Virus record (IMG/VR): IMGVR_UViG_3300022744_000020
Span: 186,001 to 250,000 of that record
Direction: 5' to 3' (one strand)
Length of the DNA stretch: 64,000 nucleotides
In this document: one piece after another, positions 1 to 64,000 of the stretch
Numbering within the stretch: position 1 is the stretch's first letter
Layout: every line of letters starts with the position of its first letter
Notes under the pieces: generated by a model
Database searches by the model: none
The model's input: the letters and a program-made list of their open reading frames with translations, nothing else
What the model was told of the DNA's origin: nothing
Translations under genes and position numbers: made by a program

Positions 1-3
1 GAA

Positions 4-546
4 TTGGATAACTCCCGACAATGGAGCCTTTCCTACCTGTGTGGTTGGCAAGTCTTTGTTTTCGGAAGGAAGCGAAGCGGAAAAACACGCCAGGCGTTGC
101 GGATATCAAGTCCAGGTAGAACCTCAAGATTTGGCATCGGTCAAGGCGCAAGCGATGGAATGGTTGAAAATCTGATGTCTTCTATCATCTTACCACACAC
201 GATCATTGACACAAGGGACGATCGTCGCAATCGTGCGATGTATCTGATCGATACCATGAGCCGGTGGAAGAGAAACCCACTCGTGAGAACCCTGGATAGT
301 TTGGCCATTCTGAGTAGCTTTGGGGTGCTCGTCGTCTATCGAAACGGTCACGCCGTTTCAGAGATCGATCCTGACTGGCTATCTGAAGATCATCCTATCT
401 GGTCCGATCAACATGTAGGGATGTACCTCTACGAGGAAGGAAGCTCCCAGGAAATGCAAGCCAAGAAACAAGGAAAGCCACTGACAATTCTTCGCAGTGA
501 TGCAATGGCGATCCAAGAAGAAGCCAAGCGCTGGCTGCGATTCTGA
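4..546 (+). CDS. P-loop-containing protein, probably 5'-truncated by the window edge
   Basis: Frame is open from base 1; Walker A-like FVFGRKRSGKT; followed by a terminator. Confidence 0.45.
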   Translation: MDNSRQWSLSYLCGWQVFVFGRKRSGKTRQALRISSPGRTSRFGIGQGASDGMVENLMSSIILPHTIIDTRDDRRNRAMYLIDTMSRWKRNPLVRTLDSLAILSSFGVLVVYRNGHAVSEIDPDWLSEDHPIWSDQHVGMYLYEEGSSQEMQAKKQGKPLTILRSDAMAIQEEAKRWLRF

Positions 547-564
547 TCTCGTTTGAATTGCAAC

Positions 565-595
565 GATGGGGCTTCGGCCCCGCTTTTTTTTTTTT
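565..595 (+). terminator. Rho-independent terminator
   Basis: GGGGC-TTCG-GCCCC followed by a 12-T run; the same 17-mer GATGGGGCTTCGGCCCC recurs at 50371. Confidence 0.85.
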
Positions 596-608
596 GACAT
601 AAAAAGAT

Positions 609-660
609 CCGGGTGAGCCGAAGCCCACCCGGAGTTCGTCCACCCAGACGAAAAAAAGGA
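609..660 (+). promoter_or_regulatory. Tandem hairpins in the thyA leader
   Basis: CCGGGTG-AGC-CGAA-GC-CCACCCGG, then TTCGTC-CACCCA-GACGAA running into AAAAAGGA. Confidence 0.45.
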
Positions 661-665
661 GATCG

Positions 666-716
666 ATGCTCACTCGATTCATTCCATACGATTATGAAAA
701 AATACTCCAGTTCTAA
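666..716 (+). CDS. Candidate 16-aa leader peptide MLTRFIPYDYEKILQF
   Basis: Read by hand; AAGGAG at 656-661, ATG at 666, TAA at 714-716. Confidence 0.35.
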   Translation: MLTRFIPYDYEKILQF

Positions 717-748
717 AATCAAGTGTCAGACAACCAACCCCTTTGATC

Positions 749-1747
749 ATGGAACAATACCTCGACATTCTTCGACACATCCGAGAAAACGGCAAGCCTT
801 CACCGGATCGAACTGGAACGGGCCGTACTCGAATCTTCGGCAGCATGCAGCGCTACAACCTACAAGACGGGTTCCCGATACTCACCTCGAAACAAACGAT
901 GTTCAAGGGAGCCATCGCTGAACTCCTTTGGTTTCTGGAGGGTTCAACCAACGTCAATCGACTCAAAGAGATTGCTGGCGGCAACTTGAAATTTTGGGAT
1001 CGGTGGGCAACCGAAACGGGTGATCTGGGCCCGATCTACGGTACTCAATGGACTCGCTTTTCCTCCATCGTTCACGATGGAAACGGCGAGGCCCATTTCA
1101 AAAAGATCAATCAGATCGATGAGCTGATCAAGAATCTCAACGAGCGTCCTTTCTCGGCGCGACACATCGTCACGGCCTGGAATCCGGCGGACTTGCCGGA
1201 TGAATCCAAGAGCCCTCAGGAAAATGTCCGTGACGGAAAGATGGCGTTGGCAGCCTGTCATTGCCTCTTTCAGTTCTTTGTGGCTGAGGCAGACGGAGAT
1301 TCCCGACTTCGCCATCTGAGCGCGATGTATCCGAATGGTTTGGAGATCAGCGATCGCCAATACGATCTGTCGAACGAGCCCGGACTGCATCGCCTGTGTG
1401 ACGACTATCAGGTACCGAAGCTTCAACTGTCGTGTTTGTTGTTCCAGCGCAGCTCCGACAAATTCGTCGGAGAGCCGGTGAACATCGTCAGTTATTCCCT
1501 CCTGACGCACATGGTGGCTCAGGTCACTGGAATGATTGTGGGGGATTTCGTCCACATGGGTGGTGATGTCCATATCTATCACGATCAGCTTGAAGGGGTC
1601 GACGAACTGCTGAGCCGAACCCCTGGAAAACTTCCCAAGCTGAAGCTCAATCAGGGTGTGAAATCTCTGAAAGATTTCAAGATGGAGGACTTTGAGTTGG
1701 TGGGCTACGATCCCCAGCCGGCAATTGCGGCGCCTGTTTCGGTTTAA
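749..1747 (+). CDS. thyA: Thymidylate synthase
   Basis: DRTGTG, LGPIYGTQW, catalytic ACH, QRSSD, PVN, DVHIY motifs; ATG at 749 preferred over TTG at 743. Confidence 0.97.
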   Translation: MEQYLDILRHIRENGKPSPDRTGTGRTRIFGSMQRYNLQDGFPILTSKQTMFKGAIAELLWFLEGSTNVNRLKEIAGGNLKFWDRWATETGDLGPIYGTQWTRFSSIVHDGNGEAHFKKINQIDELIKNLNERPFSARHIVTAWNPADLPDESKSPQENVRDGKMALAACHCLFQFFVAEADGDSRLRHLSAMYPNGLEISDRQYDLSNEPGLHRLCDDYQVPKLQLSCLLFQRSSDKFVGEPVNIVSYSLLTHMVAQVTGMIVGDFVHMGGDVHIYHDQLEGVDELLSRTPGKLPKLKLNQGVKSLKDFKMEDFELVGYDPQPAIAAPVSV

Positions 1748-1760
1748 CCGAATAGGATGT

Positions 1761-1788
1761 AAGAAGTGCGGTTTCGATCGCACTTCTT
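1761..1788. promoter_or_regulatory. 12-bp UUCG hairpin between thyA and nrdA (terminator or processing site)
   Basis: AAGAAGTGCGGT-TTCG-ATCGCACTTCTT. Confidence 0.6.
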
Positions 1789-1854
1789 ATGCTGGCTACA
1801 GATAAGTCCCGGCCCAAATTCCCCTCCATTTCTTTTCCTCTTTCCTCCAACACC

Positions 1855-4107
1855 ATGCTAAAAATAGCGATTAAGCGCGACGGTACCCACGAAGCGGCTC
1901 AGCCTCACAAGCTCCACAACTGGGTCCAATGGGGCGCCGGTGAGCTTCTCGGTGATCGGATTGACTGGTCCGGCATTTGCATGGACACCACCGCTCGTCT
2001 GGGCGAAGTGGAAACCACGGTACAGATCAACAAAACTCTCGTCGACGTCCTTATCGAGCAAGCAGACTGGCCTCACAACCTGATGGCTGGTCGCATCTAT
2101 GCTGCCGATCTGCGAAAGCAGCTCTACAACAACAAGCTGCCGACGATGCGTGAGATGTATGAAAAACTCCTGAAGTTGAACTTCATGGAGCCGCTGCCTT
2201 ACTCCGATTCAGATTGGGAGAAGATCGAGAAGATCATTGATCACGATCGTGATTTCACGATGGCTCATTTTCAGATCAGCCAAATCCACAACAAGTACAG
2301 CATTCAGGATCGTCACGCGAAGGTAAAATTCGAGATGCCTCAATACGTGTTCATGCGTATGGCTCTGGCTTTGTCGAAGAGTTCGGACAAGGATGTCCAA
2401 CTCTCCCTGATTCGCGATTTCTACGACTACTTTTCGTTCGGTCGAATCAACTCCCCCACCACGAACTACGTCTATCTCGGCACCCCGATGCATGGGCTGG
2501 CTTCGTGTTGCCTGTATTCCACGAGTGACACCGCAGACAGCATCGACGTGGGAGATTCAATCATCTCGCGCATGACCAAAATCGGCGCTGGTATCGGTGG
2601 CATGATCAACGTTCGATCGCCGGGGGATCCGGTTCGTAACGGCGCGATCATTCACAAGGGCAAGATGGATTATCTCCGCTCGGCTGAAGCTGCGGTGAAG
2701 AAAAACACCAAGGCCGGACGAGATGGCGCATGCACGCAGTATTACAGCGTGTACGATCCGGAGGCGATCTCTATTGCCACGGCACAGAACCCGAAAGCTA
2801 CCGACGCCAATCGAATTCGCGGTCTTCATTTCGCTGCAATTTACAACCGGTTCTTTGCCGATTGTGTTTTCCGAGATGATTCGATCTTCACGTTCAACTG
2901 CTTCACGGCTCCGGTTTTGTTCGACCTCATCTTCAGTGGCAATGAGGTGGCATTTGAGCAAGAATACAACCGACTGTTGGCGGACAGCTCTTTCAAGAAA
3001 ACGTTCGTTCGTGCCCGTGACGTGGCGCTGGCTTTCCTGATCCAAGAACAAGAGGTCTCGACCAACTACGAGTTCAATGCCACGGAAGTGAATTGGCACA
3101 CGCCGTTCAAGGAACTGATCCGTACGTCAAATCTGTGCTTGGAGGTGTGTCAGCCGCACTTCCCGTACGAGAATGAAATGGATCTGTATCTCGAAGAAGA
3201 TCACGGTCGAGGTGAAATCAGTGTCTGCTCACTGGGCGCAATCAATGTTGCCACCCCGATGACGGACGAGCAGTATCTGCGTGCGTGCTATCTGACACTG
3301 CTGATGATTGACGAGTGCATTCACCTCAGCGATTATCCGTATCCGCATCTGAAATTCACTGCCAAACAACGCATGAATGCCGGTGTCGGCATGATTGGGG
3401 TTGCGACGGTGATGGCACGCGCTGGAGTGAAGTACGGAAGTCTGGAGGGTCGCAACCTGCTGCACAAGCTCTCCGAGCGGCACATGTACTTCATGATCAA
3501 GGCGTCTCTTCAGCTTGGTCGCGAGAAGGGCAATGCTCCTTGGATGCACAAGACCAAGTGGCCCGAAGGTTGGTTGCCGATCGACACCTACAACCGATCG
3601 ATTGATGAGATCGTCACTGAGTCATATCACTACCCGTGGGAAGAGCTCCGAGCCGACGTTGTTGAAAACGGCGGCATTCGCAACTCCTGCCTCGTGGCGC
3701 ACATGCCCACCGAGTCTTCGTCCAAGGCTTCTGGTCCCCCGAATGGACTGTACCCGATTCGTGGCCTGTCGCTGCTGAAAACGGACCAGGGACATGCTAT
3801 CGATTGGGTTCCAATCGACGGCGATCTTCTCGGAGATGCGTACGAAAACGCCTTCGATACTGATCCGGTCGACATGGCCATGGCTTACGGCGTGGTTCAG
3901 AAGTTCACCGACCATGCTAGTTCGGCGGATGGATACATGGATCGGATCAGGAAGCCTGTGTTGAAACATAGCGATCTGGTGAGATTTTGGCACGCACGTG
4001 TGAAGTACGGGAACAAAACTGCTTACTACACCAACACCCGCACTCCGATGAATGCGACCGAACAATCAAAAGCCCCGGTTTGCGGATCTGGCGGCTGCAC
4101 GCTCTGA
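1855..4107 (+). CDS. nrdA: Class Ia ribonucleotide reductase alpha subunit with ATP-cone-like N-terminus
   Basis: LASCC, SNLCLE, VCSLGAIN, AYY and C-terminal CGSGGC; start MLKIAIKRDG (alternative ATG at 1789). Confidence 0.95.
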   Translation: MLKIAIKRDGTHEAAQPHKLHNWVQWGAGELLGDRIDWSGICMDTTARLGEVETTVQINKTLVDVLIEQADWPHNLMAGRIYAADLRKQLYNNKLPTMREMYEKLLKLNFMEPLPYSDSDWEKIEKIIDHDRDFTMAHFQISQIHNKYSIQDRHAKVKFEMPQYVFMRMALALSKSSDKDVQLSLIRDFYDYFSFGRINSPTTNYVYLGTPMHGLASCCLYSTSDTADSIDVGDSIISRMTKIGAGIGGMINVRSPGDPVRNGAIIHKGKMDYLRSAEAAVKKNTKAGRDGACTQYYSVYDPEAISIATAQNPKATDANRIRGLHFAAIYNRFFADCVFRDDSIFTFNCFTAPVLFDLIFSGNEVAFEQEYNRLLADSSFKKTFVRARDVALAFLIQEQEVSTNYEFNATEVNWHTPFKELIRTSNLCLEVCQPHFPYENEMDLYLEEDHGRGEISVCSLGAINVATPMTDEQYLRACYLTLLMIDECIHLSDYPYPHLKFTAKQRMNAGVGMIGVATVMARAGVKYGSLEGRNLLHKLSERHMYFMIKASLQLGREKGNAPWMHKTKWPEGWLPIDTYNRSIDEIVTESYHYPWEELRADVVENGGIRNSCLVAHMPTESSSKASGPPNGLYPIRGLSLLKTDQGHAIDWVPIDGDLLGDAYENAFDTDPVDMAMAYGVVQKFTDHASSADGYMDRIRKPVLKHSDLVRFWHARVKYGNKTAYYTNTRTPMNATEQSKAPVCGSGGCTL

Positions 4108-4118
4108 AGAGAAACAAC

Positions 4119-5237
4119 ATGATTCCAGTCAATATTCTCAACACCAGTAAGACCGACTACGAGAGCCCAGCCCTACTGTTGGGGGAGCAGCGTCCCGGTC
4201 TCTTCGACACCATCCATCCTCATCATCCGAGACTGCGGAGTTTGTTCCGAGATCTGAGAAATCAAGATTGGGACGAATTGGAGTTCCCTTTTGACTCGTG
4301 TGTGCAGGAGTTCAAAACCTGTGCTGAGCATGAGTTCGATGCGCTGATGGATGTGATTGCCTATCAGTGGGAAACGGACTCGGTGGCGGCTCAGAGCTTG
4401 GTGCCCATCACCTCGCAGTTTGTTACCTCGAACATCCTCAACCGACTGTATGCCCGTATTGGTGAGAACGAATACTTGCATGCACCCACCTACTCAGAGA
4501 TCCTGAAAAACTCGTTCGAGAACCCGGATGACATCCTGAAGGACATTCATTCTCGCCAGCACTCCTTCGATCGCTTGGAGGGTGTCACCCACATCTACGA
4601 AGAGGCTCGAATCGCGGGCTTGGAGTACGGTCTCGGTCAGCGTCCGAACAACCAAGAGTTGTACGAGATCGCCATGAAGTACCTGCTGACCAACCTGGCG
4701 ATGGAGGGCGTTCAATTCACGCCTTCCTTCACGTTGGCTTTTGCCTATGGCAAGCAGGGTCGCTTCATGCCGGTGGCCGACGCCATCCAAAAGATCGCTG
4801 TGGATGAATACCACATCCACGTCCCGACGGGACAATACGTTCTGGATTGGGAATTCGGAACGGAGCGCGGGATCACGGCCTGGCATCGCCTGTCCAAGTG
4901 GTTTATCCAACTGGTTCGTGGGATTGTTCACACCGAATATTCCTGGAATGCGCGTCAATTCCGGGGTGGTCGTGAGCACATGGGTCTGACGAACGAGCTG
5001 CTGGACATGTATGTTCGATATTGCGCCACCAAGATCCTGAAGTCTCTCAAAATCCCGGTGCCGGAAGATCTCCTGCAGGAGAGAAATCCTCTGCCTTGGA
5101 CGGAACAGTGGTTGAATCCGAATCTACGACAAGGGTCGGCCCAAGAACAGCGCGGCGGTAACTATCTGCTCGGCGGATTCGTGAACGATATCGGACGCCG
5201 TCCTCTACCCGAATTCTATTTGGGTCCGAGAAAGTAA
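4119..5237 (+). CDS. nrdB: Class Ia ribonucleotide reductase beta subunit
   Basis: Di-metal ligands in ETDS, ENEYLH, MEGVQF, DEYHIH; radical Tyr in HAPTY; C-terminal GNY. Confidence 0.95.
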   Translation: MIPVNILNTSKTDYESPALLLGEQRPGLFDTIHPHHPRLRSLFRDLRNQDWDELEFPFDSCVQEFKTCAEHEFDALMDVIAYQWETDSVAAQSLVPITSQFVTSNILNRLYARIGENEYLHAPTYSEILKNSFENPDDILKDIHSRQHSFDRLEGVTHIYEEARIAGLEYGLGQRPNNQELYEIAMKYLLTNLAMEGVQFTPSFTLAFAYGKQGRFMPVADAIQKIAVDEYHIHVPTGQYVLDWEFGTERGITAWHRLSKWFIQLVRGIVHTEYSWNARQFRGGREHMGLTNELLDMYVRYCATKILKSLKIPVPEDLLQERNPLPWTEQWLNPNLRQGSAQEQRGGNYLLGGFVNDIGRRPLPEFYLGPRK

Positions 5238-5247
5238 TTCCTCCTCC

Positions 5248-5299
5248 ACTGGAGTACCCTCTTGGCTCAAAAGGCCAAGAGGGTACTCCAGTATTTTTT
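5248..5299 (+). terminator. Long terminator hairpin, CAAAA loop
   Basis: 20-bp stem ACTGGAGTACCCTCTTGGCT/GGCCAAGAGGGTACTCCAGT followed by a T run. Confidence 0.85.
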
Positions 5300-5302
5300 G
5301 GG

Positions 5303-5317
5303 ACATATATTCTCATT
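5303..5317 (+). promoter_or_regulatory. Phage promoter-like motif
   Basis: ACATATATTCTCATT, member of the repeated intergenic ATATA/ATACATCAT family. Confidence 0.55.
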
Positions 5318-5334
5318 ACGAAGTCAACAACCAC

Positions 5335-5348
5335 TCCTGAGAAAAGGA
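5335..5348 (+). promoter_or_regulatory. RBS hairpin TCCT-GAGAAA-AGGA
   Basis: One of five covarying copies; ATG 6 nt downstream. Confidence 0.65.
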
Positions 5349-5354
5349 TTTGAA

Positions 5355-5924
5355 ATGAATTTGCCCGAAATGACAATGGCCGGTGAGATTTACCGTAAAG
5401 TGCATGAGAATCCAGGTATCTGGGTTTCCAAGTCTGGGAGTTTCTGGCGTGAGGACAAGAAGTTATTCATGACCCCAGTCACCAAGGTAAATTTCGCGCT
5501 GGTAACCCCTCGGAATTATTGGTACGTCAACTATCGGCTGACCGGGGAGCGACCCGTCAGTTTGTTGATCAATCGCCTGATGGCAAAAGCCTGGAAGGAG
5601 AAGCCGGTGGGGTTGAAAGAATACGATACGCTCCCGGTAATTTACCGAGTAAACCCGACAACGCTAGAGTTGGCGTTGGATTTGACCAACATGGCTTACT
5701 GTGTCGTCAAAAATTACTACTACAATTTTGTTTGTGGTCAGGTAACGATTGGAGAGAAAGTCATCGAGTTCAAAAGCAATCGCCACTTGGGATTAATTTT
5801 AGAAGAGAACAAAATCTCTTTGAACAGAGAACAAATTCGAACCCTGTTCAGAAGAAAAAGAACAGAACACCCCACCATAAAGGGGTTTTCTCTGACGTAC
5901 TACGACGAAAACAAAGTCGCGTAA
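5355..5924 (+). CDS. Degenerate NUMOD4/HNH homing-endonuclease-like protein
   Basis: WVSKSG, YWYVNY, INRLMAKAW and TNMAY align by eye to the HNH family pattern; HNH histidines absent. Confidence 0.45.
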   Translation: MNLPEMTMAGEIYRKVHENPGIWVSKSGSFWREDKKLFMTPVTKVNFALVTPRNYWYVNYRLTGERPVSLLINRLMAKAWKEKPVGLKEYDTLPVIYRVNPTTLELALDLTNMAYCVVKNYYYNFVCGQVTIGEKVIEFKSNRHLGLILEENKISLNREQIRTLFRRKRTEHPTIKGFSLTYYDENKVA

Positions 5925-5951
5925 TCATTTCAACCACCACGAGGATCAGCC

Positions 5952-6623
5952 ATGCATCAGCTCAACACCCCTAGTCAGCAATTCCACCACGTCGGAGCGG
6001 TTGAAATTCGCCCCAATAATTTTGCTGTCACGTTGCCGTTCGAGATTCTTGATCGGAAAATAAATATCAGTACCCATAAAAGTCTCACGTGGGGAGAGAT
6101 TCATTCGCTTCTCAGTAAGCACACGCGTGAAGGTCTGCGCATGTTCTTGGTGACGACCAAGGGACAAAGTCATCTCGTCTTGGAGACGGACAAGAACATG
6201 AATCCAACGGATGCCCGGAAATTGGAGCAGGAGGTCTACCTGCTTTTGACCAAGGCCATTGGAAGAGATGAGAATTCCAACGACGTGAAGTCCAGCCGGA
6301 GTAGAAACCTCACCGTGTTCGGTTTCTATCACGGAGATGATGCTGTGAAGTTTCTCAACGCTTACCGGTATTTTCGTGAGCCGGCCGAGCCGTTGAAGAT
6401 CTCTGAAACTGGCATGATGATGTTCTATGCCGGAGAACTCCCTGTGTTGGTCAATGCAAAGAACATCAACTACATCCGTCAAGATCAGCGAAGCAGTGAG
6501 TCTGTCGTGATCTCCTTCATGTCGAGTTCGGTTTTTGTGACCTACCCGTCGGAAGAAATCGCTGAGAAAGTGATCCTGAAAGCACAAGAGTACCTGATGG
6601 GTGTGGTCCCCACCCTTTCGTAA
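5952..6623 (+). CDS. Hypothetical protein, paralog family A
   Basis: C-terminal VTYPSEEIAEKV motif shared with the next two genes. Confidence 0.8.
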   Translation: MHQLNTPSQQFHHVGAVEIRPNNFAVTLPFEILDRKINISTHKSLTWGEIHSLLSKHTREGLRMFLVTTKGQSHLVLETDKNMNPTDARKLEQEVYLLLTKAIGRDENSNDVKSSRSRNLTVFGFYHGDDAVKFLNAYRYFREPAEPLKISETGMMMFYAGELPVLVNAKNINYIRQDQRSSESVVISFMSSSVFVTYPSEEIAEKVILKAQEYLMGVVPTLS

Positions 6624-6648
6624 AACTTCTCATTTCTCGGAGTAAAAA

Positions 6649-7338
6649 ATGGATTATTCTAGCCTTACCTCGTGCCAGAAGCATTACCGTCCTATCAACG
6701 TGAACCCTTCGGACGAGCACAGTCGCGAGAAGGCCGTCTACCTGGGTAGTCACTTCTATTTGACGATTCCAAAGATTGTCGATGTTGTGATGACTTTGGA
6801 TCGACCCGCGGGCTTCTCTTTCAGTTTCACCGAACTGGAAGGAGAATGTTACATGCATTTCGAGTTCTCGAAAGAGGACTCTCCGGTCGAAATCTCGAAC
6901 CATTTGAAAGAGTTCGAGCGGAAAGCAATCGAAGCGGCCGGCGGGGCTCACAAAGTCGGTCGGATTTATCAGAAAAAGATCGGCAACTCGGTGGTGTTTG
7001 GATTCTCCATCGATAGTGCCGCGATTGATTTCTTGAGGACGTATCTGTTCTTTCGTGAGGTGGACAAGGTTCCAAACGGTAAGGAGCCGAAAGCTCGCCC
7101 GGTTGTGAAGTTCAAGAACGGATTCGTCACCCTCTTTGATGGCCTGACCTCCCTTATGTGCCGTTTGTCGGCAATTACCTACGTCTACTCGGGTGCGGGG
7201 GAAAGGACAGAAGACTCGGCGCGAACGATTTACCTGGGTGTGGATGGGGTGCCCCAGCACCTGAAGTTCCCCAGCCCAGAGATCGCGGAGACCGTCGTTT
7301 CCGTGGTTCAGAACAACCTCATGGAAATCGACAATTAA
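6649..7338 (+). CDS. Hypothetical protein, paralog family A
   Basis: C-terminal LKFPSPEIAETV. Confidence 0.8.
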   Translation: MDYSSLTSCQKHYRPINVNPSDEHSREKAVYLGSHFYLTIPKIVDVVMTLDRPAGFSFSFTELEGECYMHFEFSKEDSPVEISNHLKEFERKAIEAAGGAHKVGRIYQKKIGNSVVFGFSIDSAAIDFLRTYLFFREVDKVPNGKEPKARPVVKFKNGFVTLFDGLTSLMCRLSAITYVYSGAGERTEDSARTIYLGVDGVPQHLKFPSPEIAETVVSVVQNNLMEIDN

Positions 7339-7347
7339 GGAGCCAAC

Positions 7348-8058
7348 ATGCCCGCCCAATCCGAAAAAGAGTATTACACCCCCGTCGCACGATGTATTGG
7401 CGGGGTCATCCAACTTAACCCCCTTAACCCACTGGACGTCGGCTCTTTGGATGGTTTCTTAAACCGTAAGGTTTTCGAAGATCGAGAACCTATGCTGGTC
7501 TCCGAGTACCTCCGAATCAGCAAGGATTTCTGGAGAGGCGAAGGTCCGAGAGACACGCTGGACATCATCTACGAATGGAAGGACGAGCTCCATGTGGTTT
7601 TGGAGTATTTAAAAGCGGAGAGTCCGGCTAGGATGCGGATTAATGCCAGAGTCCTGACAAAAGCACTCGCCGAAGTGGGACAACTGGGAGATCACCCGCG
7701 ATTGTCTAATGTGCGCGAACTCTTCGCTCTTGGCGGACACAGCCTTTTCCCAAAGCTGAATGTTCTCAACGCTGTTCACTATCACAAAGGAATAGCTAGG
7801 GGAATGAAGCCAATCTGGAGGGACGAGTTAGAAAACGTCGGCTTCTTCACGGGCGAAGTAAGAATGATGGTTCAGAGGAAGCAGATTCTTTCGTATTGGT
7901 TCGGGGGCAATGGTTGTGCTGAAATTGAACTGAGTCCGTCTGAACTGGCTTTGATCATTGGGTCCAATAGTCAGCCAATTCGGATCAGTTATCCATCTCC
8001 AGACATTGCGGAGTCTGTTGCTGAATCCCTTGAAAAGATGATGGGTTCGTTGGGCTAA
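7348..8058 (+). CDS. Hypothetical protein, paralog family A
   Basis: C-terminal ISYPSPDIAESV; AAGGAG RBS. Confidence 0.8.
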   Translation: MPAQSEKEYYTPVARCIGGVIQLNPLNPLDVGSLDGFLNRKVFEDREPMLVSEYLRISKDFWRGEGPRDTLDIIYEWKDELHVVLEYLKAESPARMRINARVLTKALAEVGQLGDHPRLSNVRELFALGGHSLFPKLNVLNAVHYHKGIARGMKPIWRDELENVGFFTGEVRMMVQRKQILSYWFGGNGCAEIELSPSELALIIGSNSQPIRISYPSPDIAESVAESLEKMMGSLG

Positions 8059-8075
8059 CTGCCGGCAAAAAGATA

Positions 8076-8113
8076 CTGACAGCCACCAGCCATGAAAGGC
8101 TGGTGGCTGTCAG
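8076..8113. terminator. Bidirectional terminator between convergent genes
   Basis: 16-bp perfect stem CTGACAGCCACCAGCC-ATGAAA-GGCTGGTGGCTGTCAG. Confidence 0.8.
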
Positions 8114-8116
8114 GTC

Positions 8117-8191
8117 TTACTTTTCTTTCTTCTGAATCGGACCAAACCAAATCATCCAAAAGAGCCACGGGTTCAACATCAGAACGGCCAT
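8117..8191 (-). CDS. 24-aa Trp-rich membrane peptide MAVLMLNPWLFWMIWFGPIQKKEK
   Basis: Read by hand; ATG 3 nt after the amidase stop; fills the gap to the terminator. Confidence 0.5.
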   Translation of the reverse strand: MAVLMLNPWLFWMIWFGPIQKKEK

Positions 8192-8194
8192 GAC

Positions 8195-8689
8195 TTAAGC
8201 CTCGCTTGCGGAAAAGCCACCCACGACACTCTGAACCTTCAGGTCCCGATTCGGCGTCGGCACACCCTTCGGCCACCGAATACCGATCAGTCTCGCCAGC
8301 GGGAATTTCACGTCACTGACCCGGTTGCCCTGATTCCCCCCACGAACCACCAGATGCCCATCGGGCGTCTTTCCGAGGATGAAGCCCACGTGACCACCAC
8401 CTTCTCGTGCGAAGATGCCTACGGCCCCTTCCTGCGCGATGGTGAGGGGTTGTCCGAATTCCATCCAGTCACGTGCTCGGAAATAGTTTTCAGGCGGCTT
8501 GATTCCCACCTGGTTCAGGCAGTAAGCCACATAAACCCCACACCACGCCCCTGCGTTGATGGTGGGATTGAAACTGTCTGAGAACCACTTCGGTCCCAGT
8601 TTTTTTGCCCAGCCCTTGATTTCGATGGAGTTTTTGTTCTCCTCGAAGCCAAGATACTTCTTTCCTTCTTCAAGCCAAGGTGTCGACAT
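8195..8689 (-). CDS. NlpC/P60-CHAP-like peptidoglycan hydrolase (TIGR02594-like)
   Basis: PWLEEGKKYLG, AWCGVYV (Cys), GGGHVGFI (His), GGNQGNRV; GGAGG RBS before MSTPW. Confidence 0.85.
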   Translation of the reverse strand: MSTPWLEEGKKYLGFEENKNSIEIKGWAKKLGPKWFSDSFNPTINAGAWCGVYVAYCLNQVGIKPPENYFRARDWMEFGQPLTIAQEGAVGIFAREGGGHVGFILGKTPDGHLVVRGGNQGNRVSDVKFPLARLIGIRWPKGVPTPNRDLKVQSVVGGFSASEA

Positions 8690-8816
8690 CGCGTCCTCCA
8701 ATAAGAGATCCGACCTAAATCTTAGATCAGACGATGGTTTTAAATTCACAGATCGACCTCATCAAGTGCCCGATAATTCAGGCGTTCCAACATCGACTTC
8801 CCGGAGAAATACGCTC

Positions 8817-9707
8817 ATGTCTAAAAAGCAACTTCCTCAGCCCGAACAAAATTTCTTTCTGACGAAAGAGTTTGTTTTGGATACGTTCCCGAAGCAGACG
8901 CATCTTCGACTCAATGCCGTCACAGCCATGCTTGACTCGTGGTCGGCATTGATCTGGCCGCACATCCAAACCGCTTCCCCAACCCCAGAGTTGAACTCGC
9001 TGAAAGATCAGCTTCAACGTGCGAAGCTGAAGATCCAGCAGGCTGACAAAATGCGGCCACAAGATCACTTTGAGGGGCGCGGGACCATCGGCGTCGAAGT
9101 CAGCATGCATCTGAGAATGACGACGATAGCGCAGCCGCACTCCATTCAGAATGAACGGCTGAATTATGAGTTTCGTCAGCTTTTCGTCTATCCTATCGAA
9201 GAGTTCAGTGCGGAGGAACTGGACAAAATTGGGCAGGATCTGCTTCTGCTCTGCAAGCGAGTGCACTCGGTCTCAGTTAATCACAATCCGGGAGAACAGG
9301 CAGACGACATTGGTATCGTCGCGGAAGATCGAATCTTCAATTCCAAGACCCCGCTGCTTTATCTTCGCGGTACCTCACGCCAACACGATCTGGAGGGGGT
9401 GCAGACCAACACCGAACCCGCCACCTATGCAATGTATTCCAGTGCAGCCGGGCATTTCAAGATCGTCATCAATCACCCGATCGAAGGACCGATCGACGTC
9501 AATGGCGCTTTCTTTCTCGAAGGAATGCTTCTGGGGATTGTTTTCGGTCTCTGGTTGATGTATAGTGATTTCAAACGCGTCACTGAAGATGAGTCGTTCC
9601 TGCTGAGCGATTACCAGTCATTTGAAAACAAATGGAAAAATGACTTCCTAGAAGGAACTAAGTCCAAGGCAGTGATAGATTGCCTGGATGATGCGCACGA
9701 AGAATAA
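8817..9707 (+). CDS. Hypothetical protein
   Basis: Long ORF; GGAG before MSKKQ. Confidence 0.8.
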   Translation: MSKKQLPQPEQNFFLTKEFVLDTFPKQTHLRLNAVTAMLDSWSALIWPHIQTASPTPELNSLKDQLQRAKLKIQQADKMRPQDHFEGRGTIGVEVSMHLRMTTIAQPHSIQNERLNYEFRQLFVYPIEEFSAEELDKIGQDLLLLCKRVHSVSVNHNPGEQADDIGIVAEDRIFNSKTPLLYLRGTSRQHDLEGVQTNTEPATYAMYSSAAGHFKIVINHPIEGPIDVNGAFFLEGMLLGIVFGLWLMYSDFKRVTEDESFLLSDYQSFENKWKNDFLEGTKSKAVIDCLDDAHEE

Positions 9708-9734
9708 CTCACTCACCTGAAACCTGGAAGAAAA

Positions 9735-10988
9735 ATGGAAAATTGCCTGAACCGAATCGTCGTTGCTTACGATCGCCGTGATTACGACGCCGCCCTTGCA
9801 GCGGCCCTGAAAATCTTCAACCTGCAGTCGGTGGGATATTCTCCCATCGTTCGCCCGATTGAGCCCAAACACCCGAATGAGAGCTTTTCTCAGTTCTACG
9901 GGTGTCAAACAGCGTACTTCCTCGGTTTCATGCCTGGACTGGCTGAGCTGATCGGGTTTCATGATGCTGGGTCCAGCGTCGTTGTCCATTACAACTTGCC
10001 GGATTCGGCTGAAATCCTTCGAGAACTCCCAGGAGCGCTGGGGACTCGCGTGGGGGATTGCCTCCTGCAGAAAACCCCCTTCCCTACGCAAGTGGCCATT
10101 TTGGCTCCGGTCACTCGGATTCTCATCACTGCGACTGAGAAGGAAAGCCTCACAACTCAAGTCTTGAAAGGACATCACGATGTTGCGTGGGATCGAATTC
10201 AGGCGCTTCCCGGCCTTGCTCATTGCCAGGAAGTTCTGACGGAGATCGAGGCGGGTCGGACCAAAATCACTTCCATGTACGATGACACCTTCGACCTCCT
10301 CAACCGTTGCCAAGATCCGGCAATGGCTTTTCTTCAACTTCTGACCCAGGGAGATCGGAAGGTACATGCGTCGAGAGAGGGGGAGCTTTCGGTCGGGATC
10401 CCGAATCTGCTGGAATACCCACTCCCTCGATTTCTGTTCACCCCTCCGAATTCGGGTCGCTGCATGGAAGCTACGATGGTTCGGGCCCCCGCCCATCTGG
10501 TTCGTTGTTACCTGAGAGTTCTTCGGGATATCAACCCGCTGGACTGGATCATCACGTATCAAGATGGTCCGGCGTTCAACTTCCAGTTTATGCCGCCGGA
10601 AAACGCCACCCCCGAGTACATCGAGGAGTTCGTCAAGACCCTTGGGGCACAATACAAGAACGGTTTCGGAACATTCAGTTGGGGAAGTATTTCTCACCTG
10701 AAGAAAATAGGCTACTTGGTGGATTTGCCCTCTGATGGCCAAGCTCCGAGGATGTGCCCGCTCTACGGCATCAATGACGGAACTGGAGCAATACCCAGCG
10801 CCTCGGGCCCTTTCCGGTCTTCGTATGAGATGCAGAGCCTGTTCGAACCCTGGGTCAGCGCGTGTCACAGTGAAGCACTGGCTGCAAAGCACATCCTGGA
10901 GAAAGCCAATCCAGAGAAAAAATATACCATATGTCAGCTTTCTCCGAGTGTTGATCAGACAAGCGCTGCGCGACTCTCGACTGTGTGA
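9735..10988 (+). CDS. Hypothetical protein
   Basis: 417-aa ORF in operon context. Confidence 0.8.
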   Translation: MENCLNRIVVAYDRRDYDAALAAALKIFNLQSVGYSPIVRPIEPKHPNESFSQFYGCQTAYFLGFMPGLAELIGFHDAGSSVVVHYNLPDSAEILRELPGALGTRVGDCLLQKTPFPTQVAILAPVTRILITATEKESLTTQVLKGHHDVAWDRIQALPGLAHCQEVLTEIEAGRTKITSMYDDTFDLLNRCQDPAMAFLQLLTQGDRKVHASREGELSVGIPNLLEYPLPRFLFTPPNSGRCMEATMVRAPAHLVRCYLRVLRDINPLDWIITYQDGPAFNFQFMPPENATPEYIEEFVKTLGAQYKNGFGTFSWGSISHLKKIGYLVDLPSDGQAPRMCPLYGINDGTGAIPSASGPFRSSYEMQSLFEPWVSACHSEALAAKHILEKANPEKKYTICQLSPSVDQTSAARLSTV

Positions 10989-11030
10989 GTCTAGGTTCTG
11001 ACAAATAGTATGCGATAGAAGAAGCATAAA

Positions 11031-11066
11031 AAAATGAAGCCGCTGGTCAAAGGCGGCTTCATTTTT
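11031..11066. terminator. Terminator hairpin
   Basis: AAAATGAAGCCGC...GCGGCTTCATTTT with A and T flanks. Confidence 0.75.
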
Positions 11067-11154
11067 GCAGCTCACGTCGTGGGGGATATTACCCAGAGCA
11101 ATAAGTGATCGCAAAGATCCGGGCTCTTTCTTTTTTGTCTATTCAGGACCTGAT

Positions 11155-12897
11155 ATGTTGAAATTAAAGTATCTGCTCTTAGGACTGGTCTTTGCGACAT
11201 TGTCCGCTTGCGGTGGTGGGGATGTGGAAGAAGCTCCCGTCAGCGCTCCACCAAGTGAATTTGTGGGTCCAGTGAGTCCCACACCGCCAGTCGTGGTGCC
11301 AGTTGATCCCACGCCGGTCAATCCAACTCCGACTCCAACGCCTATCACACCCGCCCCAGTCACCCCTACTCCCACACCAGTGATCACACCACCGGTAGTG
11401 GTTCCGGAACCCGTCCCCGTTGTGACCCCTCCTCCGGTCATTCCAGCGAACACCAAATGTTTGCCTGGGGTTGGATCCGACTATGTTGTCGGTGCTGGCC
11501 AACCTTATGGCTCCGCAGACTTGGTTCCGTGGGAAAGCTTGAAGGCCGGTGACAGCGTTCGCTTCACCTATTCAAGCTCACCATACAAAGCCAAATTCAT
11601 CGTGACTGGATTTGGTACTTCGGCTGCACCCATCACAATTTGCGGCATTCCTGGGCCGAATGGTGAAAGACCCATCATCGAAGGCGCGGGTGCTGTGACT
11701 CGCGCTAATCTGAACACGACCTACGGAAACTCGGAAGAGACCTTTGTTGCTCGAAGCGAACGCTCGATCATCGAAATCACGAAACCCAGCTATGGAACGT
11801 GGGATTCGTTCCCGAGCTATGTGGTGATCAAAGGTCTGAACATCCGTAATTTCAATAAGGGGGATACCTTCACCGATGCACGTGGTGCGTCACGGGTAGC
11901 TGCTCAGTTCAGTGCCTGTGTTTGGGTAGACCGTGGTCAAAATTTGGAATTCTCCGACAACGAGGTTTCGAATTGCTCGATGGCGATGTTCACGAAGTCC
12001 ACGAACGACGGGACCTTTGCGATCACCACGAATCTGAAAATCGCAGGAAACCACATGTGGGGACACGGTGTCGTCGGTTCAGACCGCGAACACACGATCT
12101 ATACCTCTGGATCGAACATTCTCTACGAGTTCAACCATTTCGGCCCTCTGAAATCCGGTGCCTTGGGTAACGCGATCAAAGATCGTTCGGCTGGTTTGAT
12201 GGTGCGATACAACTACATCGAAGAAGGAGCACACTCAATCGACATGGTGGAAGCGGAAGACTGGCCGGACATTGCCACGAAGCTGACTTCTTATCGCAGC
12301 ACTTATGTCTATGGCAACGTGATGAAGAAGACAGGGGACTCGGGGCCTTTCTTCCATTACGGCGGTGATCACTTCGGTGCCCCCGCAGGTGCAAACTGGG
12401 GAGAAACATTGTTCCGTCGAGGCACCCTGTACTTCTGGAACAACACAGTGATTGCCACTGGCGTAGAGGCTCGACTGTTCAAGCTTTCTACCACCCTGGA
12501 GACAGCTCAGATTTGGAACAATGTGTTCTACGGAACCGTCCCGACTGGGGCTTTCTTCCTTCGGCAAAATGAGAGCGACAATGTCTCGGCAAGTTATACT
12601 CGCGCTGGCAATCTGGTGTTTGGTGTTAACTGGGTTCGCGCGGACTATGCTGACAGCGACATCTATCACCCGATCCCAGGAACGATCAGTGGGATGAGTA
12701 ACTTCATCACTGGGACGCTCTCCCCGATTGAGTTGTCTACTTATCGCCCGGTTGCTGGGTCGTCCGTGATCGACAAAGCCCAAGCTAATCTGTCCGGCGT
12801 CAGCGGCATCTCGGTGAACTATCAATTCGTTGGTGGGCAGCCACAGAGTCGGACCACGACGGGTGCTGGTGTGGATCTTGGAGCTATTGAGTATTGA
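11155..12897 (+). CDS. Lipoprotein with Pro/Thr/Val linker and right-handed beta-helix (pectin-lyase-like) domain
   Basis: MLKLKYLLLGLVFATLSA-C lipobox; PVTPTPTP linker; repeated FSDNEV/IAGNHM/YEFNHF/VRYNYI/VYGNVM/FWNNTV/IWNNVF coils. Confidence 0.8.
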   Translation: MLKLKYLLLGLVFATLSACGGGDVEEAPVSAPPSEFVGPVSPTPPVVVPVDPTPVNPTPTPTPITPAPVTPTPTPVITPPVVVPEPVPVVTPPPVIPANTKCLPGVGSDYVVGAGQPYGSADLVPWESLKAGDSVRFTYSSSPYKAKFIVTGFGTSAAPITICGIPGPNGERPIIEGAGAVTRANLNTTYGNSEETFVARSERSIIEITKPSYGTWDSFPSYVVIKGLNIRNFNKGDTFTDARGASRVAAQFSACVWVDRGQNLEFSDNEVSNCSMAMFTKSTNDGTFAITTNLKIAGNHMWGHGVVGSDREHTIYTSGSNILYEFNHFGPLKSGALGNAIKDRSAGLMVRYNYIEEGAHSIDMVEAEDWPDIATKLTSYRSTYVYGNVMKKTGDSGPFFHYGGDHFGAPAGANWGETLFRRGTLYFWNNTVIATGVEARLFKLSTTLETAQIWNNVFYGTVPTGAFFLRQNESDNVSASYTRAGNLVFGVNWVRADYADSDIYHPIPGTISGMSNFITGTLSPIELSTYRPVAGSSVIDKAQANLSGVSGISVNYQFVGGQPQSRTTTGAGVDLGAIEY

Positions 12898-12911
12898 ACT
12901 CAAAATAGTGC

Positions 12912-12945
12912 AAAGGACAGGGCTTTCGGGCCCTGTCCTTTTTTT
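12912..12945 (+). terminator. Rho-independent terminator
   Basis: AAAGGACAGGGCT-TTCG-GGCCCTGTCCTTT plus T run. Confidence 0.9.
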
Positions 12946-12989
12946 ATGCCTTAGCGGTTTAGTATGTAAAAACCAACCGAGTAATTCCC

Positions 12990-14054
12990 ATGACCGAATT
13001 CAAGTATCTCAATCGCAAAACTGCTGAACTTCTTTTTGGAACTGACTTTCTAATACCTGGTCAGACCAACTCCGAACTCCATCGTGGGATTATAGCCACC
13101 AGGCAATCTCTTCAAATGCTGTCGGTTCAATTAGGGCAGCACTTCCCGATGCTCGGCACGATCTCTTTGTCGGACGCAAACATGTCCATCTTCCCAGAGG
13201 TTTCCGAGCAAGAGCAAATCAAGAACTTTCTCAAAGGAAAGAACGGGTACGGTGATGAAATTCGTCGTTTCATTGCTCGAATGGTTTGCTTCAGTGGACC
13301 TGTGTCGGAACGAATTGTGGATGACCGGATCATTTACCATCTGGGAACTCATCCGGAACTGACGGTTCTGAATAAAGAGTTTCTTTTGGCGTACCCCAAT
13401 AACCTGCCCCTATTGAGGATAAAGAATCCCAAGGATCTGAATGTCGCTTTCTTCCGATGGTTTCGTCAGCGTGCTCACAGTTTGAAAGTTCCTGTTTTCA
13501 AATCCGTTCGTTACCCGTTGGTGTCGATGGAGTTTGAACCCAATGGCGTTGGACACGCTATTCAGCACGAGCTAGAAGGTGTATTCACGTATGAAAACGA
13601 ATCGAGTATTCCGGACGATTTACTAGATGAAATAACCACCCACATTAGTAACCACGTTGGTCTGGGTCCGGATCTTGAACTTACGATGGAGGCCGTTCAG
13701 AGCACGCTGATTCAAATCTTGAACGAAGGAGTGAAATCTAAAGAATCACTGTATCTCTACGGTCAGGACCATCGCACTGAATCAAATCGCAGTCTGATTA
13801 TCAGTAAATTGAAAGAAGGTACGGTAATAGAAATACTTCTTAGCTATTACGACTATAACGGCCGAGAGGTTGGGTACAGACACGTCTGCGAAATTGGGGA
13901 GGAGTTGACGGAAGAAAAGAAAACGGAGGCTCTAAGCTGGATCAAAGATTGCTTTGAAAAGATCAAATCCCCCACCGATCAGTGGTTTGTCGCGGATGTC
14001 CTGATGAGGCGATACAAAGAACTGACCAAAGAAATCAAGTCCCAGCAGGAGTGA
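12990..14054 (+). CDS. Hypothetical protein
   Basis: 354-aa ORF. Confidence 0.8.
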   Translation: MTEFKYLNRKTAELLFGTDFLIPGQTNSELHRGIIATRQSLQMLSVQLGQHFPMLGTISLSDANMSIFPEVSEQEQIKNFLKGKNGYGDEIRRFIARMVCFSGPVSERIVDDRIIYHLGTHPELTVLNKEFLLAYPNNLPLLRIKNPKDLNVAFFRWFRQRAHSLKVPVFKSVRYPLVSMEFEPNGVGHAIQHELEGVFTYENESSIPDDLLDEITTHISNHVGLGPDLELTMEAVQSTLIQILNEGVKSKESLYLYGQDHRTESNRSLIISKLKEGTVIEILLSYYDYNGREVGYRHVCEIGEELTEEKKTEALSWIKDCFEKIKSPTDQWFVADVLMRRYKELTKEIKSQQE

Positions 14055-14067
14055 TTCCATCTTTTTT

Positions 14068-14094
14068 CAGTCACATATAACCTATGTGAATCGA
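14068..14094 (+). promoter_or_regulatory. Phage promoter-like motif
   Basis: CAGTCACATATAACCTATGTGAATCGA, near-identical copy at 38763; contains the TCACAT/ATGTGA inverted repeat. Confidence 0.65.
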
Positions 14095-14116
14095 AGCAAT
14101 CCTTGCTTCAGCCCAC

Positions 14117-14130
14117 TCCCGAGAAAGGGA
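14117..14130 (+). promoter_or_regulatory. RBS hairpin TCCC-GAGAAA-GGGA
   Basis: Covarying copy; ATG at 14138. Confidence 0.65.
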
Positions 14131-14137
14131 ATTAATC

Positions 14138-14443
14138 ATGGCAATGATGCGAATCACTTTTGGAAGACTGATGTTTTCCGTTCACGAAAAAGAGGCTGAA
14201 AAGTTAAATAAGGAGTTTATAGCGGCTGGTGGTGATCGCGCCGCCCTGGCAATACTCGTGAACAACGGCTGGAAGTTTCGTGTCATTCCAGCCCGACCAA
14301 ACCCTGGGGAGTTGGACCTCCCGCATGACTGGAAAGATATAGTCGAGGTAATTTCTCAGCCTCGCTTATCTTTGTGGGAAAGGTGCGTCCGACCCGAACC
14401 GATCCCCTTCCCCTCGTTTTCTGAATTTTCTCAGTTCTCCTGA
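14138..14443 (+). CDS. Hypothetical protein
   Basis: First gene after the promoter motif. Confidence 0.75.
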   Translation: MAMMRITFGRLMFSVHEKEAEKLNKEFIAAGGDRAALAILVNNGWKFRVIPARPNPGELDLPHDWKDIVEVISQPRLSLWERCVRPEPIPFPSFSEFSQFS

Positions 14444-14451
14444 TAAAAGGA
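14438..14451 (+). promoter_or_regulatory. RBS hairpin TCCT-GATAAA-AGGA
   Basis: Variant copy overlapping the upstream stop; ATG at 14460. Confidence 0.55.
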
Positions 14452-14459
14452 CCTTTCTC

Positions 14460-15029
14460 ATGAACGCCCTGAATATTCTTTCTCTCTCCTCGGTGACGCC
14501 TGCTGAACTCGATCAATGCATGCTCGAGAACCTTGGCGTCGTTGACAAAATCACCCTCGCGGACGGTACCTGCCTGAAATACTGGAACGAGTTCATTCCC
14601 AACCTCCTGCCCGGTGGTTGGTCCGTCCGTTGGGTTAATGTGAAGCCGACTTCGGCAGACCTGGTGCTTGTCCCAAACACCGGTCGTGCTCGTCACGTTC
14701 GGAAACAAGGGTTTGTCCAGCACTGGATGAAGAAGGGTCTTGACGCCGTCGAGGCTGAAGCACTCTACGAATGCCGCACGCAATACAAAATCGAGGTGGC
14801 CGACAAAGCCATTGAGATTTGGATCGCTCCTGAAAATGAGAAGCTCTATAATGCCTACCACGCACTATGCGACCATCCGGGATCGTACGGCTCTGGCTCC
14901 GGTCGCTCCGGCTGGCGCATGAAGAATCTCGATTCGCTCAAGGGAGCGGATCTACACGAGTGGTCCGCACAGCGAGAACTGGCATTGGTGATTTGCATTC
15001 GGGCACTTCAAGAAGCCAATGCCAACTGA
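14460..15029 (+). CDS. Hypothetical protein
   Basis: ORF in operon. Confidence 0.75.
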   Translation: MNALNILSLSSVTPAELDQCMLENLGVVDKITLADGTCLKYWNEFIPNLLPGGWSVRWVNVKPTSADLVLVPNTGRARHVRKQGFVQHWMKKGLDAVEAEALYECRTQYKIEVADKAIEIWIAPENEKLYNAYHALCDHPGSYGSGSGRSGWRMKNLDSLKGADLHEWSAQRELALVICIRALQEANAN

Positions 15030-15423
15030 GGGAAATCAAATGACGTTCGCAATCTTCAACCATCAAATTCTTCAGGCTCTTCCAGGAGTGCTGGAGGAAC
15101 TGGGGCTGATCCCTGGGCAAGTGGTATCGGCCGAGGAGGTGAAAATGATCACGGCCTCCAATCTGATGAAAATGTTGGAGGTCATGTCGGCTCCCAAGAT
15201 CCGATCGGAATACTTGTCCCGAAGACTCCCGACTGTGCCTCCCCAGGAAGCCGGAGGAAATTATGGGTACTCAAGCCGCGAGGAATTTCTGACCGCGGTG
15301 AAAGCGGCCACCTTTAGGAGAGAACAGACCGGACAAATCCCCGCACCCGCGTCCGATCTGATTGGATACCGTTTTCCGCTTGAGTTCTTCGCAGGTAAAG
15401 GGATCTGTCAGGATCTCAACTGA
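15019..15423 (+). CDS. Hypothetical protein
   Basis: ORF in operon; start may be 15040. Confidence 0.7.
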   Translation: MPTEGNQMTFAIFNHQILQALPGVLEELGLIPGQVVSAEEVKMITASNLMKMLEVMSAPKIRSEYLSRRLPTVPPQEAGGNYGYSSREEFLTAVKAATFRREQTGQIPAPASDLIGYRFPLEFFAGKGICQDLN

Positions 15424-15424
15424 A

Positions 15425-15467
15425 ACACAGCCCCGGATTTCTCCGGGGCTGTGTAACTTTATTTTTT
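15425..15467 (+). terminator. Terminator
   Basis: ACACAGCCCCGGA-TTTC-TCCGGGGCTGTGT followed by T-rich sequence. Confidence 0.8.
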
Positions 15468-15499
15468 GTCCTCTTACTCTGAACTCAAAGGAGCCCAAA

Positions 15500-15808
15500 A
15501 TGACCAATCAAGTTACCGGAACTTTTTATTTAAGAGAAGCCGGCTCGGATAACTTTCAATCTCAAATCGAGATGGGTAACCAGGAGAAAATAATTATGGT
15601 TATTGGAGTTTTGAAAGTCCCGGTTTCCTTTATTGCCGATGAACAATCCGTCCCAATTTCGGGAGTCGTAAAGGCAAATGGTGAGGTAGTTCTCAAAATG
15701 CACATGACGATGCGAGAGGACTATAGAGACAAAATAGGACTCAGAGGTTACTATTATTCCGGCCTCAAAATGGGTAGTTTGTTACTTGAACCGATATGGA
15801 AGGTTTAA
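15500..15808 (+). CDS. Hypothetical protein
   Basis: AAGGAG RBS before MTNQVTG. Confidence 0.7.
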   Translation: MTNQVTGTFYLREAGSDNFQSQIEMGNQEKIIMVIGVLKVPVSFIADEQSVPISGVVKANGEVVLKMHMTMREDYRDKIGLRGYYYSGLKMGSLLLEPIWKV

Positions 15809-16606
15809 ATGTTTACCTACGCTCGCTTTTCAAGCAAGGAAAAACCCGGCTATGAAGTGTCTAGTGCCGGGGATAATCGATTCTCAGCACTGAACGCTGT
15901 TCTAGAAGACGGCAGAAGCATTGAGATGCATTATCAACTAGACGTTAAAGGATATTCCCCTGGAGGGACGGATTGGAAACTAGGTAAAGGTAAACCGGGA
16001 CTTAATCCTCAGACGGACCTATGGTCCGAATACCTGAAACTCTGGTGGCGGTGGTGCAAACTTAATCCAAAAATGCTGGAGTTTCTTAGAGAGGTAGTAG
16101 AGAAAGAAAACAGCGGTCTTCTAACTGATAAGTTTGCCAGTACAGACATCAGCCAAGCTCGGGCACTTGCCGAGATATTGAACACGCCAATATCTAAATT
16201 GATAGTCGTACCCACAAGCTTTAATGAAAAGATACCAAGTAAGATAGAGCGGTATCTATCTCAAAATCATCCGAGCATTTTGGAACAGTATTTGACTCAC
16301 ATGGGGTTAAGCCGAGCTCAAAGCAACGACTGGTCCACCGATCAAACCCGAATGACGTGGACGTGGATCTGGTCAAGTCGTTCCGTGGAAGAGCTGTTAT
16401 TATTTTGGCCGTGCTTGCAAGTAGACTTCTTAGAGAAAGTTTGGAAGTTCAGAATCAACGAACTACTTCTTGAGAAACTGAAGTGGTATCCGGACATTCC
16501 TATCGTAATTCTTTCGCCATCGCCAGGCAAAACAATAGGACCCATTAGACAAATTTACCCGTACCTTCAAGAAAACAATAGAACATCGCAGTACCAATTT
16601 GTGTAA
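15809..16606 (+). CDS. NADAR-like domain protein with C-terminal extension
   Basis: RFSALNAVLEDGRSIEMHYQLDVK resembles NADAR S..F...SVEHYYQA.K; later NPKMLEFL and QARALAEIL. Confidence 0.45.
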   Translation: MFTYARFSSKEKPGYEVSSAGDNRFSALNAVLEDGRSIEMHYQLDVKGYSPGGTDWKLGKGKPGLNPQTDLWSEYLKLWWRWCKLNPKMLEFLREVVEKENSGLLTDKFASTDISQARALAEILNTPISKLIVVPTSFNEKIPSKIERYLSQNHPSILEQYLTHMGLSRAQSNDWSTDQTRMTWTWIWSSRSVEELLLFWPCLQVDFLEKVWKFRINELLLEKLKWYPDIPIVILSPSPGKTIGPIRQIYPYLQENNRTSQYQFV

Positions 16607-16614
16607 AAAGAAGA

Positions 16615-16654
16615 ACATATATCATTCAACTGAACCAACCCAGACGAAAAAGGA
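16615..16654 (+). promoter_or_regulatory. Promoter-like motif plus ACCCAGACGAAAAAGGA leader
   Basis: ACATATATCATT at 16615; leader 17-mer also at 642 and 35820. Confidence 0.6.
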
Positions 16655-16660
16655 ATTCCC

Positions 16661-17059
16661 ATGTCATACCCTCTCAGCCTTGCCCAATACACGCGCAAAG
16701 CCAGCAGCCGATTAATCGAGTACATGCTTGCGCATCTGAGCCCGCGAACCTTTGGCCCGACAAATGCCAAGCTGTTCGATAACGACGCGATCGTCGTTAT
16801 CGAATCGTCAATCGTTTCCAACAACCTCGGCCGTGTGGTGAAGATTCACAGCCCGGTACTTTGTTTAGTAGCCAACGACAAAGACAACAAAGCGGCCTAC
16901 TTCGCCCCAGGCGAGATCTATGTTGTTTTGGGAGCTGTAGCCCAAACCGATGGCCGTGAAGACTCCCAGCATTTTGGAACAGTTAGTTTGGCACTCGGCC
17001 AAAACCTAAGGCTCGCCACCCCCAATGAAATCAACACCTACAAATCCCAACAGGAGTAA
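16661..17059 (+). CDS. Hypothetical protein
   Basis: ORF after the promoter motif. Confidence 0.75.
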   Translation: MSYPLSLAQYTRKASSRLIEYMLAHLSPRTFGPTNAKLFDNDAIVVIESSIVSNNLGRVVKIHSPVLCLVANDKDNKAAYFAPGEIYVVLGAVAQTDGREDSQHFGTVSLALGQNLRLATPNEINTYKSQQE

Positions 17060-17064
17060 ACCCA

Positions 17065-17760
17065 ATGACAAATGCTAAGTATTATAACCTACAAGACTGC
17101 GCCATCGAGATCCCACACCGTGAGTTTCTGAAGTGCTCAACGCTCGACGTTCGACTGAAGTTCGGTCCTGATGTCGATGGACTCCCCAAAAACGGGGAAG
17201 AGATAACAGTTGGATCCGAGGAAAACCGAGAAACGTTCACGATCACGCACCCGGTGCTCGCTATCCGTTCGATCGAAACCCAGGAAATCATCTACTTCCC
17301 TCCCTTCGCGCTTTATCTGGCAAAATCCGTTACGGGTGAAGACGTCTTGCTCAAAGCGCCAGATATTCAGCGACTAACAGACGAAGAAAAACAGAGCCGT
17401 CTGATCGAAGCCGAACGACAAGAACGGATGGACCAGTATTTGAAAACCACGGATACTGCGGGTACCTCGAGCACTCTGGAAAGCCTCATTGATTCGACGA
17501 TACAAGATTGTCGACAACACGGCTCTAAAATGCTGGAAGAGGCTTCAATGGCCTTGATGCGCTTACGATTGGATCACTTGCCTCTGACCAAATGGCATTA
17601 CGATCTAGTCATAGAACGTGGGGTTGTGATTCTGGACAACCGTTTCCCGGATGATTTCGGAGTCCCTTTCTTCGAATATCAAGAAGCTCTCGGTCATTGT
17701 CCTGGATGGAAATACGATCTAGATCTGCTGGAGCGTCGTCGTCACTACTTTTACGGATAA
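17065..17760 (+). CDS. Hypothetical protein
   Basis: ORF in operon. Confidence 0.75.
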   Translation: MTNAKYYNLQDCAIEIPHREFLKCSTLDVRLKFGPDVDGLPKNGEEITVGSEENRETFTITHPVLAIRSIETQEIIYFPPFALYLAKSVTGEDVLLKAPDIQRLTDEEKQSRLIEAERQERMDQYLKTTDTAGTSSTLESLIDSTIQDCRQHGSKMLEEASMALMRLRLDHLPLTKWHYDLVIERGVVILDNRFPDDFGVPFFEYQEALGHCPGWKYDLDLLERRRHYFYG

Positions 17761-17767
17761 ACCACGC

Positions 17768-18394
17768 ATGAACGCAATCAAGCACGATTACCGGGATCTG
17801 ATCCCGACAGGTAACCGAATCGATACAATCATTAACAACTCGATGAAGTGCAGGCATCACACCCCTCACGAACTTCATCGCCTGATCGCCCATCCGGAAT
17901 CCGCCGAAGATCCGGGAAAGAAAATTCTCACTCGAAGCGCGTACACGGCTCAAGGAATCGTGCTTCGAGAGGATGCTCGTCAGGCGGCGGAAAAAAGCCT
18001 CAGAAAAACATCCTTAACCTTCCCGATTTGTGAAGCGGATTACGACCATGTCTGCCTGAGGATTATTTTGCTGATTCCTCAAGCCGGTGGATTCTTAGTG
18101 GGTGGTCGTTTCGATCATTACCGTCACAAAACGATTAAGGGACACAGCCTTAATCTTCTCACTTCTACACGAGAAGAGAACGCGGGCATTGACCTCCCGC
18201 GATGGTGGGATGGGGAAGCCTATAACAATCCTGGGAAAACGATCTACGACGAGGGCGTGAATCGGTCCGCAGTCAAAGCGATGAAGGAAGCTTCACGGGT
18301 TATTTCCACGGGGTATCCCTTTACTTGTGTTTTGTATTATTTTGAGTTACCTGAAACTCAAGAAACGGAGAATAGAGATGAGAGAGCCTCTTAA
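17768..18394 (+). CDS. Hypothetical protein
   Basis: ORF in operon. Confidence 0.7.
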   Translation: MNAIKHDYRDLIPTGNRIDTIINNSMKCRHHTPHELHRLIAHPESAEDPGKKILTRSAYTAQGIVLREDARQAAEKSLRKTSLTFPICEADYDHVCLRIILLIPQAGGFLVGGRFDHYRHKTIKGHSLNLLTSTREENAGIDLPRWWDGEAYNNPGKTIYDEGVNRSAVKAMKEASRVISTGYPFTCVLYYFELPETQETENRDERAS

Positions 18395-18668
18395 AGTCGG
18401 CGATCAAGCCAGGGTCGTTTGGGGGAAGTTCGGTGAACAATCACCCAACCGGGGCAAGATCGTCAAGGTCGAAGAAATGCGGGAAGATCACCCTGTCTTC
18501 GGTCGGATGTGGCGCTGTGGCGGAGAAGACCTGAAGTTCCACAACGAATTCAAGGTGTTGATTTCTGCGCCCTTTGCCATTTTCCCGGCAATCTGGCTGG
18601 AAAAGATCTACCCTCCGGAGCAGTCGGACACCACCACGAAGGTGGTCGAGAAAGAACTGACTGAATAA
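18378..18668 (+). CDS. Small SH3-like hypothetical protein
   Basis: LKVGDQARVV...GKIVKV...WLEKI pattern. Confidence 0.6.
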   Translation: MREPLKVGDQARVVWGKFGEQSPNRGKIVKVEEMREDHPVFGRMWRCGGEDLKFHNEFKVLISAPFAIFPAIWLEKIYPPEQSDTTTKVVEKELTE

Positions 18669-18674
18669 GTCATG

Positions 18675-18716
18675 AGACCCACCCACTCTGCCATAATAGG
18701 CAGAGTGGGTGGGTCT
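18675..18716. terminator. Bidirectional terminator between convergent genes
   Basis: 18-bp perfect stem AGACCCACCCACTCTGCC-ATAATA-GGCAGAGTGGGTGGGTCT. Confidence 0.85.
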
Positions 18717-18720
18717 GACT

Positions 18721-21700
18721 TTAAAGCAGTTTTGCTTTTACAACGCGCAAGTCAGCGTTGAGCCTTTCTACTTTGGTGGCTACCAAAGAACTCGATCCTT
18801 GGAACTCCTTGATCGAGTAATCCATACTGTCAAGAGTTTTGGCAAAGCTAGTTACCTCACCCGACTGCGCCAATTGAACTTCTTGTCCGTAAAACAAATA
18901 AGCCAGCCCGTTATCACCATACTCCAAAACAATCGGCCGAGCCTGCGTTCTCATCAACTCTACACCAGCGGCGTTTTTGCGGATGAAATAAGCGCTCTTG
19001 TTGACATTTGCACCCACATTGAATTCGTGGTCACCACTGCCCGTCAGTGTGGCGATCACTTGAGAATTTTCAGCCAGTACGACGTCCACAGTGTCGGTAA
19101 CCGCAGGACCCTGGAGATAAATTCTCGCATCTCCGATGTTCCATGCGCCCGGGTTAATGTTGGTTTTCAATGAGATCAAAGAGATCGATCTGCGACTACT
19201 GTAGCCAGCGCCCGGCAGAACCGTCAGTCTGAACCTCATCTGGAACCCGACATTCACTCCAGGAAGAACCAACGCACTCAGGTTTTCTTTGGTCAGCTTG
19301 GCCCAATTACTCCAAAGCTCATTCGGTAGTCTCCAAGAGAACTCAGCCAGAACGCCAGGGTCCAGATAGTCTCCTGCGTTTTGAGCCAAATTTGCGACTA
19401 CTTCATAATCTTTACCGCCTACCAGTGCCGAAGAATCTAACTTCAAACTCACCGAGTTCGGAAAGCCGAGATAGAAGTTCGAGGTCCATCCTCCGTTACT
19501 TGCGCTGGCTTGAAGTCCTGCACTTGCTGCATTCAGCGCTGCCGCAATGGTTCCCGCTCCAGCGTTGTACGGGATATCTGCTGTCGTGGCAATCGGCGCT
19601 CCGTATTGGTCATAGACCGAGAGTTTGAAAGTTCCAGAGGTCGGGGCAATCGCCGACACTAGAATGTGGTTCTTACTAGCTCCCGAATTTATCAGACCGA
19701 AGAGCAGAGGCCCCGCATTGACAAACGAGGTAACGCCATGAAACAAATACGGAACAGTTAGTAGCGCCGTGTCCCCCTCATTGGGAAGATAAAGAAGGCC
19801 AATCTGGTCAAACCAACACGTGCCTGAAATGATGGCTTCCGGCTCTCCTGAACACATTGGTCCGACGGTAATGTGTCCAGTGGTTGGTGAAAGCCCCATG
19901 TCAGCCCAATTACCTGCGACATAGTGAGTCGCTCCCGAGTGCGCTCTGGCAACCCCGCTTGGTGGGCAACTGACCAGATTGATTTGAGCGTTTTTGGAGA
20001 TCTTTCCCGCTGCGCTACCCCAAGGAGTAAACCCTGAAGCATTGGTAGCGAAGACCTTTCTCAGAATCAAATCCGTACCCAAATAATTTCCGGGCTCGTC
20101 CACAATAGAGGATCCAATGTTGTTTGTGAGCGAAATCCGGTCTACCTTCAACCCTGAACCCGAAGCATAAACCGCATTAGTGGCAAACCCACGACCATCA
20201 ATGTTAACGTCGGTGACGGTGGTGTTTTTAGAAGCTTGCAGTGAATAGATGATGTTTTGGCGATGCGGAGACGGAGCAGCCAAGGTAACACCAATCACTT
20301 TGGCATCTTCGCAATAGGCAACGCCCAAGCCACTGGGAACGTTAGCCAATAACGAACCAACTTCATTGGTTGGCTGATCAGCCAACTTTACATCAAAGAA
20401 TCGAACACCCGGACAACCACGTGCTTCAACATATCCTCCAGCAAACGTGAGGTTTCGAATGACCGTGTCTTTAGAAAGAGACTGAAAGATAGCCAGCGCC
20501 ATTGTTGCTCCGACATCCAAGGAGCGATCGAATGCGTAGCAAATAGTCGTCAGATCTTCAAGCGCTTTCACGTTTGGCAAATACTCAATCTGGAGTCTGG
20601 TACTTCCAGGGTTCTTACCGCAATTGAAAAGTCTCTTCAGTGAAACGTTCCCGTAGCAGCTCGACACGTACAAAAGCATTTGGTCGTTGACACGGTTTGT
20701 GAAGACTACTCCGTCGATATCAACATCGCCAGTCGTGCCGACGATGTAGGCACACGTCAGCCCGACCTGCCAAAGCTTCAGATACGTGAAAGCCACAGCA
20801 CGAAGATAAATTCTCGAGGTAAAACAGACCCACTCGGCGTCCATCGTTCCGGCAGGCTCCAACCAGATACAACTCATTCGGTCGCGATTTCGCTCCAGCG
20901 GATAGAGTCTCGGATTGGATTTTCCCTGGAGTTGAGTATTATCAATGGTCATTCTCATGGCTTTGGTATATTTTCCCCCGTTGGTGATGATGCCAAAGTT
21001 CGTCACACCTCCGTTGTAGCTGACGGCAAATGAGCTCGGACCCATACTCGGCAGTGCCGACAAAGCATCGGCCACCGCCTGTGGTGTCGTATTCCAAGCC
21101 AAAGCCGGAGTCGTTCCTAATGGTCCTGATTCATCTTCCAGAGAGATCGTGTAGGTTCCTCCGTTGATGATATTTTGGCCATTGTAGATTAACCACTCGT
21201 ACGTGTAATCAATCGGGAAGCGATTGGTGATGTAGATGTTGGGGATTCTAACTTTGCACCCGGTTGGAACCACGCAGCCGTTGATGCCATTTCCAGTGCT
21301 GAACACTCTGTCCGTGTGGTGCCAGAAGAAGAACTTCCCAGCCTCCCACGTACCCCCAACAAATCTATTTTTCTTTGTAGCGCCGTAGCAAATACCCGGA
21401 CCGACATCGTCGTTGTATTTGGGATCGATCGGTGCAATACCCCAAGGCTTGTATTTTCCGCTACCTGGAGCCGTCTCCACCTCCACGTAAGTGATCTCCG
21501 GAATTACGCCTCCGAAGAGCTGCTTGAAATCCCAAGTCTTTTCGGTTCCGTCACCAATACCGATCTCCATCGGAGTTCCACGGATGACCAATTTTCCTTG
21601 ACCCGTGGCCTTGATGTGCTGACCCATGTCATCCAGCACAATCACGATTGGTGTCGTGGCGCTTTCATTTTTTATCAGAATGGTTCCTCGACTCACGCAT

Positions 21701-21831
21701 TGAATCGATCCGGTATTCACCGTCGTACTCTGATCTATCGTGAGTACGGCGTTATTGATGATGTTGAATCCCTCGCCTTTGGCGTAGGTAACATCTTTCA
21801 AATTGGTGTTGGTTGCAACGACGATGGTCAT
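18721..21831 (-). CDS. Putative tailspike/receptor-binding virion protein (1036 aa)
   Basis: Beta-rich; central beta-helix-like coils; two GT(F/Y)xIS/LS...T..I/L.(W/Y)N....(V/I)A.AL repeats; C-terminal heptads. Confidence 0.6.
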   Translation of the reverse strand: MTIVVATNTNLKDVTYAKGEGFNIINNAVLTIDQSTTVNTGSIQCVSRGTILIKNESATTPIVIVLDDMGQHIKATGQGKLVIRGTPMEIGIGDGTEKTWDFKQLFGGVIPEITYVEVETAPGSGKYKPWGIAPIDPKYNDDVGPGICYGATKKNRFVGGTWEAGKFFFWHHTDRVFSTGNGINGCVVPTGCKVRIPNIYITNRFPIDYTYEWLIYNGQNIINGGTYTISLEDESGPLGTTPALAWNTTPQAVADALSALPSMGPSSFAVSYNGGVTNFGIITNGGKYTKAMRMTIDNTQLQGKSNPRLYPLERNRDRMSCIWLEPAGTMDAEWVCFTSRIYLRAVAFTYLKLWQVGLTCAYIVGTTGDVDIDGVVFTNRVNDQMLLYVSSCYGNVSLKRLFNCGKNPGSTRLQIEYLPNVKALEDLTTICYAFDRSLDVGATMALAIFQSLSKDTVIRNLTFAGGYVEARGCPGVRFFDVKLADQPTNEVGSLLANVPSGLGVAYCEDAKVIGVTLAAPSPHRQNIIYSLQASKNTTVTDVNIDGRGFATNAVYASGSGLKVDRISLTNNIGSSIVDEPGNYLGTDLILRKVFATNASGFTPWGSAAGKISKNAQINLVSCPPSGVARAHSGATHYVAGNWADMGLSPTTGHITVGPMCSGEPEAIISGTCWFDQIGLLYLPNEGDTALLTVPYLFHGVTSFVNAGPLLFGLINSGASKNHILVSAIAPTSGTFKLSVYDQYGAPIATTADIPYNAGAGTIAAALNAASAGLQASASNGGWTSNFYLGFPNSVSLKLDSSALVGGKDYEVVANLAQNAGDYLDPGVLAEFSWRLPNELWSNWAKLTKENLSALVLPGVNVGFQMRFRLTVLPGAGYSSRRSISLISLKTNINPGAWNIGDARIYLQGPAVTDTVDVVLAENSQVIATLTGSGDHEFNVGANVNKSAYFIRKNAAGVELMRTQARPIVLEYGDNGLAYLFYGQEVQLAQSGEVTSFAKTLDSMDYSIKEFQGSSSLVATKVERLNADLRVVKAKLL

Positions 21832-21834
21832 TTC

Positions 21835-22929
21835 TTAAGCCTGCTGGGCAGTTCCGTATTGGAGGGTGGCTCTGGTATTCCACGCCATAGACGCGTTGGT
21901 CATGGTCGGGTTGTTGATGGGTCCGGCGTAGTCGAACAAAACCCCTTCTCCGACGCTAGAAGCTCTGGCAACGCACCACGGAATGCGTGTGGTGGGACCC
22001 CCGATCTTCAGAGCGTACGTGATACCTGGGGTTTCGTCATTACTGATCGTAGTAACCAACCCATCTAACGGAGAATGGTAATGTGTCTTAAGTCCGGTAT
22101 CTAAGGCCACCAACTTCTGATTAATTAGCTCTATATCTGCCAAATCAAAACCCAACTCTACTTTGGAGATGGGTCGAAACTTCTTTGTGATTGGTTTGGA
22201 GTGATCTGCTGTCGGAGGAAGTTCACCGTTCTTTACGGCCCAACCAGTAAAGAAATTCTTGTTTGAAGCAGCCGAGTTGCAATGGGCATTGATCACATAC
22301 CGATTGAAATAGATGGCCGAGCCCCAATCAATCGCAAGCACCAACTTTCCGTTTACAAACCCACCAGACAACCCTGCGGGCTCCAGAGTTCCCCGACTAA
22401 TATAGCTGGGATTATAGAGTAGGTTTATCCCGAGTGGATCGGCGTAGGTGTAGAAAGAAATGGACAGGTCAGTGAACCCCCCGGGACCGTACGGGTAGCC
22501 AATCAAATCCAGACGAACCATAACGGCACTATTGACCGGAATGTTGGTTTCAATGTACTGGTATCTTTGAACTTCGGCACCAGCAAATTGAACAACTCCT
22601 GGAAATAATCCAGTGTCTCCAGGCTTTACTACGCTCGACAACAAATTGGCTAAACTGATGGTAACGACACTTCCATCTGATTTTGTCAGGGTTAGAGTTT
22701 GGTCAGTTGGAACATATGCTCCGGAAGCGATGGTCGGACCAGTCCCAGCCGGCGCTGTCGTCCCTGAGCCTGCTGCGGGTGCAGAAGTTGCTGTTCCAAA
22801 CAAGTGGACAACATCACTGTATTTAATCTTGGCTAGATTGCCATTAACCAACACAACGGCATAATCGTCAGCCGTTATGTCGGTAAGGGTAGATGTTCTT
22901 TCGAACATCGATTTGAAAGCGTCGCTCAT
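21835..22929 (-). CDS. Putative tail fibre protein
   Basis: Ala/Gly/Thr linker, TLTLTKSDGSVVTISL fibre-like motif, co-oriented with the 1036-aa gene. Confidence 0.55.
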   Translation of the reverse strand: MSDAFKSMFERTSTLTDITADDYAVVLVNGNLAKIKYSDVVHLFGTATSAPAAGSGTTAPAGTGPTIASGAYVPTDQTLTLTKSDGSVVTISLANLLSSVVKPGDTGLFPGVVQFAGAEVQRYQYIETNIPVNSAVMVRLDLIGYPYGPGGFTDLSISFYTYADPLGINLLYNPSYISRGTLEPAGLSGGFVNGKLVLAIDWGSAIYFNRYVINAHCNSAASNKNFFTGWAVKNGELPPTADHSKPITKKFRPISKVELGFDLADIELINQKLVALDTGLKTHYHSPLDGLVTTISNDETPGITYALKIGGPTTRIPWCVARASSVGEGVLFDYAGPINNPTMTNASMAWNTRATLQYGTAQQA

Positions 22930-23006
22930 TCGAGTGATCCTCTTCTAAAGTAGAATAAAAAGTCTGAATCATACCGTTGGTATTTTTATTTAGCTTGAAA
23001 TTTTTT

Positions 23007-23021
23007 AAAGCGATACATCAT
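23007..23021 (+). promoter_or_regulatory. Phage promoter-like motif
   Basis: AAAGCGATACATCAT, identical 15-mer at 45686. Confidence 0.65.
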
Positions 23022-23057
23022 AACAAAGACCTCCACCACCAAAAGGAATTCATTCTC

Positions 23058-23570
23058 ATGGAAACTCCCAACCTTGTCCAGCGCGCCACGATCAAAGTGC
23101 CTTTGGCTCCTGTCGGTTCTCGACTCAATGAGAGCGTCAATCTGGATTACATGGGTAATGCATACTTCGAGTTTGGTGCTTTGCCCAAATCGTTGCGCCG
23201 GATCGAACAGAAAGCCCATCTCTTTCGCATGAGGCGGCTTGAAGACATCAAGAGCGACACTGGGTTCACCCTGCGCGTGTACAGTTATCTCAACGACCGG
23301 GAGTTCGAACAATACCACAAATGCCTGCGCATGATGCGTGGGTTAGAAAAAGCGAACTTCAACTTAGAGGAGTCTACCCACTTTGAAGTCATGAAGAATG
23401 GAGGATTCTCTTTTGTCTCCGGTACCAACTTCTGGTGGGACATCAGAAACGATGTGATGTGGAGCTTCAACAAGACCTTCATGTCGCGCTTACCTAAGCA
23501 ACTCCAAGCGTCGTTCGATTACATGAACGAGAACTCCCCAGAAAACAAACTGCCGAAACTGATCGATTGA
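23058..23570 (+). CDS. Hypothetical protein
   Basis: AAAGGA RBS before METPNL. Confidence 0.75.
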   Translation: METPNLVQRATIKVPLAPVGSRLNESVNLDYMGNAYFEFGALPKSLRRIEQKAHLFRMRRLEDIKSDTGFTLRVYSYLNDREFEQYHKCLRMMRGLEKANFNLEESTHFEVMKNGGFSFVSGTNFWWDIRNDVMWSFNKTFMSRLPKQLQASFDYMNENSPENKLPKLID

Positions 23571-23842
23571 AATTAAGGAAGATGGTTATGTTTGTCTATC
23601 ACGTCTTTGCTGAAACCCGCGATGGGGAGTTGGATTTCAGTGGATTGATTCATTCCCCAGTGAAGATACTGACTCTTCCAGATTTTGAAAACCTGAAGGT
23701 AACCCTGGCAGATCGTTTTTGTGAGCACCCTACAGCCATTCGACAAGGAAGGGATCACATTGTCCGCAGCATGCAAATCAAGAGCCTGAGCTACTTAGGC
23801 GAAAAGTCCAACGAACTCACTGAGGAAAAACCAAATGAGTAA
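23567..23842 (+). CDS. Hypothetical protein
   Basis: Overlapping ORF in operon; start may be 23582. Confidence 0.65.
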   Translation: MKLRKMVMFVYHVFAETRDGELDFSGLIHSPVKILTLPDFENLKVTLADRFCEHPTAIRQGRDHIVRSMQIKSLSYLGEKSNELTEEKPNE

Positions 23843-24278
23843 CGATAAACAAGCAGCACTTCTTCTTGTGCAGGTAGATGATGGACGCGAGTCCTGCTCG
23901 ATGTACGAAGAAGCCTACTGGTCCGTCAGTCGGCGACACGGCGACATCAAGCAGGTCGGGTTGGTCTGTGGTAAAGTCGACCCCGGGGAAACGGCACTGG
24001 AGGCAGCCATTCGAGAAGGGAAAGAGGAAATCGGCCTGGAGGTTTCCGAAGAAGACAAGCAAAAGATCGTCGCCATCCACGCCGGGTGGGATAGCGGTCA
24101 TTGGGTCACAACCTTCCTCTATCCCGGAAAGATGAAGCTTGCCAATCTCGTCATGGAACCGGGTCTCTTACCCCGAGCAGTCACCCTGGACGAAATGTGT
24201 CGACCCGAAGTGAGTCCTTTCTGGAATTACAACTTGGGTATTCGTTTGGCCTTGTGGCGATATCGCGGCAGAAAATAA
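23835..24278 (+). CDS. Nudix hydrolase
   Basis: Nudix box GKVDPGETALEAAIREGKEEIGL. Confidence 0.92.
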   Translation: MSNDKQAALLLVQVDDGRESCSMYEEAYWSVSRRHGDIKQVGLVCGKVDPGETALEAAIREGKEEIGLEVSEEDKQKIVAIHAGWDSGHWVTTFLYPGKMKLANLVMEPGLLPRAVTLDEMCRPEVSPFWNYNLGIRLALWRYRGRK

Positions 24279-24295
24279 AGCGTCTCTGGAAGTAC

Positions 24296-24336
24296 AGCAC
24301 ACACCTATTGGAAGTCAGGTGTGTGCTCGTATTTTT
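24296..24336 (+). terminator. Terminator
   Basis: AGCACACACCT...AGGTGTGTGCT followed by a T run. Confidence 0.75.
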
Positions 24337-24420
24337 ATGTCATTACTTAATTTTTTGGCCCTAACCAACCAGATTGGGAAAGAGGAATGTAAATCGAGAC
24401 GCATTCCAGGTTTTTACAAC

Positions 24421-24481
24421 CGTATATAACTCTCATGAATCAAGTACGACTGTCGTGTTTGAACAACTCCCGAGAAAGGGA
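24421..24481 (+). promoter_or_regulatory. Promoter-like motif, 5' hairpin and RBS hairpin TCCC-GAGAAA-GGGA
   Basis: CGTATATAACTCTCATGAATC; stem TCAAGTACGA/TCGTGTTTGA; RBS hairpin at 24468-24481. Confidence 0.65.
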
Positions 24482-24488
24482 ATTAAAC

Positions 24489-24803
24489 ATGGAAAAGAAA
24501 GAAATTACCTATTTGGTCTACGCCCAAATAGGTGGAGGTTGGTCGCGACAGCCGCGATACATCCCCACCTCCACACGAAGCGATATGGTCGCTTCTTGGT
24601 GCCTGGTCTTTGGACCGGACACCGCCCGGTTGAATCCGGAGGGGGATGTAGAGGTGGAGACCAACAAGGTCTTCCAAGTTGCCGACTATGTCGGCTTGAC
24701 CAATCTGCTCGGTGAAGCAGATTGGCACCCCAGGACCAAAGTAGGTCTGGGGAACTTCATCGAAAGCTTGATCAGCTTATCGGTGCGCGGCATCTCGCCA
24801 TAA
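24489..24803 (+). CDS. Hypothetical protein
   Basis: ATG 7 nt after GGGA. Confidence 0.75.
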   Translation: MEKKEITYLVYAQIGGGWSRQPRYIPTSTRSDMVASWCLVFGPDTARLNPEGDVEVETNKVFQVADYVGLTNLLGEADWHPRTKVGLGNFIESLISLSVRGISP

Positions 24804-24845
24804 ACGAGAGCCAAAGGTTTTGTCGGGCTACCTTAAAGCCCGACA

Positions 24846-25226
24846 ATGAATTCTGAGGAGTTGGCAATGAAGAAGAATGGTGTTGTATTCAATCGAAAGA
24901 TGTTGAAGTGGGGCCGACAGATCGCCCAATGGGCCGTTCGCGGTCTCAATTTCCAGGACAAAGAGACTTATCGGTCCCTGGGGCAGGAGATCCTCAATGA
25001 CCCCAAGCTTGCCGAACGTCTGGGACGTGTGCTGAAAGGCATCACGACTGTGACCCAGACAGAAGCTGCAATGCTTCTTCAGGCTACCGTGGGTCGAATG
25101 GATCCCGAGTGGTTCAACGATTACGTTACGGAGACCGAGGAGAAGAACTTCTCTCGCTGGGAATTCAACCACCGCAACATGGTGGCCGACGCCGTGTGGG
25201 TTCTTCAACCCAGCGTCGTGCACTGA
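24846..25226 (+). CDS. Hypothetical protein
   Basis: ORF; 10-bp hairpin 24820-24846 abuts the ATG. Confidence 0.7.
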   Translation: MNSEELAMKKNGVVFNRKMLKWGRQIAQWAVRGLNFQDKETYRSLGQEILNDPKLAERLGRVLKGITTVTQTEAAMLLQATVGRMDPEWFNDYVTETEEKNFSRWEFNHRNMVADAVWVLQPSVVH

Positions 25227-25245
25227 CACTCGCGCGCAGAAGCGG

Positions 25246-25289
25246 ACCTCGAGGGAAACCCCCTCTTGGTCCACAACTCTTTTTTTTTT
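25246..25289 (+). terminator. Terminator
   Basis: GGACC..GAGGG-AAACC-CCCTC..GGTCC followed by an 11-T run. Confidence 0.65.
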
Positions 25290-25300
25290 GAAGGTTTTCC

Positions 25301-25675
25301 ATGAAGTTACTGATTGATCAAGACCTTTGGTATCGATTTGTCGCTAGTAAGCACGAAGATGAGAAAATCGACGAAGAGGCGATTACGGCCAATTTGGATC
25401 TCGTAGAGAAGCTAAAAAAGTACAGTTGTTACGTTCATCGTAAAATAACCCCGGAGGTCGTTGAGTTCAGAGTTCTCGCGCAAAAATGCACCCTGGAGGA
25501 ATTTGAAATGAATGCACTCCTTACCTATTTAGGGGAGCTTTTTGATCTTCGAGTAGAATACTATCCCCTTGGTGGATTGGGTTGTGGTATATGCTTGAAG
25601 ATTACCCATGCCGTTGCTTATTGTTTAGATGATCCAATTCCTGAGGAGAAAACAGATGGAACTATACCACGGTAG
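25301..25675 (+). CDS. Hypothetical protein
   Basis: ORF. Confidence 0.7.
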   Translation: MKLLIDQDLWYRFVASKHEDEKIDEEAITANLDLVEKLKKYSCYVHRKITPEVVEFRVLAQKCTLEEFEMNALLTYLGELFDLRVEYYPLGGLGCGICLKITHAVAYCLDDPIPEEKTDGTIPR

Positions 25676-26081
25676 CCGCTTTATCACCAATCTACTCAAG
25701 CCGGGTTTCGAACATACCGGCAAGTTGATCAAGTGGGATCAAACCGAAGACAACACGTGGCTCTATGCCTCTACGTCTCAAGCTGAAGCCTATCTGAATG
25801 CTCTGGCTTCAGCACTGGAAGCCAACCATGGTGCAAATAGAGTCTCGTTTGACTCAGAAGAGATTCGAATCTATTCGAGTGGAAAAATCACAGAAGAAGA
25901 GGTTCGAGGGATTCAGGTTTACGTCTATACTTTGTTGTTGACGCCAGATTGGAGAAAGGTCAACAACAAACACAATGGCTCAGACACCGAGTACAAGACA
26001 AGGTCTCACGTCAAGCCCATTTCAAATGAAATGATAACAGACCCCGTTGGTAATCGCGTGTTGCGGTTCTTCAACACCTGA
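25656..26081 (+). CDS. ADP-ribosyltransferase-fold-like protein
   Basis: LYHGS, WLYAST and late TEY motifs fit the H-Y-E ART pattern. Confidence 0.45.
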   Translation: MELYHGSRFITNLLKPGFEHTGKLIKWDQTEDNTWLYASTSQAEAYLNALASALEANHGANRVSFDSEEIRIYSSGKITEEEVRGIQVYVYTLLLTPDWRKVNNKHNGSDTEYKTRSHVKPISNEMITDPVGNRVLRFFNT

Positions 26082-26087
26082 AACCCA

Positions 26088-26113
26088 CCCCCTTAACCGG
26101 GGGTTTTTCTTTT
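26088..26113 (+). terminator. Terminator
   Basis: ACCCCC-TTAACC-GGGGGT followed by T-rich sequence. Confidence 0.7.
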
Positions 26114-26125
26114 TAGGCCAGACCC

Positions 26126-28894
26126 ATGTTTGAAATTTTGAGATCACTTGCTGGTATTCTCGATGTTCGAATCAACCGAAATGTCGTCACTGTCTCCGGA
26201 GTGAAGAAAGCCACAATCGAAGGCGGTATGAAGAAAGTGTTTGGCTCCGATAAGATCGCGGCCCACATTTTCAAAATCAAAAGCAACTCCTTCTCTTTTC
26301 AGGAGTGGTTCCTGCCAGATGTGGCTTTCGCTCTGCAGGAGATTGTCAACTCTCCCAAGTCTTACGCCGATCACAAAAGGACTTGTAAGCAAATTCTCAA
26401 TCAGCTTTACGAGAAGACATGGCTCGGTCGGATCAATACTGAAGCACCAAAGCGGCTTGACCGCTCCAAGCTTCGAGACATGGTCTTCACCCCTTTGGAT
26501 TTCCAGGAAGAGTTCTTCGACTATTTTGAGAAGAACGTCTACGCGTACAACCTGAAGGGTTTTCTTTTTGCTGGTGCGGCTGGTTCGGGCAAAGCCCAAC
26601 CAGACTCGGCACTCGTGAAAATCCCCAACGGATGGAAACCCATAGGGGAGATCAGAACCGGAGATTTAGTGGTCACGCCCGACGGAGCGCATGCTGTTGT
26701 TTCAGGTGTGTTTCCACAGGGAATGAAAAAAATCTACGAGATTTCCACGGTCGATGGTCGTCGCACTCAAGCGTGCCGTGAACACCTGTGGGAGATCATC
26801 ATTCCGGATCAGTCGATTTTCCGTGAACCGAAGGTGGTTAACACTCAGGCAGTTCTATCGCTGATCAGTTCCGGGATTCCGGTCTTTATTCCCACCACCA
26901 TTTGCTGCTCACCGACCGACATACCTCTCAGTGCAGATCCTGAGAAGTGCTCCCCAAGGGAGTTGATCGAAGCTTCATACGCCCAGAAAGAAGCCTTCTT
27001 TGTCGCTCAAGTGGGTCGAAAATATCGATACCTCAACAATTGGGCTCGAGTAACTGGCCAAGACCGAGAAGATTTCATCGCCCTCGTCAGGTCTTTTGGC
27101 GGGGTGATTGGACCAATCACGGAAGAAATGAGCCCGGACATTCTTCCGTACTACTTCGACTCTCTTGTTGAAATTGAGAACGTGCTTCTTGCCGAGGATC
27201 AATACGCTCGCTGCATCATGGTCGAAGATCCTCGTCATTTGTACGTGACCGATCAATACATCGCCACGCACAATACGTTTACCTCTTGCGCCCTGGCTCA
27301 TTGCTCTGGATCCGACAAGATCATCGTTGTTTGCCCGAACAACGCTTTGGATCGGGTTTGGAAAGATTCGGCTCTGACGGTGTTCAAGCAACCACAATCG
27401 GTCTGGATTAGTGACGGGAAAACCCCCTTTACTGGTAAAGAAAGATTCCTGGTATGTCACTATGAATGGCTGAGTAAGCTTCGAGCCAATCTGGACAAGA
27501 TTAGCTATCAGCGACTTACCGTCATTCTCGATGAATCGCACAACCTGAATGAGGCAGATAGCGGAAGAACCCAGAAATTCATTTCCCTGTGCGAGGAAGT
27601 GGACGCGGCTGAGGTCATCTGGCTTTCCGGCACTCCCATCAAAGCGCTTTCGACGGAAGCGATTCCCCTGATAAGATGTATCGACCCCTTGTTCACCCCG
27701 GAGGTGGAAGACATTTTCAAGGCCATCTTCCGAGGAGAAAACAACAAAGCGATTTCGATTCTCAAAAATCGAATCGGTCTGGTGTCGTTCAAGGTCGCCA
27801 AAGATCGTCTGGGTCTGAAAGAGCCACTCTTCACCAATTACAAGGTTGCGTTCCCGGGCGCTGAAGAGTTTACCCTCACCAAGATCCGGGAGAAGATGAC
27901 GGCCTTCATCCAACAGCGAGATGTCTACTATAAGTCTCGAGAAAAGGCCGATCTGGCTTACTACCAGAAAATCTTGGATCAGCACGCTGCAAAGCTGACG
28001 ACTCGTGAAGAAAAGGCGGAATTCGATCAATACGTTCGCAACGCGAACATGATACGCAAAACCCAAGGCATGGGCTGTTCAGACGAAATGAAGGCAGCCA
28101 ACCTCTATGAGCTGCGCAACATCATGCCTGGACTTAGCGCCGAGGATCGCATCAAGTTCAAGGAATCGAAGACGATCTACAAGTACCTCACCCTGAAGAT
28201 TCAAGGAGAATGCTTGGGTCAAATTGTTGGGCGTACCCGGATCGCTTGTCATGTTGAGTTGGCCAAACAGATCAAGTATGCTCCGATCCTTGAGTCGACT
28301 GAGAAGAAGACGGTTGTTTTCTCGTCATTCGTGGACGTGCTAAAAGCGGCTGAAGTGGAGCTGCAAGCTCAGCAGTATTCTCCAATGCTTGTTTACGGAG
28401 AAACCACCAGTAAACTGGCCCAGATAGTACAGCAGTTTGGAGAAGACGAATCAGTGAACCCGTTGGTGGCGACCTATGCTTCGTTGTCTACTGCGGTTCC
28501 TTTGATCATGGCCGACACCATGATTCTGATCGATGTGCCTTTCCGAGACTACATCCTTCAGCAAGCCGTGTCTCGAATCCATCGACTCGGACAGGTCAAC
28601 GACACACACATCTTCACGATCGTGCTGGATACTGGCAACGAGCCGAACATCTCTACCCGAACGGTGGACATTCTGCGCTGGTCACAACAGCAAATCGAAT
28701 CTATCTTGGGCATCAAGTCTCCTTTTGAAATCAAGGACGGGGAAGAGATCGCACTCGAAGCCATGGAAAGTCTGGATGATATCGACCTGACGCAAGTGGT
28801 CGATCCGTTCTTTGCTGGACTCAAGCAGATGGATCAATTCATCGATCCGGACGTGGTTGAAGTCTCTGTTGAAAACACCTATCTCTCTTGGTAA
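26126..28894 (+). CDS. SNF2/SF2 helicase precursor containing an intein
   Basis: GAAGSGK|T (split by the intein), ILDESH, LSGTP, VVFSSF, QAVSRIHRLGQ. Confidence 0.92.
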   Translation: MFEILRSLAGILDVRINRNVVTVSGVKKATIEGGMKKVFGSDKIAAHIFKIKSNSFSFQEWFLPDVAFALQEIVNSPKSYADHKRTCKQILNQLYEKTWLGRINTEAPKRLDRSKLRDMVFTPLDFQEEFFDYFEKNVYAYNLKGFLFAGAAGSGKAQPDSALVKIPNGWKPIGEIRTGDLVVTPDGAHAVVSGVFPQGMKKIYEISTVDGRRTQACREHLWEIIIPDQSIFREPKVVNTQAVLSLISSGIPVFIPTTICCSPTDIPLSADPEKCSPRELIEASYAQKEAFFVAQVGRKYRYLNNWARVTGQDREDFIALVRSFGGVIGPITEEMSPDILPYYFDSLVEIENVLLAEDQYARCIMVEDPRHLYVTDQYIATHNTFTSCALAHCSGSDKIIVVCPNNALDRVWKDSALTVFKQPQSVWISDGKTPFTGKERFLVCHYEWLSKLRANLDKISYQRLTVILDESHNLNEADSGRTQKFISLCEEVDAAEVIWLSGTPIKALSTEAIPLIRCIDPLFTPEVEDIFKAIFRGENNKAISILKNRIGLVSFKVAKDRLGLKEPLFTNYKVAFPGAEEFTLTKIREKMTAFIQQRDVYYKSREKADLAYYQKILDQHAAKLTTREEKAEFDQYVRNANMIRKTQGMGCSDEMKAANLYELRNIMPGLSAEDRIKFKESKTIYKYLTLKIQGECLGQIVGRTRIACHVELAKQIKYAPILESTEKKTVVFSSFVDVLKAAEVELQAQQYSPMLVYGETTSKLAQIVQQFGEDESVNPLVATYASLSTAVPLIMADTMILIDVPFRDYILQQAVSRIHRLGQVNDTHIFTIVLDTGNEPNISTRTVDILRWSQQQIESILGIKSPFEIKDGEEIALEAMESLDDIDLTQVVDPFFAGLKQMDQFIDPDVVEVSVENTYLSW
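26594..27274 (+). mobile_element. Class 3 intein (227 aa) with decayed endonuclease region
   Basis: Starts AQPDSA, ends IATHN/T; block B REHLW, block F ARCIMV, block G ATHN give the W-C-T triplet. Confidence 0.9.
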
Positions 28895-28901
28895 TAAGAT
28901 C

Positions 28902-29981
28902 ATGATCTACGACATGCAAGCTTGGGCTCCGAAGCAAAACGTTCGGCACATTCCTGAGTTGGTTGAAAAAGCCAATCGCTATCGAAACAAAACCCAGAAA
29001 ACGAACCAGGGCGGAAACGTTACCCACCTGGGAATGGAGGGGTTCTTCGATTGGTTCACCAAGAAAGAAGAGAAGAAAACCGAAGGCCAAAAGCCGGACC
29101 ACATTGTCGTCTCCGCTGGGGAAGTCGAGAGAGTCCTGGCGGAGGCATCTAAGAAGGTCTCGGAGGGGAAAGAATACCTCATTCGTTCCAGCTATCTTCG
29201 GGGATGTGGAACTCCGGAAAATGCGCTTAAATCTCTGGCAAACCTGGAGAAGGTGGCTCATGGGCTGCCCAAGAGAAGCGCGGAGCTTTACGCGCAGTTA
29301 GAAGAGCTTCACTCTCTTTTGGATTCCGCACTTGGTGGTGGGGAAGGCATCCCGGAAAAAGCTGAAGCCTTGGCCAAGAAGATCAAGGATCTCAAAGCCT
29401 ACTTCCCTTTCTTGGAGTCAAAGAAGCTCGGGGATCACGAAAGAGAAGACAAGCATCGGCTGAGTTTCGAGTATCTTGATCCAGAGGGTGGTTTCAAGGT
29501 CGGTGTTGAGATGCCCGTTACTACCGATCTGGATGAGTTCAAGACGAACTGGGTGATCATCCTGATGTCTTCCTTTGATTCGGCATGCCTGAATCTGATT
29601 CTGGAAGTTCAAAAGCAAGACGCCGAACAAGGATTTAAGATTGGAGCGCAAGAACTTCAGTCTCTGATCTCGACTCTGAGCAAGATGCACAAAGGCGTGG
29701 TGGAAATCACCGCTCGTGAGACATCTGGGCTTCAAGTGAATCTTCAGAAGAAAGCCGATCAGCTCTATGAACGCTACAGCGACATGGATGCCAATGAAGA
29801 TGAGCGGTACACACGGTTCGGTAAATCGGGATCGGAACACAGCGGAGTTGACCTGGACGAAATTGGCCAGATCCTTTACTGCTTCAACGAGTATTATTGC
29901 TGGTCGATGGACTCGTTTGCAGAGAACCTGCTGGACGTGTATTTGGACGTGGTTGCCCACGTTGCTAATGCGGTGAAGTAA
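28902..29981 (+). CDS. Putative phiKZ-like internal head protein
   Basis: N-terminal region ending LGME|GFFDWF, resembling S/A/G-x-E prohead protease sites; helical body. Confidence 0.55.
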   Translation: MIYDMQAWAPKQNVRHIPELVEKANRYRNKTQKTNQGGNVTHLGMEGFFDWFTKKEEKKTEGQKPDHIVVSAGEVERVLAEASKKVSEGKEYLIRSSYLRGCGTPENALKSLANLEKVAHGLPKRSAELYAQLEELHSLLDSALGGGEGIPEKAEALAKKIKDLKAYFPFLESKKLGDHEREDKHRLSFEYLDPEGGFKVGVEMPVTTDLDEFKTNWVIILMSSFDSACLNLILEVQKQDAEQGFKIGAQELQSLISTLSKMHKGVVEITARETSGLQVNLQKKADQLYERYSDMDANEDERYTRFGKSGSEHSGVDLDEIGQILYCFNEYYCWSMDSFAENLLDVYLDVVAHVANAVK

Positions 29982-29992
29982 TCACTTAAAGC

Positions 29993-30033
29993 TACAGCTA
30001 CCTTCCTTGGGTTATCCAAGGAAGGTAGCTGTA
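29993..30033. terminator. Long hairpin terminator
   Basis: 18-bp stem TACAGCTACCTTCCTTGG/CCAAGGAAGGTAGCTGTA. Confidence 0.8.
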
Positions 30034-30087
30034 TGTAGTTTATTTGGAACATAGATTATCTAGCACAAGCAACTTAAGAGGTGTAAG

Positions 30088-30498
30088 ATGTCTCTCCGCA
30101 CTAACGGCTTTAAGATCGATGCCAAAGTATTTGAAACCGATTCTTTCTACCCCAGTCCGGTGGAGGTGGAGTTGTTGAAGTTTATGGACGGAAACAACCC
30201 TGATCGTGAGTACGTCATTCCCGCGGAAGATCTCGGCCTTTTCATCAAGCTGATGTTCAACCGGTATCGAGGGTTGCGTGAGCTTACGGCTCAATTACGT
30301 CAAGAGTGTGACATCGACCACGACAATTCAAACGACTGGAAAAGTAGGGCAATGCAGGCAGAAGAAAAAATACAGGCATTGAATCGACAAGTGGCTGAAC
30401 TCACGCAGGAGCGAGATCGACTCAAGGGCAAATGCGATGACTTTCGGCTGGAGAAACTCAAGCTCGCTAGAGAGATCTCTAAATTCATCAACGAATGA
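30088..30498 (+). CDS. Coiled-coil hypothetical protein
   Basis: Heptad-rich C-terminal half. Confidence 0.75.
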   Translation: MSLRTNGFKIDAKVFETDSFYPSPVEVELLKFMDGNNPDREYVIPAEDLGLFIKLMFNRYRGLRELTAQLRQECDIDHDNSNDWKSRAMQAEEKIQALNRQVAELTQERDRLKGKCDDFRLEKLKLAREISKFINE

Positions 30499-30529
30499 TG
30501 TTTCTTCTTTGATAGAAAGGGGTTTGTAA

Positions 30530-31126
30530 ATGGAAAAACTACGGCTCGACCAACTTTGGTCGCTCATTGCGGAGGTTCGTTGGATCTTTGCCAATCATTA
30601 CGAACTGTATGGATCGGCAGGATCCCCAGGGATCCATGGTCGTCCCCCATTGTTCTCCTCGATTGACGTGATTCAAGTATATACGAAATGGACCAAAGAG
30701 CGTGCTGAAAACTACCTGGAGACTTTGAAAGAAAACGGGTTCGCCTTCACGTATCACTTTCTGGAAGATGTGTATTATTGCCCTATCCACGATCTGGTTC
30801 CTCAGTCTCCAAGCTTGGTTGATTTCACGGACAAATACCAGCAGTATAGAAAAGAAAAGCTGGAATTGGAAATGCCATTCGAAGAAGGAGTCTTGGAATG
30901 TCTTCGAGTAAGTTGCTACTTGAAGAGTCTTCTGCGCGAAATCAACCAAATGGGGGACTTCCGGAACATTGTCGAGAACCCATATCGGCGATCGGCTTTC
31001 CTGGTGCAGTATAATCCGATCTTGGGAATTCTGCAAGTTCGTGTTCGAGCCAACGACGAAGCAACTGCCCGGACGGCCCTGAACGTCGTCCAGGAAAAAT
31101 TCCCCAAACTTTTCGTAACGGAGTAA
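30530..31126 (+). CDS. Hypothetical protein
   Basis: ORF in operon. Confidence 0.75.
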   Translation: MEKLRLDQLWSLIAEVRWIFANHYELYGSAGSPGIHGRPPLFSSIDVIQVYTKWTKERAENYLETLKENGFAFTYHFLEDVYYCPIHDLVPQSPSLVDFTDKYQQYRKEKLELEMPFEEGVLECLRVSCYLKSLLREINQMGDFRNIVENPYRRSAFLVQYNPILGILQVRVRANDEATARTALNVVQEKFPKLFVTE

Positions 31127-31129
31127 AAA

Positions 31130-31717
31130 ATGCAAGCAATAAAATTGAATCTAGCATCCAACCTGCAAGAAGGTCACCACTTGATCGTCCATGGGGTCAA
31201 TACCCTCGGCTTCATGGGCGCTGGTGTGGCCAAGGCTCTGGCCAGGGAACATCCGAAACTCAGGGGTCATTACCGGAAGTACATATCGGATCGTCTGTCG
31301 GGTCAAGATTGTTTCGCCTCGTTCGATAAACCCCCAGCAAAAAGACATTCGGATCTGTTGGGTGAGATTTTTTACTTCGATGTGAATAACGGGAGAAAGT
31401 CTGGACCTGTCATCGCCAATCTTTTCTGTCAGGCGCAACTGAGGAAATATAAGGGAGAGGTGGTCGCAAGCCGGAACGCCATACTGAAAGGCATGGCGAA
31501 CATCATCCGTTCGGAGGCCGTCAATAACAGCCACGCCTTCATGTTCGATGATCCGAACTACGACAAGAAGGTCTCATCCATTCCGGCGACCAACATCTAT
31601 TTTCCTCGAATTGGATGCGATCTTGGGGGATTGGATTGGAATGAGTTGGGGCCAAAAATCTTTGAGTTGTTCAAGGACCAGACGCACGTTCGTCCGGTTC
31701 TGGTGGAGTGGCCTTGA
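31130..31717 (+). CDS. Macrodomain (ADP-ribose hydrolase-like) protein
   Basis: IVHGVNTLGFMGAGVAKAL, IANLFCQ, FPRIGCDLGGLDW. Confidence 0.9.
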   Translation: MQAIKLNLASNLQEGHHLIVHGVNTLGFMGAGVAKALAREHPKLRGHYRKYISDRLSGQDCFASFDKPPAKRHSDLLGEIFYFDVNNGRKSGPVIANLFCQAQLRKYKGEVVASRNAILKGMANIIRSEAVNNSHAFMFDDPNYDKKVSSIPATNIYFPRIGCDLGGLDWNELGPKIFELFKDQTHVRPVLVEWP

Positions 31718-31748
31718 GTTCTGTTTTCGCTTTTAATAGCAGGAGTAA

Positions 31749-31952
31749 GTGATGAGCACTGACTACAAACTCCTCTGCCGCGAACACAACGTGGCTATCG
31801 ATGCCTGCAGCCGACAAGCGTTCGGGGTCTGTATCGCTTCGGATGGTCACAACCTCGCGAACTTCATCATCGACCATCAAAGCTGCAAGTTGGAAGTAGC
31901 TCGTGAAGGCTCCGATGAATTTCAAGACACTCCTGACTACCAAGGAAGCTGA
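31749..31952 (+). CDS. Small hypothetical protein
   Basis: AGGAG RBS. Confidence 0.65.
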   Translation: MMSTDYKLLCREHNVAIDACSRQAFGVCIASDGHNLANFIIDHQSCKLEVAREGSDEFQDTPDYQGS

Positions 31953-31953
31953 A

Positions 31954-32205
31954 ATGAAAGCTCGAACTAAAAAGAAACTTCTCGTGGCAAAGTCATTCCA
32001 CGCTCTGAAAGAAAAGTCCGGCAACGCTCGTGCGTTGAGGTTCTCAGAAGGGTACTTCCCTCAGAACGACCTACATTTGGCCAATCTCGATACGTCCATG
32101 TTTCCGCTGACTTGCGATTGCGAGAATACGGTAGTGGAAACGCCGCACGAGATTGGGACAACGTGTCATCTCTGTGGTTGTGTGATTAACTTCCCCAAGG
32201 ATTAA
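31954..32205 (+). CDS. Small Cys-containing hypothetical protein
   Basis: CDC...CHLC; AAGGA RBS. Confidence 0.6.
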   Translation: MKARTKKKLLVAKSFHALKEKSGNARALRFSEGYFPQNDLHLANLDTSMFPLTCDCENTVVETPHEIGTTCHLCGCVINFPKD

Positions 32206-32208
32206 AAA

Positions 32209-32589
32209 ATGCCCTGTGCTGATACTCAAAGTAAAAGCATTGATGAATTCGTCCTCGACCATTACCGGCAAGGAGTAAGGATTCTTTGTGACCAAATCGG
32301 CAAAGAATTCAAAAGTGGAAAAGTGAGGAACCTCACAGTTCTGAAATGGTACCGAGATCACCGGTATCTGGACGCGTTTGGTTCCTTCGGATACAAAACC
32401 GATGCCACAATCGAGAGAATCCGTAGGAATTGCCAGGTTCGAGGTACTTTTGGAGATCCTCAAAAGACCCTCATCGTCCTCGAGCTTTTGGATGTCATCG
32501 AGACCCTTGCAAAGCTCGAGGGTATCACCGAAGAGCAGGTTCAAGTAAACGAGTTGAGGCTCGAAATTAAGAATCGGACCACGCTATGA
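32209..32589 (+). CDS. Hypothetical protein
   Basis: ORF in operon. Confidence 0.7.
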   Translation: MPCADTQSKSIDEFVLDHYRQGVRILCDQIGKEFKSGKVRNLTVLKWYRDHRYLDAFGSFGYKTDATIERIRRNCQVRGTFGDPQKTLIVLELLDVIETLAKLEGITEEQVQVNELRLEIKNRTTL

Positions 32590-33113
32590 AAATGAAACAA
32601 CGGCGCCGAATGGCCTCCATTCAGATCGAGCGCTTACCACGACAAGCAAAGATCTTCAAAGCCTCCGCAGCAACTCAAAAGGCCGCAGTCAAATGGTTCC
32701 GACTGCTGCGCTCCGGCTTTAAGATTGACGATGGCGGATTCTGCAATCCCGATCTGAAGGAATTCAACATCGCGCGACAGTATACACCTGGAGGCCATCA
32801 GCGACTCGAGGAGTATCTGGGGGCATTGATGTACGTGCAGCGCCTCGGGGTTGATTATCGTGGAAAGCCCGTCGGGAAGATTCTGCGCAAATCTTTCTGG
32901 AATACGATAAATTGGGTGGTTCGTGAGGTCAGCACTCGACGCTACGAGCACAGCCAACATACAGCGGAATACGAAGCCCGCTGGCTGAAAGAAGACGGCT
33001 ACGGCATCCCCGAGGGAAAGAAGGCCAAACACCAACCAGCCTGGAATGATCGAATTCGCTTCAAGGTGAAATCAGCCAACAGCAATTCCACAATGACCGT
33101 TTGGTTCGTCTAA
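32586..33113 (+). CDS. Hypothetical basic protein
   Basis: ORF in operon. Confidence 0.7.
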   Translation: MKMKQRRRMASIQIERLPRQAKIFKASAATQKAAVKWFRLLRSGFKIDDGGFCNPDLKEFNIARQYTPGGHQRLEEYLGALMYVQRLGVDYRGKPVGKILRKSFWNTINWVVREVSTRRYEHSQHTAEYEARWLKEDGYGIPEGKKAKHQPAWNDRIRFKVKSANSNSTMTVWFV

Positions 33114-33129
33114 CGACTGACCGGCGTAT

Positions 33130-33170
33130 ACCCAGCACCCACACCCCTTGAATGGGTGTGGGTGCTGGGT
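33130..33170. terminator. Bidirectional terminator between convergent genes
   Basis: 17-bp perfect stem ACCCAGCACCCACACCC/GGGTGTGGGTGCTGGGT. Confidence 0.85.
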
Positions 33171-33175
33171 TAGCC

Positions 33176-34189
33176 TTAAGCTATTTTGTTTTCGTCCAGA
33201 TACTGACGGTACCTGGGCTTGAGCTTCTTCAGAATCGTTTCCGCGTAGCTTCGATTGATCTCGAAGAACGTTTGTCGATACTCTTTCATTTTCGGCACGT
33301 TCTTCAGTCGGCTGGTGAGTTCTACGTTACCGAACCAGACATCTGGATCACAACCAGGGGTCACCTTGCAGATTTTCCGGTCACTAGAAACTCGACCCAA
33401 ACCAGCGTTGTAGCCAATCAGCATCATGGCCTCGTGATCTTCTCGGGTTTTAGTCCCAGTGATCTTTGACCAATTGTACCGATTCTTCAAAACGAAAGCT
33501 TGAATTTGATACCGACTGTTTTGAAGGTTTCGATCCCAACCCCAGTCTGCCAGATATTCTGGAAATTGAGCTCTAAGCTCGGATACCACGTCCATCTTGG
33601 CGGTGCGGGTGAACTGCCCCAGTCCAATTCCTTCTTCCCAGGCAGTTTTGGCACGAGCGGTCGGACTGAAGCAAAATCGGTGGGTTTCCGATGGACACGT
33701 CTCCCGGTGAATTTGTGCAGCCAGCGTTGCGAAGTCCGCATCAGGCCAAATTTTAGATCCTTCCCAAACGAGTTCCGGAATGACTTTCTTTGCAGCCTCA
33801 GGAACGCTTGCCTTAGAAGGCGAGGAGAACATCAGTAGCGATGCGAAGACGATGAAAATCCCCAACACGTACACCGACCTGGCCAACGGGTCCTTTTTGG
33901 AATCAAACCACGCTTCCTTGAGATTCACGTACGGCCAAAGCACTCGGCGCACGACGTGGAACGCAGCCATCATCCAGAACGCTTCTGCCGCCTTACCTCC
34001 AACGTAAGCCATTGCCGGCTCATTGAAAACAGAGGTCAGGAAATAAGAGAAGAAGTTCAGGAACAGCCCCATCGTGAACAGTCCAATCACGCGAGTCGTG
34101 TCGGACCATTTCTTTCGATTGAAAGAGAAGTTCGTGAAATCGGTGACGGCATCAAACAAGCCGTCTTTATCAGGTTTTTCGGTACTCAT
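33176..34189 (-). CDS. Three-TM holin-like domain fused to an SLT lytic transglycosylase
   Basis: Three hydrophobic segments, then AAQIHRET (catalytic Glu), GLGQFT, GYNAGLG. Confidence 0.75.
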   Translation of the reverse strand: MSTEKPDKDGLFDAVTDFTNFSFNRKKWSDTTRVIGLFTMGLFLNFFSYFLTSVFNEPAMAYVGGKAAEAFWMMAAFHVVRRVLWPYVNLKEAWFDSKKDPLARSVYVLGIFIVFASLLMFSSPSKASVPEAAKKVIPELVWEGSKIWPDADFATLAAQIHRETCPSETHRFCFSPTARAKTAWEEGIGLGQFTRTAKMDVVSELRAQFPEYLADWGWDRNLQNSRYQIQAFVLKNRYNWSKITGTKTREDHEAMMLIGYNAGLGRVSSDRKICKVTPGCDPDVWFGNVELTSRLKNVPKMKEYRQTFFEINRSYAETILKKLKPRYRQYLDENKIA

Positions 34190-34269
34190 ATACACCTTTC
34201 GGTTAATAAGAGGTAAACTCCTTACCCCTCTACACGATAAGAATAAACCACATTGCAGACTTATTTGAA

Positions 34270-34280
34270 CACATATTACC
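34270..34280 (+). promoter_or_regulatory. Phage promoter-like motif
   Basis: CACATATTACC; the opposite strand reads TATG upstream of the divergent SLT gene. Confidence 0.55.
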
Positions 34281-34319
34281 AGTCTGATTTATCACCCCCA
34301 ACTCAGGAGAAAAATCCTA

Positions 34320-34703
34320 ATGGACGACATGCAATTGGAAGCCTACAAGGCCGCTTTGAGGCTTGAAGCGGAATCGGTCGCCGAGAACGCCGTCGGCGCC
34401 TACCTTCATCAGAAGTACGATCTGATCAAGGAGATCCAGGATGAGGTTCTGGGTCAGAACCCGGATTGGTTTGAGATCCTGGATGGATTTGAGTTTCCTC
34501 GCAAGAAGGAGATCGAAGCAGTACACGAGGCCATCGACCAGGTCCTCAGTGGCTACGGCATCACTTCTGAAGGCCGTCCGAAGTATTCGTTCTTCCGGAC
34601 TCTTCCGGAGTTCGAGTTCTTCCCGGCCGAGAAAGATTCCTTCGGCTGGCTCATTGGTGGATGTCGGCGATTGAGTGATGACATCGTGGCTTACTACGGC
34701 TGA
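34320..34703 (+). CDS. Hypothetical acidic protein
   Basis: AGGAG RBS. Confidence 0.75.
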   Translation: MDDMQLEAYKAALRLEAESVAENAVGAYLHQKYDLIKEIQDEVLGQNPDWFEILDGFEFPRKKEIEAVHEAIDQVLSGYGITSEGRPKYSFFRTLPEFEFFPAEKDSFGWLIGGCRRLSDDIVAYYG

Positions 34704-34739
34704 TCTAAACTGGGGCAGAGATGCCCCTAGGAGAAACAA

Positions 34740-35189
34740 ATGTCTCTGATGATGTATCTGCTGGAGCGAAATATTCGCCTCAGCGAATGGGAAAATTACG
34801 CCGACGAAGGCATCCAAGCCACGCGTGGGGTTAGCGGAACGACCTTTGCCACGATGCCAGCATCCAAGTCGGACAAGATGGCAAACCATATTGTCAGCCA
34901 GCTCAGCCACGATAAGGTCGTCCAGCTCGTTGCGTCGGAGTGGGAGAGGCTCCCCAGCGTGATGCGTCTGCTGATCTCGGACAAGTGCCACAACGCCAAC
35001 TGCTCCGGCAATGCGCGAAAAGGCATTCAGCGCCTCGATAAGCTCCTGAAAGGAAAACTCCTCACTCAGGAGAAGTTCGAACTCAAGTCCAGAGTTCGTG
35101 TCGAGACAGTGGATGGCGTTCGATACGTCGATCGGCGCATCTCCGGGAGCGAGGCCGGCGCTCGTCGCAAACACCAACTCCTGAAGTAA
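34740..35189 (+). CDS. Hypothetical protein
   Basis: AGGAG RBS. Confidence 0.75.
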   Translation: MSLMMYLLERNIRLSEWENYADEGIQATRGVSGTTFATMPASKSDKMANHIVSQLSHDKVVQLVASEWERLPSVMRLLISDKCHNANCSGNARKGIQRLDKLLKGKLLTQEKFELKSRVRVETVDGVRYVDRRISGSEAGARRKHQLLK

Positions 35190-35200
35190 ACGGGAAAACC

Positions 35201-35812
35201 ATGAAAAAGCCAAGGAATATTGTCTGGTGTTCTAGCCGGCCGGATGTCCGAAATAGCTTGACCCCGACGATCTGTTTGGGGTGTTGGACCGTTCAAAGGT
35301 ATCCGCTTTTGGAGAAAATCCTTAGCGAGATCACCACTACCTTCAAGGGGACGGAAGTCATCATCGTCGAAGAAGAAGATCCGACAAAGTTCCAAGAGAT
35401 GGTGATCGTAGGGATTGACGATGGTCAGGCGGAGAAAATTCAGGCGTCCCTGAAAGAGATCGTGGCGCTGGAAAAGCTGGAAGATCCAATCTTCGACGAA
35501 TACAAAGGAGTAATGTCTTGGTCCGAAAATCTGACCAAGTCGTGGATCTATTACCGTCGCAATCAGATTGCCGGGCACGTCCCGATCGTCTGGATTGGTA
35601 ATGGTTTTGTTAAGATCGACACAGTCCAGGGCTGGGTCGTCGTGCGTGTGAGTGACCTGTCCTCTTACTGCCTGGCGGATTTCCGTGGAGATTCGCCGTT
35701 CCCCGATGCTGTGATTTTGAACCTCGGCCGCTCTGAAATCTTCCTCAGGTACCCCGATGAGAACGAAGCATTGAAAATGTTTCGGCTTCTTCAAGGCTGT
35801 GCTTTCCTGTAA
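35201..35812 (+). CDS. Hypothetical protein, dispersed member of paralog family A
   Basis: GNGFVKI...IFLRYPDENEALKM. Confidence 0.7.
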   Translation: MKKPRNIVWCSSRPDVRNSLTPTICLGCWTVQRYPLLEKILSEITTTFKGTEVIIVEEEDPTKFQEMVIVGIDDGQAEKIQASLKEIVALEKLEDPIFDEYKGVMSWSENLTKSWIYYRRNQIAGHVPIVWIGNGFVKIDTVQGWVVVRVSDLSSYCLADFRGDSPFPDAVILNLGRSEIFLRYPDENEALKMFRLLQGCAFL

Positions 35813-35843
35813 TTCAATCACCCAGACGAAAAAAGGATTCCCC

Positions 35844-37352
35844 ATGATTTTCTTCCCCAGCACCAAGAACAAGCACTGGTGGCTCGACGCCGCCACCCTG
35901 TCGACGATCGTGGATGATGCTCTCAAGTCTCTCAATGCGTCCGAGTCGTGGACGAAGTATCTGTCCGCCACCCTGATGGACTTCGACGGCGTCAAGATCT
36001 GGATATTCGATTACAAGTGTCCGTGGGATCCGACAAAGAACGTTTCCGAATGGAAGCGTGTCGAAAACTATCTCGATTTGGCTCAGCTCCGGGCCGTCCT
36101 CGAGGAGTCGGAACGCAAGGAGGTTTTCCGCTACGTCGGAGATCGTGATTTGCTCAAGGTGGGCGATGTCGTCACCTACTACGACGAAGAAGGCTGGGGG
36201 CAGAAGGCTCCGAACGGCATTCTTTTGCGGGTTAAGGAATTCGCTCCCAGGATCGGGCACAATGCCCCTTACTATTGGCCGATCAAGAGGAAAGGGATGG
36301 ATTCGGAAGAACTCGTCTGGTCGGTGTCGCGAGGCGAGGTCACGTACGTCCGCGAGGATACTGGTACTGAAGTCACGGACGCCAGCGAATACAACATCTC
36401 CCTGGCCACTCCGGTCTGTGGTGGGGATCCGGTGGCTGTTCTGGCGGAGCGCAAAGAGCACGCCAAGAAGAACCCCGGAGAGCACTCAAGGGTTCTTGGT
36501 CCCGTCGTGGATCCGAAATTCTATCCGGGCGATCAGGTCTGGTGGATGGATCCGAATCAAGGTCAGGAAACCTTGAAGATGATCGGAGATGCTTTCCCTC
36601 TGAACGGGGCAGAAGCTTGCTACAACTTCGATGAGCAAGGCCAGAAGGGCTATGCAAAGATCGAGGAAAAAGACCTCCGCCTCGACTCGCGCGGCAACCA
36701 CTACCGCTGGGCAACCGGAGGCGTGACGCACTTTACCACCATCGAAGAAGAGTTCAAGTTCTGGTGCGCCGTTGGCGTGATCAGTTCGGTTCGCAATCCG
36801 GATAACGGCTACTATTCGTGGACACTGGACGAGGTCTATGAACAACAGAACACAGGTCGTTGGCTTATCGCCCAAGGAGCCATGATCCAGACCGGTGAGA
36901 AACGGGCCAACTTGGACGTCTTGGAGATCCCCAGCAATCTCCCTCACGTCTGGGAATGGTTGAAAGAAAAGCAGCGTGTGGCTGTGGCGGAGGAAATGTC
37001 ACGCCCGGTGGAGGGGAAGGCTGTGGTTCGAGGCACCGGCCTGTTCCCGGAAGGCGGCCGCATCCTGATCACGCGCCCGATCCGAGACGAGCGCACGGGT
37101 GAGTGTTTCAGGACCGAGGTGACGGAGGAGATCTACATCTGCACTTCGGTACAGCCCGAGGGTTCTCGTGTGGGTCCTGGTGGGCGCGTGATCCGCATCC
37201 ATTGCACTGACAAGGTGATCGAGTACCGCAGCCATCGGGCCAGTATCGAAGTAAGCCGCATCCGAGCGCACTTTGCTGCACTGGAGAACGCACGGGTGAT
37301 CGCAAGCATGAAGCGCTTCGGAATCAACAACCCTGAAAAGAAAACCGACTGA
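35844..37352 (+). CDS. Multi-module hypothetical protein with SH3-like units
   Basis: ACCCAGACGAAAAAAGGA leader; LKVGDVV and FYPGDQVWW modules. Confidence 0.8.
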   Translation: MIFFPSTKNKHWWLDAATLSTIVDDALKSLNASESWTKYLSATLMDFDGVKIWIFDYKCPWDPTKNVSEWKRVENYLDLAQLRAVLEESERKEVFRYVGDRDLLKVGDVVTYYDEEGWGQKAPNGILLRVKEFAPRIGHNAPYYWPIKRKGMDSEELVWSVSRGEVTYVREDTGTEVTDASEYNISLATPVCGGDPVAVLAERKEHAKKNPGEHSRVLGPVVDPKFYPGDQVWWMDPNQGQETLKMIGDAFPLNGAEACYNFDEQGQKGYAKIEEKDLRLDSRGNHYRWATGGVTHFTTIEEEFKFWCAVGVISSVRNPDNGYYSWTLDEVYEQQNTGRWLIAQGAMIQTGEKRANLDVLEIPSNLPHVWEWLKEKQRVAVAEEMSRPVEGKAVVRGTGLFPEGGRILITRPIRDERTGECFRTEVTEEIYICTSVQPEGSRVGPGGRVIRIHCTDKVIEYRSHRASIEVSRIRAHFAALENARVIASMKRFGINNPEKKTD

Positions 37353-37454
37353 GCGAACATCGGGCGAGAAGCTAGAACTCCGACAAGGGTAAAGTCTTCT
37401 CGCCTATGTCGTTTCGTTAAAATCCATCGTTAATATCGAGCTAGTGAGAATCAG

Positions 37455-38237
37455 ATGCAAAAGCCTACCATCCCTGTCTTCGTTAAGCAAGAACCCATGG
37501 ACCCCAACCATCCGTTGGATGTGGACCAGAAGCTCATGGATGACCTCCGGGTGATCCAGGTCCTGGCGACTGAGCAGCCCAGTGGGGGTCCGAAGTCAAG
37601 CTTCCTGCAGGGGCTGCACAAGCAACTGACCTGGTACGGGATCTGGACCCGGCATCATGACTACAGCAGCCACGTAGCCGCCATGCGCGCGGTCTACTGG
37701 GCTGCGGGTTATTTGGTCGGCGCCAAGTCGCATGCGAACAACCCCGAAATGACGGCGCTGATCGACCTCCTCTCGGCCTGGGTGCAGAAGGCTGGCGACC
37801 ATCTCAGTCGCTGGATGTTCGATGATCGTTCCCGGGTTCCGCATCTGAACTATTGCCCGGAGCAGAAGATCAATACCTTCTCGGTCTTGCAAAAGACCGA
37901 CCGGCAGACCGCAGATCCTTCCTGGGATGGATTCACCTGCCCTCGCTGCCGTGGTCATCTGTTCAGCACGATGACTCTTCCGGCAACCACGGATCTGCCG
38001 GAAGGTCAGTCGGTTGGTTACTGCAATAGCTACCTCCCCAATGCCGTCCCTGACCTGACGACTCGCTGTGGCTTCACTTGGGATCGCAACGATCAAGCAA
38101 TGGAGGCGATCTGCATGTACTCCAAGCCGAGGGAGGAGTGGATGGATTCTTTCCCATCCGGATTCCCGACCCAGAAGACAGCGCCGATCGTCTCCCAGAT
38201 CCAGACCCTGGGAGACGATCCTCCGAATTACCCGTAA
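37455..38237 (+). CDS. Hypothetical protein with C-terminal Zn ribbon
   Basis: CPRC...YC...RC. Confidence 0.7.
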   Translation: MQKPTIPVFVKQEPMDPNHPLDVDQKLMDDLRVIQVLATEQPSGGPKSSFLQGLHKQLTWYGIWTRHHDYSSHVAAMRAVYWAAGYLVGAKSHANNPEMTALIDLLSAWVQKAGDHLSRWMFDDRSRVPHLNYCPEQKINTFSVLQKTDRQTADPSWDGFTCPRCRGHLFSTMTLPATTDLPEGQSVGYCNSYLPNAVPDLTTRCGFTWDRNDQAMEAICMYSKPREEWMDSFPSGFPTQKTAPIVSQIQTLGDDPPNYP

Positions 38238-38263
38238 CGCAATCCATTCTAGGAGCTTAAGTC

Positions 38264-38671
38264 ATGAATCGTTTCATCTGCCTCATCGTTCTGTTTCTCT
38301 CCCTCGGTGCCCAGGCGCAAGTCGTACCGCCAGCAAATCTGAGCATCGATCCGTATGCGGATCGAATCACGGCGTGGCTGAAGAAAAATTCGCGCGTCTA
38401 CCAGTGCGCTGATTCAGCCGTGAACCGACTGGTGGAAGATCGCAACGCGATTGTGACCCCTCAGGAATATGGGCGGATCGTCACGATTTGCTCGTCCTTC
38501 CCAGCGGCCAATCCAGGGTCGGCGATGCTTGGGGAGGAGCTCGACTACATGTGGTACGTGAAACCGCATGACCAAAAGCAACTCGCCGAGAAGAAGGCCG
38601 GTCGTCGTTGGCAAGACGTCGACGGGTACCTTCACTTTCCAGACGGCACCATCAGCAGTTCTCCCATGTAA
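38264..38671 (+). CDS. Secreted hypothetical protein
   Basis: Signal peptide MNRFICLIVLFLSLGAQA. Confidence 0.75.
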   Translation: MNRFICLIVLFLSLGAQAQVVPPANLSIDPYADRITAWLKKNSRVYQCADSAVNRLVEDRNAIVTPQEYGRIVTICSSFPAANPGSAMLGEELDYMWYVKPHDQKQLAEKKAGRRWQDVDGYLHFPDGTISSSPM

Positions 38672-38701
38672 CCGAGATCGGCTGAAGTCGGGAACGGCAA
38701 A

Positions 38702-38730
38702 GAAAAGGGGGCTCGTCCCCCTTTTCTTTT
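38702..38730 (+). terminator. Terminator
   Basis: GAAAAGGGGG-CTCGT-CCCCCTTTTC plus T run. Confidence 0.8.
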
Positions 38731-38762
38731 TACTAATTTAAAAACCATTTTCCAGATTTTTA

Positions 38763-38790
38763 CAGTCACATATAACCAATGTGAATCGAG
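38763..38790 (+). promoter_or_regulatory. Phage promoter-like motif
   Basis: CAGTCACATATAACCAATGTGAATCGAG, near-identical to 14068. Confidence 0.65.
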
Positions 38791-38840
38791 TACAAATCGT
38801 GTATTTGGTCACCATCAACCTTGACTCAATGGAGTTCCGA

Positions 38841-39143
38841 ATGCCCTTCCTCGCCCAAATCGCTGGCATCACCCTTCAAATCGTGCAGGTCTGCACACCG
38901 ACTCCGGAGTATCTGGCAGCAAAAGCCGCTCAGATGCCGCAAGCCCAGATCATGATGATCCAGCCCGCCAAGTGCGTCAACACGGGTCATTCCCTGATTG
39001 GCAAAAAGTTCTACTCCCCGGGCATTAGCGACCAATCGATGCGCACCTGCAAGCTTCAGCAAGATTACTGGAAGTGGGTTGCTTCAAAGCAAGGAGTGAC
39101 CATCACCAGTTGGTGCCTGATTGGCTCAGTCACGGCGAAATGA
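38841..39143 (+). CDS. Hypothetical protein
   Basis: GGAG 6 nt before ATG 38841. Confidence 0.65.
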   Translation: MPFLAQIAGITLQIVQVCTPTPEYLAAKAAQMPQAQIMMIQPAKCVNTGHSLIGKKFYSPGISDQSMRTCKLQQDYWKWVASKQGVTITSWCLIGSVTAK

Positions 39144-39174
39144 TCCGTGACCTGTGTTCGGTTTCATCTCGTCG

Positions 39175-39208
39175 AGAATAGGGGTTCGCCCCTATTCTTT
39201 TTTTTTTT
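39175..39208 (+). terminator. Rho-independent terminator
   Basis: AGAATAGGGG-TTCG-CCCCTATTCT plus T run. Confidence 0.9.
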
Positions 39209-39230
39209 GCCGTCTTCTATTAAAATTAAA

Positions 39231-39243
39231 CCCTATATCATCC
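39231..39243 (+). promoter_or_regulatory. Phage promoter-like motif
   Basis: CCCTATATCATCC, compare CCTATATCATC at 50847. Confidence 0.5.
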
Positions 39244-39275
39244 ATTTGCCAGTAACCCCCATGGGCTTTAGCGTA

Positions 39276-39758
39276 ATGGAAAAAAATCAAGCCATTCAAT
39301 TATTCTGGGTAGATGTCTCTCGCGCTGTTTCAAATGCTAAAGCAAATAAACTCCAGGTACATGTGGAGCGCTTTTCTTCGGATCAATGTGACGAGTTTAG
39401 ACTAATTGCAGGCGAATCCATTAAGGAGATAATGTTGAAAGATCAACCACGGAAGAAGTCCCTGATGTTTTACTGGGTCTTCTTGGCCCTCGTTTATTTG
39501 TTGGTGGGCGTGACGATTTACTTCAATGGATCTCAATGGTCCAGACAAAAGGACATCGAAGAAGCCGTGGCTGCTATGTACCTCGACTGCACCGAGCAAG
39601 CCCCACTGCAACGAATCCAAGAAGGTGTTTCACCCTCTCAGCATTTGCTTCTTTGCGGGGAGAGCAGCATGGCTTACCGAGCCATGCTGAAGAAATCAAT
39701 GCCAGATCCGCTGATCCAGGTGTTTGCATGGCCCGCCTTCATTTGGGGTAAAGTGTGA
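39276..39758 (+). CDS. Single-TM membrane protein
   Basis: LMFYWVFLALVYLLVGVTIYF. Confidence 0.7.
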   Translation: MEKNQAIQLFWVDVSRAVSNAKANKLQVHVERFSSDQCDEFRLIAGESIKEIMLKDQPRKKSLMFYWVFLALVYLLVGVTIYFNGSQWSRQKDIEEAVAAMYLDCTEQAPLQRIQEGVSPSQHLLLCGESSMAYRAMLKKSMPDPLIQVFAWPAFIWGKV

Positions 39759-39761
39759 GCT

Positions 39762-40286
39762 TTGCGATCTTTGTTTCCACGAAAGACGATAGGTGATAAA
39801 TTGATACTGCAAAACGTCTCGTTGAGACTGGCTACTCGCCCGTCCGACAAACGTCGAGATAAAATCGATGGTCCGGTGAACGTGATCATTCGAATTCTCG
39901 ACCATCTGACCGAAACTCACCCTACTGACCATGGGGTGGATTATTGGTTCGAAGAAGAAAGGCTTTGGGCCTATCAAGATCCCAGCATTCAAGTCCATGA
40001 ATTCCGTTTCAACAATGTGGACTGGATGAAGCCTGGAAGCATCAATCGAGAGCAAGCGCAGTCGATTGCCAAGATCCTGATCGAAGCAAACAAGAACAAT
40101 CACAACGTGCTCGTTCACTGCGTGCAAGGAGAGTCGCGCAGTGCCGCCGTTGTCAAAGCAGCGCTCCAGTCGTTCAAAGACGCCACGTGCCCCACTGAAA
40201 TTCCGTGGTGCAACAACAGCGTTTGCGATGTGATCAAGTACGAGATTCTCCGGGCTAATCGCCGGGAAGATCGTGCACCTCAGTAG
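39762..40286 (+). CDS. Cys-dependent protein tyrosine/dual-specificity phosphatase-like protein
   Basis: VLVHCVQGESRSAAV (HCx5R) and an upstream D-containing loop FNNVDW; start uncertain. Confidence 0.8.
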   Translation: MRSLFPRKTIGDKLILQNVSLRLATRPSDKRRDKIDGPVNVIIRILDHLTETHPTDHGVDYWFEEERLWAYQDPSIQVHEFRFNNVDWMKPGSINREQAQSIAKILIEANKNNHNVLVHCVQGESRSAAVVKAALQSFKDATCPTEIPWCNNSVCDVIKYEILRANRREDRAPQ

Positions 40287-41178
40287 ACCCACGCTCGCCA
40301 AGAAGGCGATTTCCAACCCCTCAGCAAGAAAGGCTGAACTCGTGACCACCAAACAAAAATCCGTCAAAATCGGGAAGATACTAGGATGCGCCGTTATCGG
40401 CGGCGTCGCCTTGTATTTCGCCGTCAAAATTCTGATTGCCACCATGGCGATCGTGGCCGCTGGAGCGATCGGCTTCACGGCTGTGATGCTCTACCCGACG
40501 TTCCTGGAGCTGTTGGCTTACAACCAGCTCCAAGGAATGATTGCCATCTGGAAAGGCAATCCTGGTTTTGCCTTGCGGCGAAATCTCTTCGACATGAACG
40601 AGGATCACCAAAACCGATCCAAATCGACACTGCAACTCATCGGGGTTGGGCGCACCCTAGAAGATCGCCACGCCGAATCTTCCCGTCGATATCCGGACTC
40701 AGCAACCACCAGGTCTCTCCTGAGCCGAATCGACATGGTTCGTAAATCGGTTGATCATCAAAAGAAATTACTCGCCAATTCGGCTCAGGCTCTCGAGGCG
40801 TACGAGGCGCGGATTGAAGAGCTGGAATTTGATTGGGAGTCCGATCAGCAGATCAACAAGGCCGCGGGCATCTTGTCGGCGCTTACCGGACAAAGTCGCC
40901 GAGCCGCCATGCGTCAGGTGCGCGAAGACACGGCGCTCAAAGCGATCCGCAGCCAAGCAGCCGAAGCCATGGCGGCACTTGAGATGTCTCAACTCGAAGG
41001 AAACGCATTCACCCGCGAGGTCGAAGTCTCGGCTCGCGAGAGTCGGATGGCCGAAGATCAGCGACAGAAGGATCGCGACCGCACCATCGAAGCAGCGCCC
41101 CAACTGGAAAACGAATCCCGCCGTGGGCTGTTCGACAGCTTTCAGCAACAAGATTCTCGTCAAACCCAAAAGAAGTAA
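40273..41178 (+). CDS. Membrane-anchored coiled-coil protein (PspA/IM30-like architecture)
   Basis: Two N-terminal hydrophobic helices, then long heptad segments; start may be later. Confidence 0.6.
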   Translation: MHLSRPTLAKKAISNPSARKAELVTTKQKSVKIGKILGCAVIGGVALYFAVKILIATMAIVAAGAIGFTAVMLYPTFLELLAYNQLQGMIAIWKGNPGFALRRNLFDMNEDHQNRSKSTLQLIGVGRTLEDRHAESSRRYPDSATTRSLLSRIDMVRKSVDHQKKLLANSAQALEAYEARIEELEFDWESDQQINKAAGILSALTGQSRRAAMRQVREDTALKAIRSQAAEAMAALEMSQLEGNAFTREVEVSARESRMAEDQRQKDRDRTIEAAPQLENESRRGLFDSFQQQDSRQTQKK

Positions 41179-41187
41179 AGGTCCATC

Positions 41188-41349
41188 ATGCGCCTGCTTT
41201 TTGCTACTCTCGTTCTGGCAGCCTGCTTGGCCGTCGCCTACTTCCGTTCGGAAGGTACCCTGGGACTGCCCGAAATGAATATGCCCTCCAGTGGAGCACC
41301 AGCCCCCGCGCCCGCCACTCCGGCCGGCACTTCTTCCTTCAAGCTCTGA
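41188..41349 (+). CDS. 53-aa membrane/secreted peptide not in the ORF track
   Basis: MRLLFATLVLAACLAVAYFRSEG...PAPAPATPAGTSSFKL, fills the gap between two co-oriented genes. Confidence 0.7.
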   Translation: MRLLFATLVLAACLAVAYFRSEGTLGLPEMNMPSSGAPAPAPATPAGTSSFKL

Positions 41350-41365
41350 ACCAAGGACTTCTCAA

Positions 41366-42283
41366 ATGAAAAAGCTTTTCCTCGGCCTGATCGTGGCCCT
41401 GTTCTCCTTCCAGGTGTTCGCTCAGTCGAAGCCTCTGATCCTCATTGGAGGCTCGAACACCGAGTCTTCGATGTACTCGGCCATGGCCAGAGAGATCATC
41501 GGAACCTGTCGGGCTGAGGTGGCCGCCGCCTCTGGGTACACCCTCACTCAGGGGTTCAGCACCGGTACGGTGGACACCTTCGGCAAGATGCGAGCCAAAG
41601 CAGGCTGGGTGGCATTTGCCCAAGACGACATCCGCCAACTCTACATGAACAATGAGAAGGCTTCGATGGCCGGTTTCCTTCCGCTGATGGGGCTGAATCA
41701 TGAAGCTTATCATTTCATCGGTCCGGCTTCGGTTAAAGACGGATGGTTCGGTAAAAAGGCTCCCCAACTGGTGGAAGATCTGAGCGGCATGACCATCGCA
41801 GTTACCGAAACGGGAATGCTGAGCCTTCGTTGGTACATGCACTTGACGGGTATTGCGTTGAATCCGGTTCAGTTCGCTGATTCGGATGCGGCGATCGACG
41901 CCGTTAAAACCGGCAAAGCGGCTGCTGCATTGATCGTGACTTCTCGCGACAACCCGGCTATTGAACAGATGGGGAAGAAGACTGGCGGCTCGCTGAAGCT
42001 GCTGGGTCTGAGCAAGGCCCATGCTGACAAACTCAAGGCGGCGGGCTATCTGATCGAATCGTTGTCCTACCCGGGCTTGGGAATGGCGGTCACGGCGTGG
42101 ACCCGGGTGGTTCTGATGGCTCAGAACTTCAATGCACCTGATCGTCGGAGTGGTATTTCCGCTCTGCGCAAGTGCATTTCCGACAACCTGCCTGAGCTGA
42201 TCGACGAAGCAACCTTCACGTCGGCAGCATGGCGCGGGGTGGATCTGAAGGCCCCGATCAAGGCCGAAGAACTCTGGAAGTAA
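41366..42283 (+). CDS. TAXI-family-like periplasmic solute-binding protein
   Basis: Signal peptide VFA|Q; GG...MY; STGTVDT; AFAQDD; LNHEAYHFI; VEDLSGMTIAV. Confidence 0.7.
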   Translation: MKKLFLGLIVALFSFQVFAQSKPLILIGGSNTESSMYSAMAREIIGTCRAEVAAASGYTLTQGFSTGTVDTFGKMRAKAGWVAFAQDDIRQLYMNNEKASMAGFLPLMGLNHEAYHFIGPASVKDGWFGKKAPQLVEDLSGMTIAVTETGMLSLRWYMHLTGIALNPVQFADSDAAIDAVKTGKAAAALIVTSRDNPAIEQMGKKTGGSLKLLGLSKAHADKLKAAGYLIESLSYPGLGMAVTAWTRVVLMAQNFNAPDRRSGISALRKCISDNLPELIDEATFTSAAWRGVDLKAPIKAEELWK

Positions 42284-42302
42284 AACTCTTCTGGTTTGAA
42301 GC

Positions 42303-42337
42303 GGGCGGATGGTTTCGGCCATCCGCTCTTTCTTTTT
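42303..42337 (+). terminator. Rho-independent terminator
   Basis: GGGCGGATGGT-TTCG-GCCATCCGCTC plus T run. Confidence 0.85.
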
Positions 42338-42347
42338 AGTTTGGAGC

Positions 42348-42845
42348 ATGGAAATGAAACTCGATCAAATTGAACAAAACTTAAGCTGGTTCACTCAGAA
42401 CCTGACCGCTGGATTTGTTGTAAATCTCATTGCCTCAAATCCACAAAAGACTTTCCTTTTAGCAAACCAAATAAAAAGGGCTCTTGATCCAGAAGAAACT
42501 AAGTTGGATTTTCTGGATCAAGACGCTTTCAGCCAAGAGGTGTCCGGCTGGGACCAATATCACGAATGGGTTGGAAAGCGTCGGCAACAACTCGGTCAAG
42601 AAGGCAAAGTTTTGGTACTTTGTGGAGTTCCTTCTTGGGTTCGCACCGTAACCCAAGAAGACGTGCTCACTGATTCAGGTGACACTACTGAGAACCTCTG
42701 GGTGTTCCAAAAATTCACCCGATGGATACAGGAATTGGATTGCGTTATTTCTGAAAACCGAAATGGAGACTTATTGCTTCACAAACTCCGAGGGGTTGCA
42801 AATGCAACATTTAGTTTGCGTGACCCATTGATCATTTCAAGTTGA
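42348..42845 (+). CDS. Hypothetical protein (possible degenerate RecA/DnaB-like fold)
   Basis: GGAG RBS; IASNPQKT, KVLVLCG, LLLHKLRG. Confidence 0.6.
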   Translation: MEMKLDQIEQNLSWFTQNLTAGFVVNLIASNPQKTFLLANQIKRALDPEETKLDFLDQDAFSQEVSGWDQYHEWVGKRRQQLGQEGKVLVLCGVPSWVRTVTQEDVLTDSGDTTENLWVFQKFTRWIQELDCVISENRNGDLLLHKLRGVANATFSLRDPLIISS

Positions 42846-42863
42846 CGTCACTCGGAGGCTGAA

Positions 42864-43319
42864 ATGAGATGGACACAAGCTCAAAGAGACCGCGCTTTTA
42901 AAGCGCTCAAGAATATTCACGAGCCCAAATACCAATCCAAAGAAGCGATGGTGCTCCTGGAGAGCTTAAGGAGGCATTTGGAAGAAAAGCAGGCACAAAT
43001 GCGCTACCTCAGCATCAATCTTGGTGTCGAGGTGTTGCAGCAAGAGACAAATGAGTTTCTCAGAAATTGGTCTGATCATCCAGATCGTTGCCTAGACCCG
43101 TTTTTCAAAACGGTGGCAGTTACCTGCGATCTCCAAACTGCACCACGTACCCAAGATGGCCCTCTGCTACCAACGGGGGTCGTATTGCTCAATTACAACT
43201 TAGCTTTGAATGATCTTCTTTTGGGAAGAGCACCGGTCTGTCTTTTCCGTCCATCGACATTCTCAGATCACCCACTTCAGCAAATGTGGTTTGATCAATT
43301 TGGAACCCAAAACCCCTGA
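42864..43319 (+). CDS. Hypothetical protein
   Basis: GGAGG RBS. Confidence 0.7.
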   Translation: MRWTQAQRDRAFKALKNIHEPKYQSKEAMVLLESLRRHLEEKQAQMRYLSINLGVEVLQQETNEFLRNWSDHPDRCLDPFFKTVAVTCDLQTAPRTQDGPLLPTGVVLLNYNLALNDLLLGRAPVCLFRPSTFSDHPLQQMWFDQFGTQNP

Positions 43320-43328
43320 GGAAAGAAA

Positions 43329-44015
43329 ATGGAACACACTGAAACTCAACCGAATAACACAGCTACCTTTGATCAATTCTTGACCGGTTGGCTTAGGCAG
43401 ATACCAAACATGCCAGGGGATGAATCGAGCGCACTAAGAGTTCTTGAAATCATCAGCAACCAGCAAGATAAGATGGCCTTGATGGCTTCCAATCGAGTCA
43501 ACGAAGCTCTGAATCTGCTTATCAGTACGACACATCACCAAGCTGTTCGACTCAGGAGCGAGGTTAAGTTTGTTCAAGGTCCTGAGCATTTGTCGAAAGA
43601 CGTGTCACTGATCCACGAGTTTGTTTCTGACTATCCTCGTGGCGGAATCCCCATCAAAAATAATAAAATCCGTGACACCGTCACGGATACGATTTTTTGG
43701 GCAATCATTGACAGTGTGGCGAGGCTCGACTACATTGGATCGAAAGAAGGGTTTCGTATTTTGTTCACCCCGGCAATCCTGACAAGCGTCTGGGATGAGG
43801 AGGATAACTTAGGACCTTGCCAAAAACAGAAGATCACCTTTGAATTGAGGTACACGTTTGATTACCCTGGATTAGTGAACCTTCACGACACCACACAGCT
43901 CAAGGAAAGATGCGATATTCTTTCGGCCAATGGTTTCTTTGAAAGTATCTTGAAGAAGGGGTTTCACGGCATTGTCCTGCAGCGCTTCGCTTCCAAGTAC
44001 CGAAACATCATTTAA
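43329..44015 (+). CDS. Hypothetical protein
   Basis: ORF in operon. Confidence 0.75.
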   Translation: MEHTETQPNNTATFDQFLTGWLRQIPNMPGDESSALRVLEIISNQQDKMALMASNRVNEALNLLISTTHHQAVRLRSEVKFVQGPEHLSKDVSLIHEFVSDYPRGGIPIKNNKIRDTVTDTIFWAIIDSVARLDYIGSKEGFRILFTPAILTSVWDEEDNLGPCQKQKITFELRYTFDYPGLVNLHDTTQLKERCDILSANGFFESILKKGFHGIVLQRFASKYRNII

Positions 44016-44035
44016 TCTACCAATACCCAGCCACC

Positions 44036-44629
44036 ATGAACGACGATTACTGCAACACCTGCCCCACCAATTCCAAGGGCAGCATCACGAACTGTTTGGC
44101 CACCACCTGCTCTCAACGCGATCTGATGGTTGAGGAGAATTGGCTTCTTGGCCGACTGATCACCGAACATCATCGGATTGTTGCCACTATTAAAAGGGGC
44201 AACCAGATTGTCGAAGAGAATCGTCTTCGCCGTGAGGCTTACACCAAAACCCCCGTGGTCTGGTCTGGCCTGACACTCACTCAGGAGGTCATTGATGATG
44301 CTGAGCGGCTGATCAAATCTCGACTGATGGAGAGTGTTCTGAAGCTTCTGCAAAGCCATGGCGCCACGCCTGCTCAAGCGCAACAGATCTACGATGAACG
44401 CAAGCTTGCGACGGATCTTCCGATTCCCGACAGCTACACGTTCAGCAACGGGTTCATTCTCGGCAAGATGAAAACCCGTGAGCTTTTCGCTCGGATCAAC
44501 GAGCGCCGGATCATGATGGCTGTGAAGTTGGCAATGGACAGCTTCAATGAAAACCATCCCAACATGGACACTGCCGGGTTGCTCAGGATTTTCCACGACG
44601 ACATCAAGAAAACCACGGATCAACTCTGA
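44036..44629 (+). CDS. Hypothetical protein with Cys-rich N-terminus
   Basis: CNTC...NC...TC. Confidence 0.75.
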   Translation: MNDDYCNTCPTNSKGSITNCLATTCSQRDLMVEENWLLGRLITEHHRIVATIKRGNQIVEENRLRREAYTKTPVVWSGLTLTQEVIDDAERLIKSRLMESVLKLLQSHGATPAQAQQIYDERKLATDLPIPDSYTFSNGFILGKMKTRELFARINERRIMMAVKLAMDSFNENHPNMDTAGLLRIFHDDIKKTTDQL

Positions 44630-45141
44630 TGAAACATCTGATCATCACCTACCTGCCGTACGTGCTCAGCACCATCACCATCTACCAGGTGTTTTTGGCA
44701 GGAAACAAAAACGTTCACGCGTGGATCATTGGGATGGGTAACCAGGTGCTCTGGTTGACTTGGATTCTTGTCAGCCAGAATTATGGTCTTCTCCCGATGA
44801 ACGTCGCGATGTGGGTCCTGTACACCCGCAACCATTTCAAATGGAGGAAAGAGGCTTCAAACCTCAAGAAGAAATCCCAACCGATAATCCACCCCACTCG
44901 CGAATTGGCTGTTTATCCTTGCGGTCTGCATTCGATTTCTTTCCTCACTTATCACGCGAGAACCGACCACTCTCCGGTGGTGGAGTGTCGCTTAGTGAGT
45001 GAGGATGATTTTCGCGGATGCGGGAAAGTCAAGTTCTCTACCGAAGAAGTTTCTTTCGACGATATGAGGCAAGCCTACGATTTGGCTCAGGTTGACCTTC
45101 AACAAACCATCTCTAAATATTGCGGACCTCAAAAATGCTGA
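44629..45141 (+). CDS. Half-size PnuC-like membrane domain fused to a soluble domain
   Basis: Three TM helices with AWIIGMGNQVLW and LYTRNHFKW. Confidence 0.55.
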   Translation: MKHLIITYLPYVLSTITIYQVFLAGNKNVHAWIIGMGNQVLWLTWILVSQNYGLLPMNVAMWVLYTRNHFKWRKEASNLKKKSQPIIHPTRELAVYPCGLHSISFLTYHARTDHSPVVECRLVSEDDFRGCGKVKFSTEEVSFDDMRQAYDLAQVDLQQTISKYCGPQKC

Positions 45142-45356
45142 CTGCAGAAACAACCGTGATCGTTCTTCGTGACCCGAAACTTAAGAACGAACTGGTCCCC
45201 TTCACGTTTCATAGTGAGCAGGGGTTTGAGCCGAATGCGTCGCTTAATCGGTTAGTCAGTCTGGGACTGCTCTCCCTGACGACGAAGAATGGAAGGTACC
45301 AGTTTTATAGAATCACTCCGGAAGGTCGTGAACTTTGTTTAGCCATTGGGTATTGA
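45135..45356 (+). CDS. Small winged-helix-like protein
   Basis: SLNRLVSLGLL...YRITPEGRE. Confidence 0.6.
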   Translation: MLTAETTVIVLRDPKLKNELVPFTFHSEQGFEPNASLNRLVSLGLLSLTTKNGRYQFYRITPEGRELCLAIGY

Positions 45357-45359
45357 ATT

Positions 45360-45683
45360 ATGAAAATTGCAGATAAACTCCGATTGCTTAATGTAAACCC
45401 AGAGACCTTAGAGGGGTGGAGTCCGAGCATTTTGTTACGGATTCTGCTCAACTCCGAAGAACTCAATGACCTTGAGGTGGAGGTTTTGCGGCTTCACGCT
45501 CCTAAAAAAGATAATCCGGATATTCTTCCAAAAAGGGTGATGATGAGTACCCAACAATTTCAAACCGCAAAAGGTCTTTACGAAAAAGGATTGTTATCGA
45601 AAACGACTCGAATGACCTATATTCTCAGCATCATGGGAACCTGGGTCTTGTCTATCATTCCTGAAGATTGTGATCGCAGCTAA
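45360..45683 (+). CDS. Small winged-helix-like protein
   Basis: AKGLYEKGLLSKTTRMTYILSIMG. Confidence 0.5.
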   Translation: MKIADKLRLLNVNPETLEGWSPSILLRILLNSEELNDLEVEVLRLHAPKKDNPDILPKRVMMSTQQFQTAKGLYEKGLLSKTTRMTYILSIMGTWVLSIIPEDCDRS

Positions 45684-45685
45684 AC

Positions 45686-45700
45686 AAAGCGATACATCAT
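45686..45700 (+). promoter_or_regulatory. Phage promoter-like motif
   Basis: AAAGCGATACATCAT, identical to 23007. Confidence 0.65.
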
Positions 45701-45729
45701 CCAACCGCCACAACCAACAAGGCACTGAC

Positions 45730-48700
45730 ATGAAGCTCTCCACCTACCTCAAGAACTACGCTCCATCCCTGAAGATTGTGTTTTTCAAAGACTCCCCCTC
45801 TTGGGAAGACGAGTCCGCTGAAACAAAACTCACTTTTCAGAATTTGGGCCTTTTAAACCCTCAAGACGGGATCAAAATGGATGACTTCCTGAAAAAGAAT
45901 CAGTGTTGGGGTCTGTTTTTCAGCATGCAAGGGCGTCCGCGAGATACAGACGCCAGCACGATTCTGGGGGCTTTCCAATTCGGTCAGAATCCGGAGATCC
46001 TGCGCCGCTTGCCGAACGAGTGTTTGCTTTTCTGCGATGTTGAAATCACTCAGGAAGATCTCGACATCTTTGATGAGACACTGAAGCAGTCGGGAACCAA
46101 CATCGAGAACAACTGGTTTTCCACGAGGATCAAAGATCCGATGTTCGTGGATTGCCCGGAGCCACCAACCACCTGCGTGCTTCCCTCGGCTCCGGACGAG
46201 ATGATGTTGGCGGCATACATGCTGCGCTCTGCCGCTCGTCTCGGCGTGAAGCTTCTGAGAAGTGAGTCGGACCCGGACAGTATTCTGGTATTCCGTCCCA
46301 ATAGCTGTCCGGTCGATCCGATACATGTGCTGTTGAAAGCATGCGAGCTGAATTTCGACAAGAAAGAAGACCTCATTTTGTCACAGTTCGAGCTCACAAC
46401 GGGGAAGAGATTGACCCGTAACGAACTGGATCAATCTCCGATCTATTGTTTCACCGACGTCTCAATCACCGACGAGGACCTGATCGATGCTCGAAGGAAA
46501 ATGCCACAACTCTTGGCAGAAGATCGTCCGATCCTGGATTGGTTCATGGAAACTGTGAGCGGTGAGGTTGCCAAACCAGAAACCGTGAACAGTACCCCCG
46601 CCCCGGCTCCTCTTCTGAAAGATCTCATAATCGAAACCCATAAGAAAATCATAAAAGAGATCCTTCCCGCACCAACCGAAACTCGGGAAAAGGCTCTTGA
46701 TGAGGCACTGAAGAAAATGCATGAACGCGTCTTTGAAAAGGCCAGTCTTGCAAATGCATCGGAATGCATCCAAGGCCAAATCCCGTCGAAACAATCCGCG
46801 GAAGAAAACCCCATGAAAACTACGAAGCTCAGCGAATACATGGCCTTTGAAATCGGCCGCCTTGGTGGGATTGTCCTCCCGTCCGGGATCCACATGTACC
46901 CGTTTGTGGTCATGCTGCCGATGAGTATTCCGGTCATCGATGATCCGATCTGGTCCTGGCTCAATATGCCGATGGCTGGGTTTTGCAATCGGACTGCGTT
47001 CGGCAAGATATTTCAGGCGTTCCGAAGCCTCCCAGTAGGTCGATCCATCCTCCCTCCGTTTGGGAATTCTCCGCGATACGTCTTCGAGGAGGTGCTGATC
47101 ACCAAGCAAGATCTGGACATCGCTCAGGACGACACTCAGAAAATCGCACAGCGATATGGTCGTTACATGCGGCAATACTTCGTCCAGAAACCCAACACAT
47201 ATGCAGCAGCCCCAATGACGAATCCGTTCTTGTGCCAGCCCTCTGGCTTCATCCCGAGAAGTCCCTTTTCTCCTGAAAGCATTGCCCTCCCTCATTCTGA
47301 ATGGGAAGATTGTCGTCGTAGGATCAACCCCCAACCAGAACCCAGCATGTATCTCTCCGAGTATCTTGGAAAGACCCTCCACACCGTGAACGCGCCGTTT
47401 AATGTGTTGGGGTTCCCGAGCAATGGGCGCGATGCTGGACTGATTGTGAAATCGACAACAGCCATGCTAACGGCCAGCAGCGGTGTCGATCAGCAATGGA
47501 GGAACATAGTAACCAATGGCGCCTCTTGGGGCGAGAGGAACGTCAAGATCTTCGAAGCATTTCAAGTTCAGGCGTATGAGGGGCAGTTTGATTCCCTCCA
47601 TACGCGATACGCTGGGCCTTCCTCCAACATCTTTCTGGCTTTCCGTGATATCAAGATCACTCAGGCGGACATCGAACTCGCTCGTCAAGCGATGCGGCAG
47701 TTCACGGGGGTTCAAGCTACTCACCCGTGGCTTGGACTGGATCTTCCACTCAGTCCGACTTCTCAATTTACTGGAGTCTCCGAACCCATGAAAACCAACC
47801 CTTTCCCGCGCATGGGGATGTATGAAACAAAAATCCACACCCTGGGCTCGTACCTTCGTCGGTCGCTGGAGCGCTCGACGTCCCAATTGTCCGTCATCCA
47901 GCTTCGTCAACTGGGTACCGCGGCAATTGTCCAGCATGGTGCCCTGAGTGGAGAAAACGCGTATCTGTGGCCAGCCTGGATGGGGGTAATTACTCTTTCA
48001 GACGCATCGTCACTGTACTGTAATCCTATTTTCCGGGCTTTCTTACACGTTATCCCTGATACCAGCCGCAACTGGATGCGCATGAGTGGTAATCATGATC
48101 TGGTCTTGGGGTATTTTCACGATTACGTGATCACTCAGAAAGACCTCGAGCATGCGCGACAATACATGACCCTGGATGGGAAGCCTCATCCGTGGTTAAA
48201 AATGGACCTCGAAGAACTCGAACCCGCGAAGCTCGGACTCTACCAGTATCTCCGTCGCGAGGTGGAAAACTGCAACAATCGGTTCCGTGTTGTCCTGCGC
48301 ACCAATCAGGATCAGTCAGTTGGAGTGATCTGCTACGACTATGACAAGGAAGACGATGGGGATGGATCGGCTTACAACTGGGCCATCGCTGTTTACAACT
48401 ACCGGCAGCAAAATCGCCATGATTCCGTCATCTTCAACATGTTCCTGAACGGACTGAGAACGAAAGACTTCTACAACGAACGCCCGAAGAGTCGCGCTGA
48501 TTTCATCTTCCTCAACGCCGACATCAGCCAGTTGGACATTGACAAAGCACGTCAGGTTTATCAAGAGGTGACCAAAATGACTCAGGTACATCCCTGGCTT
48601 ATTTCGGACCTCGTCAAGGGCGTGGTTTTCACCGGACAGCCGATTGCGCCGTCACAAGCTGGTTATGTTCCCATCCCGCCAACGCAGCCGGGACCGCAGT

Positions 48701-49068
48701 TCGTGACGGAAAGTGGCTGGAAGCCGATCCCAATCCCGGAATGGGCGCGGACCATCCGAGAAGAAGCCATGGATCAAGCATTTCCTCATCGTCGGGATCA
48801 GTCCAATTTGGCAGAGGCGGCAAAGGTCCAAGCTATCTTTGGTCTGGTTGAAAACCTGAGTCATGGCGCACGATGCGTGCTGAGGACCCTGAAAGAAGTC
48901 GGGGCCACTGCTGCTAGTTCGATCATTGAGACCCATGGACTGAAGGCTTTGGAGGAAGCCAGGTTTGTTCTGCGATTCCGCAGCCAAGGAGAAAGTCACG
49001 TGTCGATCAATAAAGACGGTGTGATAGCACTGAAGATGCTGAAGGTCCTCTTTCCGAATGAGGGATAA
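45730..49068 (+). CDS. 1112-aa protein with six divergent tandem domains and a C-terminal winged-helix-like domain
   Basis: Six L[SAGY]xY[LM] ... F.D..IT..D[LI]..A units. Confidence 0.85.
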   Translation: MKLSTYLKNYAPSLKIVFFKDSPSWEDESAETKLTFQNLGLLNPQDGIKMDDFLKKNQCWGLFFSMQGRPRDTDASTILGAFQFGQNPEILRRLPNECLLFCDVEITQEDLDIFDETLKQSGTNIENNWFSTRIKDPMFVDCPEPPTTCVLPSAPDEMMLAAYMLRSAARLGVKLLRSESDPDSILVFRPNSCPVDPIHVLLKACELNFDKKEDLILSQFELTTGKRLTRNELDQSPIYCFTDVSITDEDLIDARRKMPQLLAEDRPILDWFMETVSGEVAKPETVNSTPAPAPLLKDLIIETHKKIIKEILPAPTETREKALDEALKKMHERVFEKASLANASECIQGQIPSKQSAEENPMKTTKLSEYMAFEIGRLGGIVLPSGIHMYPFVVMLPMSIPVIDDPIWSWLNMPMAGFCNRTAFGKIFQAFRSLPVGRSILPPFGNSPRYVFEEVLITKQDLDIAQDDTQKIAQRYGRYMRQYFVQKPNTYAAAPMTNPFLCQPSGFIPRSPFSPESIALPHSEWEDCRRRINPQPEPSMYLSEYLGKTLHTVNAPFNVLGFPSNGRDAGLIVKSTTAMLTASSGVDQQWRNIVTNGASWGERNVKIFEAFQVQAYEGQFDSLHTRYAGPSSNIFLAFRDIKITQADIELARQAMRQFTGVQATHPWLGLDLPLSPTSQFTGVSEPMKTNPFPRMGMYETKIHTLGSYLRRSLERSTSQLSVIQLRQLGTAAIVQHGALSGENAYLWPAWMGVITLSDASSLYCNPIFRAFLHVIPDTSRNWMRMSGNHDLVLGYFHDYVITQKDLEHARQYMTLDGKPHPWLKMDLEELEPAKLGLYQYLRREVENCNNRFRVVLRTNQDQSVGVICYDYDKEDDGDGSAYNWAIAVYNYRQQNRHDSVIFNMFLNGLRTKDFYNERPKSRADFIFLNADISQLDIDKARQVYQEVTKMTQVHPWLISDLVKGVVFTGQPIAPSQAGYVPIPPTQPGPQFVTESGWKPIPIPEWARTIREEAMDQAFPHRRDQSNLAEAAKVQAIFGLVENLSHGARCVLRTLKEVGATAASSIIETHGLKALEEARFVLRFRSQGESHVSINKDGVIALKMLKVLFPNEG

Positions 49069-49084
49069 AATCCCCTGATGGAAT

Positions 49085-49135
49085 GCTACTACCCTGGACG
49101 CCAAAAGCGTCCAGGGTAGTAGCTCCTTCTTTTTT
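49085..49135 (+). terminator. Long terminator hairpin, CAAAA loop
   Basis: GCTACTACCCTGGACGC-CAAAA-GCGTCCAGGGTAGTAGC plus T-rich tail. Confidence 0.85.
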
Positions 49136-49189
49136 ATATCGTTCCGGCATTTTGTACAAATCCACCACACCGATCGCTGGAGCTTACCC

Positions 49190-49975
49190 ATGATTTCCTT
49201 GCAACTCGCTTCAAAGAAAGAAGCTTTTGATTTCTTCCCTGGCTTTGAAGACATCTGGCCCTCCAAATGGAGCGAGCAAGCCATGGTCGCTACAACCGAC
49301 TGGACTCTTGATGAAGCCGATGGAGAGATTTTCTACATTCTTAACGACGGCAAGAAGATTGGAATTACTGGCTGGTGGCCGTTATCCGAATCAATGGCCG
49401 GGCTTCGCTGGCATGGCGTCATCCCTGAATGCCGAGGTCATGGATTTGGAAAGCAAGCGCTTATTTACCTTACCAATCGTCTTGCTTCAAACTACAAAAA
49501 ATTGATCGAAGTCACCATGAGTGATGCACCGATCAAGTTCTTTCGTTCTTTCGGATTCGAAGAAATTACGGACCCGATCTTGATTGAATTTACCAAGAAA
49601 TTGGTAGGGGATTACGGACATCGTTTTTTGGAATTTCGATTGGAGGAGAAGCGGATCTCGTACAAAGACTACGACTATCCGTGGGATTGTGTCAGCGTGT
49701 TTAAGCTGACCACAGAACATTGGGGCCCCTCTTATCGGCTGGATCAATACTGGCGTGGGTTGGGTCCTGGCCAGAATCTTTTTGTGGAAGTTTCATATTT
49801 CAAACTAGGAACTGAGAATAACGACCACAAGGTTTTGGTTCGTGGTGGGGACGCCGGTGGAATGGAGCGTACGTTCCCAGGACGGGCGGCAGCAAAAGAG
49901 TTCTTTGATAAAATTGTGGAGTTGCCAAGGGTTAACGGAGCAGAACTCAAAGCCCTAGGCTTCACCTACATTTAA
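49190..49975 (+). CDS. GNAT acetyltransferase fused to an unknown C-terminal domain
   Basis: WHGVIPECRGHGFGK motif A; FFRSFGF motif B. Confidence 0.8.
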   Translation: MISLQLASKKEAFDFFPGFEDIWPSKWSEQAMVATTDWTLDEADGEIFYILNDGKKIGITGWWPLSESMAGLRWHGVIPECRGHGFGKQALIYLTNRLASNYKKLIEVTMSDAPIKFFRSFGFEEITDPILIEFTKKLVGDYGHRFLEFRLEEKRISYKDYDYPWDCVSVFKLTTEHWGPSYRLDQYWRGLGPGQNLFVEVSYFKLGTENNDHKVLVRGGDAGGMERTFPGRAAAKEFFDKIVELPRVNGAELKALGFTYI

Positions 49976-50006
49976 GATGGTGTAGTCACATTCCAAAAAT
50001 TCATGG

Positions 50007-50072
50007 TCATATATACTCTCATTGAATCGCAAAGCAATTTCGCATAACGATTCACCCTCCTGAGAAAAAGGA
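50007..50072 (+). promoter_or_regulatory. Promoter-like motif, 5' hairpin and RBS hairpin TCCT-GAGAAAA-AGGA
   Basis: TCATATATACTCTCATTGAATC; GAATCG/CGATTC stem; RBS hairpin at 50058-50072. Confidence 0.65.
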
Positions 50073-50078
50073 ACTTTT

Positions 50079-50360
50079 ATGACCATCGTCGTTACCACCT
50101 CCGCACACGCTCTTCAGTTCATGACCGACCTCCGGGTCGGTGTGATTGGGTATGCCAAGGCGACCATCTCGGAGGCAATGGAGGAGCTGGCAGAAGCTGC
50201 TCAAATGGGTAATCGAGTTGTTCTCTTCAACGTCGGGGAGGACTCCCTGGTGGAAGGAATCCCCTTCGTCATTGAAACGGATGCTGAGAAGATCAGCGGC
50301 GTCCGACAGGTGTTCATTCGTCCCCAGTCTCTGGCAGATGTTTGGATGATCCTGGAGTAA
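50079..50360 (+). CDS. Hypothetical protein
   Basis: Monocistronic between promoter motif and terminator. Confidence 0.75.
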   Translation: MTIVVTTSAHALQFMTDLRVGVIGYAKATISEAMEELAEAAQMGNRVVLFNVGEDSLVEGIPFVIETDAEKISGVRQVFIRPQSLADVWMILE

Positions 50361-50369
50361 TCTCTGGGT

Positions 50370-50400
50370 GGATGGGGCTTCGGCCCCTCCTTAATTTTTT
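50370..50400 (+). terminator. Terminator
   Basis: GGATGGGGC-TTCG-GCCCCTCC followed by T-rich sequence. Confidence 0.8.
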
Positions 50401-50417
50401 CTTGGAAGGAAGATCAA

Positions 50418-50843
50418 ATGCACGACGGAAGTATTCCTAGCTGGAAAAATTTCGGCACAGATAGCGTTCAGCGCCGTCCCTCAAAACCAACCCAGCCCGA
50501 TCCACTTTACCCCTTTTGCGAGCCGGTGGAAATGGTCATGACTGAGAACGGACCAAGACAGGCTGAAACGGATTTAATGAAATTCAAGCGCACCGGTAAC
50601 GCCCTCTGCGCGGCAAAGCTTTTGTCCGATCAAATACTTCAGGACCTGAAAAAGCCGGAGATCAAAATTCGTCGAGATTATCTCGAATGGCTTCTGGCCT
50701 ATTTAGAGGTTGATTGGGACTCGATCATGGAAAGTAACAACCGAGCTACTCGGAATGTGAATGATTTAATGGAGCGAGCCCAAGAAAACAAAGAAAACCA
50801 AAAGCTCGTGGTGGCCAGACTCGCAACCATTAGAAAAGATTAA
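50418..50843 (+). CDS. Hypothetical protein
   Basis: ORF with RBS. Confidence 0.7.
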   Translation: MHDGSIPSWKNFGTDSVQRRPSKPTQPDPLYPFCEPVEMVMTENGPRQAETDLMKFKRTGNALCAAKLLSDQILQDLKKPEIKIRRDYLEWLLAYLEVDWDSIMESNNRATRNVNDLMERAQENKENQKLVVARLATIRKD

Positions 50844-50846
50844 GAT

Positions 50847-50882
50847 CCTATATCATCGATCTGGATAATCCAAATCCAGATC
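50847..50882 (+). promoter_or_regulatory. Promoter-like motif plus 5' hairpin
   Basis: CCTATATCATC, then GATCTGGAT/ATCCAGATC. Confidence 0.55.
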
Positions 50883-50901
50883 AACCAAACCAACCGCCAT
50901 C

Positions 50902-51774
50902 ATGACCATTCCTACCGTCTACTCCCAAGCCCGCCCGCAGATCTTTACCGAGGAGGAAATCGCACAGATGACTCCCGTCAATCAACTCGCTTACGCGCGA
51001 CTGAAAAGACTCAATCCGGAGGAGGAAGCAGGCTTCTTCCGCTGGAGCGCCGGCTCGTTGGCCTTTGATTCCGATGTGGAGAACCATCCCTGCTGGGGCC
51101 ACATCTACGCCAATCGGATCCGTGAATTATTGGTGGGGCTCAAAGATGAGAATCTCTACGTTGAGGTGTTTGACATGGGGGAGTTCTGGGTCTACAACCT
51201 TCAGCTCAACAACCCTCAGCAATGGAAGATTCTCAATCAGGGGGTCTACCACTTTCAGACGGAATACCAGCAAAGTTTTGGCCATGTGTCGTCGGACGCA
51301 GATACCATGACGGTGATGTACAAATCCCGACCCATGGGCCCGGTTCCGGATCACAGCATCGATGCCTGGTGGATCTCGGACAGCTTGTTGACCCGCATGG
51401 TCGACTACTGGTCGGCCAAGAAGTATTTCCAGCGGCTGGAAACTCAGCAGCACCGATACGAAGTAGCCCCCATTACCCGGCTCATTTTGGAGTCGAGCAA
51501 CGGAGAAAAGAAACTGGTGGACATTTCCGGGCTTGTCGGCATGTTCCATTACGGGGACGAGGGTTCTGTGAGGCTGGCCTTTCGGTATTTGGACAACCAG
51601 AGAGACACTGGCTTGGAGGTGGGTACCAAGGAAGCCGCTGATCGTTACCAGAAGTTCATTTTGGACGAGTTGGCTGCTCAGGGGGTTCCCGTTCTGAACA
51701 ACAAGGCACCGGATCTGAAGGCGTTCTATCCCGCTCAAAACTACCGTCGATCTGCCCCGCTAATCCTCAGATAA
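50902..51774 (+). CDS. Hypothetical protein
   Basis: 290-aa ORF; C-terminus weakly resembles family A. Confidence 0.8.
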   Translation: MTIPTVYSQARPQIFTEEEIAQMTPVNQLAYARLKRLNPEEEAGFFRWSAGSLAFDSDVENHPCWGHIYANRIRELLVGLKDENLYVEVFDMGEFWVYNLQLNNPQQWKILNQGVYHFQTEYQQSFGHVSSDADTMTVMYKSRPMGPVPDHSIDAWWISDSLLTRMVDYWSAKKYFQRLETQQHRYEVAPITRLILESSNGEKKLVDISGLVGMFHYGDEGSVRLAFRYLDNQRDTGLEVGTKEAADRYQKFILDELAAQGVPVLNNKAPDLKAFYPAQNYRRSAPLILR

Positions 51775-51805
51775 GCCTCAAAAACTGAAGCTTTAAGACA
51801 GCTCA

Positions 51806-51850
51806 ATACTGCCCCTTCCTCAAAAAGGAAGGGGCAGTATGCTTTTCTTT
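51806..51850 (+). terminator. Long terminator hairpin, CAAAA loop
   Basis: ATACTGCCCCTTCCT-CAAAA-AGGAAGGGGCAGTAT plus T-rich tail. Confidence 0.85.
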
Positions 51851-51904
51851 TTCTTTTATTCTCTGCCGGCAAGTAAATTCTCAAACTTAACCAGGAGTGC
51901 ATCC

Positions 51905-52495
51905 ATGCAACCCCTTAAGCAATTGATTTTATTGCTGTGTTTTCTGTTCAGCACCAATGCGTTCAGTCACACACCGCAGTGGATAACTCACCAAACTAAA
52001 GGCCGAGTAAGTCAATCTCTGGCTGTAAAAATTGTCTCTTTTGTGCATGCCTACTCACTCAAGCGGGATCTAGATCCTGACTTGGTGTTTCGGTTCATCA
52101 CGGTGGAGTCAGGGTTTCGATACAATGCATTATCCAAAGCCAACGCTCGTGGATATATGCAAGTAGTACCACAGTACCACCCTGAAAAAATAAGAGGTCG
52201 CAACCTCTTTGATCTCGAAACCAACATTGAAGTTGGGACGGCAGTGTTTCAAGAATATCTACTCAAGTATGGTGACGTTGATAAAGCCATTCGCGCTTAT
52301 CAAGGAAATCATCGCAGTGATGTCTACTTGAACAAAATTCGAGCAGTCAAGTTTATTGACTATCCGAATTACTACCCCAACACATCCCTCATTCCTGTCG
52401 AGTCGAATGCTGTAGATTTTAATGAACCTACATCATCAATTTGCGACGAGTTAGATCACTACGCTTGCATGCCTGACGAATTGCGTCGGCCATAA
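51905..52495 (+). CDS. Secreted SLT-domain lytic transglycosylase
   Basis: Signal peptide; ITVESGF (catalytic Glu), ARGYMQV, AIRAYQG. Confidence 0.88.
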   Translation: MQPLKQLILLLCFLFSTNAFSHTPQWITHQTKGRVSQSLAVKIVSFVHAYSLKRDLDPDLVFRFITVESGFRYNALSKANARGYMQVVPQYHPEKIRGRNLFDLETNIEVGTAVFQEYLLKYGDVDKAIRAYQGNHRSDVYLNKIRAVKFIDYPNYYPNTSLIPVESNAVDFNEPTSSICDELDHYACMPDELRRP

Positions 52496-52563
52496 GCTTT
52501 TGATCTCTGCTCTGACGCAAATGTAAAACTCTTCATGCGCTAAGCGCAGAAAGAAATAGCCCC

Positions 52564-53103
52564 GTGATCAAATCACTCAAATGGGTCTTGATGACCCTGA
52601 TTTTAAGTCTTTCGATTCCCTGCTTCCCGATGTCGGTGCAGTGGATTCAGTATGCGTCGTCAAACCGCATCGATCCCATCCGGGCAGTTTACCTCAAAGA
52701 CATGATTGCCAGGATCGCCAAAGAGAAAGGCGTGCCGGTAAAGCTGGCGCATCAACTGATCTCTACCGAATCTGCATACATTGCCCGAGCCAAGCACGGC
52801 CCAGCAGTAGGAATGACCCAGGTCATTCCTAGGTTCCATCAAGATCGATTCTTGACTGGAAACTATTACAACGAGGAAAACAACGTCCGAGCCGGGTTGG
52901 ATTATTTGGCAGAGTGTTTGGAAGATGCTCACGGTAATCAGGCGGTCGCTCTGGCTCTGTACAACCGAGGACCGCATCGATACGCATACGCCAGCAAAGT
53001 CCTTCGGGTGAACTTCAAGATACCAGCTTCATTCCATCGCTCTCAAGCAAAGAAACAATTGTATGCGAGCCGCGACGTGAGTCGACCACGGAGCAAGGGA
53101 TAA
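52564..53103 (+). CDS. Second secreted SLT-domain lytic transglycosylase
   Basis: Signal peptide; ISTESAY, AVGMTQV, ALALYNRG. Confidence 0.85.
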   Translation: MIKSLKWVLMTLILSLSIPCFPMSVQWIQYASSNRIDPIRAVYLKDMIARIAKEKGVPVKLAHQLISTESAYIARAKHGPAVGMTQVIPRFHQDRFLTGNYYNEENNVRAGLDYLAECLEDAHGNQAVALALYNRGPHRYAYASKVLRVNFKIPASFHRSQAKKQLYASRDVSRPRSKG

Positions 53104-53149
53104 CTCCGATCATCTTGCTCTGACCGCTTGGTATCTCAACCTTGCTAAA

Positions 53150-53460
53150 TCAGTGTACTCTTCTGTTATCGAGAGTAATCGTGACGGGTGAAGACTGGGC
53201 TCGCCGGCCCCTCAAGTCGTGTCCTGTAACCCATGATCTGCTTTGAAATGAGTAGCACGGCAATTGTTCGGGATAGCCCCACCCAAGCCCAAACGCCATC
53301 GAGGTGAATGGACTAAGATAAGTAAACTCAGTGGGGCTCTTACGGTTGTATGCACGCACGCGACAACTCGTGAATTTACAGAGTGCGCAAATAAGAAATT
53401 ATTTGTTTTGCACATCTGTTGCGTGAAGACGTCGAGTGATGTTCTTCTAGGGTGCACGTT
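53150..53460 (+). ncRNA. Candidate ~310-nt structured ncRNA
   Basis: Intergenic; helices TACTCTT/GAGAGTA, GACT/AGTC around GGGC/GCCC, AGCCCCAC/GTGGGGCT, nested ACTCG/CGAGT, ACAGA/TCTGT, CAAATAA-GAAA-TTATTTG. Confidence 0.45.
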
Positions 53461-53473
53461 TTGGAGGCGGATC

Positions 53474-53698
53474 ATGGAAAGATTCGAGGTATGGATTTCA
53501 ACATTCTGGGGAATGGGGCAGATCCAGCGTTCTCGACGGGTGTACGTCTGTCAGGCTAAGACTTTTGACGAGGCGTGCTCAAAATTTGTCGAAAGATACC
53601 CCGAGTACCGAGAAGGTTGGAAGCCAGAGTCGCGACAAATTGGCTGGGATCAAAAGCTTTTCCCTTCCAAGAAAGAAGCAGACGCGTACTTGAGATAA
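53474..53698 (+). CDS. Small hypothetical protein (74 aa)
   Basis: GGAGG RBS before MERFEVW. Confidence 0.7.
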   Translation: MERFEVWISTFWGMGQIQRSRRVYVCQAKTFDEACSKFVERYPEYREGWKPESRQIGWDQKLFPSKKEADAYLR

Positions 53699-53708
53699 GG
53701 GATTTTCA

Positions 53709-53796
53709 GGGTCCTGTCCCAACACCGGCCTTCTAAGCCGGCGACATAAAACGGTTGGACGGAAGTCAAGAAGTTCGATTCTTCCAGGACCCCCCA
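53709..53796 (+). tRNA. Atypical tRNA-like RNA, Arg(UCU) anticodon arm, no D arm
   Basis: GGGTCCTG/CAGGACCC acceptor, CCGGC-CTTCTAA-GCCGG, GAAG-TTCGATT-CTTC T arm, 3' C-CCA. Confidence 0.7.
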
Positions 53797-53805
53797 AGTC
53801 ACCTG

Positions 53806-53862
53806 TCATACATTCACTCCAGAGTCCAAAAGACTCTGGAGTGAATGTATGATGCTTTTTTT
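53806..53862 (+). terminator. Long terminator hairpin, CAAAA loop
   Basis: 21-bp perfect stem TCATACATTCACTCCAGAGTC/GACTCTGGAGTGAATGTATGA plus T run. Confidence 0.88.
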
Positions 53863-53907
53863 ATGCCGATCTAAAATAGGGTACAACCTCCTTGGAGAAA
53901 TAGAAGC

Positions 53908-54375
53908 ATGCCTGATAACCACACTCAGCTCTGGACCAGTATTCGCCCCGGTCAAAAATGGCATTTCACTTTGCTGGCGATCGTTCCGAACCATTGGCTA
54001 TCGAAATCGGGCCCGAGCATAAAGGAGAGAATTCAGCAGAATCCAGAATGCCTGAAAGAGATCCAGCGATTCACTGAAGACGGAAAAACTCTCTTTCATG
54101 GCGGTACCATGTTTGAGCTTAAAGCCACACATGGAGTTCCGCTCGATTTTCTGTTGGATAAAATTGTCAACGAGTTTGGCTTTGCTGTCAGTTGGATCGA
54201 TTTCATTGAACAGTCGCGCAAGAATGGGAGATGGGATTTCCAGACCATCAAAGAGATTGATTACGGCCTCAAGGACGCAATGATCGATCGACAGTACGCC
54301 GAAGGAATTCTGATCCGATGTAAGATCTACATGACACAAGTCGCTCACCCGCTTTTGAAGGAACAAACCAAATGA
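53908..54375 (+). CDS. Protein with an alanyl-tRNA-synthetase-like helical motif
   Basis: GGTMFELKATHGVPLDF...EFGFAVSWIDF resembles AlaRS G..AFKLYDTYGFPLD...E.G..VD..GF. Confidence 0.55.
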   Translation: MPDNHTQLWTSIRPGQKWHFTLLAIVPNHWLSKSGPSIKERIQQNPECLKEIQRFTEDGKTLFHGGTMFELKATHGVPLDFLLDKIVNEFGFAVSWIDFIEQSRKNGRWDFQTIKEIDYGLKDAMIDRQYAEGILIRCKIYMTQVAHPLLKEQTK

Positions 54376-54593
54376 AATACAACCAACTCAACATTGGTCC
54401 AGCTTTTTACTATCCAGACGAATTGGAGCGGTTAGAGGTATCTGTGGAAGTATCCCAACCGAACAAGGGAAAAGTTTGGGTCAAGGCTCGCCCTTTAAGT
54501 TGTTCCAATAACGCTTCCTTCCTGCATCGCCTCAAGATGGCTTGGGAAGTTTTTCGTGGTAAATCCGACGTTCTTCGCTGGAGAGGTCAATGA
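54372..54593 (+). CDS. Small hypothetical protein
   Basis: ATGA overlap with the upstream gene. Confidence 0.7.
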   Translation: MKYNQLNIGPAFYYPDELERLEVSVEVSQPNKGKVWVKARPLSCSNNASFLHRLKMAWEVFRGKSDVLRWRGQ

Positions 54594-55144
54594 CTCAACC
54601 GATTCTTTTCGAGCAAATCCCTACGACTTCAATTAAGGACCTAATAAAGTTCTTTGATGAAAATGAACGGGAGTCTCTTAAGTCGATAAGTGCTTTTGAT
54701 TTTGAATCCCAGTTACTTCAGATCTACTGCTTCAAACCTGATGATCCGGTTAATACCTATAGACTTTTCTTTGTTTTAGCTTACTACCGCGAGTTTTGTG
54801 TGAATCCGGCAGAGTGCCGACCATTCGCAAAACTTCCGAACGGGGAAGTTTGTGAGATCGATGTCTCACTACTGGGGATAAGGATTAGGCCAATCACCAC
54901 CACCCTGAAGTACATGGTCGTGGATCGGGACCAACTTAACGTCCCGAGTAGGTATGGATTGCCCGCTATCGCCTTTGATGAAGTCGCCTGGTATCTCGGA
55001 AGTGGTCCTTTTGATGCAGAAGCAAACCCCACGATAGTTGAGCAGGTTCACACAGCTACAAAAGCTCGACTTCAAAAGTTCCCAGAAGAAGATTTCTTCG
55101 GTAAGGCACCTCACCCAAAAGTAAAGAATCGCAAAAAGTCCTGA
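54590..55144 (+). CDS. Hypothetical protein
   Basis: ATGA overlap. Confidence 0.7.
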   Translation: MTQPILFEQIPTTSIKDLIKFFDENERESLKSISAFDFESQLLQIYCFKPDDPVNTYRLFFVLAYYREFCVNPAECRPFAKLPNGEVCEIDVSLLGIRIRPITTTLKYMVVDRDQLNVPSRYGLPAIAFDEVAWYLGSGPFDAEANPTIVEQVHTATKARLQKFPEEDFFGKAPHPKVKNRKKS

Positions 55145-55145
55145 G

Positions 55146-55157
55146 CATATATTACCA
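55146..55157 (+). promoter_or_regulatory. Phage early-promoter-like motif
   Basis: CATATATTACCA contains TATATTAC, the phiKZ early promoter core. Confidence 0.65.
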
Positions 55158-55212
55158 AGGACTAAAGTAATCTTTGCTTAGTAACGAAACCACAACGATT
55201 GGAAAATCGATA

Positions 55213-55674
55213 ATGTCCGATACTGAAAAGCTCGCACTCATTTCCCCGGCACCTTGGCCGTATTTCGGTCTCGTTGACGGTGTGACTAAATATCAAGAAG
55301 ACCGAGAGCATAATCCGGAAGCCTTGCTCACAATGAAGATGAACGAGGAAACTCTTTCTGGTATGTTGGGCTATCTGCTCTCCGTCAAACAGTCTAATCG
55401 GGAACTCACGGCCCAGCGACAAGCGGTTGCCAACGAACTCGATTTCGCAAAAGGAGGGGATTTAACCCAACTAGCTTTAGCTGTTAGAAAACTAAACGGC
55501 GACCTCTTTGATAAGCACGGAGAATGGGCGCTCGAAAGAAGGCGAGCTGAAGAACTTCAAGGACAACTGAGTAAAGAGACTGCCAGAACTAAAGAGCTAG
55601 AAGAAAAATGTGCACGACTCGAGAAAATCAACGAGCGGCAACAAATCGCATTGCTTAATTTCTTAGGGGCTTAA
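55213..55674 (+). CDS. Coiled-coil hypothetical protein
   Basis: Heptad-rich C-terminus. Confidence 0.7.
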   Translation: MSDTEKLALISPAPWPYFGLVDGVTKYQEDREHNPEALLTMKMNEETLSGMLGYLLSVKQSNRELTAQRQAVANELDFAKGGDLTQLALAVRKLNGDLFDKHGEWALERRRAEELQGQLSKETARTKELEEKCARLEKINERQQIALLNFLGA

Positions 55675-55721
55675 GACGACCTAAACCGTCCAGCTCAACA
55701 ACCAACGTAGGAGTAACTCCC

Positions 55722-56435
55722 ATGGCATTAGATCTTCAAAATCCCGTCAGCGAAACCCAATTCATCGAGAGTCAGCAAGAAAAATACGTCTTGGTCGACG
55801 AGGCGGCTCGCACTCAACTCAGCGAGACCATCAAGGCTATCGTCCTGCAAAATAGCAGCGAGTTCAACGCCGTTGTGGCGTGGTACTGCAAGTGCGTGGA
55901 GCAGTTCATGGGGCCGTTTGCCGAATGGCAAAAGCCAACAGTTCACGCCAGTGCCATTGCCTACGGAAACGAAAGCGATACCCACTTTCGTTTCGACATC
56001 TACCTGGGTTGTCTTTGGAAGAACGTCCGTCAGTTCGAGAACAACCCTGCAGCAACACGCAATCCGATTGCTCCTTTTGGGCTGGATACGGATCGCAGTT
56101 TGCCCATTGTGGATGAGGTGACTCGTCAGTTACTCGCCGCTCTGGCTTCAGAGTTCCTCCTGGTACCGACTTCTCGTGCCAGGCTCGGTAAATTCGGCTC
56201 TTTCAGCGAAGGGTCTCCGGAATGCGTCTATAAGCCAAATGGAAACATGATGGTTGGATTTTCCGTGATCTACAGTGTCACCGATTTGGTATGCGTCAAT
56301 ACCCGGATGCGCGGAATGGAAGGTAAGACTCCGTCGGCACTGTACGTGTTTTCTCGCATCTCCCCAAGGGTCATCGATGGGACACTCAAGCTGGCAGTGC
56401 AGCGAGTGATGAATATCGACGGCTCGATGATCTGA
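55722..56435 (+). CDS. Hypothetical protein
   Basis: AGGAG RBS. Confidence 0.75.
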   Translation: MALDLQNPVSETQFIESQQEKYVLVDEAARTQLSETIKAIVLQNSSEFNAVVAWYCKCVEQFMGPFAEWQKPTVHASAIAYGNESDTHFRFDIYLGCLWKNVRQFENNPAATRNPIAPFGLDTDRSLPIVDEVTRQLLAALASEFLLVPTSRARLGKFGSFSEGSPECVYKPNGNMMVGFSVIYSVTDLVCVNTRMRGMEGKTPSALYVFSRISPRVIDGTLKLAVQRVMNIDGSMI

Positions 56436-56456
56436 ATCAGGTCAAAAGGAAAAGAA

Positions 56457-57044
56457 ATGGCAATCGACACCATTCCGGAGATGAAGGACCAATCTCTCGA
56501 CGTGACAATCGAGGCGAATCGGTTTGCGCGGTACATGGTCTATCTCCAGGACTTATTTGCTTCTCCAAAGGCAGGTAATAAAGAGCCCGCTGAAGTTACG
56601 GTTGTGCTCAATGAAGATCGACCCCGCTACCTGGTAAAGTTTTACTGTCGGTATGCCATATCGAGCTACTTCGGTCTGGATTACACAGAGTTCATCGATC
56701 GCATCCTGAAGAAGAGAACCTACGTCGAGGCAATGGTGATTCCGGCAGGAGTTACGTCGCGCTGGACGCATTGCGCGGAGATCATCGTCGGGATACCCTG
56801 TAAGGAATATTACCGTGGCTATTTGACCGGGGTTCTTTTCGGGGAGGACAACCCTCTGGCATTCGTTACCGACGAATTCGAAATCAAGAATTATTTCTGG
56901 CGATATACTCGGGAAACTTTACTGGAGTGGTCGCTTGAAAACGACCAGAAGTCAAGAGGAGTTCAAGAACAATACCAGCTACAGTGTGCTTTGGATAATA
57001 AATTCCGAGCATTTAAAGATCAACTGATTTCCATCGCCAACTGA
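56457..57044 (+). CDS. Hypothetical protein
   Basis: AAAGGA RBS. Confidence 0.75.
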   Translation: MAIDTIPEMKDQSLDVTIEANRFARYMVYLQDLFASPKAGNKEPAEVTVVLNEDRPRYLVKFYCRYAISSYFGLDYTEFIDRILKKRTYVEAMVIPAGVTSRWTHCAEIIVGIPCKEYYRGYLTGVLFGEDNPLAFVTDEFEIKNYFWRYTRETLLEWSLENDQKSRGVQEQYQLQCALDNKFRAFKDQLISIAN

Positions 57045-57051
57045 GAACACC

Positions 57052-57261
57052 ATGGCCAAACTGAGTAAAGAAGCAAAAGAAGCGTTTCTGGAAGAACTGA
57101 ACCAACTGACCCGCAAACACGGAATTCACATCTGGGGTTGCGGCTGCTGTGGCGGGCCGGCACTGGTAGGTCTGACCGAAAAGGAAACCAGCCCCGACCA
57201 CCGGTATCGTTTTGATGACGCTGAAGAAAGCGACGGACATATCGAGTGGGCGGACAAATGA
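57052..57261 (+). CDS. Small Cys-cluster protein
   Basis: IWGCGCCGGP. Confidence 0.7.
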   Translation: MAKLSKEAKEAFLEELNQLTRKHGIHIWGCGCCGGPALVGLTEKETSPDHRYRFDDAEESDGHIEWADK

Positions 57262-57539
57262 GTCAGGAGCCTGAAAACCAATTCAGGCTCTCATTTCACT
57301 ACTTTGGGGTCAAGCTAGTTTTCACGATAGTTAGATCCCTTACTGGTGAGGTGAGCTGCACTATACGTGCTACTTACAGTGGAGTAAAAGAGCCTGAAGA
57401 GTTCGGGCTCAAATTTACCGATAAAGCGCAAAAAGCAGCGCGTGAAAACTGGCCGCTTTACTTGGAGAAGGCAAAGGCCAATGAGCTAACCTTCTTCTCC
57501 TCTCTTTTCGAAAACTCTCAAGAGGTGACACATGGCTGA
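57258..57539 (+). CDS. Hypothetical protein
   Basis: ATGA overlap. Confidence 0.65.
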   Translation: MSQEPENQFRLSFHYFGVKLVFTIVRSLTGEVSCTIRATYSGVKEPEEFGLKFTDKAQKAARENWPLYLEKAKANELTFFSSLFENSQEVTHG

Positions 57540-58143
57540 TGCTGAAAACAACCAAGAATCAAGCGATCACCCCGCTACGCAAACCGGACAATTGGGGGAG
57601 TTCTTTATCTACCTCCAACAAGTTCTTGCTCCATCGACTTACCCGGTGATTTTCAGATCTGAGGAAATAGAGGCTGAGCCGGAACATACTCAACTCATCT
57701 TTACCACGGACTTTCCAGCAAAGTTCGAGGATGTGAGCGAGGACTGGAATTACAACGCAGTTATTCAAAAAATCCTAGGCCGAAATGCCACCCACCAAAA
57801 CATCCGGCATGCGCACTATTTCGCCCGAGATTATCCAACTCGGATTTTCTACTGGTGGACCTACGAACGAGAACTCAATATCCTGGCTCCGAAGATCGTA
57901 CTCCGGGAACAAACACTCGCCTCTACCCTGTTCCCGGAAATGGAAAATGATGAGCGTGCAAACATCAATCAGGGATACCGAAAGCAAGTGTTCTTGAAAG
58001 CAATCTATTCGATTGCTCAAGCAGTGCGAGAAGAACAGCAAGCGAAAATTTCGGATCTGATTCAAGAACTCTCCGAGCGCCAAAAGACCAGTCGTGCTTT
58101 AGATAAGGATCTGGTGCGTTGGTCAAAAATGGTTGCGATCTAA
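57532..58143 (+). CDS. Hypothetical protein
   Basis: GAGGT RBS. Confidence 0.75.
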   Translation: MADAENNQESSDHPATQTGQLGEFFIYLQQVLAPSTYPVIFRSEEIEAEPEHTQLIFTTDFPAKFEDVSEDWNYNAVIQKILGRNATHQNIRHAHYFARDYPTRIFYWWTYERELNILAPKIVLREQTLASTLFPEMENDERANINQGYRKQVFLKAIYSIAQAVREEQQAKISDLIQELSERQKTSRALDKDLVRWSKMVAI

Positions 58144-58176
58144 ATCCCTTCATTCCAAAATAGAAAGGCCAGCATC

Positions 58177-58419
58177 GTGGGAATTGACCATTTTATCCTT
58201 TGCAGTAAATGCCAAGAATCGGCACCAACCGTAGGGACTTCAGCGGGATGCTCTGAGCCTCGTTGGATGCCTGACTCTTTGGAGGTGCTACCCGCGTTCA
58301 TAATGGCTCATCTTGGCCATCCGATTGAGTTGGTTCATGAATCTGATCCGCGCGCTTACCTGTTTGAGCAATGGGATGATGAAACCTTTGAAGCGATGAA
58401 AAATAAAATCCGCCCCTAA
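58177..58419 (+). CDS. Small Zn-finger-like protein
   Basis: CSKC...HLGH. Confidence 0.6.
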   Translation: MGIDHFILCSKCQESAPTVGTSAGCSEPRWMPDSLEVLPAFIMAHLGHPIELVHESDPRAYLFEQWDDETFEAMKNKIRP

Positions 58420-58437
58420 ATTACCAGCGACAACGAC

Positions 58438-58863
58438 ATGAAAACACTTGCCACTCCGCTCCCCCTAGATCCTTTCCTGGCTCAACATGCTTGGTTCCAA
58501 TCCGTCCAAAGCAAGAAACACTATTTGTTCTGGTGGTGTCCTGCCAACGAATGCTGGTCTTCTGGTCCCGATCTTCCGGCTGCGAGCGAGATCGGAGATT
58601 TCAGCTTTTTCTCCTGCTGTCCCAATCCGGGGTATCTTCCCGCCAAAGACACCCTCGTGATCGAGTACCTGCAATCCATTCGATCGATAGTGCCTCCGAC
58701 TGAACTCCGATATGCACATCGTGCCGAACTCATCAAACTCTTTCGATCTAAACTTGGATTTAGCTTGAGGCAAGCCAAGGATGAAAGCGAAGCGATCCTG
58801 GACCGGCTCTGGATGAGCGATTCGGACACTTACGCCGGTGCCCTACTGAACGCCGTTGGTTAA
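58438..58863 (+). CDS. Hypothetical protein with C-terminal bL12-CTD-like motif
   Basis: ELIKLFRSKLGFSLRQAKDESE. Confidence 0.6.
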   Translation: MKTLATPLPLDPFLAQHAWFQSVQSKKHYLFWWCPANECWSSGPDLPAASEIGDFSFFSCCPNPGYLPAKDTLVIEYLQSIRSIVPPTELRYAHRAELIKLFRSKLGFSLRQAKDESEAILDRLWMSDSDTYAGALLNAVG

Positions 58864-58888
58864 ATCACTCACTCCGCAAGGAAATTCA

Positions 58889-59938
58889 ATGACTACACGC
58901 ACTAATTCTGGAATCGTTACCTTTGGTTGGAACGGCAGCATTCACGACCAATATTTCACCTCGAACCCTATGGAGCTTTTGGAACCAGGGCAATACGAAT
59001 TCATGCAAGACAGTGGCATGTTGTCGGCAATTGAGTCTCGTACTCAGCCGGTTGAGTTGTCTCTCTGGGCTATTGAAAGTTCCAATCACTGTCTTCGTCA
59101 CGGCTTTGATACGCTGAATATTTCAATGTACGCTGCTCCAAAAAAGGCCCTACAGACCAACAAGTTCTTGCTTTCGGAAATTGTCATCGACCCAAAAACA
59201 GACAAGGCTCGGTTCAGTCATCAAAAATTAGAACTAAAGAAGCCCCTCTACGTTTGGTTGGAGCCTAAAGACGGTTGGAAACTTCGCGATGGTCGGGCAA
59301 CTCATCCAAATGCGGAGCGTATTGGAAAGACATCTTCAATCAGTATCAACCTGCAACGCATGAGCGTGACTGAGGTCGGGGACGCCCTTCCCAATTATTC
59401 GCTGCCAGAAGCGATGAAGGCGGTGCAGTCTAATTCAAAAGAACATTGGTTTAAATTCATTGCTGGAAATTATGAAGGAAAACCCCCACGACCCACTGAT
59501 TCATTGTTGGAAGCCTTGATGGTGCAGGCCGCAACTATGGAAGGAATTCACGATAAAGAATACCTCAAGCTTTGTACAGCGCTGAGTGAAACCCATTCTG
59601 GTCTTAATTGGCCTCAAGAAGTTCTGACCAAGGCTTTTGAGGCGATGGCTGGGGATCGTTCACTCAATACCGCGGCTGAAAATCTGCACTATGAAGGATT
59701 GTTTGGTCGCGCCCTGATTCTGTCCGGTGCCGCTCGGGCCACCTTGTTGGCTTTGCATCGTGTCGGACCTCTGAGAGATGGCGACGTCCCGAGTAAAGCC
59801 GGCAGGGACGAGTTATTGGCGATCGGATTGATCGAAAAGATCATCGTTCGTGGAGAGGACGGGTATCAAGCCTGCAATTATCGAGGTCGCGATGTGATGA
59901 AAGCACTGAACGTTCTTTATCCGGATAAAAAATTATAG
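58889..59938 (+). CDS. Hypothetical protein with C-terminal winged-helix-like segment
   Basis: AAGGA RBS; DELLAIGLIEK...CNYRGRDV. Confidence 0.75.
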   Translation: MTTRTNSGIVTFGWNGSIHDQYFTSNPMELLEPGQYEFMQDSGMLSAIESRTQPVELSLWAIESSNHCLRHGFDTLNISMYAAPKKALQTNKFLLSEIVIDPKTDKARFSHQKLELKKPLYVWLEPKDGWKLRDGRATHPNAERIGKTSSISINLQRMSVTEVGDALPNYSLPEAMKAVQSNSKEHWFKFIAGNYEGKPPRPTDSLLEALMVQAATMEGIHDKEYLKLCTALSETHSGLNWPQEVLTKAFEAMAGDRSLNTAAENLHYEGLFGRALILSGAARATLLALHRVGPLRDGDVPSKAGRDELLAIGLIEKIIVRGEDGYQACNYRGRDVMKALNVLYPDKKL

Positions 59939-59940
59939 GA

Positions 59941-60468
59941 AGATCCCTATAATCTGCGAAAGCAGAAATGCCATTTGAGATAGGGTTGGGACTGGTAACG
60001 GGGCCCAATGACTTCAACCTTAACGGGTTGCGCTCCAGTGGAGCAGCGAAGTCGCAGATGCTGTCTCTGGAAGACCGGGAACCTGAAAAGTAATCCCGCG
60101 TCGGCATCACTGTGCCTATGGGTGTAGTCAGTGATGTTTATAAACGAACCATCCGTGACAACTCAGACTTGTCACGGAGTTCAAGGTAGGGAGGGAAATC
60201 GAAATTAACTCCCCTAGAAGTCCTTGGTCATGCCCACCACTCGGAAAGCCCCCTTCCGCTGGGAATGTTTCGACGAAATTCCAGACTCTGAGGGGTTTGG
60301 ATGGATGAAAATCCACTCGTGACTTTAAGCCGGGCCTCAGCCCAAAACCTGCCCGTGTAGCCGGGCATAGGCAAGGGTATGCCGAAGTTAAAATCGGAAG
60401 TCGCACCACAGATCTTCCACCCAAAAGAAACGAATCTTCGCCTGCTACCTTGCGTGGAAGACCAGTCT
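59941..60468 (+). ncRNA. Candidate large ornate ncRNA (~530 nt)
   Basis: No credible ORF; at least 14 helices in nested multibranch domains; GAAA x3 and GTAA tetraloops; own terminator. Confidence 0.75.
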
Positions 60469-60470
60469 CT

Positions 60471-60520
60471 CTGCCCCACCCTCATGCTCAAAAGGCGTGA
60501 GGGTGGGGCAGTTCTTTTTT
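60471..60520 (+). terminator. Long terminator hairpin, CAAAA loop
   Basis: CTGCCCCACCCTCATGCT-CAAAA-GGCGTGAGGGTGGGGCAG plus T run. Confidence 0.88.
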
Positions 60521-60540
60521 GGTTATTCTAAAGATTAATA

Positions 60541-60553
60541 GACACATATCATC
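60541..60553 (+). promoter_or_regulatory. Phage promoter-like motif
   Basis: GACACATATCATC after an AT-rich tract. Confidence 0.55.
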
Positions 60554-60583
60554 AAGGTGTAACCACCGCCAACGAAAGCAGAT

Positions 60584-60964
60584 ATGTCGCAACAAAAGAC
60601 CCATGCCGAAATCCTGCAAGCCCAGTGCTTGAGCCTTGGTGAGCTTTACCAGGCTGCCAAAGCCACTCTGGACGAAAACACCAGACTGACAGCCACTTTG
60701 GCTTCCTGTACTCGTGAGCGAGATGAAGCTCGGAAGAAGCTTGCCGAACTGCAAACAGCCGGGACAACCGAAGGTGATCAGATCACTTTGTCGAAAGAAA
60801 CTTTCCAGAAGCTGATCGATCTCGGGGAAAGATTTCTCGATAGGGATTTTGATGCGTTCACTGACCGGTCGGTGTTCCGAGGCACTTCGGAAGAATACCA
60901 TCAGAAATACAACCCTCAGGAGTATGAGTTGATCCAAGCTCTTCAGAAACGCATGTACGAATAA
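60584..60964 (+). CDS. Coiled-coil hypothetical protein
   Basis: First gene after the promoter motif. Confidence 0.75.
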   Translation: MSQQKTHAEILQAQCLSLGELYQAAKATLDENTRLTATLASCTRERDEARKKLAELQTAGTTEGDQITLSKETFQKLIDLGERFLDRDFDAFTDRSVFRGTSEEYHQKYNPQEYELIQALQKRMYE

Positions 60965-60973
60965 GGAGTTGTA

Positions 60974-61255
60974 ATGAAATACCCATTTATTGGTACCAAG
61001 AGATCCCTCGAGCTCAGGTATGCACCCACAGATACAGAAAAACGAAAGCCGTTCCTGTTAATGCCGGCAGGAGAAGCAAACGTTTACCGGATTCTTTGTG
61101 GTGCTCGACTTGAGGGTGGTAAATTGTATCTCAAAGTAAAGACCTGGAATGACGTTCCAGAATACTCGAGTCTTCAACCTGTTGAGATCGTCACCTCGGA
61201 GCAGATCGAGTTTTCTCGGGCCTGTCTTGAAGCGGTAGACAAAAGCACTGCGTGA
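60974..61255 (+). CDS. Hypothetical protein
   Basis: AAGGAG RBS. Confidence 0.7.
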   Translation: MKYPFIGTKRSLELRYAPTDTEKRKPFLLMPAGEANVYRILCGARLEGGKLYLKVKTWNDVPEYSSLQPVEIVTSEQIEFSRACLEAVDKSTA

Positions 61256-61261
61256 AAGGAA

Positions 61262-61597
61262 ATGCGCATGATGAAGAAAGTTTTGGAGCGATGCGTTGCC
61301 ATGGAGCGGCCTTTTCTTATGGAGCTTGAATGGTGTTTCAAAGAACTCATTCGAGAAATCTTCAAGGAAGGGTTTGTTCGTTTTGGAGCGATTGAGAAAA
61401 TCGCAATACTGAAAAAGAAGATGGCGAGGATCCACGAAGAGGACGAGTTGGACCATAATCGACAAATGGTTTATCTGATCTATTGTACTCACCAGGAAGA
61501 GAACAACCCGGGCTCTTTGGAAATCCGCGCTCGAAGAGTCTCCCTACTGCATGCGTGCGGTCTCGGGGACTTCATCCCCCATCAGCTTCAGGATTAA
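61262..61597 (+). CDS. Hypothetical protein
   Basis: AAAGGA RBS. Confidence 0.65.
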   Translation: MRMMKKVLERCVAMERPFLMELEWCFKELIREIFKEGFVRFGAIEKIAILKKKMARIHEEDELDHNRQMVYLIYCTHQEENNPGSLEIRARRVSLLHACGLGDFIPHQLQD

Positions 61598-61601
61598 AAG
61601 C

Positions 61602-61979
61602 ATGGCACACAAAACCAAAGAAGATCGACAGAAGGAAGCAGCGGTTCGTCGTCGAAAAGATCTCCCAACCTTGGAGTCTTTCTTCAAGGAGGCTTTGCTG
61701 CAGGCACTGAAGAAGGATGGGACCAAGGAATATCAATACGAAGCCATCCGCCGCAGTCGCCAAAATCTATCCAGCAAGATGGAAGATTGCGACTACGCCG
61801 AACCCGCCATTGAGCGACGGATCGCCGTACTGATTCGAGAAGTCCTCATCGAAACCAACAAGACACCGAGGGACTTCGCACACATCGACTACCAGCACGT
61901 CATCGGCTACTATCTCGAAGTCCCTTTGTTGGACTCCCAAAAGAAAGAACTCAATCTGCATGCTCTCTTACCTACTTAA
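61602..61979 (+). CDS. Hypothetical protein
   Basis: AGGA RBS before MAHKTK. Confidence 0.7.
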   Translation: MAHKTKEDRQKEAAVRRRKDLPTLESFFKEALLQALKKDGTKEYQYEAIRRSRQNLSSKMEDCDYAEPAIERRIAVLIREVLIETNKTPRDFAHIDYQHVIGYYLEVPLLDSQKKELNLHALLPT

Positions 61980-62403
61980 ACCCTTCTTCAAACCTCCAGT
62001 GAGGTCGGAGTTCCACTTCCATGGCACGATAGCCAATCGCGAGTACCCTTCCCCGGCAGAGGAATTCAAAAGAGGACCAGGTATCTTTGTGGTGAAGGCA
62101 GTCACCTACGAGCATGCGACTCCGGCGACACCCGTTCGATGGAAGCTCTCCATTCGGACATTGGTACTGGATGAAGTTCGACCTTCACGCTGGTTCAACA
62201 AGCCGGCTGGTGGTTTCGGGTTACTGCGCGGCGTGATCCCTGTCTCGGATGAGAATTTTGCATTCCGAGTGATGCCGAATTCAGGGTTTCAACTTACCGC
62301 TAAACGCAAGTTGCAGTTCCGGAAATCGGACCGGAAAAAGCTGGGCTTTGCCCGTGATCTCACGGTTGTCGTGGATTTTTACGAGTACCGCTGGCCTTTT
62401 TAA
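61960..62403 (+). CDS. Hypothetical protein
   Basis: Overlapping ORF in operon. Confidence 0.65.
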   Translation: MLSYLLKPFFKPPVRSEFHFHGTIANREYPSPAEEFKRGPGIFVVKAVTYEHATPATPVRWKLSIRTLVLDEVRPSRWFNKPAGGFGLLRGVIPVSDENFAFRVMPNSGFQLTAKRKLQFRKSDRKKLGFARDLTVVVDFYEYRWPF

Positions 62404-62455
62404 GAAAACAGCCCCCATTTATTGACACCAACCTAGCACTATCTGGAAGGGAGTA

Positions 62456-63055
62456 ATGCCCCAAACCCAGGTAAGGCTAGGCTGTTTATTTTTTGTCAAA
62501 TCCCCAAATGTCGAGGAAATCATCGTGCAAATCACCCACGTATCTGGCGAAGTCGTCTCCCAATCTGAATCTTATCAGGACTGGGAAGAGGGTCTTCATT
62601 TTGATGTGACCACTTTAGAGACCCGAATTCTCAGAGATAATTACGCGCTGGAGGGTGTTGTATTTGTGCGTAACCGATCCTCTAAAAAACTACTCTTGAG
62701 AAAGACTGATCAGCTCCGAGCTTACAGTTGTTTCTTCCCGAAGATTCCTGATCCGTTTCACTCCAGCATTGCTGAGCATCTGTGCCGTCAAGTCTCCTGG
62801 GTCACAGGGGTACGCGTCACCGAAGCCGAGAAGAACGTCTATTTCCAAAAGCTTAGCCTGGGTCGAGCTTTTGGTTTTGTTGACCCGAAACAAAGAACAG
62901 CTCGAATCATCACCTGTTTGGATGTCACGTGCGATGACCTGATCTCATCTGGTTGGTCCTGGTACGAAGACACTTCATCGGTGAGGAGAAGCGGTGAGTT
63001 CATGCGCGAATGCCTGTCGGATGAATCCGTCCGGGCATTGAACTTCAGCCAGTGA
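62456..63055 (+). CDS. Hypothetical protein, possible single copy of the 45730 repeat domain
   Basis: SIAEHLCRQV ... FRAF-like RAFGF ... CLDVTCDDL. Confidence 0.7.
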   Translation: MPQTQVRLGCLFFVKSPNVEEIIVQITHVSGEVVSQSESYQDWEEGLHFDVTTLETRILRDNYALEGVVFVRNRSSKKLLLRKTDQLRAYSCFFPKIPDPFHSSIAEHLCRQVSWVTGVRVTEAEKNVYFQKLSLGRAFGFVDPKQRTARIITCLDVTCDDLISSGWSWYEDTSSVRRSGEFMRECLSDESVRALNFSQ

Positions 63056-63073
63056 CCATTGAAGAGAAACAAA

Positions 63074-63643
63074 ATGAAAGCCCCTGTCCCCTACATGAAG
63101 GCCATCTGGGCCGAGTCTGCCAACGGCATCATCGGAAATCAAGGAGCTCTTCCATGGAAGTCCAGTGAGGACATGAAGATTTTCAAAGAGAAGACGGCCG
63201 GCAGTACCGTCATCATGGGTCGAAAGACCTGGGATTCTCTGCCGATCCAGCCGCTCCCTGGTCGTGAAAACATCATCGTCACGAGGGACTTCTTCAACGT
63301 GAACCCCCCAGACGTTCATGGTTTTTCCACTAACCAACTCGATCGGGCTTTCTTTGATGATTACCCCAAGGGAATTCATCAAAGCCTCATGGCGCGGACG
63401 ATTGAGAATCGTCGACCGATCTGGGTCATTGGTGGATCTCAGATCTTCAAAGAGTTCTGGCCTTACATCGCCGAGCTTCACATCACCATCTTCCCGGATC
63501 TGATCGTGAATGGAGACACGTCCTCCCCTCTGCTGGATCGGTCGGACGAACTTCCGATGCATTGGGAAATGAAGGAGAGCGAGTGCCGGTTCATCAAGAC
63601 TGATCGAGAGAGCCTGGATCACCTCGTCTTCGTGCGTAAGTGA
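63074..63643 (+). CDS. folA: Dihydrofolate reductase
   Basis: AIWAESANGIIG, LPWKSSED, VIMGRKTW, PLPGRENIIVTR, WVIGGSQIF. Confidence 0.96.
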   Translation: MKAPVPYMKAIWAESANGIIGNQGALPWKSSEDMKIFKEKTAGSTVIMGRKTWDSLPIQPLPGRENIIVTRDFFNVNPPDVHGFSTNQLDRAFFDDYPKGIHQSLMARTIENRRPIWVIGGSQIFKEFWPYIAELHITIFPDLIVNGDTSSPLLDRSDELPMHWEMKESECRFIKTDRESLDHLVFVRK

Positions 63644-63660
63644 TTTGGTATTTTTTACAA

Positions 63661-63690
63661 ACATACATCATCGGTTAGGTAAAACTAACC
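63661..63690 (+). promoter_or_regulatory. Promoter-like motif plus 5' hairpin
   Basis: ACATACATCATC, then GGTTAG-GTAAAA-CTAACC. Confidence 0.55.
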
Positions 63691-63703
63691 GGTGGTGTGC
63701 ATT

Positions 63704-64000
63704 ATGACGTTTCTCCAAGAACAGATTGCTCGAGTCGAATACCTTCGTGCAAAAATCGCAGCAATGGATCGCGACTACCACGAACAGGGACTTCCCCGCG
63801 TTAGCGACGATGTCTATAATCAGGCTTATTCGGAGCTAGTGAAGCTTGAAGAATTGACGGGATTGGATTCCAGCCGTTCCCCGACCCAGGTGGCTACTTG
63901 GAAGCCAAAGAAGACCTTCGAGAAATACACTCACCAGCGCCCTATGCTTTCCATCAAGACGCTGACGGACTCCAGTAAAGAGGCCGCGGTACAGTTTGTA
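63704..64000 (+). CDS. ligA: NAD-dependent DNA ligase, N-terminal fragment (runs off the window)
   Basis: Hand translation MTFLQEQIARVEYLRAKIAAMDRDYHEQGLPRVSDDVYNQ...LE...SPTQV...FEKYTHQRPMLSI. Confidence 0.88.
   Translation, partial: MTFLQEQIARVEYLRAKIAAMDRDYHEQGLPRVSDDVYNQAYSELVKLEELTGLDSSRSPTQVATWKPKKTFEKYTHQRPMLSIKTLTDSSKEAAVQFV

What the first reader, a model, noticed from the sequence alone, without database searches (positions are those of the whole stretch)
5335..50072. Covarying UCCY-GAGAAA-RGGA hairpin covering five ribosome-binding sites
Seen in sequence: TCCT-GAGAAA-AGGA (5335), TCCC-GAGAAA-GGGA (14117), TCCT-GATAAA-AGGA (14438), TCCC-GAGAAA-GGGA (24468) and TCCT-GAGAAAA-AGGA (50058), each 6-8 nt before an ATG. 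The closing pair switches between T-A and C-G, a compensatory change, while the purine loop is conserved and the 3' arm is the Shine-Dalgarno sequence. Four of the five lie on the first gene behind a promoter motif. Established: lambdoid boxB hairpins have a similar short stem and G-A-rich loop bound by N, and phage translational operators often sequester the SD. Inference: a shared operator for a phage- or host-encoded RNA-binding protein that coordinates a regulon of small early genes.
Basis: partly seen in the sequence, partly recalled or inferred. Interest (0 to 1): 0.68.

Follow-up and report, generated by a model that had tools for sequence, protein, structure and literature searches.

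The report
Ribosome-site-masking hairpin in jumbo-phage early leaders
A 14-15-base RNA hairpin whose second arm is the ribosome-binding sequence recurs in front of about a dozen small early genes of an uncultivated 270-kb phiKZ-like phage; it is real and under selection, most likely a built-in brake or coupling device for translation, and nothing shows that a dedicated protein reads it.

Summary
The five sites exist exactly as described, 6-8 nt before an ATG. The window is part of a 270,383-bp phiKZ-like jumbo phage that encodes its own RNA polymerase. Genome-wide, 12 sites have UCCY, a GA..A purine loop and RGGA. All lie on the + strand before a start codon, and all have a complementary Y-R pair.

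Nine follow a repeated early-type promoter cassette with a 5' stem-loop; four are internal genes of operons. The element is fixed relative to the start codon, not the promoter.

In a relative at 64-84% protein identity, the arms changed at 1 of 32 positions, against 26 of 77 in flanks and spacers. A more distant relative keeps the promoter and a mini-hairpin at the same place. There the stem sequence usually differs and a separate ribosome-binding sequence follows.

Best reading: a cis-acting hairpin that masks the Shine-Dalgarno sequence, within a modular early leader. It would tune translation and couple internal genes to the gene upstream. The protein-operator idea is untested. boxB, RegA, RegB and CsrA membership fail. 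I rate it a new variant of a known kind, of moderate interest.

The parts
5286..5325 (+). Early-type promoter cassette, weaker copy (CTCCA, T-rich spacer, ACATATATTC...GAAGTC). It lies just after a terminator hairpin at 5255-5285.
   Evidence: (nhmmer E 5.5e-5)
5335..5348 (+). Hairpin II, UCCU-GAGAAA-AGGA. The 3' arm is the only Shine-Dalgarno sequence; 6 nt to the ATG at 5355.
   Evidence: (pair probability 0.93-0.97)
5355..5924 (+). First gene behind the cassette, 189 aa, with a weak match to an HNH-endonuclease family.
   Evidence: phrog_59, E 0.0015
14048..14092 (+). Early-type promoter cassette (TTCCA-N11-TCACATATAACCTATGTGAATC).
   Evidence: E 3.7e-10; D1
14093..14109 (+). 5' stem-loop I (GAAGCAA-TCC-TTGCTTC). 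The orthologue in phage C reads GAAGACA-ATTCC-TGTCTTC, a compensatory change.
14117..14130 (+). Hairpin II, UCCC-GAGAAA-GGGA; 7 nt to the ATG at 14138. Identical in phage C, while the flank and spacer diverged.
   Evidence: (pair probability 0.9-1.0)
14138..14443 (+). First gene, 101 aa, no family match. Its stop codon TGA (14441-14443) lies inside the next hairpin.
14438..14451 (+). Hairpin II at an internal gene, UCCU-GAUAAA-AGGA, overlapping the upstream stop codon; 8 nt to the ATG at 14460. This geometry suits translational coupling.
14460..15029 (+). Second gene of the operon, 189 aa, no family match.
24396..24441 (+). Early-type promoter cassette.
   Evidence: (E 3.2e-8)
24442..24460 (+). 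5' stem-loop I (AAGTACGAC-TGT-CGTGTTT).
24468..24481 (+). Hairpin II, UCCC-GAGAAA-GGGA; 7 nt to the ATG at 24489. The phage C orthologue reads CCCC-GAGAAA-GGGA, so the outer pair is lost there.
24489..24803 (+). First gene, 104 aa, at the head of the operon that runs into the SNF2-type helicase (26126-28894).
31931..31946 (+). Looser variant, UCCU-GACUACCA-AGGA (8-nt loop); 7 nt before the ATG of an 83-aa ORF.
34305..34318 (+). Inverted variant, AGGA-GAAAAA-UCCU, with the Shine-Dalgarno sequence in the 5' arm. It lies just before the ATG at 34320 and behind a weak promoter-like site. May be chance.
38743..38787 (+). Early-type promoter cassette without the UCCY element.
   Evidence: (E 2.4e-10)
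38823..38836 (+). A different Shine-Dalgarno-masking hairpin in that leader, GACUC-AAUG-GAGUU (Shine-Dalgarno GGAG); 4 nt before the ATG at 38841.
   Evidence: (minimum-free-energy structure)
49982..50028 (+). Early-type promoter cassette.
   Evidence: (E 1e-7)
50024..50053 (+). 5' stem-loop I (GAATCG...CGATTC).
50058..50072 (+). Hairpin II, UCCU-GAGAAAA-AGGA (7-nt loop); 6 nt to the ATG at 50079. Orthologues have loops GATAAA (phage C) and GAGAAAAA (a 97% relative) with the stem unchanged.
50079..50360 (+). First gene, 93 aa. It has a paralogue at genome 168242 that also sits behind a hairpin II.

Best explanation
The element is a real RNA mini-hairpin under purifying selection. It has four Watson-Crick pairs (UCCY/RGGA), probably extended by a G.A closure, and a purine-rich loop of 6-7 nt. 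It is the last module of a standard 5' leader used by this phage's early-type promoters. The order is promoter, 5' stem-loop I, a variable linker of 9-40 nt, hairpin II whose 3' arm is the only Shine-Dalgarno sequence, 6-8 nt, then AUG.

It most likely acts in cis by masking the Shine-Dalgarno sequence. At promoter-proximal genes it would set a threshold for 30S binding and so damp or tune translation of small early proteins. At internal genes it would make initiation depend on a ribosome that terminates on the upstream cistron and melts the hairpin (translational coupling). Together with stem-loop I it may also shield the leader from endonucleases.

Shown here: recurrence, anchoring to start codons, predicted folding, conservation of both arms against diverged flanks, and a stop codon inside one hairpin. 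Inferred: that the promoter is a virion-RNA-polymerase early promoter, that the hairpin forms in vivo, and any effect on translation or stability.
For: 1. Enrichment and position. There are 12 GA-loop sites plus one variant, all 6-13 nt before start codons on the + strand. The distance to the promoter varies from 9 to 40 nt, but the distance to the start codon is 6-8 nt. Of 117 RGGA Shine-Dalgarno sites, 17 have an upstream complement, against 2.7 expected.

2. Folding. Predicted energy is -3.4 to -5.4 kcal/mol for the bare hairpin. With flanks it is -4.2 to -6.4 at 37 C and -6 to -9 at 20 C. Pair probabilities are 0.6-1.0 in 9 of 11 leaders. The Shine-Dalgarno sequence is more often predicted paired in motif genes than in other genes (0.83 against 0.64, p = 0.002).

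3. Selection. In four orthologous leaders of phage C (64-84% protein identity), the arms changed at 1 of 32 positions and the loops at 3 of 25. Flanks and spacers changed at 26 of 77 (Fisher p = 4.5e-4). The 5' arm alone changed at 1 of 16 (p = 0.03).

4. Pairing. The closing pair is U-A in 8 and C-G in 7 distinct sequences, never U-G or C-A. The loop ends G...A become A...U in the orthologue L042, giving a possible fifth pair. The leader at window 38823 masks a different Shine-Dalgarno sequence (GGAG) with a different arm, GACUC/GAGUU.

5. Coupling geometry. The upstream stop codon 14441-14443 lies inside hairpin 14438-14451. Three other internal sites lie 14-32 nt after an upstream stop.

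6. Loop variability. The loop varies in sequence and length while the stem is kept. That fits a structural role.
Against: 1. The hairpin is weak at 37 C, so its effect on initiation could be small.
2. Phage B, the more distant relative, mostly places its mini-hairpin (GCC..GGC or GGGC..GCCC) upstream of a separate Shine-Dalgarno sequence. The conserved feature across the lineage may therefore be 'a hairpin next to the ribosome-binding site' rather than masking as such.
3. G1, A2 and A6 of the loop are nearly invariant within this genome. That is more than a stem alone requires and leaves room for a reader protein.
4. One orthologue lost the outer pair.
5. The copies are paralogous modules, so the statistics within this genome overstate independence.
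6. No transcript, structure-probing or translation data exist for this phage. The only run labelled RNA (X4) was available as contigs only.
Confidence: 0.5

Rival explanations
1. Shared translational operator. A phage-encoded or host RNA-binding protein or nuclease would recognise the hairpin (stem plus GA..A loop) on about a dozen early mRNAs. It would switch their translation off, or on, as infection moves on from the early phase. This is functionally like T4 RegA or RegB, or the coat-protein operators of RNA phages.
For: Loop positions G1, A2 and A6 and the preceding C are nearly invariant in this genome. The element is restricted to one promoter class and its operons. It also occurs on internal genes, as an operator would. 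The arms are conserved in phage C. T4 gives a precedent for regulon-wide control at early ribosome-binding sites (PMC3014915).
Against: No candidate protein was found. RegA, RegB and CsrA families are absent. The 93-aa early protein that I folded has a small alpha/beta fold with no significant match to a solved structure. The loop sequence and length drift between orthologues, and the loop is AAAAAT in phage B. Phage B uses unrelated stems at the same position. The G...A loop ends have a purely structural explanation.
Confidence: 0.25
2. No function of the hairpin as such. A strong ribosome-binding module of about 30 nt (A-rich tract, AGGA/GGGA, spacer, ATG) has been copied among early genes by duplication or recombination. 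The 5' arm and the two 'covarying' states are inherited baggage from two founder copies.
For: Pairs of sites are nearly identical over 27-33 nt, including the first codons (D8). Only one pair varies, and only between two states. phiKZ early genes share a similar A-rich GTAAAAAGGAA Shine-Dalgarno motif without a tight upstream arm.
Against: The flanks and spacers of orthologous sites diverged by 34% while the 5' arm stayed nearly intact. Sites with different loops, spacers and upstream leaders all keep a complementary arm, 12 of 12 against 46% in the background. An unrelated masking hairpin occurs at 38823. The excess of anti-Shine-Dalgarno arms is position-specific.
Confidence: 0.12
3. RNA thermometer. 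The short Shine-Dalgarno-masking stem would melt with temperature, so that early-gene translation follows the temperature of the freshwater or wastewater host.
For: Predicted stability changes from about -6 to -9 kcal/mol at 20 C to -4 to -6 at 37 C. The design resembles simple single-hairpin Shine-Dalgarno thermometers (my own knowledge). The phage comes from freshwater and wastewater metagenomes.
Against: Any short hairpin shows this trend. There are no mismatches, G.U pairs or U-tracts of the kind typical of fourU or ROSE elements. There is no evidence on host temperature range.
Confidence: 0.07
4. DNA-level operator, or a boxB-like processivity signal. TCCY-N6-RGGA would be an inverted repeat bound by a dimeric DNA-binding protein downstream of early promoters. 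Alternatively it would be a nascent-RNA hairpin that loads an antiterminator onto the polymerase.
For: The half-sites are about 10 bp apart centre to centre. The element lies 30-70 nt downstream of promoters. The string resembles lambda boxB (CCCUGAAAAAGGG; my own knowledge).
Against: The position is fixed relative to the start codon and variable relative to the promoter. The element is present at internal genes with no promoter. Loop length varies from 6 to 8 nt and relatives use spacings of 3-6 nt. There is no boxA. The phage encodes its own multisubunit RNA polymerase, and phiKZ-type transcription is independent of the host enzyme (PMC7598289).
Confidence: 0.05

Closest known systems
Shine-Dalgarno-sequestering hairpins and translational coupling in polycistronic phage and bacterial mRNAs (for example the MS2/Qbeta coat-replicase region)
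   Same: A local stem includes the ribosome-binding site. Stability is in the range where initiation becomes structure-limited. In one case the upstream stop codon lies inside the stem, so a terminating ribosome would open it (Qbeta precedent PMC2978339).
   Different: Here a single very short motif (4 bp) is reused at about 13 genes and is tied to one promoter class. No long-range pairing and no start codon in the stem are involved.
MS2/PP7 coat-protein operator hairpins and the T4 gp43 operator hairpin
   Same: A small hairpin at or next to the ribosome-binding site could be bound by a protein to repress initiation.
   Different: Those are single-gene, autoregulatory operators with defined loop or bulge identity. 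Here there are many genes, a drifting loop and no identified binder.
T4 RegB and RegA control of early mRNAs
   Same: Regulon-wide post-transcriptional control aimed at the ribosome-binding sites of early genes (PMC3014915).
   Different: RegB needs GGAG, and secondary structure protects against its cleavage. RegA sites are unstructured, A+U-rich and overlap the AUG. The motif here has no GGAG in 12 of 13 sites and is structured. No RegA or RegB homologue is encoded.
Lambdoid boxB/N nut sites
   Same: A short G+C stem with a G-A-rich loop lies a few tens of nucleotides downstream of early promoters.
   Different: The stem has 4 pairs, not 5, and the loop has 6-8 nt, not a 5-nt GNRA-like pentaloop. 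There is no boxA. The position is locked to the start codon. The polymerase is the phage's own, not the host enzyme with Nus factors.
Early (virion RNA polymerase) promoters of phiKZ-like jumbo phages
   Same: The upstream cassette has an AT-rich block of about 10 nt (ATATAA/ATATAT) preceded by a T-rich tract. It is repeated before operons of small genes of unknown function, in a genome that encodes split beta/beta' subunits (PMC7598289, PMC8244752). phiKZ early leaders share an A-rich AAAAAGGA Shine-Dalgarno motif.
   Different: The phiKZ leaders that I inspected lack the tight upstream arm and the 5' stem-loop. This lineage adds a conserved TGAATC block and two hairpins.

Membership tests
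Lambda-type boxB (N-utilisation hairpin) | A 5-bp stem closing a 5-nt GNRA-like loop (GAAAA/GAAGA) | tested here: not met
   The stem has 4 Watson-Crick pairs. The loop has 6-8 nt and variable sequence.
Lambda-type boxB (N-utilisation hairpin) | A boxA element (CGCUCUUUA-like) a few nucleotides 5' of the hairpin | tested here: not met
   No boxA within 60 nt upstream at up to 2 mismatches in 11 of 13 sites. The two weak matches are unrelated strings.
Lambda-type boxB (N-utilisation hairpin) | Acts on host RNA polymerase with N and Nus factors; position set by the transcription unit, not by a ribosome-binding site | tested here: not met
   The element is 6-8 nt from start codons and 9-40 nt from the promoter block. 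It is also present without a promoter. The phage has its own beta/beta' genes. I did not search for an N-like protein.
T4 RegB target sites | GGAG/U in the ribosome-binding site, an A-rich 3' context, an unstructured site, and a RegB nuclease encoded by the phage | tested here: not met
   GGAG is absent near 12 of 13 sites. The site is predicted to be structured. PF10715 is absent from the genome.
T4 RegA operators | An unstructured A+U-rich site overlapping the AUG, and a RegA protein encoded by the phage | tested here: not met
   The motif is G+C-stemmed and ends 6-8 nt before the AUG. PF01818 is absent.
CsrA/RsmA binding sites | A GGA motif presented in the loop of a short hairpin, often overlapping the Shine-Dalgarno sequence | tested here: not met
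   GGA lies in the 3' arm, not the loop. No phage CsrA is encoded. A host CsrA cannot be tested because the host is unknown.
Shine-Dalgarno-sequestering cis hairpin / translational coupling element | The Shine-Dalgarno sequence base-paired with a nearby upstream complement, in a predicted stable local structure | tested here: met
Shine-Dalgarno-sequestering cis hairpin / translational coupling element | Both arms conserved or co-varying relative to their flanks | tested here: met
   Arms changed at 1 of 32 positions against 26 of 77 in flanks and spacers. The Y-R pair is always complementary. The sample is small and the copies are related.
Shine-Dalgarno-sequestering cis hairpin / translational coupling element | A measurable effect of the stem on initiation, or on dependence on upstream translation | not testable with these tools
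   Needs reporters, toeprinting or structure probing.
RNA thermometer (fourU/ROSE type) | The Shine-Dalgarno sequence paired through weak or non-canonical pairs that melt in the physiological range | tested here: inconclusive
   Stability falls with temperature, but the pairs are canonical and no U-tract or bulge is present.
phiKZ-type virion-RNA-polymerase early promoter (the upstream motif) | A conserved AT-rich block of about 10 nt near -10 with a T-rich tract upstream, repeated before early operons of a phage that encodes its own RNA polymerase | tested here: met
   Twelve strong copies, all on the + strand. Beta and beta' fragments are encoded. The description is in PMC7598289 and PMC8244752. 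The transcription start site and timing were not testable.
Rfam families | A match to any curated RNA family | tested here: not met
   No match at gathering score in the window. Only a chance-level hit appeared at E 0.28.

The most novel reading that the evidence does not exclude
The hairpin is the common operator of a post-transcriptional switch in a nucleus-forming-type jumbo phage. A still unidentified phage protein, or a host factor co-opted early, would read the UCCY-GA..A-RGGA hairpin on about a dozen early mRNAs. It would shut off, or license, their translation as a block. This would be a RegA/RegB-like early-to-middle switch of independent origin, in a phage family whose early mRNAs are made by an injected polymerase.
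Probability: 0.2. Interest if true: 0.75.

Novelty: new variant of a known kind. Interest (0 to 1): 0.45.

Why it matters
Gene expression in phiKZ-like jumbo phages has been mapped mostly at the level of promoters. How translation of the first-wave mRNAs is controlled is largely unknown. This lineage shows a compact, modular early leader: promoter, 5' stem-loop, then a hairpin that masks the Shine-Dalgarno sequence. The leader is reused genome-wide and conserved in relatives.

If the hairpin sets translation or coupling, it is a simple built-in way to dose potentially toxic host-takeover proteins. If a protein reads it, it defines a new early regulon switch. In either case the cassette is a ready marker for predicting early genes in uncultivated relatives, and a compact part for expression control.

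Tried and rejected
- Close relatives in curated phage genomes: none by megablast, and only short RNR matches by blastn. At protein level the helicase is about 40% identical to PhiPA3/201phi2-1.
- IMG/VR scans. The promoter string gave one unrelated hit, and the extended promoter pattern gave none. The hairpin string gave 16 unrelated coding-sequence hits, for example a nuclease motif. The helicase peptides gave none.
- Metagenome scan with the promoter pattern. It gave useful contigs of phage B. It also gave chance hits (L033, L035, L038, L041, L046, L048) that I set aside. L038 and L041 come from a gut-metagenome assembly; they are microbial contigs, not human DNA, and I did not pursue them.
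- L030/L031 (helicase 55% identical) belong to a lineage with a different leader motif and were not used.
- Sequencing runs. No run is clearly RNA, and all were available only as assembled contigs. No transcript starts or expression could be read. The variant table was truncated, so absence of changes inside the hairpins could not be established.
- RNAalifold on stem-loop I gave no consensus structure, because the stems are out of register in an ungapped alignment. The evidence for stem-loop I therefore rests on single-sequence folds and orthologue comparison.
- MAFFT misplaced the loops of 7-8 nt. I counted pairs on the 16 sequences with 6-nt loops only. Left out were window 50058, window 31931 and L053.
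- Candidate reader protein. RegA, RegB and CsrA profiles are absent. The 93-aa early paralogue family folds confidently (pLDDT 86) into a small alpha/beta domain with no significant PDB match. Nothing points to RNA binding.
- No tubulin (PhuZ) Pfam match was found. Nucleus formation is therefore not shown for this phage, and I call it 'phiKZ-like' only on the helicase and RNA polymerase evidence.
- Pfam and PHROG scans of ten downstream proteins gave no assignments, apart from one weak HNH hit and one sub-threshold DUF945 hit.

Full report
**1. The observation**

A degenerate search finds TCCTGAGAAAAGGA at 5335, TCCCGAGAAAGGGA at 14117 and 24468, and TCCTGATAAAAGGA at 14438. It expects 0.02 chance matches. 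The variant with a 7-nt loop is at 50058. Each lies 6-8 nt before an ATG that opens an ORF of 93-189 codons.

**2. What genome this is**

The window is bases 186001-250000 of a 270,383-bp virus record judged 98% complete. It has no close relative among sequenced phages. Its SNF2-type helicase is about 40% identical to those of PhiPA3, 201phi2-1 and other phiKZ-like jumbo phages. The genome carries fragments of RNA polymerase beta and beta' genes. No tubulin profile match was found. I therefore treat it as a phiKZ-like, RNA-polymerase-encoding jumbo phage and do not claim a phage nucleus. Near-identical and related sequences occur in freshwater and wastewater metagenomes.

**3. The motif across the whole genome**

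With no complementarity imposed, TCC[CT]-GA.A(2-5)-[AG]GGA occurs 9 times. All are on the + strand, directly before a start codon, with a complementary Y and R.

Allowing any loop of 5-7 nt gives 74 sites. Twelve have a GA...A purine loop and sit at ribosome-binding sites, and all twelve are complementary. One GA-loop copy inside a gene (genome 119401) is a C.A mismatch. The other 61 sites have unrelated loops, are scattered, and are complementary in only 46%.

I made a rough gene call of 281 genes, 233 of them on the + strand. On that call, 117 genes use an RGGA-type Shine-Dalgarno (SD) sequence. Seventeen of these have a perfect 4-nt complement 4-8 nt upstream. Shuffles give 2.7, and looking 10-19 nt upstream gives 2-3.

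**4. Context: a modular early leader**

Twelve strong copies of one promoter-like cassette lie on the + strand, with nhmmer E-values from 1e-10 to 5e-5. The cassette reads TTCCA, 11 mostly T-rich bases, TCA(C/T)ATAT, about 8 bases, then TGAATC. It is often preceded by a terminator (D2).

This form, an AT-rich block near -10 with a T-rich tract upstream, is what has been described for virion-RNA-polymerase early promoters of jumbo phages (PMC7598289, PMC8244752). The genes behind the cassette are small and have no family assignment. Calling them early genes is an inference.

Directly after TGAATC most leaders have a stem-loop of 5-10 bp whose sequence differs from copy to copy. I call this stem-loop I. 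Then comes a variable linker, then the element under study (hairpin II), then 6-8 nt, then the start codon.

- Nine of the twelve strong cassettes carry a UCCY...RGGA hairpin.
- A tenth (window 38823-38836) masks a GGAG SD sequence with a different arm, GACUC-AAUG-GAGUU.
- Weaker promoter-like sites carry further variants: UCC-GAAAAA-GGA, UCCU-GUUA-AGGA, and an inverted AGGA-GAAAAA-UCCU.
- Four hairpins sit on internal genes with no promoter. At window 14438 the stop codon of the upstream gene is bases 4-6 of the motif. At the other three the upstream stop lies 14-32 nt before it.

From the conserved promoter block the hairpin is 9-40 nt away. From the start codon it is 6-8 nt away, and 13 nt in the one case where a second SD sequence intervenes. 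The element therefore belongs to the ribosome-binding site, not to the promoter.

**5. Does it fold?**

ViennaRNA gives -3.4 (U-A type) and -5.4 kcal/mol (C-G type) for the bare 14-mer. With dangling flanks it gives -4.2 and -6.4 at 37 C, and about -6 and -9 at 20 C. In their leader context the four pairs have probabilities of 0.6-1.0 in nine of eleven leaders. The SD sequence is predicted paired more often in motif genes than in other genes (0.83 against 0.64, Mann-Whitney p = 0.002).

The loop starts with G and ends with A in nearly all copies. That would allow a sheared G.A closure. In the phage B orthologue of genome site 168215 the loop is AAAAAT, so G...A is replaced by a potential A-U pair. 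This change on both sides fits a structural reading of those two 'conserved' loop bases.

**6. Relatives**

Three sets of relatives were recovered from metagenome assemblies.

*Very close relatives (96-97% protein identity).* They keep the motif. One has an extra A in the loop (L053). One keeps hairpin 14117 with a spacer 3 nt shorter.

*Phage C (Logan run ERR13176177; proteins 64-84% identical).* It gives four orthologous leaders.
- The stems are kept at three of the four sites.
- At the fourth the outer U-A pair is lost (CCCC...GGGA).
- Loops change from GAGAAAA to GATAAA and from GATAAA to GATAGA.
- Spacers and 5' flanks diverge strongly, including 3-nt deletions.
- Counted together, the arms changed at 1 of 32 positions and the loops at 3 of 25. 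Flanks and spacers changed at 26 of 77 (Fisher p = 4.5e-4 for the arms). For the 5' arm alone, which is not constrained by being the SD sequence, the figure is 1 of 16 (p = 0.03).
- Stem-loop I shows compensatory replacement: GAAGCAA/TTGCTTC becomes GAAGACA/TGTCTTC. At the 24468 leader the whole stem is replaced.

*Phage B (samples Ga0228699 and ERZ2725...; helicase 59% identical, syntenic).* It has the same promoter, with up to 25 identical bases, and a stem-loop I. Of nine leaders:
- one has UCCC-AAAAAU-GGGA, the orthologue of genome site 168215;
- five have AUGCC-(N)UUUA-GGCGAA, and in one of these the 3' arm reads AGC, which breaks a pair;
- one has AUGGGC-AAA-GCCCGAA, a complete swap of the stem in the same frame;
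- two have nothing obvious.

In B these hairpins are followed by a separate SD sequence (GGAG, AGGA or AAGGG). This includes the true orthologue of the 24468 leader (L056). A mini-hairpin next to the ribosome-binding site is therefore conserved across the lineage. Its fusion with the SD sequence is typical of this phage and phage C.

The phiKZ early leaders that I inspected have the TATATTAC promoter and a conserved A-rich GTAAAAAGGAA SD motif. They have no tight upstream arm. The A-rich loop plus AGGA may thus be an old early-gene ribosome-binding feature to which this lineage added the arm.

**7. Covariation, stated carefully**

On 15 distinct sequences, three pairs never vary. The fourth is U-A in 8 and C-G in 7, never U-G or C-A, and no shuffle reaches this. 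But pairs of sites are near-identical over 27-33 nt, so the two states may trace to two founder modules.

Some observations are independent of that:
- the paralogous 93-aa genes carry different states, C-G at genome 168215 and U-A at window 50058;
- the G...A to A...U change in B;
- the stem swap in B;
- the unrelated masking hairpin at 38823.

Together these make an RNA stem much more likely than not. The formal covariation evidence remains thin.

**8. Mechanism**

I commit to a cis-acting SD-masking hairpin as the last module of the early leader (confidence 0.5). The more basic claim, that it is a real RNA structure under selection, I put at about 0.8.

At first genes it would raise the energy cost of 30S binding by 4-9 kcal/mol, depending on temperature, and so tune or damp translation of early proteins. 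At internal genes it would couple initiation to termination upstream. Two hairpins in a short leader may also hinder endonuclease access; this last point is inference only.

The operator hypothesis stays open at about 0.25. The near-invariant G1, A2, A6 and the preceding C in this genome are its best support. Against it stand the drifting loops in orthologues, the unrelated stems in phage B, and the lack of any candidate binder.

The other rivals are less likely. They are pure hitch-hiking of a copied ribosome-binding module, a thermometer, a DNA operator, and a boxB-like signal. The reasons are listed under each rival.

**9. Comparison with known systems**

It works like the classical SD-sequestering and coupling hairpins of polycistronic phage mRNAs. 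In concept it resembles operator hairpins of the MS2 coat protein or T4 gp43 type.

It is not a member of the boxB/nut class: the loop and stem size differ, there is no boxA, the position is tied to the ribosome-binding site, and the phage has its own polymerase. It is not a RegB target (no GGAG, structured, no RegB) or a RegA operator (structured, not at the AUG, no RegA). It is not a CsrA site (GGA in the stem) and matches no Rfam family (PMC3014915).

The upstream cassette fits the published description of jumbo-phage early promoters.

**10. Verdict**

This is a new variant of a known kind, a reusable SD-masking hairpin built into the early leader of an uncultivated phiKZ-like phage lineage. 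I score interest at 0.45.

The limits are plain. There are no transcript or translation data. Gene calls and start sites are my own rough ones. Relatives are few and fragmentary. The copies within the genome are not independent.

Noticed in passing
window 14048-14092, 24396-24441, 38743-38787, 49982-50028, 5286-5325; genome 64412, 64903, 121400, 134129, 168145, 168576, 269730: Twelve strong copies of a promoter cassette, all on the + strand (TTCCA-N11-TCA(C/T)ATAT-N8-TGAATC). Up to 25 consecutive bases are identical in a relative whose helicase is only 59% identical. This is probably the early promoter class read by the virion RNA polymerase.
   Followed up: yes
window 14093-14109, 24442-24460, 38788-38806, 50024-50053 and the other cassettes: A 5' stem-loop follows directly after the conserved TGAATC. 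Its sequence differs in nearly every copy, and orthologues show compensatory or whole-stem replacement. It could be a 5' stabiliser or part of initial-transcript recognition.
   Followed up: partly
L032:2130-2145, L032:6795-6810, L039 (- strand), L045:5235-5250, L056:90-107: Phage B carries a different conserved mini-hairpin at the same leader position, AUGCC-(N)UUUA-GGCGAA. One copy is swapped to AUGGGC-AAA-GCCCGAA. A separate Shine-Dalgarno sequence follows in each case.
   Followed up: partly
window 641-665, 16637-16660, 35819-35842: A second repeated leader motif, (C/A)ACCCAGACGAAAAA(A)GGA, lies directly before start codons. The copy at 16637 sits behind an ATATATCATTCAACTGAAC promoter-like string. 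It may mark another leader or promoter class.
   Followed up: no
window 51812-51834: A long perfect hairpin, CCCCTTCC-TCAAAAA-GGAAGGGG, extends to 11 bp in a 96% relative (L050). It contains the Shine-Dalgarno sequence and abuts the ATG of a lytic-transglycosylase (SLT) gene, with a T-rich run after it. It may be both a terminator for the upstream genes and a strong mask of that Shine-Dalgarno sequence.
   Followed up: no
window 5255-5924: A gene with a weak HNH-endonuclease match and its own early-type promoter sits right after the ribonucleotide reductase genes and a terminator. This recalls free-standing homing endonucleases next to nrd genes in T4-like phages.
   Followed up: no
window 50079-50360 and genome 168242-168523 (L008:643-924): Two paralogous 93-aa early proteins (35% identical) each sit behind a hairpin II. 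The predicted structure is a confident small alpha/beta domain (pLDDT 86) with no significant PDB match.
   Followed up: partly
window 565-594, 38704-38733, 39177-39206, 50371-50400: A family of intrinsic-terminator-like hairpins (GGGGCTTCGGCCCC plus a T run) lies between operons, often just upstream of the promoter cassettes.
   Followed up: no
window 14138: In relatives from two wastewater runs, the start codon of the 101-aa gene is GTG instead of ATG (A>G). A 1-nt deletion at 14458 shortens the spacer of the next gene.
   Followed up: no
genome 168145-169290 (L008): A dense cluster of two promoter cassettes and four very small genes (93, 47, 49 and 75 aa). Three of the genes carry hairpin II variants.
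   Followed up: partly

What the first reader, a model, noticed from the sequence alone, without database searches (positions are those of the whole stretch)
11155..12897. Phage-encoded lipoprotein displaying a beta-helix polysaccharide enzyme on a Pro/Thr stalk
Seen in sequence: a lipobox LSA-C followed by GGG, an ~70-aa P/T/V linker, and a beta-helix domain with His/Asp/Lys/Arg-rich HTIY, NAIKDRS and IDMVEAED segments, transcribed as a single gene between terminators. Established: phage beta-helix depolymerases are normally virion tailspikes, not lipid-anchored. Inference: it remodels the infected cell's capsule, EPS or LPS for superinfection exclusion or progeny release, and was probably captured from a bacterium.
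Basis: partly seen in the sequence, partly recalled or inferred. Interest (0 to 1): 0.62.

Follow-up and report, generated by a model that had tools for sequence, protein, structure and literature searches.

The report
Jumbo-phage lipoprotein with polysaccharide-cleaving beta-helix
A 270-kb phiKZ-like phage from fresh and waste water carries a well-conserved gene, acquired long ago from Sphaerotilus-type sheathed bacteria, for a lipid-anchored enzyme-like protein on a long proline-rich stalk. It most likely cuts the host's own slime or sheath sugar polymer from the infected cell, a job phages normally give to tail spikes.

Summary
Window 11155-12897(+) encodes a 580-aa protein with three parts:
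- a canonical lipoprotein signal (lipobox LSA|C, then GGG);
- an 82-aa Pro/Val/Thr linker;
- a 479-aa right-handed beta-helix (AF2 pLDDT 94).

The best structural neighbours are polysaccharide lyases: PL31 PsAly (Z 27.7), Vibrio RbmB (Z 26.3) and Pel9A (Z 26.2). Strong hairpins with T-runs flank the gene.

The window lies in a 270-kb phiKZ-like jumbo phage. The protein belongs to a large uncharacterised bacterial family (about 2,000 clusters), with only generic weak Beta_helix and NosD matches in Pfam.

- In Sphaerotilaceae, family members are often lipoproteins with the same CGGG-plus-linker layout. They occur in tandem arrays and lie in or beside Wzy-type exopolysaccharide loci.
- The phage copy is nested inside a Sphaerotilus clade.
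- It sits near ThyA and RNR in at least four other phage contigs, keeps all 69 family-invariant residues, and has dN/dS of 0.04.

So this is an old, selected, host-derived gene, and the lipoprotein-on-a-stalk design was inherited rather than invented by the phage.

Activity, substrate, lipidation and benefit to the phage (progeny release, anti-trapping, superinfection exclusion) remain inference.

Verdict: new variant of a known kind; interest 0.55.

The parts
11030..11066 (+). Upstream hairpin with an A-run before and a T-run after (terminator-like, could work in both directions). It separates the gene from the 417-aa ORF that ends at 10988.
   Evidence: RNA fold -22.3 kcal/mol, z -5.6, 0 of 200 shuffles as good. 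The loop of 7 was missed by the simple scan. A hairpin stands at the same position in L005, L086 and L090.
11145..11148 (+). Shine-Dalgarno-like AGGA, 6 nt before the ATG.
   Evidence: Sequence read.
11155..12897 (+). Coding sequence of the 580-aa lipoprotein precursor (P0001), stop TGA included.
   Evidence: Translation; 442 homologues; dN/dS 0.044 against the 98% relative.
11155..11211 (+). Lipoprotein signal peptide (aa 1-18) and the lipid-acceptor Cys19. The lipobox LSAC is at nt 11200-11211, and residues +2 to +4 are GGG (no Asp at +2).
   Evidence: Sequence rules for lipoprotein signals: charged start, hydrophobic stretch, [LVI][ASTVI][GAS]C. Cys followed by GGG is kept in all full-length phage orthologues. 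No SignalP run was possible.
11212..11457 (+). Low-complexity Pro/Val/Thr linker ('stalk'), aa 20-101, 82 aa.
   Evidence: Composition 28 P, 18 V, 12 T. Sequence and length vary between orthologues (65-123 aa), and a 14-aa indel separates it from the 98% relative. There is no DNA tandem repeat.
11458..12894 (+). Right-handed parallel beta-helix domain, aa 102-580, with four conserved Cys (102, 163, 255, 274).
   Evidence: AF2 pLDDT 93.9. Z 27.7 to PL31 PsAly, 26.3 to RbmB, 26.2 to Pel9A. ESM Atlas relatives at TM 0.87. Cys conservation.
12091..12102 (+). HTIY motif. H313 and Y316 are invariant across the wide family and are candidate catalytic residues.
   Evidence: Invariant in A1 (50 sequences) and A2 (59 sequences down to 29% identity).
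12169..12189 (+). NAIKDRS motif. K342, D343, R344 and S345 are invariant or nearly so. K342 is the candidate general base.
   Evidence: The analogy with RbmB K227 and PsAly K221 rests on order and spacing only (PMC12993940, PMC6796002).
12238..12261 (+). IDMVEAED motif on the next coil. D363 and E366 are candidate metal ligands or activators of the Lys.
12355..12372 (+). HYGGDH motif. H401, Y402 and D405 are nearly invariant.
   Evidence: It was also used as the search pattern that recovered family members.
12912..12948 (+). Downstream intrinsic-terminator-like hairpin (13 pairs, 7 G-C) followed by T7.
   Evidence: GC-rich hairpins lie directly after the stop codon in L005, L086, L088, L089 and L090.

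Best explanation
The gene encodes a precursor that the host Sec/Lgt/LspA pathway exports and lipidates at Cys19. With Gly at +2 it would, by default, go on to the outer membrane. An 82-residue Pro/Val/Thr tether holds a monomer-type beta-helix domain away from the membrane.

That domain belongs to a large, uncharacterised bacterial family. In Sphaerotilaceae the family is encoded in or beside Wzy-type exopolysaccharide loci. It most likely cleaves the cell's own uronic-acid-bearing extracellular polysaccharide (slime, capsule or sheath matrix). The chemistry would be lyase-type, with K342 as base, H313/Y316 as partner, and D343/D363/E366 holding a cation or tuning the Lys.

An ancestor of this group of phiKZ-like jumbo phages took the whole gene from a Sphaerotilus-like host and has kept it. 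Made in the infected cell, the enzyme would strip or loosen the polymer around that cell. Progeny could then get out and would not be trapped on debris. As a side effect, later phages would lose a polysaccharide receptor.

Shown: gene, architecture, fold, family, bacterial origin, conservation and purifying selection in phages.
Inferred: export and lipidation, catalysis, lyase chemistry, substrate, host genus, timing, and benefit to the phage.
For: Architecture.

Fold and neighbours:
- pLDDT 93.9.
- The top five entries by Z are uronate lyases or epimerases: PsAly 27.7, RbmB 26.3/25.9, Pel9A 26.2, alginate epimerase/lyase 25.6.

Export:
- The signal and the Cys are kept in all phage orthologues.
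- Four conserved Cys in the mature domain fit an oxidising compartment.

Family:
- 442 word-search hits and about 2,005 clusters by profile.
- 76 genome loci, mostly Sphaerotilus, Leptothrix, Methylibium, Aquabacterium, Piscinibacter and Rhizobacter.
- Tandem arrays of 2-4 paralogues, and 5 copies in S. natans.

Bacterial context:
- In Piscinibacter and Leptothrix the gene lies among Wzy_C, GT4 x3, GT2, acyltransferase, hexapeptide transferase, epimerase, GFO_IDH_MocA, UDP-GlcNAc 2-epimerase and GNVR genes.
- Recurrent neighbours across genera are GT4, Hexapep, Epimerase, GFO_IDH_MocA and polysaccharide deacetylase.
- The Sphaerotilus sheath contains glucuronic acid, galactosamine and glucose (PMC11087309).

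Origin: the phage clade is nested (100*, 98*, 99*) within Sphaerotilus/Sphaerotilaceae. The best DNA match in 201 genomes of that family is the S. natans gene.

Selection and age:
- Syntenic copies in L005, L086, L090 and L089.
- 69 of 69 invariant residues kept.
- dN/dS 0.044, from 53.5 synonymous and 8.5 non-synonymous changes.
- GC3 0.57 against 0.95 in S. natans.

Habitat: freshwater and wastewater metagenomes in 20 studies.

Independent acquisitions of the same domain: jumbo viral contig L008 carries it with an ordinary signal peptide, an FN3-like region and a PAPT linker. Viral contig L009 carries it without a signal and with a PKD domain, beside tail genes.
Against: - No activity, substrate or lipidation has been measured for any family member.
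- No sequence-level link to any CAZy family. Pfam gives only weak, generic Beta_helix and NosD hits. PDB profile searches give nothing, or only a marginal GH136 hit over the N-terminal cap (E 0.002).
- Beta-helix Z-scores of 20-28 are shared by lyases, hydrolases, epimerases, adhesins and NosD, so the fold does not fix the chemistry.
- The residue equivalence with RbmB and PsAly rests on order and spacing, not on a superposition.
- The host is unknown. No CRISPR-spacer evidence was found in the part searched, and phage GC is 51% against about 68% for Sphaerotilus. phiKZ shows a similar gap from its host (own knowledge).
- Some bacterial members lie outside EPS loci.
- Expression evidence is one 151-nt contig in one metatranscriptome.
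Confidence: 0.55

Rival explanations
1. The protein is a periplasmic modifier or blocker of polysaccharide export rather than a depolymerase of the finished surface layer. Tethered to the inner face of the outer membrane, it would epimerise, trim or cap the nascent polymer as AlgG, AlgL or PelA do. That would shut down or alter EPS production during infection.
For: - Mannuronan C5-epimerases and an epimerase/lyase are among the top fold matches: 8ja4 Z 25.6, AlgE4 Z 24.2, AlgG Z 19.8.
- The A2 profile gives a weak 8ja4 hit, E 0.17.
- Family genes sit inside biosynthetic EPS loci, like the periplasmic processing enzymes of the alginate, Pel and Psl systems (own knowledge).
- A lipoprotein with Gly at +2 normally faces the periplasm from the outer membrane.
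Against: - The AlgE/AlgG signature motifs were not found by any sequence method.
- An 82-aa stalk and the domain partners seen in other phyla (dockerin, T9SS tail, Ig-like) point to extracellular display.
- Tandem paralogue arrays are more typical of degradative enzymes.
Confidence: 0.15
2. The protein is a glycoside hydrolase, not a lyase, with the same biological role. Conserved acidic residues (D343, D363, E366, D405) would act as acid/base and nucleophile.
For: - Foldseek's best PDB hits are GH136 lacto-N-biosidases, E 1e-8 to 4e-7.
- The only sub-0.01 sequence-profile hit in the PDB is GH136 6kqs.
- Many tailspike hydrolases and GH28 enzymes score Z 21-25.
Against: - The GH136 profile match covers only the N-terminal cap and first coils, not a catalytic region.
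- TM-scores to GH136 are 0.43-0.48 with rmsd above 10 A.
- Ranked by Z, lyases lead.
- The most conserved residues across the wide family are His, Tyr, Arg and Lys.
Confidence: 0.2
3. The protein is a non-catalytic envelope protein. The beta-helix would bind a polysaccharide or an outer-membrane receptor and mask it, giving superinfection exclusion of the T5 Llp or Cor kind without any cleavage.
For: - Phage lipoproteins that block receptors are known (own knowledge).
- Beta-helix adhesins such as PfbA score Z 22.5.
- No activity has been shown for any family member.
Against: - A ladder of invariant charged and aromatic residues on successive coils is kept from Acidobacteriota to phages (H313, Y316, K342, D343, R344, D363, H401, Y402, D405). 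That is typical of an active site.
- The location of bacterial members in EPS loci argues for an enzyme.
Confidence: 0.08
4. The protein is a virion tailspike or tail-associated depolymerase whose N-terminus merely resembles a signal peptide.
For: - The fold is shared with many tailspikes (Z 21-25).
- The homologue on viral contig L009 has no signal and sits next to tail genes, and L008's copy lies near a tail-fibre gene.
Against: - A canonical lipobox with Cys followed by GGG is conserved in all orthologues.
- There is no N-terminal adaptor or particle-binding domain, only an 82-aa disordered linker.
- The gene lies among nucleotide-metabolism genes, not structural ones.
- No PHROG tail family matched.
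Confidence: 0.03

Closest known systems
Vibrio cholerae RbmB (VPS lyase encoded in the biofilm-matrix gene cluster; PDB 9ozl/9ozd)
   Same: - Single-chain right-handed beta-helix: Z 26.3 / 25.9, rmsd 3.0, 303-310 residues aligned, 16-17% identity.
- Encoded next to the genes that make the polymer it cuts.
- Lys base (K227) tuned by an acidic residue on the next coil (E253), with Arg residues further along the groove (PMC12993940). The family's invariant K342 ... D363/E366 ... R381 ... R421 follow the same order and similar spacing.
   Different: - No detectable sequence or profile similarity.
- The equivalence of residues is not verified by superposition.
- RbmB is bacterial and is not described as a lipoprotein on a stalk.
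- The substrate here is unknown.
PL31 alginate lyase PsAly, Paenibacillus sp. FPU-7 (PDB 6kfn)
   Same: - Best structural match: Z 27.7, rmsd 2.2, 269 residues aligned, 18% identity.
- Catalytic Tyr/Lys pair on adjacent coils, with acidic cation ligands (PMC6796002). This resembles Y316, K342 and D343/D363/E366.
   Different: - PsAly is 298 aa and covers only part of the 479-aa domain.
- No sequence-level relationship was found.
- It is a secreted Gram-positive enzyme acting on foreign alginate.
Phage tailspike / capsule depolymerases (e.g. Kp32gp38, CBA120 TSP2, K5A lyase)
   Same: Phage-encoded beta-helix proteins that cut host surface polysaccharide; Z 21.7-24.8.
   Different: - Those are cytoplasmic, trimeric virion parts with an N-terminal adaptor, and they act at entry.
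- This protein has a lipoprotein signal, a disordered stalk and no adaptor.
- It lies outside structural modules and would act from the infected cell.
Phage-encoded envelope lipoproteins (T5 Llp, phi80/N15 Cor, lambda Bor)
   Same: A phage gene whose product uses the host lipoprotein pathway and acts at the envelope of the infected cell. Llp also protects progeny from being inactivated on debris (own knowledge).
   Different: Those are small (about 60-100 aa) non-enzymatic proteins that block or mimic. Here a 479-aa enzyme-like domain is attached.
EPS-operon processing enzymes (AlgL, AlgG, PelA, PslG, BcsZ)
   Same: The bacterial relatives are encoded within polysaccharide synthesis loci. AlgG shares the fold (Z 19.8).
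   Different: These belong to different families, and most are soluble periplasmic proteins. No sequence relationship was found.

Membership tests
Bacterial lipoprotein precursors (Lgt/LspA substrates) | Positively charged start, a hydrophobic stretch of 7-22 residues, and a lipobox [LVI][ASTVI][GAS]C with the Cys within about the first 35 residues. | tested here: met
   K3 and K5, then YLLLGLVFATL, then L16-S17-A18-C19. The same layout is kept in phage orthologues and in many bacterial members. This is a rule-based reading; SignalP was not available.
Bacterial lipoprotein precursors (Lgt/LspA substrates) | Actual diacylglyceryl modification and signal peptidase II cleavage. | not testable with these tools
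   Needs palmitate labelling or globomycin sensitivity.
Right-handed parallel beta-helix (pectate-lyase-like) superfamily | A three-sheet right-handed beta-helix of stacked coils. | tested here: met
   AF2 pLDDT 93.9. Z 20-28 to more than 40 beta-helix structures. 46 of 50 members give weak PF13229 hits.
CAZy PL31 | Sequence membership, plus the catalytic Tyr184/Lys221 pair and the cation ligands Glu181/Glu216/Asp219. | tested here: inconclusive
   It is the best fold match (Z 27.7), but no sequence or profile hit was found. Residue equivalence could not be checked because no model coordinates or residue-level alignment were available.
RbmB-type polysaccharide lyase | Lys227 base, Glu253 activator, and Arg residues that bind the substrate. 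| tested here: inconclusive
   Z 26.3. The order and spacing of invariant K342, D363/E366, R381 and R421 are compatible, by linear interpolation only. There is no sequence-level match.
CAZy GH136 (lacto-N-biosidase) | Profile similarity across the catalytic coils, with the Asp acid/base and nucleophile. | tested here: not met
   The profile hit (E 0.0021) covers only positions 38-208, the N-terminal cap and first coils. Foldseek TM is 0.43-0.48.
Phage tailspike depolymerase | N-terminal particle-binding or adaptor domain, no secretion signal, and a gene in the tail module. | tested here: not met
   The N-terminus is a lipoprotein signal followed by a disordered linker. Neighbours are ThyA, RNR and unknown genes. 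No PHROG match. Trimerisation could not be tested because three copies exceed the size limit of the complex predictor.
Moron-like autonomous transcription unit | A gene bracketed by its own terminator(s), with its own promoter. | tested here: inconclusive
   The hairpins on both sides are strong and conserved in position. No sigma-70-like promoter was found, but a phiKZ-like phage uses its own RNA polymerases, so that scan does not apply. The only transcript evidence is one 151-nt contig.
Anti-phage defence / superinfection-exclusion families in PADLOC | A match to a known defence protein model. | tested here: not met
   No PADLOC hit for the protein or for either neighbour.

The most novel reading that the evidence does not exclude
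A lineage of phiKZ-like jumbo phages that infect sheathed, filament-forming Sphaerotilus-type bacteria uses a host-derived, lipid-anchored sheath or slime lyase as an extra 'exit' function. Endolysin and spanins open the cell. This enzyme, already displayed on the envelope, would open the polysaccharide tube or slime that would otherwise imprison the progeny. It would be the polysaccharide-layer counterpart of mycobacteriophage LysB. The same family in the host would then be the long-sought enzyme set that remodels the sheath and lets swarmer cells out.
Probability: 0.25. Interest if true: 0.75.

Novelty: new variant of a known kind. Interest (0 to 1): 0.55.

Why it matters
Phage depolymerases are studied almost only as virion tail spikes or as soluble enzymes released at lysis. 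This gene points to a third mode: an enzyme-like beta-helix that the infected cell itself exports and anchors by lipid.

Three features raise its value.
- It was taken whole from the host's own exopolysaccharide toolkit and kept under strong selection across a diverged group of jumbo phages.
- Two further phage contigs acquired the same domain separately, in secreted and signal-less forms.
- It highlights a large family (about 2,000 clusters at 50% identity) of uncharacterised beta-helix proteins in EPS loci of Sphaerotilus, Leptothrix and relatives. Sheath and slime remodelling genes are unknown in these bacteria, which cause sludge bulking.

A recombinant enzyme could be tested directly on sheath and slime. 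If active, it would give both a new carbohydrate-active enzyme family and a tool against filamentous bulking.

Tried and rejected
Family and structure assignment
- Pfam, PHROGs and NCBIfam on the protein gave nothing significant: PF13229 at E 0.16, and chance RnfD hits.
- PADLOC gave nothing.
- INPHARED phages gave no match, either by DNA over the 6-kb stretch or by protein.
- PDB sequence searches gave no usable link. I tried the protein, profile A1, the divergent members P0123 and an S. natans distant paralogue, and the broader profile A2.
- The BFVD viral structure search gave only generic beta-helix hits, TM at most 0.53.
- The big profile search showed the family's size. Its listed top 150 hits were all close members, so it did not bridge to a characterised family.
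- Residue-level superposition on RbmB or PsAly could not be done, because model coordinates are not exposed. Only order and spacing could be compared.

Phage identity
- Hallmark Pfam searches in the phage record (tail sheath PF04984, terminase PF03237, Beta_helix PF13229) found nothing.
- Phage identity instead rests on PHROG hits to split RNA polymerase beta subunits, a DNA polymerase and phiKZ-type unknown families.

Host
- Window 1-20000 was searched in 201 genomes of the S. natans family. Only gene-level similarities came back (ThyA, RNR and this gene).
- Three short near-exact hits were inspected and are not in repeat arrays. The remaining 250 kb of the phage was not searched.

Expression
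- Contigs of four runs were laid on 4,501 bases, within the 6,000-letter limit.
- One metatranscriptome holds a single 151-nt identical piece inside the gene.
- Two 'RNA-Seq' wastewater runs cover gene and neighbours alike and may be DNA.
- This does not show expression.

Other checks
- The linker has no tandem DNA repeat.
- A small CCCC...GGGG hairpin occurs in the 5' leaders of four orthologues. It is not enriched in this phage genome: 23 found against 19 expected.
- The first all-against-all neighbour clustering timed out, and a background job was killed. A reduced set worked.
- The long antisense ORFs over the gene (9648-11114 and 12235-12903, minus strand) have no support and are taken as chance frames.
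- Only genetic code 11 was used.
Full report
**1. What is in the sequence**

Window 11155-12897(+) is an open frame of 580 codons. The frame is open back to a TTG at 11065, but that start would lie inside the upstream hairpin. The ATG at 11155 has AGGA six bases upstream and gives the same N-terminus as the 98% and 81% relatives.

The product has three parts.
- **Signal peptide.** It starts MLKLK, continues with an 11-residue hydrophobic stretch, and then has the lipobox L16-S17-A18-C19 followed by GGG. This fits the rule for lipoprotein signal peptides, with no Asp at +2.
- **Linker.** Residues 20-101 form an 82-aa low-complexity stretch with 28 Pro, 18 Val and 12 Thr. It is not encoded by a DNA tandem repeat.
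- **Folded domain.** It starts at Cys102.

The gene is bracketed by two strong hairpins.
- 11030-11066: -22.3 kcal/mol, z -5.6, with an A-run before and a T-run after.
- 12912-12941: followed by seven T.

The only change is that the linker is about 80 aa rather than about 70.

**2. It is a phage gene**

The window is bases 186001-250000 of a 270,383-bp IMG/VR virus record that CheckV rates 98% complete.
- In the window: thymidylate synthase (743-1747), both ribonucleotide reductase subunits (1789-5237) and an SNF2-type helicase (26126-28894).
- Elsewhere in the record: two adjacent genes matching phage multisubunit RNA polymerase beta subunits (PHROG 3295 and 3015), a phage DNA polymerase (PHROG 2927), and several large proteins of phiKZ-type PHROG families.

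I therefore read it as a phiKZ-like jumbo phage. Pfam models for tail sheath and terminase found nothing, which is common for such divergent phages. Nothing similar is in the INPHARED phage collection.

**3. Fold**

An AlphaFold2 model of residues 95-580, built on an alignment of 50 homologues, has mean pLDDT 93.9 and pTM 0.94. It is a right-handed beta-helix.

A full scan of 48,161 PDB representatives and a re-ranking of Foldseek's own list agree on the top matches:

| Structure | Z | rmsd (A) | Residues aligned | Identity |
|---|---|---|---|---|
| PL31 alginate lyase PsAly | 27.7 | 2.2 | 269 | 18% |
| V. cholerae VPS lyase RbmB | 26.3 and 25.9 | 3.0 | 303-310 | 16-17% |
| Pectate lyase Pel9A | 26.2 | 2.8 | 329 | 13% |
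| Alginate epimerase/lyase | 25.6 | 3.2 | 304 | 12% |

Below these come phage tailspikes, GH28 enzymes, AlgE/AlgG epimerases and PL6 lyases at Z 19-25. Foldseek by E-value prefers GH136 lacto-N-biosidases, at 1e-8 but with TM 0.43-0.48.

The fold is certain. The chemistry is not fixed by it, because Z-scores of 20 or more are shared by all beta-helix enzymes and even by adhesins.

**4. Family**

Pfam, PHROGs and NCBIfam give nothing significant for the protein. Of the 50 aligned members, 46 give weak generic Beta_helix hits.
- The word search found 442 relatives.
- The exhaustive profile search found 2,005 clusters at E at most 1e-3, and 995 at E at most 1e-30. I ran that search because the family scans had left the function open.
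- Structure-based Atlas neighbours at TM 0.87 occur in Acidobacteriota, Planctomycetota, Bacteroidota and Pseudomonadota. There they are joined to He_PIG, dockerin, T9SS-tail or Ig-like modules, which are typical trappings of secreted carbohydrate-active enzymes.

Across a wide alignment reaching down to 29% identity:
- invariant residues include H313, Y316, R344, R351 and N353;
- nearly invariant residues include K342, D343, S345, D363, H401, Y402, D405 and R421.

This is a ladder of charged and aromatic residues on successive coils, as in an active-site groove.

In RbmB the base is K227. It is tuned by E253 on the next coil, with R282, R307 and R349 further along (PMC12993940). In PsAly the catalytic pair is Y184/K221, with acidic cation ligands (PMC6796002). 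The order and spacing of the family's Y316, K342, D363/E366, R381 and R421 fit that pattern. I could compare only by interpolating the aligned ranges, not residue by residue, so this is a lead and not a test.

Profile searches of the PDB found no lyase. The only hit was marginal, to GH136 at E 0.002, and was confined to the N-terminal cap.

**5. What the bacterial relatives tell us**

In one genome per species, 76 loci were recovered.
- Most are in Sphaerotilaceae: Sphaerotilus, Leptothrix, Methylibium, Aquabacterium, Piscinibacter, Rhizobacter and Ideonella.
- Some are in Pseudoxanthomonas and other Lysobacterales, Myxococcota, Acidobacteriota and Paenarthrobacter.

Many members start with a lipobox, CGGG and a Pro/Thr/Ser/Ala-rich linker of 26-308 residues (median 46). 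The lipoprotein-on-a-stalk design therefore belongs to the family, not to the phage.

Tandem arrays of two to four paralogues are common. S. natans has three in a row and five in all: two with ordinary signal peptides and one lipoprotein, the last being the closest to the phage protein at 56%.

In a Piscinibacter and a Leptothrix genome the gene lies within a Wzy-type polysaccharide locus. That locus holds Wzy_C, three GT4, a GT2, an acyltransferase, a hexapeptide transferase, an NAD-epimerase, a GFO_IDH_MocA oxidoreductase, UDP-GlcNAc 2-epimerase and GNVR.

Clustering of neighbours over all loci shows that GT4, hexapeptide transferase, epimerase, GFO_IDH_MocA and polysaccharide deacetylase recur across genera. 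One member lies in an unrelated context.

The oxidoreductase, acetyltransferase and epimerase set is the kind used to make acetamido-uronic acids (own knowledge). The Sphaerotilus sheath itself contains glucuronic acid, galactosamine and glucose, and a foreign lyase cuts it at GalN-GlcA links (PMC11087309). Sheath-formation and remodelling genes in this group are still poorly known (PMC13386937).

The best reading of the bacterial family is a self-polysaccharide processing or degrading enzyme. It would be comparable in role to RbmB, AlgL or PslG.

**6. Origin and history in phages**

*Tree.* I built a maximum-likelihood tree of 110 members, rooted on the distant paralogues. It places P0001 with its 98%, 81% and 77% relatives (100*). 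Next come P0011, P0052, P0012 and P0015 (98*). The whole group sits in a 21-member clade (100*) with two Sphaerotilus clades, which itself lies within Sphaerotilaceae (99*, 98*). This was a quick search with LG+G4, so single stars deserve caution. The nesting rests on several of them.

*The unnamed relatives are phages too.* All four contigs below consist otherwise of small genes without Pfam hits.
- L005 has RNR large and small subunits, then several genes, then the lipoprotein.
- L086 has ThyA, RNR, the lipoprotein and DHFR.
- L090 has the same order, with inteins in RNR and in dCTP deaminase. Its copy, P0013, groups with the other Sphaerotilus clade, which hints at a replacement by a host allele.
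- L088 carries P0015.

*The immediate neighbours are not conserved*, yet the gene and its flanking hairpins are.

*Signs of age and selection.*
- All nine phage-clade proteins keep 69 of 69 family-invariant residues and the four Cys of the mature domain.
- Against the 98% relative, the domain shows 53.5 synonymous and 8.5 non-synonymous differences, giving dN/dS of 0.044.
- GC3 is 0.57, against 0.95 in S. natans, and the genome GC is 0.51.

So the capture was from a Sphaerotilus-like bacterium, it is old, and the gene is under strong purifying selection in the phage.

*Other viral contigs acquired the domain separately*.
- L008 is 200 kb. It has an ordinary signal peptide, an FN3-like region and a (PAPT)n linker, and it groups with Leptothrix and Telluria.
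- L009 has no signal and carries a C-terminal PKD domain. It lies beside the major tail, Neck1 and tape-measure genes, and groups with a Rhodanobacteraceae copy.

**7. Host and habitat**

Near-identical DNA occurs in freshwater and wastewater metagenomes from 20 studies. These are the habitats of Sphaerotilus.

The best DNA-level match among 201 genomes of the S. natans family is the S. natans gene itself, at 68% over 625 bp. Short near-exact hits were not in CRISPR arrays. The host is therefore inferred from this one gene's phylogeny and from habitat, not shown.

One metatranscriptome holds a single identical 151-nt piece inside the gene and nothing in the flanks. Two 'RNA-Seq' wastewater libraries cover everything and may be DNA. 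That is at most a hint of expression.

**8. Mechanism I commit to**

The host exports and lipidates the precursor, and the stalk holds the beta-helix up to roughly 25 nm from the membrane (82 residues, extended). The domain cleaves the host's own uronic-acid-bearing extracellular polysaccharide, most likely by beta-elimination.

For the phage, the pay-off would be an open path for progeny through slime or sheath, less loss of progeny on debris, and removal of a polysaccharide receptor from cells already infected.

My confidence by step:

| Step | Confidence |
|---|---|
| Exported lipoprotein | about 0.85 |
| Catalytic polysaccharide-cleaving enzyme | about 0.7 |
| Lyase rather than hydrolase, if it is an enzyme | about 0.55 |
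| Host EPS or sheath as substrate | about 0.6 |
| The stated benefit to the phage | about 0.5 |

The rival explanations are set out separately in the report.

**9. Comparison and novelty**

It works like RbmB-type self-matrix lyases and like phage depolymerases, but it is a member of neither by any sequence test. It is delivered like T5 Llp-type phage lipoproteins, but it carries an enzyme-sized domain.

I found no paper describing a phage depolymerase with a lipoprotein signal and none on jumbo phages of Sphaerotilus. The library searched is incomplete.

I rate it a new variant of a known kind: a phage polysaccharide depolymerase in a cell-anchored, non-virion form.

Noticed in passing
G000 outside the window: L097:1389-3554 and L097:3570-5636 (G000:C1:115389-119636); L096:2974-5190: There are two adjacent genes for split phage multisubunit RNA polymerase beta subunits (PHROG 3295 and 3015) and a phage DNA polymerase (PHROG 2927). 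Large proteins of PHROG families 3181, 3184, 3222 and 3248 are also present. The record looks like a phiKZ-like jumbo phage. I did not look for a nucleus-shell protein.
   Followed up: partly
window 743-5237: Thymidylate synthase and the RNR large and small subunits lie in a row. The same ThyA/RNR block lies a few genes upstream of the lipoprotein gene in related phage contigs L086 and L090 (RNR only in L005). A 79-nt stretch of thyA (1444-1522) matches about 90 of 201 Sphaerotilaceae-family genomes at 72-81% identity, which simply reflects a conserved enzyme core.
   Followed up: yes
L090:2513-5242 and L090:19529-20554: In a related phage contig, the RNR large subunit (909 aa) and the dCTP deaminase carry intein-splicing domains according to precomputed Pfam hits.
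   Followed up: no
L008:9365-11464 (IMGVR_UViG_3300048672_000970, 200 kb): Another jumbo viral contig carries the same beta-helix domain. It has an ordinary signal peptide, an FN3-like region and a perfect (PAPT)n linker. A tail-fibre gene and a tail-tube gene lie a few kb away. In the tree it is a separate acquisition, grouping with Leptothrix and Telluria.
   Followed up: partly
L009:613-2562 (IMGVR_UViG_3300049822_000143, 9 kb): This version of the domain has no signal peptide and has a C-terminal PKD domain. It lies directly upstream of the major tail, Neck1 and tape-measure genes, so it may be a virion-associated form. It has lost 13 of the 69 family-invariant residues.
   Followed up: partly
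L002:5625-11638 (Sphaerotilus natans) and L105:7356-13198 (Leptothrix): Three family paralogues stand in tandem: two with ordinary signal peptides and one lipoprotein. They lie between a divergently transcribed GT4 glycosyltransferase and, in S. natans, an AlgZ/AlgR-like sensor-regulator pair followed by argH (in Leptothrix, argH directly). S. natans has five family members in all. These are candidates for sheath or slime remodelling.
   Followed up: partly
L005:8590-8620, L086:9880-9900, L088:1175-1195, L090:9945-9965 (approximate): A small CCCC-N(6-8)-GGGG hairpin sits 30-110 nt upstream of the start codon in four orthologous phage contigs, but not in this window. In G000 as a whole the motif is not enriched (23 found, 19 expected).
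   Followed up: partly
window 9648-11114(-) and 12235-12903(-): Long antisense open frames (488 and 222 aa) overlap the upstream gene and the 3' part of the lipoprotein gene. They have no family or homology support and are most likely chance frames.
   Followed up: no
window 11993-12143: A freshwater metatranscriptome run holds one 151-nt contig identical to this stretch of the gene, and nothing else within 9700-14200. This is a weak hint of transcription, and DNA carry-over is not excluded.
   Followed up: partly
window 18721-21831(-), 35799-37352(+), 45670-49068(+): These large ORFs (1036, 517 and 1132 aa) have no Pfam match and no informative PHROG match. The 330-aa ORF at 41291-42283 matches PHROG 6856, of unknown function.
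   Followed up: no
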